In this document: one piece after another, positions 1-64,000 of the stretch
Position numbering within the stretch: the stretch's first letter is position 1
Layout of the letters: every line of letters starts with the position of its first letter
Source: Mantamonas sphyraenae STR306
Taxonomy: Eukaryota; Protista; CRuMs
Length of the DNA stretch: 64,000 nucleotides
NCBI GenBank assembly: GCA_026936335.1
Contig: JAPMXV010000049.1
Span: 248,001-312,000, forward strand
Reading direction: 5' to 3'
Notes under the pieces: generated by a model
Databases searched by the model: none
The model's input: the letters and a program-made list of their open reading frames with translations, nothing else
Told to the model about the DNA's origin: nothing
Translations under genes and position numbers: made by a program

Positions 1-3000
1 TCAGTTCTGCCACAGTCTTGTCATGCTCTTCCTTCAGCTCAGTCAATGCATCCTCATGCGACTCATCCTTGACAACGAGCGCATGCGCATGCTGCTCCTT
101 CAGCTCTTCCACAGCGTTGCCATGCTCTTCCTTCAGCCCAGACATGGCCTTGTCATGCTCTTCCTCCAGCTCAGTCAGTGCGTCCTCATGCGACTCATCC
201 TTGACAACAAGCGCTTGCGCATGCTGCTCCTTCAGTTCTGCCACAGCCTTGTCATGCTGTTCCTTCAGCTCAGTCAGTGCATCCTCATGCGACCCATCCT
301 TGACAACGAGTGCATGTGCATGCTGCTCCTTCAGTTCTGCCACAGCCTTGTCATGCTGCTCACTCAGCTCAGTCAGTGCATCCTCATGCGACTTATCCTT
401 GACAACAAGCGCTTGCGCATGCTGCTCCTTCAGTTCTGCCACAGTCTTGTCATGCTCTTCCTTCAGCTCAGTCAATGCATCCTCATGCGACTTATCCTTG
501 ACAACAAGCGCTTGCGCATGCTGCTCCTTCAGTTCTGCCACAGTCTTGTCATGCTCTTCCTTCAGCTCAGTCAATGCTTCCTCATGCGACTTATCCTTGA
601 CAACGAGCGCTTGTGCATGCTGTTCCTTCAGTTCTGCCACAGCCTTGCCATGCTCTTCCTTCAGCGCAGACATGGCCTTGTCATGCTCTTCCTCCAGCTC
701 AGTCAGTGCGTCCTCATGCGACTCATCCTTGACAATGAGCGCATGTGCATGCTGTCCCTTCAGTTCTGCCACAGCCTTGTCGTACTGCTCCTTCAGCGCA
801 GTCAGTGCATCCTCATGCGACCCATCCTTGACAACGAGCGCTTGTGCATGCTGTTCCTTCAGTTCTGCCACAGCCTTGCCATGCTCTTCCTTCAGCCCAG
901 ACATGGCCTTGTCATGCTCTTCCTTCAGCGCAGTCAGTGCATCCTCATGCGACCCATCCTTGACAACAAGCGCTTGTGCATGCTGTTCCTTCAGTTCTGC
1001 CACAGCCTTGCCATGCTCTTCCTTCAGCGCAGACATGGCCTTGTCATGCTCTTCCTCCAGCTCAGTCAGTGCGTCCTCATGCGACTCATCCTTGACAATG
1101 AGCGCATGTGCATGCTGTCCCTTCAGTTCTGCCACAGCCTTGTCGTACTGCTCCTTCAGCGCAGTCAGTGCATCCTCATGCGACCCATCCTTGACAACGA
1201 GCGCTTGTGCATGCTGTTCCTTCAGTTCTGCCACAGCCTTGCCATGCTCTTCCTTCAGCCCAGACATGGCCTTGTCATGCTCTTCCTTCAGCGCAGTCAG
1301 TGCATCCTCATGCGACCCATCCTTGACAACAAGCGCTTGCGCATGTTGCTCCTTCACTTCTGCCACAGCCTTGCCATGCTCTTCCTTCAGCGCAGACATG
1401 GCCTTGTCATGCTCTTCCTCCAGCTCAGTCAGTGCGTCCTCATGCGACTCATCCTTGACAATGAGCGCATGTGCATGCTGTCCCTTCAGTTCTGCCACAG
1501 CCTTGTCGTACTGCTCCTTCAGCGCAGTCAGTGCATCCTCATGCGACCCATCCTTGACAACGAGCGCTTGTGCATGCTGTTCCTTCAGTTCTGCCACAGC
1601 CTTGCCATGCTCTTCCTTCAGCCCAGACATGGCCTTGTCATGCTCTTCCTTCAGCGCAGTCAGTGCATCCTCATGCGACCCATCCTTGACAACAAGCGCT
1701 TGCGCATGTTGCTCCTTCACTTCTGCCACAGCCTTGCCATGCTCTTCCTTCAGCGCAGACATGGCCTTGTCATGCTCTTCCTCCAGCTCAGTCAGTGCGT
1801 CCTCATGCGACTCATCCTTGACAATGAGCGCATGTGCATGCTGTCCCTTCAGTTCTGCCACAGCCTTGTCGTACTGCTCCTTCAGCGCAGTCAGTGCATC
1901 CTCATGCGACCCATCCTTGACAACGAGCGCTTGTGCATGCTGTTCCTTCAGTTCTGCCACAGCCTTGCCATGCTCTTCCTTCAGCCCAGACATGGCCTTG
2001 TCATGCTCTTCCTTCAGCGCAGTCAGTGCATCCTCATGCGACCCATCCTTGACAACAAGCGCTTGCGCATGTTGCTCCTTCACTTCTGCCACAGCCTTGC
2101 CATGCTCTTCCTTCAGCGCAGACATGGCCTTGTCATGCTCTTCCTCCAGCTCAGTCAGTGCGTCCTCATGCGACTCATCCTTGACAATGAGCGCATGTGC
2201 ATGCTGTCCCTTCAGTTCTGCCACAGCCTTGTCGTACTGCTCCTTCAGCGCAGTCAGTGCATCCTCATGCGACCCATCCTTGACAACGAGCGCTTGTGCA
2301 TGCTGTTCCTTCAGTTCTGCCACAGCCTTGCCATGCTCTTCCTTCAGCCCAGACATGGCCTTGTCATGCTCTTCCTTCAGCGCAGTCAGTGCATCCTCAT
2401 GCGACCCATCCTTGACAACAAGCGCTTGCGCATGTTGCTCCTTCACTTCTGCCACAGCCTTGCCATGCTCTTCCTTCAGCGCAGACATGGCCTTGTCATG
2501 CTCTTCCTCCAGCTCAGTCAGTGCGTCCTCATGCGACTCATCCTTGACAATGAGCGCATGTGCATGCTGTCCCTTCAGTTCTGCCACAGCCTTGTCGTAC
2601 TGCTCCTTCAGCGCAGTCAGTGCATCCTCATGCGACCCATCCTTGACAACGAGCGCTTGTGCATGCTGTTCCTTCAGTTCTGCCACAGCCTTGCCATGCT
2701 CTTCCTTCAGCCCAGACATGGCCTTGTCATGCTCTTCCTTCAGCGCAGTCAGTGCATCCTCATGCGACCCATCCTTGACAACAAGCGCTTGCGCATGTTG
2801 CTCCTTCACTTCTGCCACAGCCTTGCCATGCTCTTCCTTCAGCCCAGACATGGCCTTGTCATGCTCTTCCTTCAGCTCAGTCAGTGCATCCTCATGCGAC
2901 TCATCCTTGACAACGAGCGCTTGCGCATGTTGCTCCTGCAGTTCTGCCACAGTCTTGTCATGCTGTTCCTTCAGCTCAGACATGGCCTTGTCATGCTCTT

Positions 3001-3500
3001 CTTTCAGCTCAGTCAATGCATCCTCATGCGACTTATCCTTGACAACAAGCGCTTGCGCATGCTGCTCCTTCAGTCTCCACAGTCTTGTCATGCTCTTCCT
3101 TCAGCTCAGTCAGTGCGTCCTCTTGCGACTCATCCTTGACAACAAGCGCTTGCGCATGTTGCTCCTTCAGTTCTGCCACAGTCTTGTCATGCTCTTCCTT
3201 CAGCTCAGACATGGCCTTGTCATGCTCTTCCTCCAGCTCAGTCAATGCATCCTCATGCGACTCATCCTTGACAACAAGCGCTTGCGCATGCTGCTCCTTC
3301 AGTTCTGCCACAGCCTTGTCATGCTCTTCCTTCAGCTCAGTCAATGCATCCTCATGCGACTCATCCTTGATAACGAGCGCCTGTGCATGCTGTTCCTGCA
3401 GTTCTGCCACAGCCTTGTCATGCTGCCCCTTCAGTTCAACCACCACTGTGTCGTGCTCCTTCTCCAGCCCAGTCACCACTACCTCGTGCTCTGCCTTCAT
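1..3500 (-). repeat. Coding tandem array of 33-bp (11-aa) units
   Basis: Translates as ELKEQHAQALV / VKDESHEDALT / ELKEEHDKAVA / (E,G,A)LKEEHDKAMS variants. The array continues off the window edge. Confidence 0.95.
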
Positions 3501-6500
3501 CGCAGCCAGTGCCTCCTTCATCTGCGTACGCTGCTCCCCACGTTCCCTTTCAAACTCTTCTCGCTCTTTCTGCACCGCCTCATCAAGCGCAGCCTTTCTC
3601 TCCTCCTCCATCTGCGCCCTCAAAGCGGCCAACGCCTCCTCCTTCTCCGTTTCCTTCAGCTGCACTGCCCCAGCCCACTTGCGACGCGACCCAGCCAGCT
3701 GCATCACCATCACCGCTTGTTTCTTCGCCGCCTCTCGTCGCCGCTCTCGCTCATCCCGACCATGGCCATCCACGCCATCATCCGTTCTCGACTCTGTGTG
3801 TGCCCCGCCTTCCTCGTGGTCCACTTCTGCCTCCACATAGGCCCGACGCACACTGCCCGTGTGCTTTTGCGCTCGCGCCATCCACACATCCTCACTGCCA
3901 CCGTTACCAGCACCACCACCAGCGCCAGTATCGCTACCCACGTCGTCACCGCCATTGCCCCAGCCCACAGTGTTCACCTCCTCCACACCCTCTCTGTACA
4001 CGGCGCCCAGTCGTCCATCCATCATCTCCGCCTCCAAGTGGTGGGCCATATCTGTCCCCGTCAGCTCTTGGGCCCTCGCACACACGACACAGCTGTCGAC
4101 GTCGTGCCTCAGCGGGTTCTCTGCACGCTCCTGTGCCAGCAGTGCCTCGCAATGGTCACGCGCAGCAGCCAACGCGACCAAGTGCGCCGCGTGCGCAAGC
4201 TCCAATTCCAACGCCGTCTGCGACGCCATACGACGCTCCTCAGCCACTGCCTCTGCTGTCCGCTCTTGCAGTGCCAATGCACCTGCCAGCCATTGCTGCT
4301 GGGTGTCCCATGCAGCCCACAGCTCTCGACGTTGGCACTGTGCACGCTCCTGCACATCAACAATCGCGTCCATTCCTTCGGACGAGAGTGTGTGACGCAC
4401 CCCGCCGACGTTGTCTGCAATCGACACAACGTCGAGTGTGCGACGGTGATCAGCTTCCAGACGGCTCCGCAGTGCCACCAGTGCCTGGTCGTGTTCAGCA
4501 CGAGCTGCTTCCAGGGTGGCTTGTGCAGCCCGTCCCAACGAGGATTGTTGCTCATCCAGCGCCTCTTGCTTCTCTCTCTCTAGCTGTTGGGCTTGATTCT
4601 CGAGCGCCTCTTGCTTCTCCATCTCCAGATGGCGGGCTTGGTCTCGCAACGCCGACTGTTTCTGCGCCTCCAGGTCGTGCGCCAGACTGTTCAACGCCGC
4701 ACGCTTCTCTTCTTCAAACTGCCTGGACATCTGTTTCAATCTGTGCTTTTCCTCCACACGATTGCTTTCACTGTCTTCAAGCTTGGAGTATGCGTTCTTA
4801 AGCGCCAACTTAATCTGCTTCAACTTTGCCCGATGCTCTTCTCGCTCTGTGTCAAGCTCTTCTTCGTGAGATTCAACCAGATCTGCGATCTGGTTTTCGT
4901 GTGACACTTGAAGCTCGTCCACCAAACTTCGGGATTCCATCTGCGCATCCCGAAGCTGACGCAACAGCATAGCTGCGTGATCTTCGTGTTCCGAAGACAG
5001 TTCATGGTAGAGGTCATCGAGCGCAGCCTCTCTCTCCTCCTCCATCTGCGCCCTCAAAGCGGCCAACGCCTCCTCCTTCTCCGTTTCCTTCAGCTGCACT
5101 GCCCCAGCCCACTTGCGACGCGACCCAGCCAGCTGCATCACCATCACCGCTTGTTTCTTCGCCGCCTCTCGTCGCCGCTCTCGCTCATCCCGACCATGGC
5201 CATCCACGCCATCATCCGTTCTCGACTCTGTGTGTGCCCCGCCTTCCTCGTGGTCCACTTCTGCCTCCACATAGGCCCGACGCACACTGCCCGTATGCTT
5301 TTGCGCTAGCGCCATCCACACATCCTCACTGCCACCGTTACCAGTACCACCACCAGCGCCAGTATCGCTACCCACGTCGTCACCGCCATTGCCCCAGCCC
5401 ACAGTGTTCACCGCCTCCACACCCTCTCTGTACACGGCGCCCAGTCGTCCATCCATCACCTCCGCCTCCAAGTGGTGGGCCATATCTGTCCCCGTCAGCT
5501 CTTGGGCCCTCGCACACACGACACAGCTGTCGACGTCGTGCCTCAGCGGGTTCTCTGCACGCTCCTGTGCCAGCAGTGCCTCGCAATGATCACGCGAAGC
5601 AGCCAACGCGACCAAGTGCGCCGCGTGCGCAAGCTCCAATTCCAACGCCGTCTGCGACGCCATACGACGCTCCTCAGCCACTGCCTCTGCTGTCCGCTCT
5701 TGCAGTGCCAATGCACCTGCCAGCCATTGCTGCTGGGTGTCCCATGCAGCCCACAGCTCTCGACGTTGGCACTGTGCACGCTCCTGCACATCAACAATCG
5801 CGTCCATTCCTTCGGACGAGAGTGTGTGACGCACCCCGCCGACGTTGTCTGCAATCGACACAACGTCGAGTGTGCGACGGTGATCAGCTTCCAGACGGCT
5901 CCGCAGTGCCACCAGTGCCTGGTCGTGTTCAGCACGAGCTGCTTCCAGGGTGGCTTGTGCAGCCCGTCCCAACGAGGATTGTTGCTCATCCAGCGCCTCT
6001 TGCTTCTCTCTCTCTAGCTGTTGGGCCTGGGATTGCAGAACTGAATCTTGCTCCCTCTCATGCATCTGATCCTTGACAACGAGCGCTTGTGCATGCTGTT
6101 CCTTCAGTTCTGCCACAGCCTTGTCATGCTCTTCCTTCAGCTCAGTCAGTGCATCCTCATGCGACCCATCCTTGACAACGAGCGCTTGTGCATGTTGCTC
6201 CTTCAGTTCTGCCACAGCCTTGCCATGCTCTTCCTTCAGCCCAGACATGGCCTTGTCATGCTCTTTCTTCAGCTCAGTCAATGCATCCTCATGCGACTCA
6301 TCCTTGACAACGAGCGCTTGCGCATGCTGCTCCTGCAGTTCTGCCACAGTCTTGTCATGCTGTTCCTTCAGCTCAGACATGGCCTTGTCATGCTCTTCCT
6401 TCAGCTCAGTCAGTGCATCCTCATGCGACTCATCCTTGATAACGAGCGCCTGTGCATGCTGTTCCTTCAGTTCTGCCACAGTCTTGTCATGCTGTTCCTT

Positions 6501-9500
6501 CAGTTCAACCACCACTGTGTCGTGCTCCTTCTCCAGCCCAGTCACCACTACCTCGTGCTCTGCCTTCATCGCAGCCAGTGCCTCCTTCATCTGCGTACGC
6601 TGCTCCCCACGTTCCCTTTCAAACTCTTCTCGCTCCTTCTGCACCGCCTCATCAAGCGCAGCCTCTCTCTCCTCCTCCATCTGCGCCCTCAAAGCGGCCA
6701 ACGCCTCCTCCTTCTCCGTTTCCTTCAGCTGCACTGCCCCAGCCCACTTGCGACGCGACCCAGCCAGCTGCATCACCATCACCGCTTGTTTCTTCGCCGC
6801 CTCTCGTCGCCGCTCTCGCTCATACCGACCATGGCCATCCACGCCATCATCCGTTCTCGACTCTGTGTGTGCCCCGCCTTCCTCGTGGTCCACTTCTGCC
6901 TCCACATAGGCCCGACGCACACTGCCCGTATGCTTTTGCGCTAGCGCCATCCACACATCCTCACTGCCACCGTTACCAGTACCACCACCAGCGCCAGTAT
7001 CGCTACCCACGTCGTCACCGCCATTGCCCCAGCCCACAGTGTTCACCGCCTCCACACCCTCTCTGTACACGGCGCCCAGTCGTCCATCCATCATCTCTGC
7101 CTCCAAGTGGTGGGCCATATGTGTCCCTGTCAGCTCTTGGGCCCTCGCACACACGACACAGCTGTCGACGTCGTGCCTCAGCGGGTTCTCTGCACGCTCC
7201 TGTGCCAGCAGTGCCTCGCAATGATCACGCGCAGCAGCCAACGCGACCAAGTGCGCCGCGTGCGCAAGCTCCAATTCCAACGCCGTCTGCGACGCCATAC
7301 GACGCTCCTCAGCCACTGCCTCTGCTGTCCGCTCTTGCAGTGCCAATGCCCCAGCCAGCCATTGCTGCTGGGTGTCCCATGCAGCCCACAGCTCTCGACG
7401 TTGACACTGTGCGCGTTCTTGCGCCTCCATGCGGAGCTGTGCGTTTGACCATTGTACCCCACTGTGTAAAGTGTTGCTCTGCAACAACTTCGGAAGCACT
7501 GACCCGCGTGCCAGCAGTTTACGTGCAAGGCTCTGCTCGCGTCGAATGCGCAGGGACATTCCCCTTTCCGAGTTCTGCGCGTACCACAGATGTCTTCTGG
7601 CCGCTGTTCTAGAAGCCGTGCCGTCCTTCGAAACCACATCCTCAGGTGCGAAACGCATCATGTAGCGCTTCCCAGATCCGTGTGCTCGCTTGTTGCTCAC
7701 TACCAACGACGCTTCGCACGTCTCCGGTTGGATCAATGACCAGGAGCATTTCACAGCCACTTCGGGCAGGCCACTTGAATCGATGGCCGCGTCTCGGCGT
7801 GCTGCCCATTCCAGTTCACTCAAACGATGCTGAAGTCGCGCATTGGTTCGCTGTGCCGTTCTGAGCTCTCCCTGCGCAATCAACACCTGCGCTTTGACCT
7901 TCTTCACGGCTGGATTCACGCTGGAGCGCTCAAGCCTATCTACCCGGCGCGTTGGCGCGACATCTGATTGCGTGTGCGCTCGCCTGTTCTCCGCGCCGAA
8001 TCTCTCCGCATCCTTCCACACTTCCTCCTCATCCAGAACAGGAGACAAAGCCGCTGGCACGGCGTACGGATGCCATACCTCCTGGCATTCCTTCTCCAGT
8101 CGCGAGCACTGTGCCTGCAAGCGTGCCACGGTCTCCACTGCATCTTCATCCCCTATCATTGCCTTGAAGCGATCCGCTTCTGCATATGCCTGGCGGAGTT
8201 GCTTACGTTTCAGCTTCAGCTCGCGCTCCAGCTGCATCAGAACACTCGGGCTGGCACCTGCATTTTCACCGACATCGCGAAGACCCTCATACCGCCGTTG
8301 GAACGTCAGCTTCTCGTCTTTTGCCTCCCTCAGTTCCTGACGAAGATTCTGCTCCGCATGGGTGGCCGCGGCAAGTGCGGATTGCACCATTCCCAACTCG
8401 CTCTGGCACCGAAGGTACCTGTCGGAAAGTTCGTCACGCTCTCGCATGGCCTCATTCCGTTCCGTGCGCATGGTTTCAGTTTGCTCTTGTCCACGATGCA
8501 GCTCTTCTTGGCTTTGTTTGGTGTGTACGCGAGCTGCATGCAGCTCCTCCACTGCCTTCCGCCTACCCTCTCGTGCCATTTGATGTTCCATTCGTGCCTC
8601 CTCCAGCTTAGCTTGTAGGTGATACGCCTCTGCTTGCTGCGTGTCACTGTTTTCGTCACCGTCTGTTCTCGTGGCCCGAAGATGAGCATTCTCAACCATG
8701 ATGCTGTCGAGCTTTTCACGCAATCGTTGAGCCTCGTGTTGAGCCTCCTTCAACGCGCTGCTGCTTTGATCTGCTTGCACTGTGGTTTCGGCAAGGCGTT
8801 CTTGCAGCCGTTTGACCGTGTCTCTCATCTGCACATTGTCTCGCTGCGCCTGCTCAAGTGCACGCCGGTGCTGAACTGCCTCACGCAGTGCTTGGTCCAG
8901 AGAGTCTTGAAGCTCATCCATCTTCACGGTTGGAGCGTGCTGTCCTTCCATCTCGTCTCCGTCGGTGCGCACCGTCATCTCCAGCTCCTCGCGCGTGCCG
9001 TCCAGCTCATCTTGCAGCTGGGCATGGGTCTCTGCCAATCGCCAGTGCTCAAACTCGTTGCGTTTGGCGTCTATTTCGACCGTTTGCAGCTTGTCTTGCA
9101 GAGAGTGGACGCGCTCCCGAAGCTCCTCGCGATCGGCCTCGAGGGCTTCCGCGCGTGCCAGAGCCCGCTCGAGTTCGCTGCGATCAACACGTGCCCTCAC
9201 TAGCTCCAGTTCGGCAGCATGGGAAGCTTCTTTGGCCTTCTGAGCCTCGTGTGTTTGAAGGATCGACTGCTGCTGTGCGCTTGCCAGGGCCTCGCGCATT
9301 TCCTCTGCACCGGCCAGCTCCCTCTGCAAAAGGTTGATCTGTGCACGAGCGTCTCCAAGCTCCACCTCACGATCTTGCAGACGAGCATGAACCGCGTTTC
9401 TCTCCCGTTGCAGCTCTTCTTCGTGTGTCCGGGCTCGAGCGACCATCGTCTCCGCTATCTGTTGCTCCTTTGAATGCAAGGCCGCTGCAGCCTCGGCCTG

Positions 9501-12500
9501 TCGTTGCATCTCGTTCACAAGCTCGGTGGCTTTGCGTGCTTCTTCTTGGGCCACTTCCACTTGTTGCCGTTGTTGTTGTAGCGCTTGCTTGATCTCAGCT
9601 TGCTGCTCGAGTTGTGTCTGCTGTGTCTCCACAGTCCCATTCAGCTTCTCCACAACCCGCTCCAGTCCTTTCGCTTCCCTCTCCGCCCTCAATGCTTCCT
9701 CTCGTGCCACCTGTGCCTCTTGCAAAGCTGCTCTTCGTCCCTCTTTTGCCTCCTGGGCTTCCTTTTCAGCTGATTTCGCTCGTGCTTCTGCTTCTCTTGC
9801 TCTCCCCTCAACAGCTTCCATTCGCACGCGCATCTCCTCCGCCTGTACATCCACCACCACCTTACCATCTTTCCCCTCCTCCCCTTCCTCTCCCCAGCGT
9901 CGCATCAACCGTTTCGCCTCCATCCCAGCCAGTGCTGCTTTTCCCTCCGCTTCCCCCAACGCTTTGTTCCACTCTCTCCGTGCTGCTTCGTGTTCTGCCC
10001 GCGCACGTGCAACTTCCCTTCGTGCCTCTTCGGCTTCAGCCATCGCTGCGTCTGCCCTCTGTTCCTCGCGCACCCGTCTGCTCTCCTCTCGTTTTCGTTC
10101 TCGTTCGCTGGCCCGAGCAGCATTCTCCAGCGCTTCACACTTCCGTTCATGCTCTTCTTGTGCACGCAACGTTTCCCTCTGAGCATCTGCAAGGGCAGCC
10201 CGTGCACTGCTGCGTTCCTCGACCCTCGCCAGCTTTGTGCTTGCCAGTGTTGCCTCCATCGTCCGCACAGCCTCTCGCTCTTGTTCCCACAGTGCGTGTG
10301 CTTCTGCTGCGCGCTGTTCCGCCCGCGTGCGCTCTTTCCTCTTCTCTCTTCTTCTCCATACTCTGTACATCCAGCTTGCGTTCCAACTGGGCCACTTTCA
10401 GAGCCAGGCGCTGCTCGTTTTCCACAGCCTCGTGCCTGCGAGCCTGTTCGGATTCCACTTCCAGTTGCAACTCATCCACGAGCGACTGAAGGTCGTTGTG
10501 TGCTTGTTCCTGACTTTGCTTGTCTGCACGCAGGTCGGCCACCGATTGGGTGAGCGTTTGGCACTCTTGCTCAGCATTGGCTGCACGTTGCTGTGCGAGG
10601 TCGAGCTGCTGTTGGAGAGAGTCAATGGTGAGCTGACGAGTGGCAAGCTGATCGTTGGAGCGGTTCAGCTGATCACGAAGGTCAGCCTGCGCTTGTTGTG
10701 TGTCGTCCAAGCTGCTCTGGCTCGTGGACGCTTCTGCTTCAAAGGTGTTGCATCGGGAATTGGATTCAGCAAGTGACTGCTCCAGCACCTGTGCTGTGGA
10801 TTCCAGGGTCTGGATGCGATCACAAGCTTCCGCGAGTTGTTCTGACGAGTGTGCTGCAGCTGCCTCAGCCTCTTCCCTGCTGCGTTGCAAGCGATCACCC
10901 AATGCTTGAGCGGCTCGGCGCAATGCTGTGTTCTCCTCGAGCAAGCGCTGCATGTCGGCGTCGTGCTCTCCGCGCGCTTTGACCTCACTCTCCAGCCGTG
11001 CTGCGACACTTGACGCCTCTGCTTGTGCATGTGACGCGGCGCGCAGTGCTTGCTCCAGGCGCTCGCGTAGGATGGGTAGCTGCTCGAGTTGTGTCTGCTG
11101 TGTCTCCACAGTCCCATTCAGCTTCTCCACAACCCGCTCCAGTCCTTTCGCTTCCCTCTCCGCCCTCAATGCTTCCTCTCGTGCCACCTGTGCCTCTTGC
11201 AAAGCTGCTCTTCGTCCCTCTTTTGCCTCCTGGGCTTCCTTTTCAGCTGATTTCGCTCGTGCTTCTGCTTCTCTTGCTCTCCCCTCAACAGCTTCCATTC
11301 GCACGCGCATCTCCTCCGCCTGTACATCCACCACCACCTTACCATCTTTCCCCTCCTCCCCTTCCTCTCCCCAGCGTCGCATCAACCGTTTCGCCTCCAT
11401 CCCAGCCAGTGCTGCTTTTCCCTCCGCTTCCCCCAACGCTTTGTTCCACTCTCTCCGTGCTGCTTCGTGTTCTGCCCGCGCACGTGCAACTTCCCTTCGT
11501 GCCTCTTCGGCTTCAGCCATCGCTGCGTCTGCCCTCTGTTCCTCGCGCACCCGTCTGCTCTCCTCTCGTTTTCGTTCTCGTTCGCTGGCCCGAGCAGCAT
11601 TCTCCAGCGCTTCACACTTCCGTTCATGCTCTTCTTGTGCACGCAACGTTTCCCTCTGAGCATCTGCAAGGGCAGCCCGTGCACTGCTGCGTTCCTCGAC
11701 CCTCGCCAGCTTTGTGCTTGCCAGTGTTGCCTCCATCGTCCGCACAGCCTCTCGCTCTTGTTCCCACAGTGCGTGTGCTTCTGCTGCGCGCTGTTCCGCC
11801 CGCGTGCGCTCTTCCTCTTCTCTCTTCTTCTCCATACTCTGTACATCCAGCTTGCGTTCCAACTGGGCCACTTTCAGAGCCAGGCGCTGCTCGTTTTCCA
11901 CAGCCTCGTGCCTGCGAGCCTGTTCGGATTCCACTTCCAGTTGCAACTCATCCACGAGCGACTGAAGGTCGTTGTGTGCTTGTTCCTGACTATGCTTGTC
12001 TGCACGTAGGTCGGCCACCGATTGGGTGAGCGTTTGGCACTCTTGCTCAGCATTGGCAGCACGTTGCTGTGCGACGTCGAGCTGCTGTTGGAGAGAGTCA
12101 ATGGTGAGCTGGCGAGTGGCAAGCTGATCGTTGGAGCGGTTCAGCTGATCACGAAGGTCAGCCTGCGCTTGTTGTGTGTCGTCCAAGCTGCTCCTGCTCT
12201 CCTGCAGCGCCGACGACATCTCTTGGGCTTGGCGGAGGTGAGATACGTGCTCATCTTGCAGCTGCTGATATAAAAGCTGTGTATCCACGAGTTCCTGGCG
12301 CACTTTGAGCAGCTCGCCCTGCTGCGAGGTGTACGCGGTTGCCAATTCGCGATTCTGTGCTTGCAACGCCACCACCCGCCGGCCAGCCTCTTGTAGAGCC
12401 TGCCGCTGTTTCTTTGTGTGTTGTTCATGTTCAAGGAGCAGCGAGTGCACCTGAACAAGTTGTTGATCCTTGCGTGCTAGTTCTGAGCGCAGTTCGTTGC

Positions 12501-12879
12501 ACAGGCGTTGCGACTCATCTCTCGCCGTCCGCTCCCCCTTCAGACGTTCCTCCAGGGCGCTTATGGCTGCCCCCATGGGTGGGGATGCCCCATCGCTTGC
12601 CATGCCCGTGTCACCATTGCCCCCAGAGAGCAAGTCTTGGAGACGTTGGTCCTGCATCGATTTTTCTTCGTGCGACTTTTGCAACGCCGCCTGTAGCCTG
12701 CATTGTTCCTCCTCATGCGCCATCACTACCTGTGTCAGCTCCTGGCACTTGGCGATAGCCGAGTTGAGGGCAAAGCGCAATTTTTGTTCGCTTCGCAGCC
12801 ACCCTCGCTTCTCCTTCCGAAGCAAACGGAGCTCCTCGTCCTGTGTCGAGGTTCCAGCCGAATCAGCACGTGCACTCAT
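1..12879 (-). CDS. Giant coiled-coil protein 'gene B' (>4,290 aa, 3' end beyond window), with internal duplications, three HxxxxCxxC motifs and a long hendecad repeat
   Basis: Starts at ATG 12879 (MSARADSAG...). ORF 10147..13329 joins ORF 3033..10370 across a 1-nt insertion near 10336, then joins the open repeat frame running to base 1 across a 2-nt deletion near 3074-3078. Both indels are visible against intact sister copies. Composition is E/Q/K/R/A/L-rich and helical. Confidence 0.8.
662..2839 (-). repeat. Higher-order repeat, 6 x 363 bp (11 x 33 bp = 121 aa)
   Basis: The marker cagcgcagacatggcc recurs at 662, 1025, 1388, 1751, 2114 and 2477, an exact 363-bp period. Confidence 0.93.
3360..7410 (-). 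repeat. Three near-identical ~1-kb coding modules (approx. 3360-4592, 5018-6026, 6430-7410), each with the CxxC motif and a Gly-rich linker
   Basis: Offsets of 1434 and 3069 bp, e.g. ORFs 3946..4152, 5380..5586 and 7015..7221 are near-identical. A second short hendecad array lies at ~6072-6560. Confidence 0.92.
9602..12193 (-). repeat. Direct duplication of ~1.1 kb inside gene B (9602-10717 and 11079-12193)
   Basis: Near-identical sequence at offset 1476/1477. The copies differ by one extra T near 10336 and a few substitutions. Confidence 0.93.
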
Positions 12880-13031
12880 ACTGCCAATTTCTTGTGTACA
12901 ATTGGATGGGTGGCAACGTGTGTGTGTGTGTGCTGTGTGTGTGCTGTGCGTGTCTCGACTGCTGTTGTGTGGTTTGGCCCGGCCGGCGGCTCTGCCCAGA
13001 ACGGGCCAGACAAACACGAACACTCCGAAGC
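12880..13031. promoter_or_regulatory. Probable bidirectional promoter region (152 bp) containing a (TG)n tract
   Basis: Lies between divergent ATGs at 12879 (-) and 13032 (+), with TG repeats at ~12917-12952. Function is inferred from position only. Confidence 0.45.
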
Positions 13032-14150
13032 ATGAGCAAAACCCTTGCCTTCCTGGCTCTCCTTGCGTTTGCGACGCTTGCATGCGCATCGACTCCTTCT
13101 CATCCGTCCATCCCGACTGCATTCTCGGCCACCTTGAAAATGACCGTCTCAGGTCACATTTCCGTGGATGGCAAGATGTTCTTTGACGCAACTGGCAACC
13201 GCATGCGCATCGATGGCACCTACAACTCAACGTCCTTCGAGACGTTGATTCTGTACGCCGAGGGCAAGCAGTACGCCATCGATTCGGCCCAGTCTTTCTG
13301 CCAAAGCTCCACGACGGGCGGCAATGCATCCGATCTTTTCCGTGCGCTCCCGTACACGCAGTACAACGGCACGTTGACTGTGAACGGCCAGCAGGTCACC
13401 AAGTGGATCTTCAGCGCAGCGAAAATCTACTACCTCTTTGCAGGCGACACCCCGGTTGCCTTCAGCGTGCAGGACGCCGTGACGTACGAGTGGTCGGACG
13501 TCGACATGAACGAGCCCGATGCGGCGGTATGGACGGTCCCGTCGTACTGCAACGGCAAGGAAAGCCCGTCGATGCATCCTATGCACAAAATCCTGATCCA
13601 CGCGAGCCGCGCACACAGCTCCCCCGTGCGCCCGTCGCCTCCGCAGGGCTGGATCGCTGACATTACGGTCACTTTCCCCAACGGCACCTCACTTGGCGGC
13701 ACCGAGGCCTTCGACGTTCTCGGCAACCGTGTGCGCCTGGATCTGAATGTCAACAACAACAAGGACGTCGTGGAGGTCCTCTACCTCTATAACCAGCAGC
13801 TGGAGCTGGACATTGTCAACGGGCAAACCTGCGAACGCAAGAACAAGACCGGTTTTGCTGATGATGTGTTTGTGCCGCTGCGATTCGCAAGCTTCAACGG
13901 CACCGTCACCCAGCAAGGAAAGACCATGACCCGATGGGTGGCAGACGATGGCACCTACACGTACATCTTTCTGGGCAACACCCCCGTCAGCCTTGAGATC
14001 CACAATCTCCTCACCTTCGCCTGGAGCAACATGACCATCGAAACGCCGGACAACTCTGTGTTCAACGTTCCCAGCCAATGTGTCAAGTCAGCCAACGCCG
14101 TCCACGCACCCACTCAAGAGCTGCTTGCCATGCTTTCGTCCGCACACTGA
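13032..14150 (+). CDS. Secreted/lysosomal ependymin-related (EPDR-like) protein with two tandem domains, 372 aa
   Basis: Signal peptide MSKTLAFLALLAFATLACA. Two homologous units, each with PSxPxxF/W, G...FDxxGNRxRxD, a central Cys, (Y/F)NGTxTxxGxxxTxW and a terminal PDxxV(W/F)xVPSxC. Several N-x-S/T sites. Confidence 0.75.
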   Translation: MSKTLAFLALLAFATLACASTPSHPSIPTAFSATLKMTVSGHISVDGKMFFDATGNRMRIDGTYNSTSFETLILYAEGKQYAIDSAQSFCQSSTTGGNASDLFRALPYTQYNGTLTVNGQQVTKWIFSAAKIYYLFAGDTPVAFSVQDAVTYEWSDVDMNEPDAAVWTVPSYCNGKESPSMHPMHKILIHASRAHSSPVRPSPPQGWIADITVTFPNGTSLGGTEAFDVLGNRVRLDLNVNNNKDVVEVLYLYNQQLELDIVNGQTCERKNKTGFADDVFVPLRFASFNGTVTQQGKTMTRWVADDGTYTYIFLGNTPVSLEIHNLLTFAWSNMTIETPDNSVFNVPSQCVKSANAVHAPTQELLAMLSSAH

Positions 14151-14189
14151 TCTGCAACGCAAATCCACAGTTCATTCCGTCCTTTTCCA

Positions 14190-17100
14190 TCATCGGTTGC
14201 CTCTGCTCACTCTTCCTCCCCGATTCTTGGTCTTGCTGCTGCTGCTGCGGCTGCTCATGCCACTCATGTCGCTCGAGCTTCCTTCGTCCCCTTCCTCCAA
14301 CTCCGGCACCCAGCCCAACGGAACACCCACACGCCGCTCCGCGCGCTCGCTATCGTCGTAGGCGTGTCCAGTAGACTCTCGTTCGCCCGTCAGCTCAAAG
14401 TTGCGTGTGCAGATGGGGCAGTCGTCTGGCACGTGATGCAACGGGTTGCTGCTGCGCTCCTCTTCCAACTCCCGCAGCAGCTCCTTGCCTTGCAACGCTC
14501 CGCGCGACACTTGCTCCTGCAGACCGTGTGCGTATCCGCTCAATTGTGCATAGGCGTTCCTCAGCGACTGCAACTTCTCCTGCGCAGCCTCACGCTGTTC
14601 CAGAGCCCGTTCGAGCTGTGCCGCCAGCTCCACCATGTCCCGCTCCATCCCGCGTTTCTGTTCCAGCTCGCGTTGGCACACCTCCAACTGCACTCGCATC
14701 TCCTGTGCTGCGTCCACTTTCTCCTGCAGCTCACGCACACGTGCTTCTGCACGCTCCACGTCTCGCTGCAGTCGTGCCTCGGCCTCGCCTCCCCCTGCGC
14801 TCACGCCTACGTTGCCACTGCTTCCTCCGCGCATGCGCATCTGCTTTTCCAGGTTGCCCACTTGCTCTTCCAAAACCTGTCGTCGTACCTTTTCCTCCTG
14901 TGCGCTCTTGCTAGCTTCTTTGCGGTCTCTCTCGCTGGATTCCAACCTCCTCTTGGCTTCTCTCAGCTGCTCCTCCGCCTTGGCTCCCATCTCTGCCTTG
15001 GCCACCAGTTGCGCATGTTCCGCTTCCAGTTGCTTGCTCTGCGCTTCCCGTGCCGCACTCTCGCGTCCAAGTTCACGCAGCTGCTCTCGCATTTCCTGGT
15101 TCTCTGCTGTGACCTTGTCTAGCGCAGCCTTGATCTGCTTGCTCTCTCCTTCTCCAATCTGAACCTGCATCTTGCTCTCAGACAAGCTTCGCTCCAGCTC
15201 CATCTCATGCTGTCGCTGCTTCTCCCGCTCCTCCCGCTCGCGCTCCAGCTTCGCCTCTGTCTTGGCCTGTTGCTCTTCTGCAGCTGCCTTTGCCTTACGC
15301 TCACGCTCCAACGCCGCTTCCAGATCCAGCGCCTTTCCTGCCATGGCGTTGTGTTCGCTCGCCGCAGCGCGTTTCTCGCGATGCAGTTCCTCCACTTCGT
15401 CGCGAAGCTCTTGCATCAATGCTTCCTGACTCTTCAGCAGCTCCTTGTTCTGCTTTAGCACAGCCACGTCCACTTGCAAGCTCTGCAACGCCTTGCTCGC
15501 CTCCTTGTGCTCCTCTCGTACCGCACGTTCGCTCGCCTCTGCTGCTGCCAATCGTGTCTCCAGCTCCGCCTTGCTCTTTTCCAGTTGTGCAACCTCTCGG
15601 CTGGCTCGCTCCACTGCACGCTCTGCTTTGCCTGCTCGCTCGCTCCACATGCGCTCTTGCTCCTGTGCCTTTTCCACCGCACGCTCCTTCGCCTCCCGCT
15701 CCCGCTCCGCCTCCCTCTCCGCGCTCACTGCTCGCTTTTCCGCCGCGGCCACCGCTGCCGAGTCCTTTGTCAAGCTGCGTCGCTCTTCTTCTTCCTTGGA
15801 CATCTTTGCCTCTATGCGTGCCAGAGCGCTTTCTGCCGCAACGGCGCGGCTCTGCGCCTGGCTCACATCGATCTCCAGCTCCTTCACACGTGTCTCCAGC
15901 TTCGACTTTGTCTTGCGTGTCTTGTTGTACGCCTCCTGCACACGTTGCTTCTCGTCCTCCACCCTGCGCTTCTCCTCGCGCACCTGTCGCATTTGCTCCA
16001 GACTCTCTGCCCACTTACTTTCCAGCTCCTGGGTGCGGCTCTCCTTCTGCGTGGCCTTCTCTTTCGCTTCCTTTGCGCTGGTCTCGGCCAGTCCTGCGCG
16101 CTGCTCCGCTGCATTCTTGTCCAGCTCCACACGCTGCAGTGCTTTCTCCAGCTCGCGTATCTGTCCTTCCAGCTGCTTCTTTTCCTGTCGCACTTCGTTG
16201 TACGCCTGCTGGCTTCTCTCCAACTCACGTCTCACACGCTCCAACTCGCCCGATTGTTCCACGCTCCTCTCTCGCTCTTCCACCAGCCGCATGCTCGATT
16301 GCTGCGACTGCTCCCGTGCACTGCGCTCCAGCTCCAGCTGGTGCTCCATCTGCGCCCTTTCGCTCTCCACCTGCTGCATGCGTTCTTCGGCGCGTTGAAG
16401 GTTGCTCATGGCTGCCTCCAGTCGCTGTGCTGCTCGCTGGCTCTCCAGTTCCGCTTCGTGTACCCGTTCCTCCATCTTTTCCAGTTTGCTCTCTGCACGC
16501 TCCGTACCACGCTTCGCCTCCCGTTCGCTTTCCTGACTCGCGCGCATCTGTGCTTGCAGACGCGCCACCTCCAGCTCAAGCGCCCCCTTTTCCTGCTTCA
16601 GTGCGTCGCACGCATCGCGCGCCGCCTGCAGCTCGCCGCGCAGCACCTGCGCCTCCTTGGCTGCTGTGTCTGCTTCCTTCTGCACACGTCGCACCTCATT
16701 TTCCAGCTGCTGCACGCGCAGTTCGTGCTCGTTCCGCATGCGTTCCACACGTGCCTCATTGCTTGTCTGCGCACGTGTCTCGTTTTCTCTCAGGTCGGCT
16801 CGCAGCTCCTCCACGGTCTTGCGAAGACCCACCACCTCTTCTGCACTTCGCTCCGCACGCCCATTCGCCTCCCGCGCGCTCATCTGTGCCTCACTCACCT
16901 CCTTTTGCGCACGCAGTGCCCACTCTGCGCTGTCGTCCTTCCTTTCCAGCGCCAGCTGTGCATTCTGCTTTTCCAGGTCGGCGATGCGCTGCCGCTCCAG
17001 CTCCACAGCTGCTCCGAGTTCGTCCGCTCGCTGTTCCGCTGCGCGCAGCTCTTTCGCCTTCGCCTCACCCTTTACTTGCTCCACGTCCAGCGCCCGCTGC

Positions 17101-20100
17101 AGACGGGCAACCTCTGCCGCAAGGGTTTCTCGTTCCCGTTCCACCTTTTGCCATCCGCTTCGCTCCTTCTGTTTCTCCTCGGCCGTCTGCTCGCGCCGCT
17201 TCAGCTCTTGCCTTGCCTCGTTCACCTCCTCCCTGCTCAGCTCAAGCTCCTTGCGCACACGTCCCAGCTCCTGGCTCAGCTCGCTGCGCTTATCTTCCGT
17301 GCTGCGTTGCTCTACCACCAGCCCGGCCAGCTTCTTCTCCAGCTCCATTTGCACCTCCTGCTGCGTTTGTACTCTCTTTGCAGCGCTGGATGCCTCCTGG
17401 CGCGCCTCTTCCATCGCCAACTCCATTGCACGTTGCTGTTCGCGAGCAAGCTGAACCGCTTGCGTCTGTTCCGTGTACCGTCGCTTCTGCTCCGACACCG
17501 CCTGTTCCAGAGCTGCCACGCGTCCCTCTGCTTCCTTATTCTTGCGCTTCAGAGCCTTGGCCAGCTCCGTGGCCTTGTGCAGCTTGCGTGCCTGGTCGTC
17601 GCGCATGCGTTGCACTCGGCTCAGCTCCTCCACAGCTGCCGCTTCGCTCTTTTCGCGTGCGCTCATTTGCTTGGCGTTCTCCTCCATCTGCCGGCTCATG
17701 CTGCGCGTATGTGCCTCGGCCTTTTCCAGTGCACGCTGCACACCCTGCAGCTCCTCCTGCAATTCCTCCACATGTTTGGCCAGCACGGACAGTTCCGCTT
17801 CGCGTCCGCTCACCTGCATCCTCAACTCCTCCACTCGTTTCTCCTGCGCTTCCGCCATGCTGCTGACACGTTCCTGTGTCGCACGCAGCTCCTGACGCAA
17901 CTCGCTTCTCTCTTCGCTCACGCTCGCCAGCCGCTCCGTCGTCGCCTCCAGTTTCTCGCTCGTCGCACGCAGGCTTGCACGCAGGCCATCCACCTCGTCC
18001 TCCTTTGCACTCTGCATCGTTTCCACACGCACAAGGTTCGTGCTCGTTTCGTTCAGCGCCGTCTCTGCAGACGACGCACGCGCAGCCTCTGCTTGCGCTT
18101 GCGTCTCCAGCCGCTCCAGCTTGGCTTCCAACGCCTCTTTGTCCATCGCCAGTCGCTCCGCGCGCTCCTTGCTCTCTGCAAGCTGCGCGTTCAAACGCAC
18201 GCGTTGTTCCTGGTGAGAAACAATCTGTTCTTCGCGTGCCCTGGCCGCATCTTCCAGTTGCTCCACACGCTGCGACATCCGGCCCAGCTCCTCCTTTGCC
18301 TCGCGCGTCGCCTGCTTCCATTCGTTCAGACTCTCTTCAAGCGCCTGCACGCGTCGCTTCTCCTCGTGTACACTCTCCCTACTCGACGCACCGCGCTGCT
18401 CCTCCACCTCCAGCGCATCCTGCTTGGCCTGCAGCGCCGCCTTGGTCTCTTCCACCGCCCCTCGCAGTGTGTTGATCTCCAGTTGCACCTTGAGCTCGCG
18501 TTCCGCACGCGCCTCCTTCATCGACTGCACCTCGGCCTGCAGCCGTTCCACCTCGCCCTCCTTCTTCTCCAGAGCCGCCGCCAGCACGTCGCGAGAATCT
18601 CGCAGCGTGCGAACGTCCGTCGCGTGCTGCTTGTTCGCCTCAAACAGCCGGTTGTACTCCTTCTCCACACTCGCCTTTGCCGCCTCGTGTTCACTCTTCA
18701 TCTTCAGCAGCTGCTCCTGGAACCTCTGTCTGCTCGTTTCCGCCGCACGGAAGTGTTGCATCTGACGCTCATTCACAAGGGCCTCCGCCTTTGCTCGCGA
18801 TTCCTTTGCGTTGCGGTGTGCTGCTCGCAGCGCCTCCACCTCGTCTTTCAGGCTCTTTGCAGTCTCGGCCGTCTGTTCCTCACGCGCCCGCACAATCTGC
18901 ACTTCTGTTTCCAGCTCTCCCCGAGCTTCGCGGCACACGTTCAAGTCGCGCTTGCTCGTCTCCAGTTCCCGTTGCAGCTGGCTCGCCTCTGCTTCGCTCG
19001 CCTCGCGTTTCTCCTGCTCCCGTTCGCATCGTTGCTTCCATTCGCGCACGTCCATCCTCAGTTGAGAAATATTTTCTTCTTGTTGCCTCACGTTCTCCTG
19101 CGCGTGGCCCAGGTCTGTTTCTGCGTTTTGACGCAACTGACGCAACTCCACCAGCGCCGCACGCTGCTTCCCGTTCTCTTCCTCCAGCGCCGCCACCTGC
19201 TTTTGCGCCTCCTCCAAACGCACACGCGCTTCCTTCAGGCCGCTTTCCATCTCCTTGCGTCCGCGCTTGCTGCGTGCCACCTCGCTGCGCATCCGGTCGG
19301 CTTCGCGCACATGCTCCGCACGCGCACTCGCCAGCTCCTTCTCCAGCGAACCCACCTTCTCCTGTGCGCTTTGCAGACTCGCTTGTGTGCGCTCGGCCCC
19401 TTCGCGGCTAGCTTGAAGCTGTGTCTGCGCCGTGGACAGCGCTGTGCTCAGATCTCCTTTGCTTGCGCTCAGCGCAGACAACTGCTCGCGTGCCTCTTGC
19501 AGCCTTGCGTCCAGCTTTTCCGCACGTTTCTCCACCTTGGCCAGCTGCTCCTCTTGGTTCTTGCGAAGCGCCATGTCCTCCTCACGGCCCTTGCGCAGCA
19601 TGGACGCCTCTTGCTCCGCCGCCCGTTTGCTCGCAACCAGTTGCTCCTGCGCCTCACGCATTTGTGCAAGTGCCTCCTGCAGCTGCATGCGCGTTGCACT
19701 CTCGTTCGCCACATCTGCTTGCAGCTCACTCACGCTGCTGTTCAGCTCCTCCTCGCGTGCTGCACGTTCTTCCTTGGCCTCGCGCAGCAGCGCCTGAAGC
19801 GTTTGCACTTGTTCCTGCATCTGCTCTCGTTTGCTCTGCTCGATGTCTGCTCGCCGTTCGCAAACCTCCGCCTTGCTGCGCAGCTCTTCAATCTGCTTCA
19901 CCGCCTGCTCCCGCTGTTCGACAGTTCCATCCAGCTGACTCGACAATAGGCGCGACTCTTCCTGGAAAGACATTTGCAGCTCGCTCGCACGGGCCTCTGC
20001 CTCATCCTTGCGCGTGCGCGCGTCCTCCAGCAGCTCCTCCAGTCTCGTCACCTTGTTGCGCAGCTGCTCCATTGCAAAGCGCATGTCAGACTGTTGTTCC

Positions 20101-23100
20101 TGTGCCTCGCTCAGCTGGTTCAACACCTCGCGCTTCTCCTTGGCCAGATCGTCCTTCTCTTGCGACCTCTGCTCCAGGTGGCTGGCCAGTGTTTCCATTT
20201 GCTTTCGCTGTGACTCTACCTGCGAACGCAAACTCACGTCTTCCAGCTCGATGCGCCTGTTCTCCTCCTGGCAAAGCCTATGTGCTTCCCTCATGCGACT
20301 CAGCTCCTCGAAAAGCCCACTTGCACGCGTTGCCTCCACCCTGCCCTCGTTCTCCAACACGGCCAGTCGCAAACTTTGCTCTCGCTGACGGCTGTCCAGC
20401 TCACGCACACGCGCCTGCTCTGCACCCAGCGCCTGTTCGCTCTTTTCCAGTGCAGCCACGACCTCTTCGCGCTTTGTCACAGCCGCCTCCAATCGCATCT
20501 CCAGCGCTCGTATCTCGCCGCGGAGCGTGTTTTGAACGGCCTGCTGCTCTTGCGACACGTTTGCCTCCTTGCCACGCTCCTTCTCTAGCGCCTTTTGCAG
20601 TCCCTGCACTTCGCGCTTCGACTCGGCGAGTGCCTGCTCCGCCGCTCGCTGTGCCTTGTGCACACCGTCCAGCTCTCGTTCCAGCGTGCGCACACTCTCG
20701 CGTGCACGATCTCGCTCGCGCGTCGCCTCTTCCAACTCTCCTTCCACTGTTTGCACGCGCAGCTGAGCTACGCGCACCTGTTCGCGCAGCTCTTCACTTG
20801 TGTGCTCATTCGTGCGCAGCTGTTCCTCCAGCCCGCGCCTCGCACGCCGGCCCTTTTCGTATCGCTCACTCACACGCTCCAACTCCTTTTCCACCTTGGC
20901 AAGCTCTTCGCGCGCCCGCTCTTCGCTCATGCCACGTTTCGACAGGGCCAAACGCGCGTCTGCAAGCTGCTCGCGCAGCTGCTCGTTCTCCGCACCCTGC
21001 CTCTCTGCCACGCCCCTGCTCTGCTCAACCTCCTGCTGCAGCGCCTCGATGCGCGGTAGATGTCGGTTTGACACTTCGCTGCGCAGCGTCTCGTGCTTGT
21101 TCACAAGCTCCGTGTGCTGCTGCACGAGCTCCTCATGCTTCGCCACAAGCCGCTCCTCTCTTGCGCGTCCCTCTCCCAGACTCTGTTCGGCATGGCCCAT
21201 CTTGACGGCCAGCACGCGATGCGACGATCGCTCCTCTTCCAGACGCACGCGCGCCGCTTCGGCCTTGCCCTCAGCCTCTGCAGCCTCGTCCTTGGCTGCC
21301 TCTGCCTCGCTGCGTGATTCGGCAAGCGCACGTCGCAATTCGCTCGTTTCGCGCGCACGTGCACTCTGCTCGTCCGCCAGTTGCTGCTCCAACGACCTAC
21401 GCCCATCCCGCTCTGCATCAAGCAGCTCACGTACCTCCCGCAGCTCCGTTTCTTGTTTGCTCGCCGTCTCTTTGCTCAGTGCGTACATCTGCTGCACAGA
21501 TTCCACACGGAACACTTGTTCCTGGACTGCTGCACGCAGCTCCTGCACCGTTGAACGCTGTGCCTCCTCTTGTCGCCTCATCGCGTCCGCCTCCCGCCGC
21601 GCTTCTTCGTACCGGCTCTCCAGGCTTTCCACTTGGGCGCCCAGATCCTGTTGTGAACGGTTCAGCGCACCCACAGTACTTGTGGCCTCACGCAGTCCAC
21701 TTTCCAGCGCTTCTGCATGCGATTGTTCGTTTGTGCGCAGTTCCTTGAGCGTTTCCAACTCGCGTGCAGTCTGGTCGTACGTCGCTTGCAGCTCGTTCAA
21801 CTTGCGCGTGCTGCTTCGCAGCCTGTTTTTCAGCTCACTGCCCACCTCTTGCTGCTCCTTCAGCACTTGCTCCACCTGCGCCGTCAAGCGTTCTTTTTGC
21901 TCGACAAGCCGCTCGTTCTCTTTGCTCAACGACTGCATCTCGTACGCCATTCCCTGCACCTTTTTCTCCGATGCCGTCAGTTGCTGTCGCACTCGGTCCA
22001 ACTCGCTCTCAGTCGCAGCCATTTCTCCGCGCATACGCTGCACGTCGCTACTCTGCTCGTTTAGCCTCTGCTGCAACCCCTTGCGCCGCTCTTCTTCCAT
22101 TTCCAGCGTCGATTGCACGTGCACCACTTGCAGCTCCGCCTTGCTCAGCTGGTCTTGCGCGCGCGAGTGCTCCTCTCGCACGCTACGCAGCTCGTCGGCC
22201 AGCTGCAGACGTGATGCTCGTTCTTCTGCAAGCTTGGCCTCTGTTTGCACACGCACAAACTCGGCCTTTTCTCGCTCGCCCATCGCCTGCATGTTTTGCG
22301 TCGTCACCTTCCCGATCTGCTTCTTCACCTCTTCCACTTCGCGCTCATACCTCCCCTCCACCGCCTCCAGTTCACCCTGCAGCTGCCGCACACGCGCATT
22401 GTGTGCCTCTTCCTTGCGCAGGGCAGCCTCTTCCACGCTGCTCATCTGGCTCTGTACTCGTGCAAGCTTGACCTGCGTGTCACTCAGCGTCGCCGACTGT
22501 GTACGCAGTTGCTCCTCCGCCATCGCCTTGGCCTCCCGCAACTGCCCCACTTCTCGCTCCAATGCCTCGCTCGCGTCCCGCCGTCCCTGCACTTCCATCT
22601 GCAGCGTGCTCACTTGCGCCTCACTCTCTTTGCGAGCTCGCTTGTACTTGTTCACCTGTTCCTGCAGTCGCGCACGCGCTGCCTCCACCTGACTCATCCC
22701 AGCCACGGTGCGCTCCAGCTCACGCACTTGTGTGCGCAAGCGCTCATTCTCAGCTCCCACTCGCTCCGCACGCACGCTTGCCTTGCTTTCCAGCTCACCC
22801 TGCCGCTCCGCTCGCTCCCGCAGATCCTTGCACGCGTTGCGTTCAGCATCCAGCTCCTTTTCTACCTGCTCACATCTCTTTTCGAGCGACTCGACCTGCT
22901 CAACCAGCCGTGCTTGGGTCACTTCACGCACTCGCATCTCCTCTCCCAGCGACTGCTTCTCTTCACCCAACAAACGCATTTCACCGCGTAGCTTCTCTCG
23001 TGCGGCGCTGGATGCGGCCAGCTCTTCACGCACGCCACTTAGCTGCGCGCTCAGCCTTTCGTTTTCCGCGTTCAGGCGCTCGTTTGCTCCACGTGACTCG

Positions 23101-26100
23101 GCGTAACTTCGTTCCAGATCCGCCTTGACTGCCAGCAACTGCTTCTCTCGCCCCTTCACCTCCGCCATCTCCACCTGCACCTCGCGCGCAAAGTCGGCCT
23201 TGCTCTCCAGTTGAGCCCGCAAACTGTCCACCGTGTCGCTCAACGCCCGCTTTTCTGTGCGCAGTTCGCCCACGCTGCTCTCGGCCACGCTCAAGCGCAG
23301 CTCCAACGCTTTGCGTTCACGCTCCGCATTAGTGCCTGCACCACGTTGGGTTTCTTCGCGTTGCGACGCCTCGTGCAGCGCCGTCCGTGCGCTCGCCAAC
23401 TCCATGTTCACCCCCTTCAGCTCGTGCTCCATCGTGCTACGCGCCTGTACCGCTTCATGCAGCTCGGTGCGTGCTTTTGCCAACTCGTCGTGCATCTTCC
23501 TTAGCCTCTCTTCCGTCTCCACGCGCATGCGTCGCTCTTGTACCAGCTGCTCCGCGTTGGCACTTGCCTCTTCATGCGCGCTGCCCATCGCCCCTCGGCT
23601 CTCGTCCAGCTGCGAGCGCATCATGTCAATTTCCGCGGCACGTCTGCTCACTTGTGTCTCCAGATCTTGCGTCAGGTCCTGTTCTGCCATGTAGTCACGC
23701 GTCACGCTGCGCAGCTCCGCGTTCGCTTCCGACAGCTGTTGCTCTGCCACACGCAACTGCTGCGTCGTTTCTTCCAGCGCGTGTGTCTTGTCCATCAGCT
23801 CGCTGTCTCGGGCCTGTCCTTCTGTCTCGGCCTCGCGCATGGCATCCTGCAGAGCGCTCGCGTCTGCCTTGACACTCTCCAAGCTCTCGCGCAGCTCTTG
23901 CAAACGCGCCTCACTGCTCAGCTGCACTTCTTGCAGTCGCGCAGAGGTACTCTTCAGCTCTGTTTGGCTCGCAAACAAAGCCTTGTCCATCTCTGCGTGC
24001 TTGTTGCGCAGCTCCTCGTTCGCCTCGCTCAGCTCTCGCACACGGCGCTTCAGATCCTCCGCGGTCGACTTCTCCTCTTCGTACGCGCTACTGCTGCGCG
24101 ACAGGCGCTCCAGCGCATCATCCAGCTCGCTGCTCAGCCTGTCTCGCTCCACCGCGTGCAAAGACACACTCTCCTTGTGCTCCTGTCGCAACGCATTCAG
24201 CGCCTTGTCACTGCTCGCTGCAGCATTGCGTGCACGCTCTGCCTCAACCTCTCGCTCCTCTGCATACTCGCGCAGTTCTGCAAGTCGAGACTCCCAACCC
24301 GTGCGCTCCTCCTCCCGCTCTGCTTGCAGCGCCTGCATCTGCGACGTCGCTTGCTTTGCCGTCCGCTTGGTCACCTTTTTCAGCTTGGTCACTTCTTCTT
24401 CAAGCGCCTTGCGCTCCGACCCCATCTCTTTCAAACCTTCTTGCATCACAGTCATCTCCGCTGCCAGCGCCTCCCGCCTTCCCAGCGCCTCCTTGTACGC
24501 ACGCGACAGTTTGCTCTTTTCGTGTTCCAGCTGCCGCTTGGAATCCACTTCTCGCCCTTGCTCCTCACGTAGACGCTGCGTAAGCTCCTTCAGCTCGTCC
24601 CTGGCCTCTCGCAGATGGTTGCACTCACTCTCCAGTCGTGCCTTTTCCACCTGCATCGCAGCGTGCGCCTCCTGCTGCGCGGCCATCTTGTCGTAAAGGT
24701 CTTGCATCGACTTTTCCATCGTCTTCTTTTCTTCTTGCAAACGGCTCAACTGCACCTGAAGCTGCTGTGTCTCGCTGCGTGTCCTCTTGCCAGCCGCACG
24801 TTCCTCTTCCACCCGCTGCGACAACCGCCCAATCTCCTTTTCCAACGATGCCTTTGCCTTTTCCTGCTGTGTCACCGCGGCCTGTGCCTCGCCCAGCTCG
24901 TTTCTCCAACTCCCGCACGCGTCCCATCTGATCGGCAAGTTCGGTCTCCCGGGCCTTGCTCTTCTCGTCCAGCTGGCGATGCATCTCCTCCAGTGACTGG
25001 TATCCCTCCATGGCACTGTCCAGCTGGGCCATCAGCTGGTGTCTCTGCTGCGCTTCGGCCTCCATGTGCATCTGCATGTTCACCAGCTCCATCTCTGCCT
25101 CCTGCTTCTCCGCGTGGATCGCTCGGAACCTTTCCGCCGCGCGTCGCAGGCTCGCTGCAAGCTCTTCTCGCTGCGTACGCAACGTCTCCAGCTCGCCTGC
25201 TCCTTGTTCCTTCGCCACCACCAGCTCCTGCAGCGATTCGTTCAGCGCTGCCGAGCTCTCCTCTAGTGCACGTTTTGACGACACCTCCTGCTCGTACTTG
25301 CGTTGCATCGCTGCAACCAACTCGTCGTGTTCGACCTGTTGTGCCTCAAACTTGGCGTCGTATGCCGTGCTAAGCGCAGCCAGATCCTCACCCAGTTTCG
25401 TTGCCTTTTCTTCTGCCACCCGTTTCTGGTGGGTTGCCACTTCAAGGTCATGCTCCAGCGCCTGTCGCTGCTGCACCATGACCTGAAGTTGTGCCTGCAG
25501 ATGCGCCTGGTTGCTATGGCCCACCTGGCGCTCGTGTTCCAGCTGCACCTGCAACGTTTGTCGCGCATTCTCTGCCTCTTGCCTTGCTCACGCAGCTCGT
25601 CACGCTCCCGCATCCACTGCTGACGCTCTCCCTCCATACTCTTCACTGCGGCGTCGTGCTTCTCTTGCAATGCTTCCAATCGCAACGACAGCTCCAGGGA
25701 CTGCTGCTCGCCCGCCTGCACCTTTTCCGTCAGGGTGCGGTGCTCGCGCGTGTTCTTCTCTCGCGCATCCACCATCGCCTTGCTGATCTCCTGCATCTGT
25801 GCCTCCACTCGCTTCTTTTGCTCCTCCATTCCCACGATCCGGTCTTCCAGCCTCTTGCGGTCGCCCTCGCCCACCTCCAGCAGGTACTTCTTCTCCGCCA
25901 CCTCGCTTTCCAGCCTCCCAATTGTCTCCTGTTTCGACGCCACTTCGCGCCGGCTCTCGTTCAAGGCCTTCTCTTGCTGCCCCAAGTGCTCTCGCAGCTG
26001 ATCCTGCTGCACTTGTGCCTCCACCTGCACCTCGTCCAGCTTGCGGCTCAGCTCCTTCATGCTTTGCCTCTTCTTGCGCAGCTTCTCTGCAATGGCGTTC

Positions 26101-29100
26101 ATCTCGGCCATGGCCTGCTCCTTTTCTTCTCTGGCTTTCGTCGCCTGCTCTTCCCACATGGATGCTTGTCGCTCTGCCTCGGCGCGGCTCTGCTCCCGTT
26201 TTACGCTCTCCTGCTCTGCGACAGCAAGTTGGTCTGCACGAGTTTGCAGCAGCGCCTCCAGCTTGCTCTTTTGCTGTGTCAACTCTTCGAAACGCGCAGT
26301 CAGCTTTTCTGCCTCGCTCAGCTTGTCGCTCATTGTGTTGAATTCGCTGTCCACCGAGCGCATGTCTGCTGTCAGCGATTCCATTTGCTCTTCCAGCTTG
26401 GACTTTTCGTTCATCAAGCTCGTGTACTCGATGCTCAATTGGTCAGCCGTCGTCTCCATTTCCTCCTTGGCCATCTTTTCCTGCTGGTATTCAAGCAGCA
26501 CCGCATTCAGGTCGGCTTGTACGCCGGCGTGCTCATCTCGAGCTTCCTGAAGGTTGTGCTGGCACGTTTCCAGCTCGTGCCGTGCCGCACGCAGCTGCTT
26601 GCTGCTGCTCTTCAGCTCCTTCTCCAGCTTGCTCTTGTTCTTTTCCAGCTCCGCAATCACTCCCACCTTCTTCACCAGCAACTGCTCGTTGCTCTCGTTG
26701 CGATCCTTTACTGTGCGCAGCTGCTCACTCAGCTGTCGCACATGCTCCTCCAGCATATCCGTGCGGGCCGTCATCTTGGCCACCGCCTGAGCTTGCTCGT
26801 GCGTCGCCTCGTGCAGCCGCTGCACCTCTGCATCCAGACTCGCCTGCTGCTTTTGCGCCGTGTCTCGTTCTTGCTTCAGCATTGCCGCACGTTCTTCAGC
26901 TGCTGCCATTGCATCGGTGGCCAATTCCAGCTTGCTCGACAGCATCTGGATGCGCTGTGCAGACGACTGCATGCGCTCGTCCATCTCTCGTCGCTCCACG
27001 TCAAACTGCTGGTGCACATACACCAGCTGCGCCTGCAGTTGCAGCAATTCCTCCCCTGTGCTCGTGGCAACAATTTGCGTGCGCTCCGCCATGTTCATGT
27101 ACGGACGCAGCTCGCTGATCTGTTGTGCCTGGTGACTCAGTTGCTCAAACGTGGCCTCAAGGCTCGCCTGTGCGCGCACGCTCTGCCGAGACATCCTCTC
27201 GTTCAGCTTCAACACCACACGCTGGATGCGCCCGTGCTCCAGTTCCATGCGCGCGTGTCGCTTTCGTGTGTGCACCAATTCCGCTTGTAGATCCTCCACA
27301 CGCTTGCGTGACACCTGCAATTCCGCTTCCAGAGCGTCGTGGTCCACGTGTCGAGCCCTCGCATCCGCCAAGACCTCGTCCAGCGTCGTCGTCACTGCGG
27401 CCACCTCGTTCTCTAGGCCCTGGTTGCGCAGGTATGCGTCGATATACGCCTCGCGCATCGAGTGCATGTCCATTTCGTTGCTGCGCAGAGCGTTTGCCAG
27501 TTCCTCTTGGATGTGTCTCGCGTCCTGCGCACTGATTTCCGACTGAGACGCAGCCGCATCGTGCTCCTTCCGCAGCCTTTCTCGCTCTTCCTCCAGCTTG
27601 CGCTTGCTGCGCTTTGCACTCTTCAGCTCCTTTTGTGTTTCGGCCAGCTGCTTCTCCACCTGTCGAGCACGTCCTGCCATCTCCCGCAGCCGCGTGGCTT
27701 CGGCCTCCTTCTCCGCCTGACGCTTCGCAAACTCCTTGTTCGTTTCCTGCAGGCCCGCCACCATGCGCGAGCTCTCTTCCAAGGACGCACTCAAAGATTC
27801 GCGCTCTCGCGTTATCTCTTCCAGTGCCTCCTCGAATTTCTTCTTGTCCGTTCGCCGCGCCTTGCGCACGCGTCCCAGATCCTCCTTCGTCTTTTCCAGC
27901 TGTTCTGCCAACGCGTCCCTTTCCAACTCGGCTTGTTGCACGCGCTCACTCAGACCCTCGGCTTCCCGCATGTGCTCCTGTGCCAGTGTCATTTGCTCGT
28001 CGCGTTCCACACTCAGTGACTCAGCCGCGCTGCTGGCCTTGCTCGCCTTGCCACTCAAAAGACGGTTCGCTTCCACCAAGCGCTCATTCAGCTCTCGTTC
28101 TTCCTTCAACTGGCCATGAACGAGGTCCAGCGCATCCTGTTGTTCTCGGTGGCTTCGTTTCAACGCGTCCCGTTCGCTCTGCGCTTCCTGCGCTTCCTCC
28201 ATGCTTCCGTGCAACTCCCTCTGGATGTCTTCCAGGGCCTCGCGCAGCGCTGTGCTCTGTTCTCGCAGCGTTTCCAGCTCCTGGGACTCTAGAGCCTCGG
28301 TTTTGCGAAGTTCGCCCAGATCGGCAAGCTGCTGCTTCACCTCGGCCTCTGCCCGCTCTGCACGCTGTAGTGTTTGCTCCAGCTGGCGCAACGTGCTCTT
28401 ACGCTCCGTTTCCGATGCGCGTAGCTCTGCCCGCAGCGACGCAACTTCGTCCGTGAGCGCCACGACGCGAGCCCTTGCGGCCTCCACCTCTTGTGTGCGC
28501 TCGCTCAACACATGCTCCATCTCTCGCTTTACGCGGTTCTCACTCGTCAGTCTAGAAGCCACTGTTGTGAGACCCCGATGTTGCTCCTGCAGCTTCTCCT
28601 GTGCTTCGGCCAGGCGCGCATTGGCGATCTCCAGATCTTGCGCAAAATGCGCACCCTGCGACTCGCTCTGCTGCAGCTCTGCTTCTACGCGCTCTGCGCG
28701 TTCGCGCGTCGAATCCAGTGCAGTTTGTGTTTCCTCATGTGTCGTTTCCAGTTGTTGGTGCGCATCGCGCAGAGCGTACAGTTCTGCGATCAACGGCTCC
28801 ATTGCAGCCACCCGTTCGGCCAAAGCGACACGTTCAGCCTCAGCTTCCTTTCCCATCCGCGTACTCTCTCCCAGTTCATGAGCAAGCGTGCTGCACTGGT
28901 CTTCCAGATCCCGAGCGCGCTCTTCCTGACTGTTTGCCCGACGCTGTTGCTCGAGCGATTCCGCGTCTGCTCGCACCAGCGCCTCTTCTGCTTCATGGCA
29001 CCTGCTCGTCATGGCTCCCAATTGACTGTGCAAATCCGCCATGGTAGCAGAGGCGGCACGGCTGGCCTCGTGCACCGCCTCTAGCTCTGCCTCGCGCTCC

Positions 29101-32100
29101 TTCGCTTCGTTCTGCACCGCATCTAGCACGCCACGGGTGTGTTCCACTTCCATACGCAGTCCTTGTGTCATTTGACGCAGTGTATCCATGGTTTCACCTC
29201 CTTGCTCCAGCAATGCCTGCGCTTCTGCTAACGCCGCCGCAGTCGAGTTGCTCCTTTCCGCAAACGCTCGTGCCACGTCGCGCACGTCCAACTGCGCAGC
29301 ATCAACCATGTCATCGTTCCCAAACAATTGCACCACAAATGCTTGTGCCTCCACAAGCGACGCACACTCTTGGGTGCGTGCCTCGAGTTTGGCGGCCAAT
29401 GTGTCCCGAACGGAATTGGATTCTGCCAGCTCCGCCCGCAGTGACTCTTCGCGTGCTCCAGCTTTCGTCGCGCTCGCTTCTGCTTCGCTCTGTGCCTTTT
29501 GCAGCGCCACCTCCAACTCTGCGCGCTCCTGGTCCCACTGCCGCTGCGACGTTCTCTTTCTGTTCTTCAGTTGCTGCGCCACCTCAGATGCTTCTCGTTT
29601 GCCTGCAGCTTCAGCCTCCAGCAAAGCTTTGGTTTCTTTCAGCTCCGCGCGCAGCGTCTTGCACTGGGAGGCCAGCTTTTCACGTTCTTCGGTGGTTCGG
29701 CCCAACTCCACTGTCTGCTCCTCAACGGCTTTCGCTGCCTCTTCTGCCTGTTTGCTCATGCGTTCCAGGCTGATGCGTCGTTCGTTCAACTCCCGTTCCG
29801 TGTCATCTGCACGCTCACGCTCTTGCTTCAACTCCCGCTTCAGCTCGTCCTCGTTGCGCACACGTGTCTCCAGCTCCGCGCGCATCGCCTCCTCGTGGTC
29901 ACTCGCCCGATGCAACTGGTCTTGCAATCCTTGCACTCGTTCCAGCGCCACCGCAAGTTCAGTTGACATGCGCTGTCGTTCACCCTCAGCTTCACGCAGT
30001 TCGTCACGCATGCGTTCTTCACGCTTCTTTGCCGCCGCCGTGCTTTCGCTCTCTGCCGCTCGAAGCGTCCCGATCTGTGCATCCTGGTGCTCCAGCTGAC
30101 TCTCTGCCTCCACGCGCCCTGCTTCGCTTATCTGCAGCTCCCCAGTCAATCGAGCCACCTCCGCCTTGGCCGCGTCCCGCTCGTCAATGCATCCCTCCAG
30201 CTGCGCTCGCGTCTCCTGCAAAGCCTTGGAAGTCGCCACCCACTGTTGGGTCTTGGATTCCACGTCTGCCTCCAGGCCAGCCACTGTGCGCTTCATGCGG
30301 CTCACCTGATCCGCTTGCACATCCATGCCCTCACGCAGCTGCTCCGCCTCTGCCTCCAGCTCGCTAACGCGCAGCCTTGCTTCCTCCAAATCGACTTCCC
30401 GCTCCTCCAACTGCGCCTTTGCATCCGTCAACTGCGACTCCAGCTGGCTCACCTTTGGCCGCAGCGTGTTGCGCTCGTCTTCCACTTGCTTCAGCGAGAT
30501 TTGATGCTGCTCAAGCACCATCTGCGTCTGCTCGAGCTCGGCATGCACACTTTCCAGCTCCGCTTCCACAGTTTCGTTCTTTTCCGTCAGCCGGGCCACC
30601 TTCTCGCCTGTTTTCATCGATACAACCTCTTCTTTGTGGCGCTCCTGCTCTGTTTGCTTCAGCAACACGTCAAGCTTGGCGTTGTGTTCACGCAGCGCAC
30701 GCACTTCTTCTGTCTGCTGAGCAACCTGTTCAGCGAGCTGCGTCACACGAGACTGCACATGAGGCAGCTGCGACGCAAGTCCCTGTACTGACTCCAGCTC
30801 TGCCAGACGTGCCGACAACTCGGCGTTTACCGCGTCATGCGATGCAACAACCTCGGAAAGCGTCCGTCCTTGTTCTTCCCACGCCTGCTTCACCTCGTCG
30901 TGAGCCGCACGTGCGTTCAGAAGCGTTTTGCGCAACTCGGCACATTGCTGCGCGCTTTCGTCCAGCTCCTTGTTTGTCCGTGCGTTGTCTTCCACCTGTT
31001 GACGCAACGCCTCGTGCACCATCACATTCTGTGCCTGCAGTTCACGTGCCTCTGTTTCCTGCCTCTGCACAACAGCCTCCAAGTCTCGGTGTGCCATGTA
31101 CAGGCCTTCGCTGCGCTCGCGTGCTGCTGCAAGGTCCTCTTGCAAACTGTGGATGCTTGCAACGTCCTGACTGTGCACCGCGGCCGCGTGGCTCACCTCG
31201 AGGCTCAGCTTTTCGCAGCGTCCTTCACTCAAGCGAAGCGCTTCTTCCAACGCCTGCCTCTGTTCTGCAAGCTGGCCTGTCACGCTGTCCCGTTCCACGC
31301 TTTCCTGCATTTGCATCTCTGCAGCTTTTCGGTTTTGCTTCTTCATCAGTTGCACCTGGCTGTCAAGGCGCTCGATCGTCTCACTCTTCATCTCGCTCTC
31401 CTTTGCCAACTCCGCTAGGTTCACTCTGGCCGCCTCAAACTGTTTCTGCGTACGCTTGAGGTCTCCCTCACTCTTCTTCAGTGCCTTTTGGCTGCTTGCC
31501 AATGAACTGCTGCTCGTCTCCAGCTCCAGCTGCATGTCCGTCACCTGCGCACTCAACCTCTCGGTCTCTTCGGCCCACTGCCTTTGTGCATCAGACAGTG
31601 CCGTCGCTGTCGATTGTCCCGAGCTCTCCGACTCGGCCAACTTGCTCTTTGTTTCTTCCAGCTGCTGGGCAAGTGCCACTCCATGCGCCCGACATTTCTC
31701 CAGTGCCTCGCGCAGCTCGTCCCTTTCCGCCTCCATCTGCGTGTGAGCCACACCCAGCGCCCCGTGTTCACCCTGCAGGGTGCCGTGTGCTCCAGTTATC
31801 TGCGCCAACTGGTGGTTGCTCTGTTTCAACGCCTCTCGCATCTCGTCTATCGTCCTTTGTCGCTCTGCAGCCACGCTCTCGCTCTGTTCAAGCTTGCTCT
31901 GCAACGTCGTGCGCTCCTTTTCCAGTTCTGCAATGGTGGAGGCCCCTTCGCTGGCTTCACTGCGCGACACAGCCAACTGCGCCGTCAGATCTTCCACCTG
32001 CCCGGCCAGCGCCTCGATCTGTGCATGCGCCTGAGTTGCCTCTTGTGTCTTTGAAGCCAAGGCCTCGCTCGCTCGCTCGTGGCTTCCCTTTTCCTCCGCC

Positions 32101-35100
32101 AGCATTTCGTTCACCTCGCGGTTTTCCTTGCGCTCACGCATCAGCAGCGCCACCTTGTGCTCCAGCTCCTTCTCCACACTTTCGTGCGTCACGCACAACG
32201 CATCATGCTGTGCCTCCAGCTCAACGCGCACTTGCCTCTCTTCCTCCAGCTCGTCGTACACCCGTGCCAGCTCGATTTGATCGGACTGGAACTGCTGCAG
32301 CAACTGCTCATGTTGTGGCGTCAAATCCCGAAGTGCTGCCACCAGTTGCTGCTTGTCTGCCTCGGTGGCATCCAGACTGTGCTGCGTCTTGCCCAGTCGC
32401 TGTTCCAGCCGTTCAATAGACTCGCGCGCGAGTTCCAGTCCGCGCGATGCGTTCGCCAGCTCCTCCACCTTTACCGCGAGGTCTCGTTTGACCTTGGCCA
32501 GATTTCCCTGTACGCTTTCAAGTTCTGCTGCCAGCTGCTCGTTACTCTCTTCCTTTTGCTCCACCTCTTGGCTCAGTGCCTCGCCGTGCGCGCGAGCTTC
32601 TGCCAACTGGGTTTCCACTTGGGCAAGCTGTTGCGTCAGCGCATGCACCTCGTCCACAGCTGCTGCATGGCTTGCCGACAGCTCGCCGTGATCCTTCTCG
32701 GCGGCCGCAAGTTGCTTTTGTGCGTTTTCGTACGCATCCAGCAGCTGCTCGTGCTCATTTTGCAGGGTATCCAGCTCCCGTTGCCCGCTCTTGACCAGAG
32801 TCTGCAGATGGTTCTGCTTGTGCTCACTAGCCTCGAGCTCCTCTTGCAATTGCGCTGCAGCCTCTTCATGTGCCTTGACCTGCTTCTCCAGCGAGTGCAT
32901 CTGCCGCGTCACATTCTTCAATTTCGACTCGCTGTTGCGGTACATCTCCTGGAATTTGCGCTTTGCGTTCTTCAGATTCTCCAGCGGTGTTCCAGGACGA
33001 TCTCCACCGCGGCGGCTCGACCCGGCGCTGCCGCCAAAATCGCTTGCACCGCCTCGCCCGCCGCCACTGCTCATCGGCCGCTCGTCGTCCGTGTCTGTTT
33101 CACTTTCGCTCTCGCCTGTGTCTCCTGCACCGAAGCTGCTGCTGCGCCTGCCTGACCGCTCACGATCGTTGCCCGGAAGTACTCGTGCTCGTGGCAGACG
33201 CAGGGTCTCTGCATCCACGCGTCGGTCCTCCTCGATCTGCATCCATTCGTTCCCGCTCACGACATCCGGCTCAATTGCAGACGGTGTCTTCTTGGCCACT
33301 GCGTGCGTTTGCCGCTCCACGCGCTCTTCCTCCTCGCCTTGCCACTGCTCGCAGCCAAACCCGTCGCCCAGCATTGCACGCGCGCGTGCACACATTGCGC
33401 ATGTCCTTGTGTCATGTGCTCCTTTTGTACCTCGCGGTGTGTTGTCGTTCGATCCGGAGACACCGGGGCGTGTTTGGCTCACGTCTGCGTTGCCCCGCGT
33501 GCCCACGGCAATCTCCAGCGCCGTGTTGCGCTCCAACAGCTCAAGTACCTGTTTTCTGAACGCTTCTGCACTATGTTCCGCTGCCTCGCGTGCTTCTGCC
33601 GCTGCCGCTGCCTCATCCCCTCGGATTCGTGCTTGCAACTCTGCATCGCTCAACTGTTGCTCGACGGACTGCAACTCGCTTTCCAGGCTGCGAACGCGTT
33701 CCTCAAGGCCTTTGATTGCCTCAGAGGACTCCCGCTCAAGCTGGCCCAGCCGTTCCGATGACACGGCCAGCTCGTGCTGAACTCGCTTCAGTGTGCTGTC
33801 GCCCTGTTGCACCTTGTCCACAAGCACACGGTTGGCCTCCTCAGCAGCCGCCAGCTGTCGCTGTACACTCTCACACTGCTGCTCAGCAGCATGTGCTCGT
33901 CGCTGCCACTGTTCTGCGGCCTGGTTGGCTTGCGTGCGCTTCTCGCTCTCCACCGCGTGCATCACTTGGAGCCGCTCCAGTTGCTCCCGCAGCGTGCTCA
34001 GTTGTGTTTCGTTGCGCACGTTGCTCGCCTGCAGCCGCTCATAGTTGCTGCGCAGCACGGCCAACTCAAGTGTGTACTCGCCCAGCGTGCTGTTCAAGCT
34101 GCTGTTTGCCTCCCGTTCACGGTTGCGCTCTGCCTCCACGGTCTCCAGCTCCTCTTGTGCCGCGCTCATCTCGCGACGAGCACGTTGCAGTTCCTTGGAC
34201 ACCGCCTGCTGATCGCGCGTTGCTGTCGCCACGCGTTCTCGGTACTCTTCTGCCCGTTCTTGCTCCCCAGCTGCCATTTGATCCTCAAGTCGCTCCAACT
34301 GCTCTTCCAACGCACGCTTAGCTCCTTCCAGCGTGCCAATCGCCCCTCAGTTGCCTCGCGCTCGCCCCTCTCGCGCGCCACCTCTTCGCGCAAGTGGCCC
34401 TGTACATTGCGGGCCTCCGTCACTTGCCGCTTGAGGCGCTTCACTTCGCCTTCCAGCGCCTCCACACGTTCCACCGCCGCCGCCAGCGCTTCTTTCGCTT
34501 CCTTGTGCGCTAGCTGCTCGTCACACAAAAGAAGGTTGGCTCGAGCCTCCAGTGCATGCAGTCGTGCTGCTTCTTCCTGCACCTTGGCCAGCGCAGCACC
34601 GTTGTCGCGCACCTTGCGCACGTTCCGCTCCAGATCATGTTGCAACTGCTCCACGCTCTCACGCAGGTTTTGGTTTGCCCACAACATGACATGCGCCTCG
34701 TTGCGCAGCTCTGCCATCGCCTCTTCCTGAGCCTGTGCTTGCTGATCGCGCAGCTGAAGCTGCGCAAATGTTTCCTGCAGCTCCGCGGCCATAGACTTGA
34801 CTGTCCATTCCAACTGTCGCGTTTCGTCCTTCAAGGCACGCATCGACTCGGTGTACTCGCGCTTGTTCTTGGAAAGCTCCTTTCGCGTTGACGTGTCGAG
34901 CGCGGATGCTGCACGCTCTGCAGCGTCCAGTTCGCTTTGCTTTGAGGCCAGAGCAGCACGCAGGCCAGACACTGTGCCCTGCGTGCGTTCCAGCTCCGCA
35001 CGCAACCAGTGCTCACTCTCCATGCTCCCGTGAGCCAGAGCCTCCGCCTCTTCCCTCGCCGCAACGTCCTTGTTCCACTCGTCCCGCGTCCATGCAAGCT

Positions 35101-38100
35101 CGCTCTGTGCCTCCATTGCACGTGTCGCCCACTTTGCCTTTTGATCCGACACTGCCATCACCTCCACGCGGTTCTTTTCCACACGTACACGCAATGCCCG
35201 CACCTCTCCCTCCAAGGCCTCCTGTACCACATGGCTCCTCTGCTTCTCGTTCAACGCATGCTCCAATTGCTTCTCTACATGAGCCATCAGTGCATACACC
35301 TTGGCCGCCTTGTCGTCCGCCTTCAAGTCTACCGCCGCTGCACGTGCCATTGCCTCGCGCGCCTCTTGCTCTCGCGCAGCCGCTGTTGCTTGTCCTCGCA
35401 ACAGCTCCTCGCGTTCCAAGGCCAACGCGTGACATCTGCCTTGCGCTTCAACGGCCTCGCCGTGCAAGCGCTCTCCCTCGGCTTGCGCCGCCTCCAGCTT
35501 CTTTTGCAAATCTCCCATTGTCGTTGTCAGACGTTCCACGCGCACGGACAGATCGTCCGCGCGTTTCTCCTGTTTGTCCGCTCGCTCTGTCGCATCGGTG
35601 CGCTCCTGCTCTGTGCGTGCGTGCACACGGCGCACCTCGTCCAGAGCAGACAGCGTTGCAGCCAGTTCGCCCGCCAACTCGCGCTCTCGCTGCTCCAATT
35701 CTGTGCGCTGCGCCTGCAGCCCGTCCAACAGGCCAGACACGTGTTCGCGGTATGCCTGTTGCTCTTCCACCTGCTCTTCCAGAGCAGTCACCTTACGTGC
35801 CAACGATGCGGCCTCCACCGCACTTTCTTCGGCATTCGCCTCCGCCTGTGCCTTTTGTACGCTCAGTTCCACGTTTTCCGCCTCAGTCTGTGCATGTGCT
35901 TCTTCGCGCAGCTTGATCTCACGCTCTGTCTGCCTCAACCGCTCCTCCAGCTTCTGCAGCTCTTGCGCCAAGGATCCCGATGAACTCGACAGATCCCGCT
36001 TCGCTTCCTCCTGCTCCTCCAGCACTTTGTTCAGTGCTCTGCGTCCCGCCTCGGAGCGCTCCAGGTCTTCTCGTGCTCGTTTCAACTGTGTCTTGGCAAT
36101 TTCAAGAGCGCCTGCTGTTTCTCGCAGACTGCGCTCCTGCGCCTCCTGCGCCTCCTGCTTCTCCCGCAACGCCGTCTGTGCACCCTCAAGCCTCTCCAGT
36201 GCAAGAACGTGTGCGCTGTTCAGCGTTTCGTACTCCTCTGCAAGTTTTCGGTTGCTGCTGTTGAGAGCCGACGCTTGGTTGCTCAACGCCTCGTGTGCCT
36301 TTGCCAGCTTGTGCACCTCTCGCGCCGTGTGTCCCCCTCCTTGCGCACCTGCTCCAGGGCAACCTCCGATTCTTCACGCTGCTTGCGTTCCTGCTCCAGC
36401 AGCGATTCGGCCTCCTTCAAGCTTGCCCGCAGCTTTTGGCATTGCTTTTCAGCACGCTCGCGCCCTTCTCGCTCCCGCTTCGCCTGCACGCTTACACTCG
36501 ACACCTCCCCTTGTGCACCCGAGGCCTCGCCTTGCAGTCGTGTCGCCTCTTCCTCGGCCTTCTTCAGAGCTGCCAAGCATCGCTTCAGTTCCGATTCCTG
36601 CCTTGCGATTTCCTTGTCCCGCAGCGCAAGCTCCCGCCTAAGCTCCGTTGCCGCCTCATCATGCTTGGACGTGGCCTCTTTCAATTCTCCACGCGCATGC
36701 GACAGCGCAGCCTCAAGCTCTCGATGCCCTCGTTCCAGCGCACGCTTCTCTTCCTTCAGCGCTTTCACCTGCTCGCCCGCAAACGCCTCTGTGCGCGCCG
36801 CATCGGTCGCGTTCAGCGCGTTGCTCTCGCTCATGTCGTTCTCCTTCAGCAGCAATCCCGATGTGTTGGTGGACAGCTCTGTGCTCATCGCTAGGCGAGT
36901 CAAACGCAGCTGTTCCACAGCACTTGGCAATCCTGAGTGGGCCCCCTTAACAGGTGTCGATTCGCCCACAGCGCCTCCGTCTCCTGCAACGGCACTCGTC
37001 ATCGTGCCTCGTGCCATTTCAACCTCAAACGCGTGCTCCTGTGCCATCATCTCCAGTGCGTGGTTGTGCTTTGCCACAAGATCCGCAATCTCTTCCTTCA
37101 GCGCCTTTTCACGTGCTTGGCTGCGCTGCAGTCGACCTTCCAGATCTTCTCGCACACCGTTCCACGCCTTTTCAGCCTTCTCCTCCGCACGGCGCAGCTC
37201 ATCCAGCTCGCCCTGTGAGACCAGCAGCTCGCTCTCAACCTCTCGCTCTCGAATCTCGGCGTTCAAAAGCGCGCTCTTTTGCTTCCTGGCCACCTCTGTC
37301 TGCTTGCGCAGCTCCATCTTGAGACGGTCCATTTCGCGTCGCACACGGCTGGCCTCGGCTTCCACCTCTTGCACGATCTGGCGGCTCACGCTTACGCGCG
37401 TAACCGTGTCCTGCGCCTCGCCCTCCACCCCGTGTGCACTTTGCTCTGCGCCCGCCCACTTCATCATGCGCGTCACCTTGCGCAACTGTGAGTTCTCCAC
37501 AGTCAACCTCTCTGTGATGCGTGCAAACTCTTCGCGCTCGCTGCTCAGGCGCTCAATTTGCTGCTCACACGTTTGAAGGCCCCGTCGCAGCTGCTCTGCT
37601 TCAGCCAGCAGGCCGCGCACCTCCTGGTTGTTGGATCGCCCACCGCGTCCTTCGTTCTGACGGCTGGCTTCCCGAAGGGTGCTCTCCGCTCGTCCTTCCG
37701 CAAGCTCGTCCAGCTTCTTGCGCGTGTTCTGGTGCGCAAAACACTCGTTCTCAAAGTTGGTGCTCATTTTCATCAGTTGTTCCTGCAGCACGCCCCGTTC
37801 GTGCACCAGACCTTCGTGCGAACGCTGCAGCTGCGACATTTGTTCGCGATGGCGCCTCTCGCCGCTTTGTCGCTGTTCGCGTTCCTGTTCGTACTTCTGT
37901 CGCCAGTTCTCCATGTCTGCCTTCATCTGCTTGTTGCTGTCCAGCATTGTGCGCATTGCCTTGCCCTGGCGCAGTCGGCTCTCTGCCGCTTGCCGCAGCT
38001 CCTCTTCCGCACGCTCCAATTGAGCCTGCAGCTCTGCACTCGCCCCGCTCACCTGCGCCACCTTTTCGTTCAACGACTCCTTTTGGAACGATTCCCGTTC

Positions 38101-41100
38101 TACGCGTGCTCTGGCCTGCGTCTTGATCTGCTCTTTGGCCAGTTCCAGTTTCTGCACCTGAGCTTGCGCCTCGCTCAGATCCTTGGTGAGCCGTTCCACC
38201 TTGGTCTCCAGCTCCATCCGCTCCGTCTCCGCCTTTTCCGCTTCGTCCGCCTTGGCCCTGTACAGCTGCTGTGCACTTTCCACATTGGCGGTCAAACGCA
38301 CTCGCTCTGCCTCCTGCGCCTCACGTGCCTTTCCAACCTCTTCCTTCAGAATGGTGATGTCGTGTGATTGTTGTGTGTTCCGTTCCTCCAGCAAATCCAG
38401 GCGTCGCTTCATGTCCTCGTTTTCCATGCGCGTCGTTTTGGCCAACACGCGCTGGTCGTTCGCCTCTTGTTTCAGTTCTTCATACTCCTTTGCCGACACA
38501 GGGATTGCGTCCTTCGGTACAAGGTGACTCGAGCTTGCGCCCACCATCCCTCCATATGGCACGCTAGCCGCATGCCGCGACGTATCCAACCCGCTGCTCT
38601 CCACACCCGCAAACGATGGTTCAAACAACGTGCTGCTGGTGTTCGCTGCACCGTAGTCACCGACTTCGCCACCACGACCCGCACCCAGCTCGTCAAACGC
38701 AAGTACGCGCCCCTCCATGTTCATCTTTGCACGCTCTAGGGCCACGCTCAGCTCTCGGTTGTTGTTCAGCTGCACCTCGTACGACTCCTTGATCGAATGG
38801 TAATCGACGCGCAGAGCGTTCAGTTCGATTTCGTTCGACTCCAGCGCGCTGCGACAACGACTCGCCTCTGCCAACGCGTTGCGCTGGGACTCGAGGTTTC
38901 CCTGCGCCACACTCTTCCAATAGTTCACGTCATCTTGCAGCGCCGCTTGGAGCTTGCTCAGCTCTGCCACCCTTTGCGATTCCATCGTCTGAAGCGCCAT
39001 GCGCTTGCGCGACTCCTTGTCTGCGCTCTCCTTGGCTCCAGTCAGCTTGGTGATCTCTTTCTGCAATTCGTCCACCATTTCCCGAAGCATCCTGCCCTTC
39101 TCCTCTCCGCTTTTCTCCAGGCGCGCCACCTCACTTTCCAGCAGATCTCGTTCTTCCTCTAGCGCATTCTTGCTCAGCTTTAGCTCTTCGTTCACCTGTG
39201 CTTGCATGCGCATCACGCCGTGCAGCTTCTCCAGCTCGGCCTCTGCGCGCTGCATCCGCTCGCGATGCCGCTCCAGTCCATCGCGTGCCGTTTCGCACTC
39301 TGTCCTCCACTCCTGCGCCTGTACTTGTGCCTTTTGCAGCTCAAGGGCGCTGCGCGTGTGTTCCTTGTCCGCTGCGCGCTTCAAGGAATCCACTTCCTCA
39401 CGCAGCTCACCCACCACGCTGTGGTCTGCCTCTCGCGATGCCTCGAGGCTTGACACGCGTGTTTCTGCATGTGCCAGCTTCCCCAGTGCCTCCTGAAGAG
39501 CCTGTTCCGTCTCGCGACCCTTTGTGCGCAGCGCGTGCTCCGTCTGCTTCAGTGTGCGCACCTCTCCACTCAGCTCCCTCTCCATGCTGGAGAACAGAGT
39601 GTGCATCTCGTCTCGCTCGCTCTCCAGTAGAGCGTTGCTGCGGTGTGCCTTGTCCACCTCCAGCTGCAGCTGGTTCACCTGTTGTTCGTACCTGGCCATT
39701 TGTTCCCTGTGCTTCGTTGCAAGCGCCTCGTGCTTTGTCTGCAGCGAGTCCAGGCGCTCCAGCGTGCTTGTCAGCTTCCGTGTCACACCTTCCATAGCCT
39801 GGCGCACGTCTACTGCCTCTTGTTCCTTCTGGTCGGCCACGGACCGCGCCTCGGACAGCTCTTTCTCCATCTCCCGCGATGCACTCTCTGCCTTTTGCCA
39901 CCCATCGTGGTAGTGTGCCTGTTCTTCCAACTGGTTCTCCATCGACATGCACTTGTTTTGTGCCTCTTGCAATGCAATGCCCGTCCTCTGCAGCTTCTCC
40001 TCCAGCGCACTGCGCTTCTCCCTCATCTCGTGCAACTCTTCGTTCGCCGACGCCTCACGCTCCTTTGCCCTCGCCGCTGCCTCATCTGCGTCTCCGCACG
40101 CATGCTCCAGCTCCATGACCTTGGTTCGCAATTCCTCAGCTCTTCCACCTGTTTCTGTGCCACCATCTCCTGTCGCAACATCGACTCAAGCTGGGCACCC
40201 CCTCGGCCGCCTTGGCTCTTGCCACTTCCACCCGCACCGGCGCTCTGTTCACGTGCATCTGCCAGCTCGTCTCTCAGTCGCGCAATCTCGCGAGCCATCC
40301 CTGCTTCGTGTTCCTTCACGTCTGCAGCAACGCGTGCTGCTTCCATGTCCCTCTGTCGCAACTCTTCGCGTGCCTTTTGCTTCTCTGTGCTGATGGCCAG
40401 TTTGGCCTCGCGCACTTGGTCTTGTGCGGCCGCAACCGCTTTGTCGGCTTCCACCTTGTGCTGTCGGTTCTGCTCCTGTTCTGCTTCCAACTTGGCTTGC
40501 AACTGTGTGATCTGTGCCTGTACACGCTGGATGTTCGCCGCCAAGCTCTCCTCGCGCCTGTGTCCGGCTTCCACCTCGGCCTCGGCCTTGCGTACACGCT
40601 CGTTCGCTGCACGAGCCGTCCTTTCGGCTTCCTGTTTTGCCAGCGTGGCCTGCTCTTGTACTCCCTGCATCTGCATAGCCAGACGTGCCAGTTCTTCCTT
40701 GGCGCTTGCTGTCGCGCGTGCACGTTCCTTCATCTCGCCACGGGCGGATTCTAGAGCCAGCTCCTTCTCCCGCACGTTCTGCTCTGCACGCGCGGCTCTC
40801 TCTTGAATCGCACGTTGCTCGGCCCGAAGACTTTCCAGGCTGCGCTGCCACGTTTTCACCTCGTCTGCTGCGCGCTGTTCCTTTTCTCCATAACGACGCC
40901 TCCACTCTTCGGCCTCCTGTCTAGCTCCATCGGCATCTTCGTTCAGGCTGCTCTCGGCTGCGCGCAGACTCTCTCGCACCTTTTCGACCTCCTCTCGCAT
41001 GCTCTGCGCCTCCATCTGGCTTCGGTGCTGTGCAGCCTCGCTCGCTTGCACGCGCTCAACCAACGCCTTCACCTCCTTTGCGTGCGCCTCCACGCTGTTC

Positions 41101-44100
41101 TCCGAAGCACGTTGCAACTCCTCCACCCGCTGCCTCAGCTTGCCAATTGTTTCTCTCTCCCGGCTTGCCTTCATCTCAAGGGCCTCGAGCTCCAGACGCG
41201 TGTGCTCCGCCTCTCGCTGTGCTTGGTTCCTCTCCGATTCCATCTGCGCAGCCTTGTCTTTCGCTTCGTTCAGTTGCTGGCGCTGTGCTTGCCACTCGTG
41301 CTCCTGTGCGTTGCGTCGTTCCGTGTCCTGGTGTGTTTCCGTGTCCAGTGCCTTTTCCAGCGCCTGTACGTGGTCCTGTGTAGTCTTCATCGCTCCCTCC
41401 AGGCGGCGGACTGCGTTCTCGCTCTCGAACCGTTCGCGCTTCAGCTTCTCGTTCTCCGCTTCCAGCTTGTCATTCTTTGTTTCCAATGCTTCAATTGCCA
41501 GTTCCTTTTCCAGCACCAGAGGCGCATTGCCTTCCACCATTTCTTGCAGATTGGCACGCTCCCGTTCCAGCTGTTCCACACGCTCTGTCAACGTCGCCAC
41601 ATCCTCCAGTGCCACCGCCAGGCGTGCATCTCGTTCCGCCACACTGCTCTCCGCCATGTGCACCGTCGTCTCGAGGCCGTTCTGATGCAATTCCGCCTCG
41701 GCAAGCTGCCGTTGCACTTTGTCCAGTTCAACCTGCGACTCAAGTGCCTCCTGTGCAGCTGCCTGTGCAGACTGCTCCATCAAGTGGCGAAGTCGTGCTA
41801 TCTCCTCGGTCATGCTTGTGATGCGCCCGTGGTTCGCCTCTTCTGCACGCCACAGCGCGTCACGTGTCGTTGCCGTGTCGAAAAGAGCCTCTTCCATCTC
41901 TCCGTACGCCTGTTTCATCCCTTCCAGCTCCTCCTCCAGTCGCGCTGCCTGATCTTCCGCCCACACCTTCCCCTGCTGCGCGACCTGCAACTCAGACTCG
42001 ATGCGTGTTTCCAACTGCTCCAGTTGCTCTCGAAGCTGTGCGTTCTCTGCGCTCAACTCTTCGGTGGTCGATTCATGCGCCAACCCACGTTCCAGCTGTG
42101 CTTTTGCTTCTGCACGCAGCTTCTCCACTTCCTCCCGCCGCTCCTGCTGCAGCTGCGCAAGCTGCGCCTGTGCACGCCCCAGCTTCTCGTGTGCCGTGTT
42201 GGCTTCCTCCATCGCTTTGCTGTGACGAACCTCCAGCGCGTGCGACTCGCGCCTCCATGTCGTCTGGCCCTCGACAAGTTGGGTTTGCGCCGCGTCCAGT
42301 TCCGCAGCAACTTCCTCTTGACGCTTCACTGCCTTGCGCAGCGCTTCACGCAAGTCTTGGTTCTCCCGATGCAGTTGCTCGCTCACAGCCGTTGCCTGCT
42401 TCGCCTCCAGCCGCAAACCCTCCACCTCGCTCGACAGCTTCGCACGGGTCCCTTCCAATTCCCGCGTAATGGACATAAGCGTCTCGTTCGCGTTGCTGTG
42501 TTGGTGCGTCACTTCGCTCAGCGCAGACTCCAGTTGTCCTGCCCGAGTCTGCGACTCATTGGCATGCGCCTCCAGCGCATGAGCAAGTTCGTTCGCTTGC
42601 GCGTGGCTCCCTGCGTGACGGCGCTGCCACAGCTTGGTCTCTTGTTCCAGAGCATGTACCGCCTGTGCCAGTTCGCCGATGCTCCTCTCCTGCCTGCTGC
42701 ACACCTTGTGCAGTTCTTTGCACTCTGTCTCTTTGCTGTTTGCCTTGCTCGTTGCTCGCTCCAGGTCGTCTTCTAGCTCGCTGATCCGTGCCTGCAGCGT
42801 CGTTTCCATCATTTCTTTTGAGGCACGTTCGTTGTCACACATGCTTCGTGCATCTTCCACTTGACTCGTCGCCGTCGCCAGCTCTTCGGCTTGTTCCCGT
42901 GCACGGCTCACAACACGCTCCAGCTGCAGCTTCTGCACATTCACCTGGTACTCTAGTTGCTCCTCGCGCTGCTTCCACTCGATGCTCTTCATCTCAAGCT
43001 CGTTACGCACCCCACGCAGCCGCTCCTCTGCAGCGCTACGCTGCGCGCGCTCGTCACGTGCCACTCGCCGTGCTTCACGCACTTGGTTTTCCAGCTCCAC
43101 CATTTGTGCATCCACCTGCGCCATACGCAGACTCAGCCCGTGGTTCTCGCGCCTCATCTCCTCCAATGCCTCCTCAAGGTGGGCATCTTCCGCACCGTCA
43201 TCGTCGCCGTCGCCTGTCCTCTGTCCAACCACCTCTTCCTCCTCCCCAGAGGCTTCTTCTTGTCCCCCCCTGCTGCGCATCGTATCCAGTGCCTCTTCCT
43301 GTGCTTCGCATCGGCTCGTCAGCATCTGTGTTTCCAGTGACAGCTGCATGTTCTCCTCCTCCACCGCACGCAGCCGCTCCTTTGCCTTTTCGCCCTCGTT
43401 TTCTGCCGATTCCAACCGTGCTGCCAGTCCGCTCGATCGTTCTCGCCCACGTACAAGCTCGCCCTCCAACTCACGCACCCTTTCCGTCGCGTTTCCGGCC
43501 ACGCTGCGCAGATGTGCCACCTCGCTTCGCAGTGCCTTCACCTCGCTCTCTGCGCGCTCTTGGGCCTCCATTGCGCGTGCAAGATCACCTTGGCTTTCGC
43601 GCAGGTCCAACTCCCGCGACTGAAGTCGTTCTTCCACAGACCTCAAGCTGCGCGACCGTTCCTCCAGCTTCTCCTCCAGGCTATCTACCACGCTTTGCCT
43701 CTCTTTCACACGCTCCTGTCGCTCCATGCCTCGCTCGACTGCCGCCGCTTTGTCTCGCTCAGTTGCCTCTACCTCCCGCTCCAGCCGCTCCTGCAACTCC
43801 TCCAACTCATCCACTCTCGCTCCCAGCCGCTTGCACTCCTCGTTTGCCTCCTTGCTTGCAGCTTGCAGTCGTGTCACCTCTTCGCTAAGCTTCTTCGTCT
43901 CGCGCTTGCCCTCGGCCTCGCGCTGCTGCACCTCTTGCAACAAGGCCATTGTGCGTTCGTTGCGTTGCTTCAATGCACTCTCTTCCCGTGCACGGTTCTC
44001 TTCGCTCGCCTGAAGTTTCGTCTCCAGCAATCGCTTCTCGTCATGTGCTTTCCACAGCGCCTCGTTCGCCTCGTCCACCTTGCGCTGCAAGGCCTGCACC

Positions 44101-47100
44101 TGTCGCTGCCGCTCGTCACTGCTGGCCTTGCTCGCTCGCAACTCTCCCTGCACACGCTCCAGCTCCACACTCAGTCTGTTCACGTCCGCCACTCGCCTTT
44201 CGGTCTCTGCACGCAAGCGTTTCTCTGTCTCGTCCAGCTGCAGCTCCACCTGCACACGCGACGAGTGAAGCTCGTCCTTCACCTCCGCAATGCTGCTTAG
44301 GTCCAGTTTCGACACTTCCAGCGCACTCTGCAGCTTGTCTTTGCTCGACTCCAGCCGCTGCAACTGCGCAACCGTCTCGTTCAACGAGTGCGACAACTGT
44401 GTGCGTGTCCACGTGTGCGACGCCTCCTCGTTTTCGTACTTGCTCTTCCACTGCTCCGCCTCCATCGCCAGCGCTTGCTTGCTTTGCATCGCCTCCGCCA
44501 GCTCTGCGCTCTCACGTGCTCGTTCACGCTTCTCCGCTTCCGCCTCCTCCTCCACTTCAACAAGCCGCTTCTTCACCCTCCGTTGCTCCTTGCTCAGCTT
44601 CGCCACCTCCGCTTCCAGCGTTTCTTCGTTCTTTGCGCGTACTGCCGATTCGTGCTCCAAGCGTCCTCGCAGCTCCTCTGCCTCCTCACGCAACTGCGCT
44701 GCCTCGAGGCGCACCTCGCTCAACTGCTCCTCCAGCACGCTTGTCTGGCTCTGCAGGGTCGTCACCTGCTGTGCAGCACGCACTCGTGCGCTCACTTCCT
44801 TTTCCATCGCTGCACGCCCGATCGCAAGCTCCTGCCTCGCCCCTTCCATCTCTTCGCTCTTCACACCCAACTGCGTCTCAAGCTCCGAGTTCACCCCACG
44901 CAGCTCCTCGCACAAAGCCTCCTTTGCCTCCAGCTCACGCGCACACTTTGCACCCTCTTCCTGCACCTGCGCCAATTCCCGTGACAGAGTGTCCACCTGG
45001 ACATGCAACGACGCATTCAGAGAACTCAGTTCCTCCTCCTGCGTCGCCTTGGATGTGCTTGTCTCCTCCAGCCTCGTCTTCATCTCCTCCCACCCGCTCT
45101 TCAGTCTCCTCCTCTCCTCCTTCCACTCCATCTGTTCCTCTCGCAGTTGCTCGCACTCACCGTTACTACGCTCCACCATCCCCTCCAGTTCCGACACGCG
45201 TGCACTGAGCTCGCGAATCTTGTTCCCGCTTGCCTGCTCATTGTTCGCCTTGGCCTCTGTAACTTCGGTCAACGTACGCTCGCTCGTTTCCAACTTGCTC
45301 TTCAGTGCAGCGCACTCGTTTGCAAGTCCGCTTCGCTCCCCGTTGCTCTTTTGCAGGTTTTTGCGCAGCTGTTCACACTCGTTGCGCAGCGCCCCGCGCT
45401 CCGCTTCTGCCTCGTGCAACGCGTTTGTGGTCTGTTCCAGCTCGCTGCGCAACATCCACTGTGTCTGTTCGCTCTGCTGGCTCACTCGTGTGCCTCTTGT
45501 CTGCATCTCGTGCAGTTCAAAAGTCGCACGCCGCACTTCGTCACGTACGCTTGCAACCTCTGCTCCGCTGCTTTCCAGCTGCCTTTCCAGCTCGCTCACA
45601 CGGCCTTGCAGTTCTCCGGCCTGACGCTTCCAGTGATTTCGTTCGTTCTCCACCTCCACCACCTTGGCTTCATACTCCACGTACATCTGCTCCATCTCGC
45701 TCTGAGCACGCTCCACTTCCGCCTGCAGTTCAGCCACGCGTCCCTGCGCCTCCTTCAGCCTTGATCGCGTTTCCACCTCTTGAGCCACACGCATCTCCTC
45801 CTTCTGTCCCGCTTCCAGAAGCTCTCCTTGCAGCCGTTCGCTCGACTGCCTCACGTTCTCCATGTCTGCTCGGTAGTCGCTGGACACTCGCTCGCGTTCC
45901 TTTTCTGCACGCTGCGCCGCATCCTTCCACTTGGCGCACTCGCTTTCCAGCACGCGCACGTCCTTTTCCAGTTCCCCACGCAGCCGCACGCTTTGCTCCA
46001 GCTCAGCTCGTGTCTTGACAGCCTCGCCACGCAGCGTCTCCACCTCGGCCACGGCTTGTTCCAGCTCGCCGTTGCTCTTTGCCAGTCTTGCTGCAAGGTC
46101 AGCCGTGTTGCGGTGTTCCGCTTGCTCTCGCTCTCCCATTTCGCCCTGCAACCGCTCCACCGTCTCTTGTGCATGCTTCAGCTTGCCTTCCTGGGAATCC
46201 AGGTGCGCCACGAGGCCTTCGTGATCGGCTGCCAACCGCACGTGGTTGCTGTTCAGCATTTCCAACTGCTGCGTAGCACTTGCCAGCGCACGTTCCTTGT
46301 TCTCAAGCATGCTCTGCAGCGATCGAATTCCCTGCCGCAAGCTCTTGCTCTCGCCTTGCTCGGAACTCAAACGGCGGTCCAGCTCCTCAACTGCCTTTTC
46401 CGCCTGTCGCCGATGCAAGCTTTCCTGCATCTTGGCTGCCTTGGTTGCGTCCAGCTCGCTGCGAAGTTCGCGCAGCTCTCGCATCAGTCCTGCTCGCTCT
46501 TCTTGGAGCTGACCCACTTGCATCGCATCCGACTCGCCCACAATGCGCGTCTGGTCCATTTCCCCCTGCAACGCCGCAAGGTCCGCCTCCATCGCACGGT
46601 TCATCGTCTCCACCGCCACTCGCTGTTGGTACATCAGCTCCAGTTGCCTGTTTGCTTCGGCCACTTGCTGTTTCTGCGCAGAGATCTCGCTCTGCAGTTT
46701 CTCCCGTTCGCTGTCTCCTTGCTCCGCCGCCTCCGCCGCCTGGCGTTCCGCGCTTCGCTTGCTTTGCTCCATCAGATCTAGACGGTGCTTCCACTGAGCC
46801 ATCTCACCTTTGACCCGCTCCATGTCCTCGGTTTGTCGCCGCATCTCCATCGTCTGCTCGCGCACCTTGCTCTCCGCAGCTTCGCACGTCTTCTTGCTTT
46901 CCTCCAGCTCCTCTTCCGTCTTGCGCAATCGTTCACGCAGACGACCCAGCTCACTTTCCGCCTTGTTTCGCGCCGTAGTGTGCTGTTCCTCTCTCATGCG
47001 CCCCACGCTCTCCTGCTCCTCCAGTTGCCGCGCAAGCTCCACCACATGACCTCGAAGCTCCTCTCGCTCGCGTTTCATCGCCTCGTTCTCCACCTCCAGG

Positions 47101-50100
47101 CTCTCCGCCACCATGCTTGTGTTGGATGCCACCGCCGTGTGCTCTCGTTCGGCCAGTGCCAGGTCGTTGCGCGCCTTATCCCGTGCCAGCGTCACCTCTT
47201 CCACTTTTTTGTCCGCCGCTGCCGCACGCTCTTGCCACTCCTTGACCTCTTGTGCACGTCGTCCGCTCTCACGAGCTGCTGCATCGCGCATTTCCTGCTC
47301 CGCCCGCACCTTTTTGCGCAACTCTTCAGTTTGACGCGTGGTTTCTTCGCGCAGCTCCTGCAGCTCATCCTGTACCCGTGCTCGTGCCTCCTTCATCTCT
47401 CGCACCGTATCGCTCAACCTGCGCTTGTCTCCCTCCAACCTTTCCACCACTTCTTCTCTCTTTCGCGCCTCAAAAGCCACGGCATCTGCCTTGCGCTGTG
47501 CCTCTTGCGCTTCTTCCCTCGCTTCTTTGCACTCGGCCACCTTGCTCGCCACGCGCTTTTGCAGCGCCTCCATAGCCGCCCTTCGCTCCTCTTCCCGCTT
47601 CTCCACCTCACGCAACTGTTTGCGTAGCTCACCCATCTGCTCGTCTGCGCGCTCCTGTGCCTCGGCAGCTCCACGAGTCGTGCGCTTCAGCTCTGCCTCT
47701 GCAAATTCCACTTGCGCCTGCAATTTCAGGGTCATGCTCTGCTCCTCCTGTAGCCGCTTCTGTGCCTGCTCCGCGCGCTCTCGTGCCGCACGTGATTCGT
47801 CCACCGCGCGTTCCCTGTCCTGCTCCATGTGTCGCAGGCGCTGCGCGGTCGCCGCGTCCACATTGCTCATCGTACCCTGTAGCTCCGCCATCCGCGTCTC
47901 TGCCGTTTCCACCGACGATTCCAGCTCCAAAACGCGTCTTTCCAGCTTGCCCTTTGCCTCTGCGCTCTGAGTCAGCGAATTGCGCAGGCTCTCCAGCTCT
48001 GCTTGCAAGCGCATGGCTGTGTCTTCGTGTTGGTCCCGCTCTCCCTTCAGCGAGCTTGCTTGGCTGTGCCACGTCTCCCGTGCCGCTTTCCATTGTGCAC
48101 GCACGCTTTCGGCCTCTGCATGTGCTGCATCTGCGCGTTCCTGTGCCTCGCGCACGCTCTCAGTCAGCCGCGCCGCCTCGTCCAACGCTGCCGCGCGCAA
48201 CTCCTTCATCGCGCGCTCGCCGGCCTGCACTTGCATTTGCCGCTCTTCGACCATCCCTTGTGCAGCCTGTGTCTCTTCGTGCATCGTTGCCACGCGCTCC
48301 TCCCACTCGTGTCTCTCCTGCGCCCACGCGAGCTCCGCGCTTTGCCAAGCCAGCGCCTCTGCCTCATGTTTGGCCTGTGCCTCTTGCAACACACGTGACA
48401 GCTCCTGCGCTCCGTCCAGCTGCACAGCCAAGCTGTTTGCGCGGTTTTCAGCCTCCAGGCGCTTCTCATGTTCGCTGGCCACCTCTGCTCTCAAAGACGC
48501 AACAGCCTCCTTGCGCGCCTTTGAGCTCGCCTTCAACTTGTCCTGCCACTGTTGTGCCATGTCGCTTTGCGCAGTACGTTGCTTTTCCAGCTGTTGCATC
48601 AGTGCTTCCGTCTGCTTGTGAACAGCTGCCACGTCGCTCTCCAGCGCCGCCCGTTGCTTGCTCCACGCCCGTTCGCTGCCGCTAGACTGCTGCTTCAATG
48701 TGCGAAGCTCCGTGGTGACGTCTTCCAGTACCTCTGTGCGCTCCTCCAGCGTACTGGTCACCTGGGCGACCTTTGCGCGAGCCTCGCTCAACTCGTGCTC
48801 CAGTGTCGAGACGCGTTCACGCAGTGCCTTGCCCTTCTCGGCATCCTGCGCCGCCTCTTGCTGGGCCTGTGCCAGTTGCTGCTGAATGCTTCCATTCAGC
48901 TTCTTGGCTTGCTCCAGATCCATGTCGGCGCTGGCCTTTGCAGACGACACACGTTCCAGCTCTTCCAGAGTCTGTTCCAGCTGCATGCACACGTCTGCAT
49001 ACGCGCTTGCGCTTTCGCGTGCACGCACACGCTCTTCCTCTGCCTTCTTGGCCGCCTCTGCTGCCTTGGCACCCATGCGAGCGTATGCTGCGCTCAGTTC
49101 GTCCTGCCTCGTGCTTACCTCCTGCAGGCTCAGTGCAAGCTGGCGGTTGTCTCTGCGCAATTCCTCCACCAGCTTTGCGTCTCTGTGTGCACGTACAGGT
49201 GGCGTACTCTTGGACCGGGCCTCATTCGCTGCCTGACGCTGCTCCTCCGCTACCCTCCGCGCCGACTCCAATTCCTGCTCCAGCTGCGCCTTCTCCACGC
49301 TCAAGGTCGCCAGGTTGGACTCTGCCGCCCGCGTTTCACCTCTTGCTTCGTTGATTTGCTCCTGTGGGCATGCCGTCGCATCGTCAGCGCAGCCGACAGG
49401 CACACACACCGAGGACGGGTGGAGGCGCGAGTCGCGTCGTGTCAGTGGCCCCTCGGCTCCGGCAAGCGCGTACCCCTTCCCTCGTCCACGCACACACTTT
49501 CTCTTCTGTCTGCACACATCCCTTCATACACACATACATACACAGCCCCTACACACCCCGTCACCATGCATCCAAATCCCCCGCCCCCTCGTTTCGCGTC
49601 TTGCTTAGGATAAAACTCACCTCGAGCGCAGCAACTTGAGACGCGTGTTGTCGCTGGCTTTCGCGCAGCTCCCTGCGCGCAGCATCCAGCGAATCTTGAA
49701 GTTGTTTGGCTGTCTTGCGCTGGCTCTCCATGGCTTCTTTGCTATCGCGCACCTGCTTCTCTAGGGTCTTCACCTGGCCGCGCAGCTGCTTGGCTTCGAA
49801 TGCGGCACGAGATTGTTCTCCCGCCAGCTTTTCGTTTTCCCGCCGCACAAGCTCAAGCTCCTGCACACTCTCGCGCGCAGCTCGCTCCTTCTCGTACAAG
49901 GCCCGCTCCGTGTTTGCCTCTGCAGCCTTGACCCTTTGCGTCCATTCGTGTTCCTTGGCTTGGAACCGCAGTTCGTTCTCGTGCTTGTCAGCTTGCGCAC
50001 GCTCCAGCTCCGCTCGGCACGTCTCCAACCGGCTTTCTGCCGTTCGCTGTGCAGACTCTGCTTGTTGCAGTGCAAACACAAGGCTCGTCGAGCTTGCTCC

Positions 50101-50421
50101 ACTGCTGTTTCCTCCTTCCCCGCCTCGTGCGGGGCTTCCTGCAAACAGCCCTCGTCTCGGGCTGTCCACACCATATGTTGTACTTGTGCTTGTGCTTCCG
50201 GGCAGCGTCAGATCCAGCGGTGTGTGCACCGCATACCCTGCCCCACGTGCTCCTTCCCTGCTGCTGTTGTTGTTGATGTAGTCCATCGAAAGCAGGTCGT
50301 CTCCCAGTTCGACGGGCGCAATCCCGCCTGCGCCTCCCAATGTGTTTTCTAGCTCGTCAAAAACATACGAGTCGTTCAGAGTGGTTGCAAACGCCCCTGA
50401 CACTGACGAGTCACGCTCCAT
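14190..50421 (-). CDS. Giant coiled-coil protein 'gene A', ~11,990 aa after correcting five single-base frame breaks; exons 50421-49621 and 49361-14190
   Basis: ORFs 49561..50421, 40023..49517, 36283..40131, 34166..36316, 25263..34310, 24625..25554 and 14190..25016 tile with overlaps. The E/Q/R/A/L-rich helical sequence swaps frame abruptly at ~40140, ~36335, ~34345, ~25580 (each -1) and ~24902 (+1). No promoter gaps or splice signals at those joins. Confidence 0.75.
49362..49620 (-). other. Spliceosomal intron of gene A (259 nt, phase 0)
   Basis: GAG|GTGAGT donor, TG-rich body, GCTGAC branch-like site and CCACAG|GAG acceptor. Joins ...SQVAALE to EQINEARG... in frame. Confidence 0.85.
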
Positions 50422-50488
50422 GACTACTGGAAAGTGCTTTTTTTTTGTTGGCGTGTGTTTCCTTGCCTACGCAGACGCCCAAAACGTC

Positions 50489-53400
50489 TCACCTCCTGCT
50501 TCCCCGTGTGCTTCCGGAGCTCTTCTTGCGTGTCCCGCTGCCCGCACTGCTCCCACTGCTTCCACTGCTTCCACTGCTCCCGCTGCTGCGACCCGTGTCG
50601 ATGCGGCTTTTGACGTTGGCGTACTTGCTCGACTTTTTCAACCCGTTGTCGCTTTTGGTGCGCGACAGCGTGGACCCCTGCATCAGCGACGAGCGCGACG
50701 CAATCGAGCTTGTGTATCGGCTGCTGCTCACAGAAGACGACGTCGTTGTTGTCGACGAACCCGTCGTCGACGACGATCCACTCGCCCCCGTGCGCCGCGT
50801 GCTGCCGCTGCTGCTTGCCCCATAGCGAGACGACAGACCACCCGACGACGTCGTGCTGCTTCCACCGCCTAGTCCGCTGCCAATTGTACCGTGGTTCCCG
50901 TTGCCCATGCCCGTTCCAAGGCCACTTTTGCTTGTTCCGCTGCTCCCAGTGCGTTTGCTCCCTGTCGACGACAAGCCACCATACGACGACCTGCCGCTGC
51001 GTCCCACACCTCCTGATGACAGTGACGAGCCACTGCTGCCTGTGCTGCCACCTCCATTCCCTGTGGTGCCGTTTGAAAGGCCAGAGTAGCTCGTGCGCGT
51101 CTTGCGGCCATTTCCGTTTACACCTCCTGCTCCTCCTCCACTTGTGCTTCCGCTCCCACCGCTGATGCCACTGACCCCACTGTTGCTGCTGCTGCCACTG
51201 TTGCTGCTGATGCTGGTCAGGCCCGATCCGTGGCCTGATCGCCCACTTTCGCGCCGTCCGCGTGATCCCGACGAGCTATGTCCGCTTTGGCCGTACCCGC
51301 TGCTGGCCACACTGATCTTTCGGTCGTTGCCGCTATGACTTGCGCTTCCGCTTCCCAAACCACTCTGTTTGCTCGTTTCGCTGTACTCGCTGGCCTTGGT
51401 GGCCAGCTCCTTCTCCTCTCGCTCCTTTGCCCTGTTGCTCTGCTCCGCACGCGCTGATCGGCTACCCCCCTTGTATGTCACAAAATCAATGATTGAGTTG
51501 ACGGCCATGGATGCTGCGTTGGCCACGTCCTTGTCTACGTCGCTCTTGAGAAACTCGGCGTAGTCGTTGATCTTTTGGATGTAGGTGCTGTCCCCAGGCA
51601 CGCTCATCCGCTGACGCACAAACACAAGCAGCGAACATACCTTGAGCCGCACGTTAGGGATGGGGTCGCGACACAGCTCCAGCATTGTGTCAAACAGGTG
51701 CGTTTCAAAGTACCGCACAGAAAACACCTCTAGCATCTGCTCGCAGATCTCAATAAACGTCATGCGGTGGATGCACGAGCCGCTCTTGCCAAACTCGCTC
51801 GTCAGCTTCTGCAACATAGCTTTGCGCGACTCGTTGCGCAGCATGTACCGCATCATCGTCAAATATACACGCGCAGCGGTGCGCTTTACCGGCACCGCTC
51901 CCTGCCGCAGCTGCGTCACCACCACAGGCACAAAGTACGCGTAGATCACATCCGACTCAAAGTACTTGTGCAAGTTGATCCACTGCGCCACAAACAAGTT
52001 CTGCGCTCGCCACGACCCCTTGACCAGCGATTCGAACGACGACAATATCGTCGGCACCAGCGTCCCTGCGAGCGACCCTGCAAGGCTCTGGTTGGCCGCA
52101 AACATGGCCATCGTGTGGTCGAAATGATAGTACAAGGTCTCTTTGACCTCCCGCGAGTCATCGTTCAGCAACTGTACAAAGATGGCCAGGAGGGGCTTCA
52201 GGTCGCTTTCGTTCACCAGCTTGACCACCTCGTGGAAGCCTGCCGCAAACGCAGAGCGCACACTGGCTTCGTCGTCGTTGGCCAACAGGATGGCAATTGC
52301 AGACAGCTGCGTGGAAAAATGCTTTGAGCCCGTGCACAAAGCCAGTGCAGGAAAGTTCAACGCCGCGTGTCGCCGCACCTCCACGTCGTCGTGCTCCGTC
52401 ATGCTGCGATAAAACTGAGCAAACGACTCCATCTCGTCGGTTTCTAGGTCGTCCTTGAATGTGTAAAGCACCTTGCCCACGTGCTGCGAGTATGCTCGCA
52501 CAATGTCGTCGTCGTTCTTCAGCATCAGCTCTTGCAACTGCGGCAGCGCCACCGAGTGCAGTGTGTTGCGTTCCAAAGTGTCGCACAACTGTACAAGGCT
52601 CTCAAACGCAGCCTGGCGCACTTCTGTCTCCTCGTCCTGCAGCAGCTCCAGGAGCTCGTTCAGCAAGCGATCCTGGCACGATTTCCTGTTGGGTCAAAAC
52701 GGTCCGCCGCACCGGATGTCAGCATCGCACACGCACATGCACTGCGCCCTGTGGAGACTCTCGCAACGACCACAGTCATCCCGTCGGCACCCACACCCTC
52801 TGCCGCCTGTGAGGCTGTTTGTGGGGAGAACGCGCAAGCCAAAAGGGCAGTCTCGCGCGATTCCACCGGCCACAATGTGCGCAAAATCCAAAACCACCTA
52901 CTTGACGTTGCCGATCATCACGGCGATCTGTGTGCACATTTCCTTGCGCACGTCACTGTCGATGTCCTGGCAAAGGGCCACGGAACGGTCCATAAACTCG
53001 CCGTTGAGGCAGTCGACGTCCAGGAGTGTGGTCAGCTTGCCAAACACTCGCGCTGCCGTGACCCGCACTGCCACGCAGTTGGACATGTCTGAACAATCCA
53101 GGGCAAAGTCCATGACCTGTGAACCACAAGTGTCACATACACACACACACACATGCACATGCACACGATGATGTCAGCTCGGGTACACCCGGCAATGCTG
53201 CCCGTTGTGGACCACACGCGCAAGAAGAGGGCCGAATTTGGGAAAACGCACCTTGCCCCGAAGCTCATCGGCACCCAGCCGCGTGCACAGCAGTAGCAGT
53301 GGTTTGTACCAGGCGTCCACAATCTCGTCACTCTGTGTCTTGGCCTGCACCATCTCCATCACAAGCGGCAGGACGTGCGCCACCAGGTCCGGACCGCCGA

Positions 53401-53905
53401 AGAAGCCGCGCTCCACAACCCGCTCCAGCGCTGCCACCGCCGCAAGCTGGAACGCTGTTTCCTTGTACTGCCTCACAGACTCCTGCGCTCGTACAGGCCA
53501 CAGCGCGTGTGCCCACATCACAATCGACCGCCGTGCATGTATGTCCAGGCCGTGGCGACGAGAACGCAGAAAACCAGAGGATGTGAGCAACTCGCTGCAA
53601 ACGGCTCCTGCCCTTCACTCCTTTCCACACACTGAACGCACCTCGAGCGCAGGAAGCACATCCCGAATGATATCGGCTGCCGAGTCCAGTGGCAGATGCA
53701 CAAGATCCCGAACGCCTGCCTCTCGTTGCAGTTCGTGCTCGCTGCTCACAAGGAACTGCACCCGTTCCACCTCGTTCAGGTTGTCTGGAAGCGTTAGCTG
53801 CTCCAGCTCCTCGCTCGACTTTGCTTGTTGCTTTACTTTCTCCGAGTCATCCTCGTCAGCCCACTCTGCGTCCACGTCCCACGACTGGAACAAATCGAGC
53901 GACAT
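50489..53905 (-). CDS. PPP4R4: Serine/threonine-protein phosphatase 4 regulatory subunit 4 (HEAT repeats), 968 aa with a long Ser/Gly-rich tail; exons 53905-53642, 53482-53252, 53116-52902, 52685-50489
   Basis: Motifs KSSEELEQLTLPDNLNEVER, LCQDIDSDVR, VRRHAALNFPA, VPVKRTAAR, DPIPNVRLK and DKDV occur in the order known for PP4R4. Three GT-AG introns give one continuous frame of 2907 nt. Confidence 0.9.
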
Positions 53906-54049
53906 CGCCAACGCGTTTGGCCCCGCGGCCGCACATGCCCCATGCAGCCGAAACTCGTCCAGGTGCAACACCGACAGCAGTTGGAAATGACTGCAGACAG
54001 CCAAACATGTGAGGTGGGTGTCCTTGACAGGGCCCCGGCCAACACAACA

Positions 54050-54960
54050 ATGTCCTCTTGTCCGTCCCCGGACGAATGCTTTGGCACCAAGAACAGCACC
54101 CTGCTTACAGACAGGCGTTTTCTGAGGTCTGGTGCCTGAGTGAGGGTGCCACATATGTCTGGTTTGTGTTTCTGCCAATGTTTGTCGCCATTGCTGGGGC
54201 CGCCATGATGATCGAAACTGCTCAGCGCCCAATCACCGTAACCTACTACAACGAAGCCGTGAAAAACTGGACGGCTCCCGACGGTGGCTACGCAACATTT
54301 CAGCCCACTCAGGTCACCCTCACGGGACCCAATTCGACTGCGCTGGCCACAAACACCTCTGTCGACCTCATTCACGACCCGGCCCCGGACCTTGCCACCT
54401 ACCCCACAAAGTACTGGAAGAAGCAGATGACCGTTACACGCAATTCCCGACGCACCCATATCGAACTCCGTGTCGGCAATTCGACCATCAAGTGGCGCGT
54501 TCAGAGCACCTACACACGCACCGACAAGGAAATCGACGCTGACGATTGCAAGAAGCAAGGTGGACGCGTCACAACCTTCCTCAGAAACTGCGAGTTCAAA
54601 GAGTACACCGCAGAGATGTGTCTCGCCGTCGTCCCACTCGGCAACGACCGATGGGAGACGACGAAAGAGGGAGGTTGTGCTCCGGCCAACGACTGGAAGC
54701 CGGCCTTTGCCTTTGACAGCTCCCCCACAGGCACCTGCTTGGTCACCGTACGCCACTACCGAGACCCCTACATCTACTTGCTCGACGGCACCAGCAGCAC
54801 CGCCACCCTGGGCCCGTACTTGCTCTTTGAGGCTGGCGCCGTCCTCGTCGGCCTCTCCATACTCTCCTGGATCTCCATGTGCTGCCTCTGCTGTGCCGCA
54901 AAGCGCAAGTCCATTGCCATTTCGGGTGGCTCGCAAGGTGGCGGCAATCTGCAATCTGAG
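54050..54960 (+). CDS. Uncharacterised two-transmembrane protein with a Cys-containing, glycosylated luminal loop (~300 aa; both ends uncertain)
   Basis: Hydrophobic segments VWFVFLPMFVAIAGAAMMI and LLFEAGAVLVGLSILSWISMCCLCC flank a loop with NWT/NST/NTS sites. The likely ATG at 54050 needs one extra T in the T-run at 54118-54121. As written, the frame reads on to 55476 over ELP1. Confidence 0.55.
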
Positions 54961-55021
54961 TGCCATCCAGCAATGCAATGCCACAGCCCTAGCCCACCCA
55001 CCCAAATCCACTCCATCCTCC

Positions 55022-58000
55022 ATGCGCAATCTCGACCTCTTGGAAGTGCGTTCCCATGCCATCCAGCTCGAAGATGGCGAGACCGTGTACCAGAGTTGCG
55101 TGGATGCAGAGTCCGGCCATGTGTACGTCGTCACCTCGGCCCAGGAGCTCCTTCACACCGACAAAGGCACCATTCTTTCTCGCGTCCCGCTCCCCATCGA
55201 CGCACACGACCGCGTCGTCGCCATGCAGCACGTGGCCGAGCAGGAGAGCGTCTGCCTGGCCTGTGCCGACGGGGATCTCCTCATGGTCGAGGGCGATCTC
55301 GTCGACGTGGTTGGTGCCGTCGACTCGGGCATCCTCGCCATGGCCTGGAGCCCCGACCAGGAGCTTCTTGTCCTGGCCACCATGGAATCCAGCCTCATCC
55401 TCATGAACAAGTCCTTCTTTGTCGTGGTCGAGGTCGACGCCGCCGCATCACTTTCCCAACCGGCCTCCGTTTATGAGCCCATCGACAAGAGCGCCAGCAG
55501 CAGCGCTGCCGCAGACCAATCCGAAGCAGAGGACGCACCCGTCTTTCTCGACGAGCCCATGGCCATTGCCTGGCGTCACGACGGTGCCTACTTTGCCGTC
55601 AACCAGCTCGACCAGCAGCTTGGTCGCCGCCTCCTCCGCGTCTGGGACCGTGACGCCGTCCTGCACTCCATCAGTGAGCCTCAGGACGGAGTGGGCCTCG
55701 CCACTGCATGGGGGTATGTTTGTTTGTTTGTATCCCTGCTCCTTTGCCCTGCCTCCATTCCGTCCGCAATCCTCAGCCAAAGACGATCCCTGGAAAATGC
55801 ACAGCCTGCAAACCTCCCGCTCGCCTGCCCTGCGCTCCCGGTACATGCTCATCCCGTCCGCACACTCACATCGTCTCCTCTCGCGTAACACACACACACA
55901 CACACACACACGTAACCATACACACGCACAGTGCGCATCCTCTGATTGTTACCCCACAGCTTCAGCCGAATCGCCACGACATTGTCTTTCACGAGCGCAA
56001 CGGCCTGCGCCACGGTGAATTCACCCTGCCCCACACCGAAACAACCACACTCGTCGCAAACTCCCACTCCGAGGGCGACAAGAAGCACAGTGCAAACGCC
56101 GCGGCCGAAAACACCCTCGTCCTCGCACTCGCCTGGAATCCCGCCGCACAAGTCCTGGCCGTCCATCTCCAGCAGGACGACCGCCAACGCGTTCAACTCT
56201 GGACAACCAGCAACTACCATTGGTACCTCAAGCAGGAATACCTTCTCCAACACCCGCTCGCCTCCCTCCTCTGGCACGAAGAGCGCGACATGACTCTCTA
56301 TCTTGTCCACTCCAACGGCTGTGTCCAGCGTCGCTCCTATGCTATGGCTACCCACCAACCCCTTGGTGCCTCTGCACGCAATCTCGCTGACCTTGCTGTC
56401 ATCGACGGTGACCATCTGCTCCTCACTCCTCTTCGCCGCGCCGTCGTCCCGCCTCCCATGAGCGCTGCCACAGCCACTCTCCCTGCTCCGGCCCTTCGCG
56501 TCACATTTGGTCCCAACCACGACATGGCTGTCTTTGCATCCGATCACGCCCTCCACATTTTCCCCTACATGCCAGCAGAACGGTCCGACTCGGCGCGGCC
56601 CTCCTTCTACGCCATCGAGCAACAGCTGGAACCCGCACACTCCCTTGCTCTCCAGCTTCCGGACGCACTCCCTGCTTCCTCTCTCTGGGCTCTCACCTGG
56701 CTCCACGACGATCTCATGGCTGCCCTCACAGCCTCTCACCTCCTTATCCTCTCCATTGACCTGGCCAACGCCTCCCTCACCTGTACCCACCGTATCCCAC
56801 TTCCTTCTCAGCCCCTGGGTCTCGACTACAACGCCGATCTCGCTCTTCTCCTCCTCCAGCTTGCAGACGGCTCCGTCCATGCATCAACGGCCTCTCCACA
56901 CAGTCAGCCTATGAGCGGCAGCTCAGCAACCACGACCCGTCCTCCGCCTCGTCCTCTTCATCCTTCTTCCGCTTCCTTTGCCATCCAACGCATGATGGGC
57001 ATCTTTGCCGACGACGACGATGCCGACGATGAAGGCCATGATGGTGACTCGGAGGAGGCACAGGAATCTTCTGACGAGCAAGGCAACGCGCTCAAGCCTC
57101 ATCTCGTGCCTCTCACAGACCCAGAGGGCAACCAGATCGTGTTTGACAACGCCTGCGCCTGGTTCCGCAGCTGTCTCCTGGGTGGCGACGTCGTCAGCGT
57201 TGTTGGTCGTACCGAGCGCTTCCACCTGTACATTGGCAACCGAACGCTCAGCCACGACTGCAACTCCTTTGCTCTCACCGACGACCATCTCCTCTACACA
57301 ACCATTCGCCACACCCTGCACTTTCTCGCCCTCGAGAATCTCGACTTGCCCGTCTCTGCCTTTCGCGACGGCCGTCCCCTGCCAGACACCGCCATCGACG
57401 ACTCCCACCGCGCCCTCGAACGTGGCTCTTTCATTATTTCCTGCATTCCCAGTGCAGCACGCCTCGTTCTCCAGATGCCCCGTGGCAACCTCGAAACCGT
57501 CTATCCGCGTGCCCTTGTCCTCTCTGCCATTCGACGCCAGCTCGACCTCCAGCAATATCGAAAGGCCTTTCTCCTCATGCGCAAGCACAAGATTGATCTC
57601 AACCTCCTTTGCGACTACGACCTCCAGCGATTCCTGGATGACGTCCCCCTCGTCGTCCAGCAGCTCCACAGCGTCGACTACATCAACCTTTTCCTCTCCA
57701 TGCTCCGCACTGAAGACGTCACTGCAACCATGTTCTGCGGCATGCACCGCATCCTCGACTCCCAGGCCGACAGGGACGCACACGCAGCGCTCATCTCAAA
57801 CAAGATCAACCTTGTCTGCGACAGCTTCCGCAGCGTCCTACAGGGAGAGCCCCTCTACTTGCCCTGCACCCTCAGCACCTATGTCCAGAAGCAGCCAGCC
57901 GAGCTCGAACAAGTCCTTGAACTCGTCCGTCAATTGCGAGACAGCGAGCAAAACGACGACGATCACGAAAACGTGCGTGTCGTCACTCTGCGTGCAGGCA

Positions 58001-59412
58001 AGTCCGCTCGCAGCGGCAGCAGCTCCTCCGGCGACAAATTGCCGTGCTCGCTCGGCCATGTCGTCTCTGACGGCAAGCTGCTCACGGCGGAGGAGGCTCT
58101 CGACTTTGTCATCTTTCTCGTCGACGTCGACTCGCTTTTTGACGTCGCCCTTGGTTTGTATGACTTTGACCTCGTCAACATGGTCGCTGCCAAGTCCCAG
58201 AAGGACCCCAAGGAGTATCTGCCCTTCCTGGAGAAGATGCAGGCCTACGAAGGCGACGAGCAGCACTACATGATCAACATGCATCTCAAGCGCTACCATC
58301 GTGCCCTGCGCTCACTCAGCCGTCTCGGCGCAGAGCGTTTTGACGACTGCATCCAACTCATCACCAAGCACAGGTTGTTCCGAGAGGCACGCGAGCTCTT
58401 TGAGGGCGACGAGCTGGCTCGTGTCCACACCGCTCACGGCGACCATCTCATGGCCAAGGGTGAACACTACGCAGCCGCATTGGCCTTTCAGCGTGGTCAA
58501 CAGCCTCACAAGGCCATCGAGGCCTACCAGCAGGCCTTGGATTGGCGCATGGCCCTCGCCCTAGCCGAAGATGTGGGTATGGACCAGGACGCACGTCGGG
58601 CCATGGCCTACGCCATGGCACAGAGCATGCGCAGTGCAGGGCGCTTTGAAGAAGCCTCACGCGTGCTCGTCGAATACTGTGACGACGTGGAAATGGCCAT
58701 CGAGTATGTTGCCTACGCCCTGCAGTGGGCCGAAGCCTTCCGCCTCTGCCACCAACACGGCCGCACAGACATGATCGAGACACACATCCGCGACATTGCC
58801 GAAGAGACAGCCGAATACCGCCTGGACCAGATCAAAGAAACCATCGCCGAGGTGCTGAAGAACCAGAAGCGGATTGTGGTCGTCCAACAGCTCAAGAAAG
58901 AGATGGTCGAACTGGGCCTCGTGTACGGTCAAACCATGATTGAAGACAACGAAAACGCAGACGCCATGTCCGAGACTGGCTCCACACGCAGCTACCGCTC
59001 CTTTGCCAGCCGCTCATCCTACAGCAGCAAGAGCAGCAAGAGCAGCAGCAAGCGCAGCCGCAAACGTGCAGAGCGCAAAAAGGCGCGTGGCAAGGAGGGC
59101 TCCGAGTTTGAAGAGGAATATCTCCTGGAGCAACTCTTCAAAGCCATCCCCAGCTCCACCATGCAGTGCGAAATCCGCGACCTTATCCGCGTCCTTTACC
59201 AGTACGAGTTTGAGGACGAAGCCAAGGAGCTGCAGGACACCTTTCAGCGCCTTGTCGACGTCACCTCTGCTCCGGTTCCCGAGCACACAGACGTGCCCGA
59301 GTGGATGCTTGAGGATGAAGGGCTCGACGAGCTCCTCAAGTACCCCGTCCCCTACCACGCCAAGGAGCGTCCTGCGCCCATCCACTGGCGACTTGAGCTC
59401 CTCGATGAGTGA
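55022..59412 (+). CDS. ELP1: Elongator complex protein 1 (IKI3/IKAP), 1390 aa; exons 55022-55713 and 55932-59412
   Basis: MRNL start, WSPDQE, WRHDGAYFAV, ERNGLRHGEF, NYHWYLKQ, LQMPRGNLETVYPR, SQKDPKEYLPFL and the basic RKRAERKKARGKEG region. Intron GTATGT...CACAG of 218 nt. Confidence 0.96.
55887..55930 (+). repeat. (CA)n microsatellite in the ELP1 intron
   Basis: acacacacacac run. Similar CA/TG tracts lie in introns at ~53134-53165 and ~49490-49556. Confidence 0.8.
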
Positions 59413-59541
59413 TTTGCTGGGATCAGATGCTTGGCAGGAGTGGCCTCTGTCCTGTCGTCCTGACGCCAAAGAAAGGAAGCACCACTTGCCCAATCCCTCC
59501 CTTCCCCAATCCCGCCAAGGAATTCGTCTTTGTCTTTTTGC

Positions 59542-60979
59542 ATGCCTCCATCTCTCAGCACCCTCAGCCTCATGCTGATGGCGATGGGCTCATTGTTGCT
59601 GTGGACACCCGTGCAGGCACAGGATCCCGGAGCCATGCCCTACAACGGGGACGTCCACGCTGGCACGCCCGCAATCGACCCGCTCACGACAGAGACCACC
59701 CCAGTTGCGGCCTCGGCCACGGCGACACCTACGGCAACACCTTCGGCGACACCTTCGAGTCCAGGTAGCCAGAAGGACAGTGCAGGGAACGGGGAGAGCC
59801 CCGTGAAGAAGCTGGAGGTCAACAAGGCCGTGGAAATAACTCTGGCCAAGGACAGCTGGGCGTACTTTTCCTTTCAGCCCACAAACAGCTCTGATCGAGT
59901 GTTTCTCTCCGCCGTCACCTCCTGGGTCCATCTGCCCGTCATTCTCGTGAGCAGGTCAACCACACGTCCCACCAAGGCCACCGCAGAATGGACCGCAGGC
60001 GTCAAGGACGACCGAAACGGCCTCACCCTCTGGTCCGGCAGCAGCCCGGCCTACCTCGGCGAGAAGTTGTACGTGGCCGTGGGACGCAAACTCGCAGTCA
60101 CTCTTGACACTGGCTCAGCGGCAGCAGCAAAGACAGGCGACAATGCCGACGACGGCGACGGTTTGGACTTGACACCCGTGTTTACAACATTCAACGCAGG
60201 CGAACGGACCCTTCAGCAGCATAGCAGCGCTAGTGACAGCAGCACTAGCAACAGTGGCTCACAGCCAGACAACGAGGTGGTTACCGAAGCGGTTCAGAAG
60301 AAGCTCAACGCCCCAACGCAACTGCTTGTCCGCGCTCGCACCTACTCCTCCTCCCAGCTCGCCCCCAGCGAAGGCGCACACATTGTCGTCAACCAAGTCA
60401 GCAAAGATCTGTGCAAAGGAGAGGTTTGGGTCGCCTGGCACACTGCCAAATCCCCTTCCTCCTCCAGCGACCTTAAATACCGTGTGTATTTCCGGTGAGT
60501 TGCCCACTTGCCCAATTTGCCAGACCCTTTTTTCGGCTTTCCGTCCGCCTGGTCCCCCCGATTTCATGCTCACGCACACCCTCACGCAACCTCGCCCATC
60601 CAACAGAACCGGTGTGGGTTCCAATGTTACCCACATCGACTCCCAACTGAATGCCGTGTCTGCCCTGGAAAAGAGCGCAACCGCGAGCGAAAGCCATTGG
60701 AGTACGTTTGGCTCTCGCGTCTTTGTCAATAAGCTCGTCGACATGCCTCGCAACAACCAGTACGAGTGCCGCGACTACTGGTTCAATGTGGTTGCCAAGG
60801 ACAAGGCCGGCAACAAGATTCCCTACCTCGCCCAGAGGTTTGTCGTCACCGGTGGCCAGCACTGTGCAAGCGGACGCTGTTCACCCTTCTACAGTGCTGC
60901 TTCACACCCTTTTGTATTGATTTCCACTCTTCTCGGCGCCTTTGTGGCATGCACCATCTCGCTGTTTGCATTTTCATGA
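59542..60979 (+). CDS. Secreted, probably GPI-anchored protein with beta-sandwich and fibronectin type III-like domains (~441 aa); exons 59542-60494 and 60607-60979
   Basis: Signal peptide ending ...WTPVQA and a T/P/A-rich stalk. FnIII-like pattern VWVAW...KYRVY...YWFNVVAKDKAGN. Hydrophobic C-terminus with no cytosolic tail. Intron GTGAGT...AACAG of 112 nt. Confidence 0.7.
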
Positions 60980-61017
60980 CAAAGAAACACCCAACCACAC
61001 CCAACAACCCCTCCTTT

Positions 61018-63677
61018 TCATCCTTCTTCCATGCCCGGGATCAGCGACGCTGCCTGCCGACGTGTTGCCGGACTCAGCACCGCATGCGGCGGAGATATTT
61101 GCGCAGGCGGAGCCCCACGTCCTGGCACGGCAATGCGCAGCTGCTTGCGCTTACCCTTGCTCCCGCCACTTGCGTTGCTCGTCGTCGATAACCTGGACCG
61201 TGATCGCGTCGAGTCGCCACTCGCAGAGCTTGCTTGGCTCAGTGCATCGTCGTCACGTGCCTCGGCGGACGCCGACGACGTGCTCCTCCCTCGCCGTTGT
61301 TGCGGCGCACGCGGCGACCGGCCTCCGCCATTCATGCTCTGCACCATGGCGCTCTCAAAGTTCAAAAAGTCGCTCGGGCTCTCGATTGGCAGAGTCTGTT
61401 GGCCCGAAAACGACGAGCCCGTGCTTCCGCTCCCTGAGTTGCTCGTCGCCACACTCAATTTCTGCCGTTTCCGCTCACGTGCGCTTCCTGTGTCCCGTGA
61501 AGAGTTCAAATCACTCTCCCTTTTGGTACGCCCGCCTCCACTGCGTTCGCCAGCCCGGCCGCTGCTCTTGCCCACCCCGCCACCTTGTTGCGTCTGGTTT
61601 CCTGCGCTGTTGCCTCGAGCCCCTGCCAAAGACGAGCTGCTTGTGCTCGTCGTTCTCGTTGAAGTGCTCGTGGTTGAGCTCGTGCCACTTTGGGGTCCTC
61701 CCTGTTGACCCTGGTTGCTGGTGGCCTCTGTCCCCTGCCCCTTCTTGGTTAGCACGTCGTCCCAGTTGATATTGAAGAACGACGACGGCGTGTACGGCAT
61801 CGGCGACACAGGCGACATTGCGTTGGTTTGCATGTACACGCTCGGTGTAAGAGGCGTGATCATCACAGGCATTCCTTGCTGTGTCATCGCAAGTTGAGAC
61901 CCAGGCGGCATCCCGCTAAACTGCATGTACGATCCAAACAGCGCTTCGTACGCCTCCGGAGGCATTGGTTTCCCTGTCATTCGCGTTGGGCAGACCCAGG
62001 CTCATTCTACGCCCGCTTGACTGTGCGGCACTGGTTCCCGTGCCTCCAGACTCCTCTTTTCCTCCGTTCCCAGCGCCTGTGCTGTCGCTGCTGCTTGCCC
62101 TCCGTGTGCCTCTACCTGTGGCCCCGTCTTCAACCTCCATCGCTTCCCCCGTTGCCTTTTCCACATCCTTCAGTGCCGCCTCCTCGTCCAGCTCCCCGCT
62201 CATCAGCTGTTTGCTCACCTCGGCTGCAGCCGCTGCTGTCTTGGGCGTCGGCGGCATCACCCCCTGCAGCATGGCTTGCACCTGGTCGGCTGCCTGCTTT
62301 TGCACATTTGCCACCTCGTCGTCGCTTAGCAGATTCAGTCGAATCACGGGCATCGTTCCGCCCTGCCCTGCCCCCGAGCCGCCCTCCTCCTCCTCCTCCA
62401 TCTCCTCCTCCTCCTCCATCGACTGGTTCAGGTCTGTGCGTGGCTTGCGCTTGCGTCCACTTCGACGCACAGGCGCTCCGTCTGCATCATCGTCCTGCTC
62501 GTCGTTCTTGGCCTCTGCCGCGCGCTTCTCCTCCTCCGCAACCGCCGCCACTGCTGCCGCCGCCACGTCCGCAGATGACGTCGCCGTGTTTGTCATCCCT
62601 GCGCTTTCGCTTTGTCGTCGCTGGTACTCCGAGAACATTTGTTGGAAAAGCTGCACAGAAGGGCTCAGAAGCCCTGGCGACGGGATGGGCATGTTCAGAA
62701 CGTTCTCGCCCCCGCTCCCCATGCCTGGCGTGGGCAGGTTCGTGTCCAAAGCCTCATCCATGGGCGGAAACGTAAACGAGATGCCACCCGTGGGTGTCTT
62801 GGTCACCACGGGTGTCAGCGACTGGTTGTTCAACAACGCCAGGTTGATTTGCTGTTGCTGCTGTTGCCATTCCGACAGGGTTGTCGTGTCCACCGTCGAC
62901 ATCTCATCTCGCTGTCGTTTCGCCTGGTTCCGCCTCAAATTGCTGTTCCAGTGGTTTTTGATCGCGTTGTCTGTGCGACCCGGAATCCGCTTCGCAATCG
63001 CCGACCATTTGTTTCCCAGCTCCCTGTGCGCCTCCACAAGCATCCTCTCCTCTTCTTCACTCCACGGACCCTTCTTAATGTCCGGGTTCAGCTGATTGTG
63101 CCACCTGTCCGTCCCGCACGCCCTCGTTTCCTTGCGTCAGCTCGTTGTTTTCCGACGTTTTCCCGCCCTGCGCTTCCCGCCCCCCTCATGTCACCAACCC
63201 ACCTTTCTCGACATTGTTTTCCGCCCCGGTTCACAAAGTGCTTTGAAATATACGTCCACTTCTTCGTCCCATGCATTTCTACCATCTCCCGCAGCTTGTC
63301 GTCCTCCTGCACAGGGTTATCTCGTACGTGTCAGTCTCTGCACTCCGACTTTGTCGCCTCCCGGTAACCGCCGCGAAACGGCCCTCTTTTCTTTTCCAAC
63401 CTCGCCTCCAGATTCCTCCGGTTGCTCCCTCCCTCCTCCTTCACACACTCACGCCCACCCGATCTGAACCCGCGCCCCTCTCCCACATACCTCTTTTGTC
63501 CAAGGTCTCTTTTTGCGCCCTCGGTGAGACATGTCGTTTGGCTCGTCGTTTGGTGCCGCCTGCGCTGCGCGTCTCGGCCCACACAGCCAGTGAGTTTTGC
63601 CACCTTGCTGCCACCCGACCACGCACACAAACCACCCGACCCCGCGCCATACTCACCCTTGCCTCACATTCACCCAT
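61018..63677 (-). CDS. R2R3 (c-Myb-like) transcription factor; exons 63677-63657 (tentative), 63559-63491, 63306-63203, 63104-61018 with a +1 frame break near 61970-62000
   Basis: Spliced product KRPWTKEEDDKL...KWTYISK...[26 protein letters not shown]...[24 protein letters not shown], followed by a long low-complexity tail. An alternative start exists at ATG 63532. Confidence 0.88.
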
Positions 63678-63705
63678 CCCTGCCAGATCGTCGCCTGTGC
63701 TTGCA

Positions 63706-64000
63706 ATGGAACTAAGCCGGGTAGCCTCGATCCGCTTGCCTCACGGCTTGCAGGACCAGGACATCAAGCACATGGTCTTCCATCCAAAGAGACCCGCTGT
63801 GTACATGGCTGTTGATTCCACTGTCATCGGTGCGTGCTCCCTTGCAGTTGCCCGTCCCTGTCCCGCCCGCCACCCCGCTCCCGTTCACAGGCCGACGCTG
63901 ACTCCCTCTGCCTTCTCCGCAGAGTTTGATCTTGCTTCCTCCTCCCGCATCTTTGAGTTCCCCCACGCAGATCTGGTCAGCCACGTCACCGTACTCAGCA
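63706..64000 (+). CDS. 5' end of a WD40 protein, probably TSET/TPLATE complex subunit TWD40-1 (TTRAY1); exons 63706-63829 and 63923->end
   Basis: Splicing GTGCGT...GCTGAC...CCGCAG (93 nt) gives MELSRVASIRLPHGLQDQDIKHMVFHPKRPAVYMAVDSTVIEFDLASSSRIFEF. This resembles the N-terminus of plant TWD40-1 as I recall it (ME...L.H...FHP....AV...I.EFD). Only 67 codons are visible. Confidence 0.55.
   Translation, partial: MELSRVASIRLPHGLQDQDIKHMVFHPKRPAVYMAVDSTVIGACSLAVARPCPARHPAPVHRPTLTPSAFSAEFDLASSSRIFEFPHADLVSHVTVLS

Follow-up and report, generated by a model that had tools for sequence, protein, structure and literature searches.

Two neighbouring giant coiled-coil genes of ~12,000 and ~7,000 residues, referred to here as A and B, lie in the GC-rich genome of Mantamonas sphyraenae STR306 and carry a short histidine- and cysteine-containing motif. 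The locus raises the question of what this motif is, whether it binds zinc, and whether such a site would be closed within one chain or shared between chains. We analysed a stretch of 64,000 nucleotides (contig JAPMXV010000049.1, positions 248,001 to 312,000), called the window, and followed gene B beyond its left edge.

Extent of the two genes and placement of the motif

The frame of gene A is broken at five junctions in the window. Two of the five were shown by short-read contigs to be 1-nt deletions in the assembly, and correction of both turned three frames into one frame of 4,974 residues, so the whole of gene A probably forms a single gene of ~12,000 residues with an intron near its start; such a rod would measure roughly 1.7 micrometres if fully coiled. 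Gene B as read carries the motif cassette four times; its frame is broken twice and interrupted by one in-frame stop. The reading of the locus is changed in that at least two frame breaks are assembly errors and gene B extends past the window. Pfam detected no domain in the scanned pieces of gene A or in the main open frame and upstream piece of gene B. No signal peptide was apparent by eye at either N-terminus, and A and B should therefore be cytosolic with reduced thiols.

Table 1. Coordinates of the genes, their irregularities and the motif copies (positions in the window unless a contig coordinate is given)
Feature	Position	Strand	Remarks
Gene A	14190..50421	-	ATG 50421, one reading frame to stop at 14190, ~12,000 aa (probable)
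Gene A intron	49362-49620	-	259 nt, GTGAGT...CACAG, near gene start
Single-base assembly deletion	34334		extra G after this base in contigs of runs X1, X2 and X3
Single-base assembly deletion	36331		extra T after this base in X3 contig; other runs without coverage
Gene A remaining frame breaks	~40026-40185, 25266-25587, 24628-25031		
Gene A internal motif copy	33366..33428	-	near protein midpoint, inside Pro/Gly-rich non-coil linker
Gene A C-terminal motif copy	14385..14447	-	NPL-x-H-x4-C-x2-C-x-R-x3-L-x-G, ~85 residues before stop
Gene A extended module	14310..14468	-	53 A residues, 64 alignment columns, gapped against gene B cassette
Gene B	1..12879	-	ATG 12879, runs off left edge, stop G000:C49:239888-239890
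Gene B irregularities	10150-10397, 3036-3100		frame breaks; in-frame stop ~1.8 kb left of window
Gene B motif, cassette copy 1	7125..7187	-	
Gene B motif, cassette copy 2	5490..5552	-	
Gene B motif, cassette copy 3	4056..4118	-	
Gene B motif, fourth copy	G000:C49:243652-243801		just outside window

A sequence-only reading of the window had reported five strings with identically spaced His and Cys residues, and all five were found at the positions it gave, on the minus strand (Table 1). Five holds as the number of strings but not of independent instances, which are three, the gene B copies being part of a tandem cassette, a near-identical 1.5-kb repeat whose 50-residue motif pieces are 96-100% identical. 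Exactly five residues are invariant in the three diverged copies, namely H, C, C, R and G. Their CxxC cores read C-P-I-C-T-R at the A C-terminus and C-V-V-C-A-R and C-A-M-C-A-R in the other two instances. The internal A copy, whose sequence was unchanged in three read sets, has only H, C, C, R, an M in place of L, and G in common with the other copies. Cysteine makes up ~0.4% of the residues of A and B, and in the ~19,000 residues of the two proteins the CxxC pairs all carry His at -5, Arg at +2 and Gly at +8. The motif copies are the only such pairs, excepting clusters at overlapping ORF ends which are probably out of frame.

The motif stands at coil ends. Each copy had been described as preceded by a coiled coil and followed by a Gly/acidic linker, which applies to the A C-terminal copy and to gene B but not to the internal copy, where a Pro/Gly-rich linker surrounds the motif ~35 residues past the coil end. 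Linkers rich in Pro and Gly lie downstream of the motif, and after the A C-terminal copy come ~65 non-coil residues and then the stop. In single-sequence AF2 predictions for 106-residue pieces of A and B, a helix was placed with confidence as far as the motif and was then lost, with pLDDT ~50 over the motif itself. For gene B a helix-loop-helix was predicted around the motif at low confidence, its downstream helix being short (~30 residues). At the A C-terminus and the internal copy no coil returns, and the antiparallel-coiled-coil apex of a hook topology is absent from both.

Conservation of the motif and its restriction to genes A and B

In an all-against-all BLASTP comparison of gene A with gene B the motif was the sole significant similarity (E 1e-5 to 2e-5). 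The suggestion that the two genes are ancient paralogues is not borne out at the level of whole genes, only the motif module being common to both. The extended module of gene A aligns with the fourth B copy (E 1e-5) and runs in the order coil end, motif, downstream His and Gly-Trp. Compared pairwise, the A C-terminal copy and a B copy are identical at 15 of 28 residues (E 8e-8), and in a six-frame search of all 25 Mb of the genome the match retained an E of 8.6e-4; by these alignments the two are clearly related. The internal A copy was missed by BLASTP against the A C-terminus. It gave the next-best match of the whole A-by-B comparison when set against the same B motif (E 0.03), and ranked first among non-self windows, narrowly (17.5 vs 15.0), in a BLOSUM profile scan, so that it appears to be a weaker relative of marginal significance. 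Together the alignments support a resemblance beyond chance.

A six-frame search and a further genome scan revealed no motif copies in the genome outside genes A and B. The bare DNA pattern H-x4-CxxC-x-R is too unspecific for this purpose, with 1,034 matches over the whole genome vs 591 for the control. At seven of the 15 residues identical in A and B the codons differ, among them those for the two Cys, for the Gly and for the Arg (CGC vs AGG). Hence the conservation is one of protein sequence and not the product of recent DNA copying, and a recent gene conversion between A and B was rejected.

The motif matched no Pfam family, solved structure or homologue above threshold. The best sub-threshold matches were the Rad50 zinc hook in Pfam (E 0.31) and a C2H2 finger, that of SALL3, in the PDB profile search (E 0.32), which returned no Rad50 chain; PDB sequence searches gave nothing significant. 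In the ESM Atlas the A piece matched generic coiled-coil clusters only and the B piece had no match. Homologous-protein searches with the A C-terminal region and the B cassette region were without a match, as was the same search with the Rad50 hook region of M. sphyraenae itself, and phmmer with the 130-residue A C-terminus against 1.84 billion cluster representatives also returned none. Over metagenome contigs a strict back-translated DNA pattern gave 0 matches and a relaxed one 75, about the chance expectation. No coiled-coil ORF was among these 75, and the few real ORFs examined (two by Pfam) were Fur regulators. Such blank searches do not amount to absence, as sampling of the lineage appears sparse and the scores of short motifs are too low for databases of this kind. 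If it binds zinc, this compact Cys/His element would be one undescribed before.

Likeness to known zinc sites

Apart from the profile match, the motif resembles a C2H2 finger in its C-x2-C-x-[KR]-x-F core and, as regards B and the internal copy, in a candidate ligand at +13 from the second Cys. It differs in having no second His 3-5 residues further on and in its invariant Gly at +8, where the finger helix would run. In place of the C2H2 spacing C-x2-4-C-x12-H-x3-5-H, gene B has C-x2-C-x12-H-H, the A C-terminus x14-H and the internal copy x12-C. No Pfam zinc finger family, zf-C2H2 included, matched at E up to 10, and a C2H2 finger was rejected on both grounds. A likeness in letters extends to the first CxxC hairpin of the Fur family (PF01475), as real metagenome Fur-family ORFs carry NP[LF]-x-H-x4-C-x2-C-x-R...G, and one of them also has Phe at +4 and Leu at +6 in common with the A copy. 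In Fur a second CxxC completes a structural Zn(Cys)4 site, and the upstream His residues belong to a separate regulatory metal site. The metagenome look-alikes have this second CxxC ~40 residues downstream (35-45 in the family test) together with an N-terminal winged helix, whereas the A/B motif has no second CxxC, no winged helix and no PF01475 match. The Fur-like site is accordingly a look-alike and not a relative.

Among long coiled-coil proteins, CLIP-170, with its C-terminal CCHC knuckles, and NEMO, with a C-terminal CCHC finger, are known to end in zinc modules that act as docking sites. The A/B motif is alike as a small Cys/His module following a long coil, but its ligand spacing differs and Pfam and PDB searches gave no similarity. 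The zinc clasp of CD4/CD8 and Lck, in which short Cys motifs of two proteins (CxC and CxxC) contribute 2+2 to one site (PMC12198760), offers a precedent for a heterotypic link. It has, however, neither a His nor a coiled-coil context nor a sequence relation to the motif.

The Rad50 zinc hook (PF04423; structures 1L8D and 5GOX; PMC5093744, PMC9569753) was the model on which the sequence-only reading had drawn. The CxxC-x-Arg core, with its hydrophobic second spacer residue, does resemble Rad50 hooks, including the genome's own, but the likeness is not specific to Rad50 because the core of C2H2 fingers and Fur hairpins is similar too, and the hook topology is missing at both A copies. With the A C-terminal piece Pfam gave a single family, Rad50_zn_hook, whose alignment covers the CxxC core at 11.3 bits, far under the gathering cut-off of 24.3 bits, to be read against the 21.7 bits of the genome's own true Rad50 hook; the B and internal copies had no match. 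The own hook reads C-H-V-C-Q-R-D-F and the A C-terminal copy C-P-I-C-T-R-N-F. Like the hook CxxC, the motif is joined to a coiled coil, and in the A C-terminal copy the likeness extends to a spacer Pro and to an aromatic side chain at +4. In all three copies the second residue of the spacer is hydrophobic and position +2 is Arg. At +4, where Rad50 conserves a hydrophobic residue (Leu451 in P. furiosus), only the A C-terminal copy has one, Phe, against Gln in B and Arg in the internal copy. The motif further differs from the hook by its invariant His at -5 and its downstream His or Cys, and two of the three copies are off any coil apex. Pfam scans of the A pieces and of the B main frame and upstream piece detected no ABC ATPase heads. 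Membership of the Rad50 family was rejected on the sub-threshold score and on the lack of ATPase heads, of a +4 hydrophobic residue in two of the three copies and of a coil apex with helix on both sides.

Candidate zinc coordination and competing explanations

Downstream of the second Cys every copy has a further His or Cys at a distance of 13-15 residues (+15 in the A C-terminus, +13/14 in B and +13, a Cys, in the internal copy), which the sequence-only reading had missed. It had argued that three ligands per chain leave a zinc site to be completed in trans. With a possible fourth ligand in cis this argument is weakened. The orphan motif is probably a zinc-binding module, forming a small knob at the ends of rod segments. 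Our preferred reading, a tentative one, is that of a self-contained H-C-C-[H/C] mini-finger closed in cis and capping the coiled-coil rods. The motif would be the core of a lineage-restricted module of ~30-55 residues that binds one structural Zn(II) and marks where the rod stops and a flexible Gly/acidic hinge begins in two cytosolic giant coiled-coil proteins. The helix would be terminated by Asn-Pro-Leu, three ligands would come from the His at -5 and the CxxC knuckle, and the fourth from the same chain, namely the downstream His in the A C-terminus and in B and the downstream Cys in the internal copy. The folded knob could cap the rod and act as a point of docking or registration. Against the mini-finger counts that the downstream ligand is out of strict register, the His residues of A and B being displaced by 2-3 residues in the gapped alignment. 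The H-x4-C spacing is absent from every zinc finger family matched, which counts against it as well, as do the low AF2 confidence over the motif and the blank protein and metagenome searches. Should the module bind zinc, it would punctuate coiled-coil proteins that rank among the longest known in a protist.

The same residues may be read as an interchain site like the Rad50 hook, in which two CxxC pairs from two chains would form one Zn(Cys)4 and the His at -5 would be second shell or spare. The site could lie between the strands of one parallel in-register dimer, as a staple at the coil end, or between two different rods, where four B and two A copies would build a network. The spacer and Arg +2 residues fit this, since they are the counterparts of Val446 and Arg449 (PMC5093744) and of Arg686 (PMC9569753) in Rad50 hooks, of which Val446 and Arg686 matter. 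In Rad50 a hook peptide of 14 residues suffices for much stabilisation of the Zn dimer (PMC5093744), hence long flanking coils would not be strictly required. The low-confidence helix-loop-helix of gene B and the position of the internal copy near the midpoint of gene A also favour a shared site. As a shared site would not need the invariant His, its core is not peculiar to Rad50 and no coil returns at either A copy, we regard it as possible but doubtful. If real, it would carry the principle of the hook beyond DNA repair into the architecture of the cytoskeleton, and protein engineering would gain a simple connector switchable by metal. In its boldest form, recruited Rad50-type hooks (one near the A midpoint and one at the A C-terminus of the ~12,000-residue rod, at least four along the ~7,000-residue B rod) would be Zn-dependent nodes, folding, stapling or cross-linking the rods so that a fibre or lattice of micron scale results. 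This form is improbable; if true, it would be the first cytoskeletal structure built by zinc hooks. The clasp originally proposed, in which His, Cys and Cys of one chain and one ligand of the other protein join A to B (3+1), draws on three invariant ligand-type residues and on a motif common to exactly two adjacent genes and nothing else. Yet a fourth ligand is at hand in cis, no residue stands out as the donor in trans, and gene adjacency is weak evidence of partnership. A complex prediction with 50 residues each of A and B and Zn gave an ipSAE of 0.01, which neither supports nor opposes binding. The A-B link is thus unsupported and the clasp very unlikely.

Two further explanations dispense with zinc. 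A conserved module of another kind (a redox CxxC, an interchain disulfide, a site for another metal or a partner-bound short linear motif) could be suggested by a sub-threshold PDB match, one of the best, to the CPYC active site of glutaredoxin. That match spans only 11 residues (E 1.2) and Pfam returned no thioredoxin-fold family, for which reason a thioredoxin or glutaredoxin CxxC was rejected. Moreover, the setting is a cytosolic coiled coil, and an invariant His by the CxxC with a further downstream His or Cys is typical of zinc sites, so a non-zinc module appears quite unlikely. A functionless resemblance, whether of decaying or unexpressed repeats or with the internal copy as a chance match, would agree with the many frame breaks in the window, with the marginal significance of the internal copy, and with an RNA run holding the locus not having been found. 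We consider it highly improbable, as both frame breaks that were checked proved to be assembly deletions, open frames of at least 3,000 codons argue against decay, and the codon differences between A and B show selection on the protein sequence.

The Cys/His motif and its copies

The pattern H-x4-C-x2-C-x-R-x3-[LM]-x-G was located through a six-frame scan of the window for CxxC-x-R, in a eukaryotic genome of 25 Mb, 78 contigs and about 60% G+C. It occurred five times in the window, every time in the giant minus-strand frames of the neighbouring coiled-coil genes A and B, and the 21-residue string that the sequence-only reading had reported for the gene A C-terminus was recovered on translating this strand. 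All five copies claimed by that reading are present, but the three in gene B lie inside a near-identical tandem cassette (50-aa motif pieces 96-100% identical) and hence the independent instances are three. A fourth gene B copy is located about 4.3 kb left of the window.

His, Cys, Cys, Arg and Gly are invariant over the three diverged copies, and the A C-terminal copy and B have two further stretches in common, Asn-Pro-Leu ahead of the His and Glu-Leu-Thr-Gly following the Arg. AF2 modelled the gene A piece as a confident helix as far as the motif and the gene B piece as helix, loop and more helices, with confidence of about 50 over the motif in both. A coil before and a Gly/acidic stretch after each copy, as proposed earlier, holds for the A C-terminal copy and B but not for the internal copy, which is embedded within a P/G-rich linker.

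Coordinates of the features; positions are those of the window unless prefixed (G000, the genome holding the window; C49, the window's contig, of which it spans 248001-312000; C42, another contig; L018, L030 and L055, other DNA pieces)
Feature	Position	Strand	Remark
Motif, gene A C-terminal	14385-14447	-	six-frame scan; ~85 residues from stop
Motif, gene A internal	33366-33428	-	six-frame scan; near residue 5,580, about mid-protein
Motif, gene B	4056-4118	-	six-frame scan
Motif, gene B	5490-5552	-	six-frame scan
Motif, gene B	7125-7187	-	six-frame scan
Gene A	ATG 50421 to stop 14190	-	~12,000 aa
Gene A intron	49362-49620	-	259 nt, canonical GTGAGT...CACAG; near 5' end
Gene B	ATG 12879 to stop G000:C49:239888	-	~7,000 aa; stop ~8.1 kb left of window
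Further frame junctions, genes A and B	40026-40185, 25266-25587, 24628-25031, 10150-10397, 3036-3100		overlapping open frames, similar style
In-frame stop, gene B	G000:C49 about 246210		
Organism's own Rad50	G000:C42:132816-136412 (= L018:2816-6412)	+	
Fur-family regulators with look-alike pattern	L055:67-342; L030:1364-1765		metagenome contigs

Cysteine makes up about 0.4% of the residues in the giant proteins, and in the giant open frames of the window (about 15,000 aa) CxxC pairs were confined to the motif copies, barring clusters at overlapping ORF ends, which are probably out of frame. By BLASTP the A C-terminus matched a B cassette with 15/28 identities (37.7 bits, E 8e-8). When the whole of gene A was compared all-against-all with gene B, the motif was the sole significant match (E 1e-5 to 2e-5), its gapped alignment with the fourth B copy being 64 columns long and reaching a common Gly-Trp; the runner-up was the internal A copy on the same B motif (E 0.03). 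Against the whole genome in six frames, a 50-aa B piece had no match outside the A C-terminus (E 8.6e-4) and the four copies of gene B, and the internal A copy matched only itself. The internal copy was not recovered by BLASTP against the A C-terminus and narrowly topped the non-self windows in a simple BLOSUM profile scan (17.5 vs 15.0); we regard it as a probable, not a proven, member of the motif set. Codons differ at 7 of the 15 residues identical in A and B, both Cys, Gly and Arg (CGC vs AGG) among them, and the mean column identity in a DNA alignment of the three copies is 68%, which argues that the motif is conserved as protein sequence without recent DNA copying between A and B.

The internal motif is identical in three sets of public reads from this organism (X1, X2 and X3), an agreement of little weight since divergence among the sets is low. 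Compared with the window, X2 carries two adjacent base changes in one Val codon (33481-33482) and a silent change at 33498, which lie 20 and 26 residues, respectively, upstream of this motif.

Comparison with known families

No homologues were obtained in word-indexed protein searches, an exhaustive phmmer search or metagenome pattern scans. At a lax Pfam threshold, the lone report for the A C-terminal piece was Rad50_zn_hook (E 0.31), the B piece gave a lone weak, unrelated match to EutK_C (E 0.74) and the internal piece gave none. The sequence-only reading had allowed that the motif might match an already described domain; none was found, and the best Pfam score, 11.3 bits, lay below the cut-off of 24.3. 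The organism's own Rad50 zinc hook itself scored 21.7 bits, under the same cut-off, and its hook region had no homologue in the word-indexed search, which shows that such coiled-coil regions diverge fast in this lineage. That hook reads C-H-V-C-Q-R-D-F as compared to C-P-I-C-T-R-N-F in the A C-terminal copy.

Among PDB sequences, a four-copy profile best matched a SALL3 C2H2 finger (E 0.32), followed by glutaredoxin active sites (E 1.2), and no Rad50 chain was among its matches. The real metagenome ORFs found with NP[LF]-x-H-x4-CxxC-x-R...G all belong to the Fur family (two Pfam-confirmed), which differs in having a second CxxC about 40 residues downstream. One of them agrees with the gene A motif at 10/21 positions, of which 8 were dictated by the search pattern, and the resemblance is that of a convergent look-alike. 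Membership of the Rad50, C2H2, glutaredoxin or Fur families is ruled out on the tested features.

Probable zinc coordination by the motif

The motif is most likely a structural zinc site, closed either within or between chains, as its invariant residues are of ligand type, CxxC is confined to it, the A and B proteins are presumably cytosolic and it sits at coil ends. Three ligand residues per chain had been counted previously; His, Cys and Cys are indeed invariant, but a further His or Cys downstream was overlooked in all three diverged copies. This residue lies past the second Cys as His at +15 (A C-terminal), His-His at +13/+14 (B) or Cys at +13 (internal), near-constant in spacing though inexact in register. 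It could serve as the fourth ligand of an H-C-C-[H/C] site closed in cis by the same chain, to which we tentatively and slightly lean, as such a site would explain why the His is invariant and why a ligand recurs downstream, with no need of a partner.

A strong rival, in our view still a doubtful one, is an interchain Zn(Cys)4 site shared as in Rad50, which would include parallel-dimer staples and rod-to-rod joins. In Rad50 the Zn-bridged hairpin is stabilised by the hydrophobic spacer residue Val446, by Leu451 and by residues around Arg449, and a hook peptide of 14 residues already gains much stability as a Zn dimer (PMC5093744), while in human Rad50 a second interface is formed by Arg686 (PMC9569753). 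The Arg is kept in all three diverged copies, as is the hydrophobic residue of the spacer, whereas a hydrophobic residue at +4 is found in the A C-terminal copy alone and no copy lies at the apex of a long antiparallel coiled coil. The likeness to Rad50 is real but not specific, since several zinc hairpins without mutual relation have the core C-x-[hydrophobic]-C-x-R. The clasp proposed earlier, in which His, Cys and Cys of one chain would be completed in trans to link A rods with B rods, is a special case of this trans model, lacks specific support and is very improbable; a link between A and B through the motif is unsupported. With ligand-type residues invariant, we think it rather unlikely that the motif is conserved yet binds no metal, and, with conservation at the protein level, highly unlikely that it is non-functional.

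The Cys/His module is a real, selectively maintained orphan confined to two adjacent mega-genes, and fits best among zinc knuckles or zinc hooks, as a variant with predicted zinc binding. Its interest is moderate but would be high if the site bridges chains.

Gene structure and frame breaks

The minus strand of the window carries a string of overlapping coiled-coil open frames. The contigs of X1, X2 and X3, one of which may itself be the source of the assembly, all have an extra G after 34334, and the X3 contig has an extra T after 36331, where X1 and X2 are without coverage. Restoring both bases merges three frames into a single 4,974-codon open frame, and thus at least these two breaks of gene A come from the loss of a single base in the assembly. 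A like cause is probable for the three other junctions of this gene, and assembly indels should be suspected behind frame breaks in long genes of this genome.

The first exon of gene A comprises 267 codons and is joined through the intron to a giant second exon. This canonical intron, together with the ELP1 frame described below, marks the organism as a eukaryote. The reading frame of gene B has two breaks and one in-frame stop and continues through window 1-3100 and on beyond the left edge, taking in a His-rich acidic coiled-coil repeat and the fourth motif cassette; its tail is poly-Ser, and the C-terminus of gene A likewise has a Ser-rich tail. No Pfam domain was detected in any scanned piece of the two genes, and neither N-terminus resembles a signal peptide as judged by eye. 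Besides, the window encodes a HEAT-repeat protein (50489-52666, minus strand). On the other strand from the giant genes, one open frame of 1,234 codons (55708-59412, plus strand) holds the whole of Elongator subunit 1 (ELP1) with all five domains.

Follow-up and report, generated by a model that had tools for sequence, protein, structure and literature searches.

Seven adjacent open reading frames of Mantamonas sphyraenae as a probable single gene for a giant coiled-coil protein

Known long coiled coils and the Mantamonas locus

Rootletin/CROCC, pericentrin, the CEP proteins and NuMA are long two-stranded coils of 2-3.5 kaa that form basal-body fibres or scaffolds. Giantin (GOLGB1) and the golgin tethers are very long, lack enzymatic domains and consist mostly of non-repetitive heptad coil that is interrupted by short breaks, and giantin was named as the benchmark of length in a 2016 review. 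Here, we analysed a window of 64,000 nucleotides (the whole stretch of DNA under study) from Mantamonas sphyraenae, in which a probable giant coiled-coil gene, hereafter gene A, occupies positions 14190-50421 of the minus strand. Its product resembles giantin and the golgins in the features just listed, and its coil is about 3.7 times longer than giantin. However, gene A lacks the golgin C-terminal membrane anchor (its last 100 residues are polar, basic and rich in Ser and contain no hydrophobic stretch); Pfam gave neither GRIP nor any other golgin domain, and no sequence similarity to golgins was found. A basal-body site like that of the centrosome and rootlet coils is plausible in a flagellate, although gene A is far longer than these proteins; Pfam detected no Rootletin, PACT or other centrosomal family domain in it, and homology was not found either. 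Nesprin and dystonin consist of tandem domain repeats, whereas gene A has no Pfam repeats, no DNA arrays of note and no internal blastp matches. Myosin II/kinesin motors and SMC ABC-ATPase heads were absent from the gene A pieces in Pfam.

All searches and structure predictions used separate pieces or exons, never joined, and the totals given below are sums over pieces. Pfam returned sub-threshold coiled-coil noise only, such as CENP-F_leu_zip (17.0 bits versus a cut-off of 34.5); motor, enzyme and repeat domains were absent. A preliminary description of this DNA had reported neither an enzymatic or motor domain nor DNA tandem repeats, and both statements hold: nothing in the pieces exceeded the Pfam thresholds, and Tandem Repeats Finder identified just five tiny arrays in 14190-50421 (2-3.4 copies, 30-52 nt). 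Comparison of piece versus piece by blastp gave no internal repeats at E<1e-5. An exhaustive phmmer search of 1.84 billion representatives, with the C-terminal 1,200 residues as query, produced 0 matches at E<=0.001, and a word-index protein search with residues 58-558 of the 3,613-aa piece and with the 1,000-aa and 800-aa pieces gave no homologue; M. sphyraenae read-derived proteins were absent from both results too, and the libraries may lack other Mantamonas transcriptomes. No paralogue of the 665-aa piece was found in the organism's own genome, the PDB sequence search yielded nothing significant, and Atlas returned nothing but generic clusters of vertebrate coiled coils, for which recognition fell short of a useful level.

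Gene structure and frame breaks

Gene A appears in the window as seven open stretches on the minus strand (49564-50466, 40026-49523, 36286-40185, 34169-36373, 25266-34346, 24628-25587 and 14193-25031), which lie, in this order, in reading frames 1, 2, 1, 0, 2, 1 and 2. These seven apparent genes at 14190-50421 are very probably one 36-kb gene. Our model has two exons, of 801 nt and ~35.2 kb, with the following parts.

49621-50421, minus strand: exon 1, ATG at 50421, 267 codons, ending at the codon boundary before GTGAGT
49362-49620, minus strand: predicted intron at join 1, 259 nt, GTGAGT...CCCACAG, phase 0, GT-AG, from sequence only
40136-49361, minus strand: exon 2, piece 2, coil, 3,075 codons
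36332-40135, minus strand: exon 2, piece 3, 1,267 codons, non-coil linkers at ~38494-38712 and 36775-37077
34335-36331, minus strand: exon 2, piece 4, 665 codons, coil throughout
25588-34334, minus strand: exon 2, piece 5, ~2,915 codons, ~170-aa linker at ~32985-33503
24906-25569, minus strand: exon 2, piece 6, coil, ~225 codons
14190-24892, minus strand: exon 2, piece 7, ~3,565 codons, stop codon at 14190-14192

The first ~116 residues of exon 1 are non-coil, acidic or low-complexity, and its remainder is coil; the last ~100 residues of gene A (14193-14501) are again non-coil. With five 1-nt corrections applied, exon 2 contains 11,724 codons, which together with the 267 codons of exon 1 predicts a product of ~11,991 residues and 1.36 MDa, and the corrected frame is free of in-frame stops over ~36 kb. 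This count bears out the one frame of ~11,990 codons into which the seven ORFs had been joined in the preliminary description, and three of the five breaks are gone in independent read contigs (see below). The helical E/Q/K/R/A/L-type composition described there was also recovered (pooled E 17.7, A 13.6, R 10.8, L 10.1 and Q 8.6%, with P at 0.3% and G at 3.5%), as was a heptad period in the pieces. The codon positions of gene A are strongly unequal (position 1, G45/T6; position 2, A40; position 3, G51). Because of this codon-position bias and of the 3.5-residue hydrophobic period in every piece tested, gene A is considered to be real coding sequence, and the possibility that a low T content of the strand had left the frame open by chance was rejected.

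Join 1 is predicted to be a canonical phase-0 GT-AG intron. The putative intron contains CTGAC ~25 nt upstream of the AG, has a T content of 20% versus 11-14% in the exons, and links coil to coil, with the frame 3' of the join lacking an ATG for 150 codons. GTGAGT occurs 12 times on the gene A strand, mostly inside coding sequence, and by itself is therefore no evidence of an intron. The 5' end of gene A is uncertain, because the stop of an upstream HEAT-repeat ORF lies just 67 nt from the proposed ATG. A fusion of gene A to this ORF was considered, as a donor-like GGTGAG is present at the ORF stop and an acceptor-like TTTCCAG 5' of the ATG, and was rejected since the two share no frame.

Joins 2-6 are single-base frame breaks within uninterrupted coil. 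Over positions 34200-40199, the window was compared with read contigs from four runs of the same organism in one study (X1-X4), and the stretch is present in every run. The runs of the M. sphyraenae study comprise PacBio, two Illumina DNA and one poly-A RNA (PMC10492846). X2 and X3 hold 169-278 kb contigs and were therefore taken as DNA with bacteria. X4 looks like raw PacBio: it is fragmentary and shallow, shows no difference from the window, and has the break sites outside its coverage. None of the four is registered as RNA; by elimination, X1 is probably the RNA run, and gene A would thereby be expressed. The breaks are as follows.

40135-40136, minus strand: frame break 2, window 1 base short; an extra T (plus strand) in X1 restores the frame
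36331-36332, minus strand: frame break 3, window 1 base short; extra T (plus strand) in X1
34334-34335, minus strand: frame break 4, window 1 base short; extra G (plus strand) in X1, X2 and X3
25570-25587, minus strand: inferred frame break 5, a +1 correction being required within the interval, judged from the letters alone
24893-24905, minus strand: inferred frame break 6, window 1 base over (an AAA run lies here) or 2 short, judged likewise

Insertions of 1 nt relative to the window thus lie exactly at 34334 (X1, X2 and X3) and at 36331 and 40135 (in one run, X1), with no further 1-nt insertions in the compared 6 kb; the X2 contig stops 6 nt past the break at 36331 and is uninformative there. 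Each extra base is a +1 change after which the upstream and downstream frames coincide and the coil runs on unbroken. The genome was assembled with FALCON from PacBio RSII data and polished with Racon and Pilon, with a GC content of 59.2% and a diploid organism (PMC10492846). As this is a PacBio-based assembly, residual consensus indels are a likely source of the breaks, and it is most likely that all five are single-base errors left in the consensus. Breaks 5 and 6, predicted from the frames, most likely reflect the same sort of error. If so, the public M. sphyraenae assembly contains single-base indels that disrupt very long genes, and giant genes would therefore be split or mis-modelled in annotation and derived proteomes.

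Alternatively, the window haplotype might be truly frameshifted, as a null/pseudogene allele or a decaying gene, with the full protein, if any, made from the other allele. The organism is diploid, 21 differences separate the read contigs from the window in 6 kb, the sole run identical to the window (X4) does not reach the break sites, and the end of the X2 contig so close to 36331 could represent a bubble. However, five independent 1-nt indels and no nonsense substitution in ~36 kb form the pattern of PacBio errors, unlike pseudogene decay, and the extra base at 34334 was found in 3/3 covering libraries. In addition, 14 of the 21 allelic differences are synonymous in the inferred frames versus 28% expected (p=0.00025), which implies purifying selection on the frames flanking each break. 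Both alleles were observed across libraries at 35072, 37181, 37243, 38815 and 39883; in the assembly (25,061,354 bases, 78 contigs) a second haplotype was not found, only the window's own copy. A true frameshift appears improbable to us and, even if correct, would leave an intact allele at the three tested sites.

Another reading is that the locus comprises several transcription units, in which internal starts give shorter mRNAs or proteins, or exon 1 is part of another gene, and no 12,000-residue chain is made. The uncertain 5' end with its 67-nt gap and the predicted intron are compatible with it, and the longest contig of the M. sphyraenae transcriptome, which may derive from another locus, is 32.28 kb (PMC10492846), shorter than the ~36-kb mRNA. 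On the other hand, the corrected frame has no stop codon, and composition and heptad signal are uniform from piece to piece. Contigs of X1, the probable RNA run, cover 30/30 bins, span the breaks at 34334, 36331 and 40135, and are gap-free over 34200-40199, extending past both ends. Several units are quite improbable on these grounds. On the whole, we consider it likely that gene A is a single two-exon gene whose breaks are consensus errors and whose product is a paired, jointed structural rod that is mostly (~94%) coil.

Coiled coil and predicted chain pairing

Hydrophobic residues in gene A recur with a period of 3.5 residues (z = 13-39 versus shuffles in the five large pieces tested), and this period is clearly preferred over 3.6-3.67. 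A coiled-coil prediction, proposed as a check in the preliminary description, was run with a home-made, uncalibrated heuristic, and supported the coil: 11,257 of 11,975 residues (~94%) fall into coil-like register segments. By the same heuristic, there are ~100 segments with a median of ~80 residues, interrupted by ~11 short non-coil linkers (<= ~170 aa) and ~90 register shifts, and the stutter type is the most frequent register jump. A single-sequence AlphaFold model of the largest internal linker, which is weak evidence, had a mean pLDDT of 58.9, was mostly of low confidence and contained no globular domain; the ~170-aa linker at ~32985-33503 is predicted to be disordered. Because of the linkers and register shifts, the rod is segmented and ~1.7 µm is its maximum contour. 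Hence, of the ~1.3 MDa rod of up to ~1.7 µm proposed earlier, the mass (1.36 MDa) and the heptad coil stand, while the rod is jointed and the length is a contour ceiling, not an end-to-end distance.

To assess chain pairing, two copies of the last 300 residues were folded with Zn and with no alignment, a setting in which the zinc is unscored and coiled coils may pass through memorisation by the model. The score was 0.45 versus 0.01 for the best control. In calibration, this mark was reached by 21/30 solved homo-pairs and 0/23 single chains from microbes, and by 17/29 homo-pairs and 0/30 single chains from eukaryotes. The contacts run from residue i to residue i over residues 2-259 and are a/d-spaced over 255 residues, with at least 88% contact agreement between runs and a partner pLDDT of at least 70. 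The model supports pairing of gene A chains as a parallel, in-register dimer.

Large parts of gene A could instead be a single alpha-helix of the ER/K type or a disordered polyampholyte, and so serve as an entropic spring or a flexible spacer. Of all residues, 43% are E, R, K or Q and only ~20% are strongly hydrophobic, the latter below the 2/7 needed for all a/d positions; moreover, the coil scoring was heuristic and the one linker modelled was mostly of low confidence. Nevertheless, the strength of the 3.5-residue period and its preference over 3.6-3.67 favour a two-stranded heptad coil, Ala (13.6%) can occupy the remaining core positions, and the fold test returned an in-register dimer with a/d-spaced contacts well above its controls. 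The single-helix reading has a slim chance of being correct.

Programmed recoding, in which the breaks would be real in the DNA and ribosomal frameshifting or RNA editing would bridge them, is exceedingly improbable: all five breaks are single-base and 4/5 require +1, but X2 and X3, DNA libraries with bacterial-genome-sized records, carry the extra base at 34334, the break sites have no common slippery motif, and the sixth join requires the opposite correction.

Possible role and the C-terminal motif

A gene A product of this kind has no apparent catalytic part and would be structural. Two chains, parallel and in register, may form a jointed rod or cable of ~100 register segments and ~11 flexible linkers, whose contour could reach ~1.7 µm; the cell itself measures 3-5 µm. 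We infer that it is a cytoskeletal fibre or tether; candidates would be a cytoskeletal fibre, a sub-membrane or flagellar-root-associated cable, or a long tether. No ultrastructure of Mantamonas has been published (PMC12133344). If true, a non-repetitive heptad coil of ~12,000 residues would be several times the length of giantin, and its possible contour would equal a third to half of the cell producing it. Such a length relative to the cell would therefore make gene A a natural test case for the limits of coil length in synthesis and folding, for single-molecule rulers or cables, and for the cytoskeleton of CRuMs.

Just C-terminal to the predicted dimer interface, gene A has a CxxC motif. 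Elsewhere in the genome, this motif was found only in gene B, the next gene but one, in four cassettes with 34-40% identity over ~57-66 residues.

14385-14447, minus strand: C-terminal motif of gene A, ER..NPL.H...D.C..C.R..ELTG (CPIC)
2-13395, minus strand: gene B, giant coiled coil, running off the window start

Both genes encode giant coiled coils on the same strand and have the CxxC motif in common. However, gene B is dominated by repeats (tandem arrays of 33, 132 and 363 nt and a period of 11 residues) and has His-rich sequence, whereas gene A is without repeats; blastp gave no similarity between them beyond the motif. The motif might gather four cysteines in a gene A dimer, or pair with the motif of gene B. 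The two products would then build fibres by which the flattened and plastic cell, which moves by gliding, is given its shape or supported in it. The full proposal, of a single-molecule micrometre cable that is the longest coiled coil described, joined to gene B via CxxC, either end-to-end or side-by-side, in a mantamonad-specific cytoskeletal fibre system without homologues elsewhere among eukaryotes, strikes us as unlikely in its entirety.

In the zinc hook of Rad50, a single zinc is held jointly by the CxxC motifs of two chains. More speculatively, metal binding by the gene A motif could form a chain-end clasp in the manner of this zinc hook, as both have a CxxC-x-R-x-F core in a coiled coil (D-CPIC-TRNF in gene A, S-CHVC-QRDF in the organism's own Rad50). 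On the other hand, the Rad50 motif forms the apex of an arm that is antiparallel, gene A has its motif at the C-terminus of a chain pair predicted to be parallel, and Rad50 has ATPase heads whereas gene A has no ATPase domain in Pfam. The Rad50_zn_hook family (PF04423) gave no match to the motif segments of gene A or gene B at E up to 10, and the PDB sequence search gave noise. The gene A motif was thus rejected as a Rad50 zinc hook, and the likeness, confined to the short CxxC-x-R-x-F core, is kept as a lead to how it might work. The only PF04423 match in the genome, on a different contig at C42:134493-134621, is the true Rad50. A weak copy of the CxxC motif is also present within gene A itself, in the linker of piece 5 (33366-33401).

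Open frames and coding character of the probable giant gene

Gene A, the inferred giant coiled-coil gene (14190-50421, minus strand), consists of seven long open stretches (frames 1, 2, 1, 0, 2, 1 and 2) that share one common composition (E 17.7, A 13.6, R 10.8, L 10.1, Q 8.6 and P 0.3%), and Pfam searches detected no motor, enzyme or repeat domain in it, only sub-threshold coiled-coil noise. These features agree with the preliminary description, which had also detected no DNA tandem repeats; Tandem Repeats Finder reported only five tiny arrays in 14190-50421, and an all-against-all blastp of the pieces revealed no internal repeat. In this respect gene A differs from most giant proteins, which are built of repeats. 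The possibility of a chance ORF in a T-poor strand was ruled out by the strongly different base composition of codon positions 1, 2 and 3 and by a hydrophobic period of 3.5 residues (z = 13 to 39 relative to shuffled controls, for all five large pieces).

Junctions between the pieces and transcription

The features of the six junctions (joins 1-6) that were read from the sequence only are as follows:

50421 (ATG) to 49621, minus: exon 1, exactly 267 codons, then GTGAGT
Join 1, minus: predicted intron of 259 nt (GTGAGT...CCCACAG), phase 0
25570-25587, minus: break 5, +1 needed
24893-24905, minus: break 6, in an AAA run, -1 needed

Join 1 is predicted to be a phase 0 intron, since CCCACAG is directly followed by a codon boundary in the next open frame. 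A CTGAC precedes the AG by about 25 nt, the putative intron is richer in T than the exons, and the downstream frame lacks an ATG for 150 codons. GTGAGT alone is no evidence for an intron because it occurs 12 times on the same strand.

Joins 2-6 are single-base frame breaks within continuous coil. Contigs from four sequencing runs (X1-X4), all made on this organism in one study, were compared with window 34200-40199, which takes in three of the five breaks. Exactly three indels relative to the window were found across these 6 kb, and they coincide with the three break sites: an extra base is present behind 34334 in the X1, X2 and X3 contigs, and behind 36331 and 40135 in the X1 contig (the X2 contig, which stops 6 letters beyond 36331, is uninformative there). 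With each +1 base the downstream frame continues the upstream one, giving unbroken coil across the site. Thus, the single continuous reading frame proposed previously is mended in read contigs at three breaks, and would be completed by the predicted intron at join 1 and the deduced corrections at breaks 5 and 6.

In the same 6 kb, 21 single-letter differences (about 0.35%) were observed between the assembly and these contigs. Both alleles were visible across libraries at several of these sites, which implies real allelic variation in a diploid organism. Synonymous changes in the inferred frames account for 14 of the 21 (28% expected; p = 0.00025), and this excess indicates that the frames on either side of each tested break are under purifying selection. 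The M. sphyraenae genome (25,061,354 bases, 78 contigs, GC 59.2%, diploid), in which the window occupies contig 49 (C49), 248001-312000, was assembled by FALCON from PacBio RSII reads and polished with Racon and Pilon (PMC10492846). Since the PacBio consensus shows five 1-nt indels but lacks any nonsense codon over about 36 kb, the breaks most likely stem from residual assembly errors. A heterozygous broken allele is conceivable but unlikely; X4, the sole run identical to the window, has no coverage of the break sites.

All four runs contain the gene A stretch. The published runs comprise PacBio, two Illumina DNA and one poly-A RNA (PMC10492846), and none of the four is labelled RNA on record. 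X2 and X3 include records of 169-278 kb, which point to bacterial DNA; the contigs of X4 are tiny, of low depth and identical to the window, as expected of raw PacBio reads; and the longest record of X1 is 20 kb, with 30 of 30 bins covered. By elimination, X1 would be the RNA run, in which case gene A is transcribed through the three breaks examined, each with its frame restored by the extra base. The longest contig of the published transcriptome is 32.28 kb (PMC10492846). In X2 and X3 (probable Illumina DNA), the high-depth contig (44-70x) ends at 36236-36337, and from ~36240-36340 onward to 40199 the next 4 kb appear in short contigs only (depth 10 or less); filtered records can cause such dips.

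Coil architecture and relatives

Searches and folds were carried out on separate pieces, and totals are sums over them. The product amounts to 267 + 11,724 = about 11,991 codons (about 1.36 MDa), matching the ~11,990 estimated earlier, and its coiled-coil character is supported by the 3.5-residue periodicity and home-made coil scoring of the pieces. A home-made tracker placed 11,257 residues in heptad register, divided among about 104 segments with a median length of ~80 residues and a maximum of 483; stutter-type shifts account for most changes of register. According to this tracker, about 11 non-coil stretches break the coil, including the N-terminal ~116 and C-terminal ~100 residues, two linkers of ~70-100 aa and one of ~170 aa; a single-sequence model, as weak evidence, predicts the largest linker to be mostly disordered. 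With a rise of 0.1485 nm per residue, the total coil length is 1.67 µm, so that the suggested rod of up to ~1.7 µm holds as a maximum for a rod jointed by these stretches. The cell measures about 3-5 µm (PMC10492846).

Dimer prediction with two copies of the last 300 residues plus zinc scored 0.45 (best control, 0.01), a mark reached by 21 of 30 solved one-chain pairs and 0 of 23 solved single chains, and among eukaryotes by 17 of 29 and 0 of 30, respectively. Contact agreement between runs was at least 88% and partner pLDDT at least 70. Over residues 2-259 the predicted contacts are i-to-i and a/d-spaced, a pattern that supports a modelled parallel in-register dimer at this end.

A phmmer search with the C-terminal 1,200 residues matched none of 1.84 billion representatives, word-index protein searches with the pieces found no relatives, no paralogue of a 665-aa piece was found in its own genome, a PDB search yielded nothing significant, and an Atlas search returned only generic coiled-coil look-alikes. 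Gene A is therefore an orphan within the libraries searched, where other Mantamonas transcriptomes are perhaps absent. In kind, it resembles golgins and rootlet and centrosome proteins as a long two-stranded coiled-coil structural protein; it fits none of the families tested. It is about 3.7 times the length of the giantin coil, the longest identified according to a 2016 review (PMC5082667). No Mantamonas ultrastructure has been published, whereas a pellicle beneath the membrane is known from other CRuMs members (PMC12133344); hence there is no known structure to match it to. Gene A is best interpreted as encoding a jointed dimeric cable that would act as a cytoskeletal fibre or tether.

The CxxC motif and neighbouring genes

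Features in and around gene A include:

14385-14447, minus: CxxC motif ER..NPL.H...D.C..C.R..ELTG, end of the last coil segment
33366-33401, within gene A: weak copy of the motif
7125-7160, 5490-5525 and 4056-4091, minus: near-identical CxxC cassettes of gene B (a fourth lies outside the window)
12843-14150, plus: ORF with a borderline Ependymin domain (32.2 bits, cut-off 32.3)
50422-52693, minus: HEAT-repeat ORF with a Ser/Gly-rich tail, TGA stop inside donor-like GGTGAG
61919-63136, minus: Myb DNA-binding domain ORF (71 bits)

The motif lies at the chain end, just past the confident predicted dimer interface. Apart from the weak copy, it occurs elsewhere in the genome only in the four cassettes of gene B, the neighbouring giant coiled-coil gene. 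The CxxCxRxF core of the motif is similar to the zinc hook of Rad50 (DCPICTRNF in gene A versus SCHVCQRDF of the organism's own probable Rad50, C42:134493-134621; PF04423 21.7 bits, just under cut-off), although the hook of Rad50 is at the apex. Membership in the hook family was rejected, as the hook HMM had no match in gene A or gene B. By analogy, a metal clasp formed by the motif is a candidate mechanism, and the cable might possibly be clasped to gene B in this way.

Gene B (2-13395, minus) extends past the window start to at least C49:243691. It contains His-rich tandem arrays of 33, 99, 132, 231 and 363 nt (11-residue period) and a duplicated 231-252-aa segment (97-100% identity; about 11050-11800 versus 9572-10325), and its frame also changes twice, near 10150-10397 and near 3036-3100. 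The Ependymin-domain ORF is convergent with gene A and ends 40 nt from its stop codon, so their 3' ends must overlap or abut. The HEAT-repeat ORF stops 67 nt upstream of the proposed ATG of gene A, with an A9 run and an acceptor-like TTTCCAG between; no in-frame junction could be drawn for a fusion of the two. Many short frames, as expected of intron-rich genes, occupy 53300-63100 on the minus strand.
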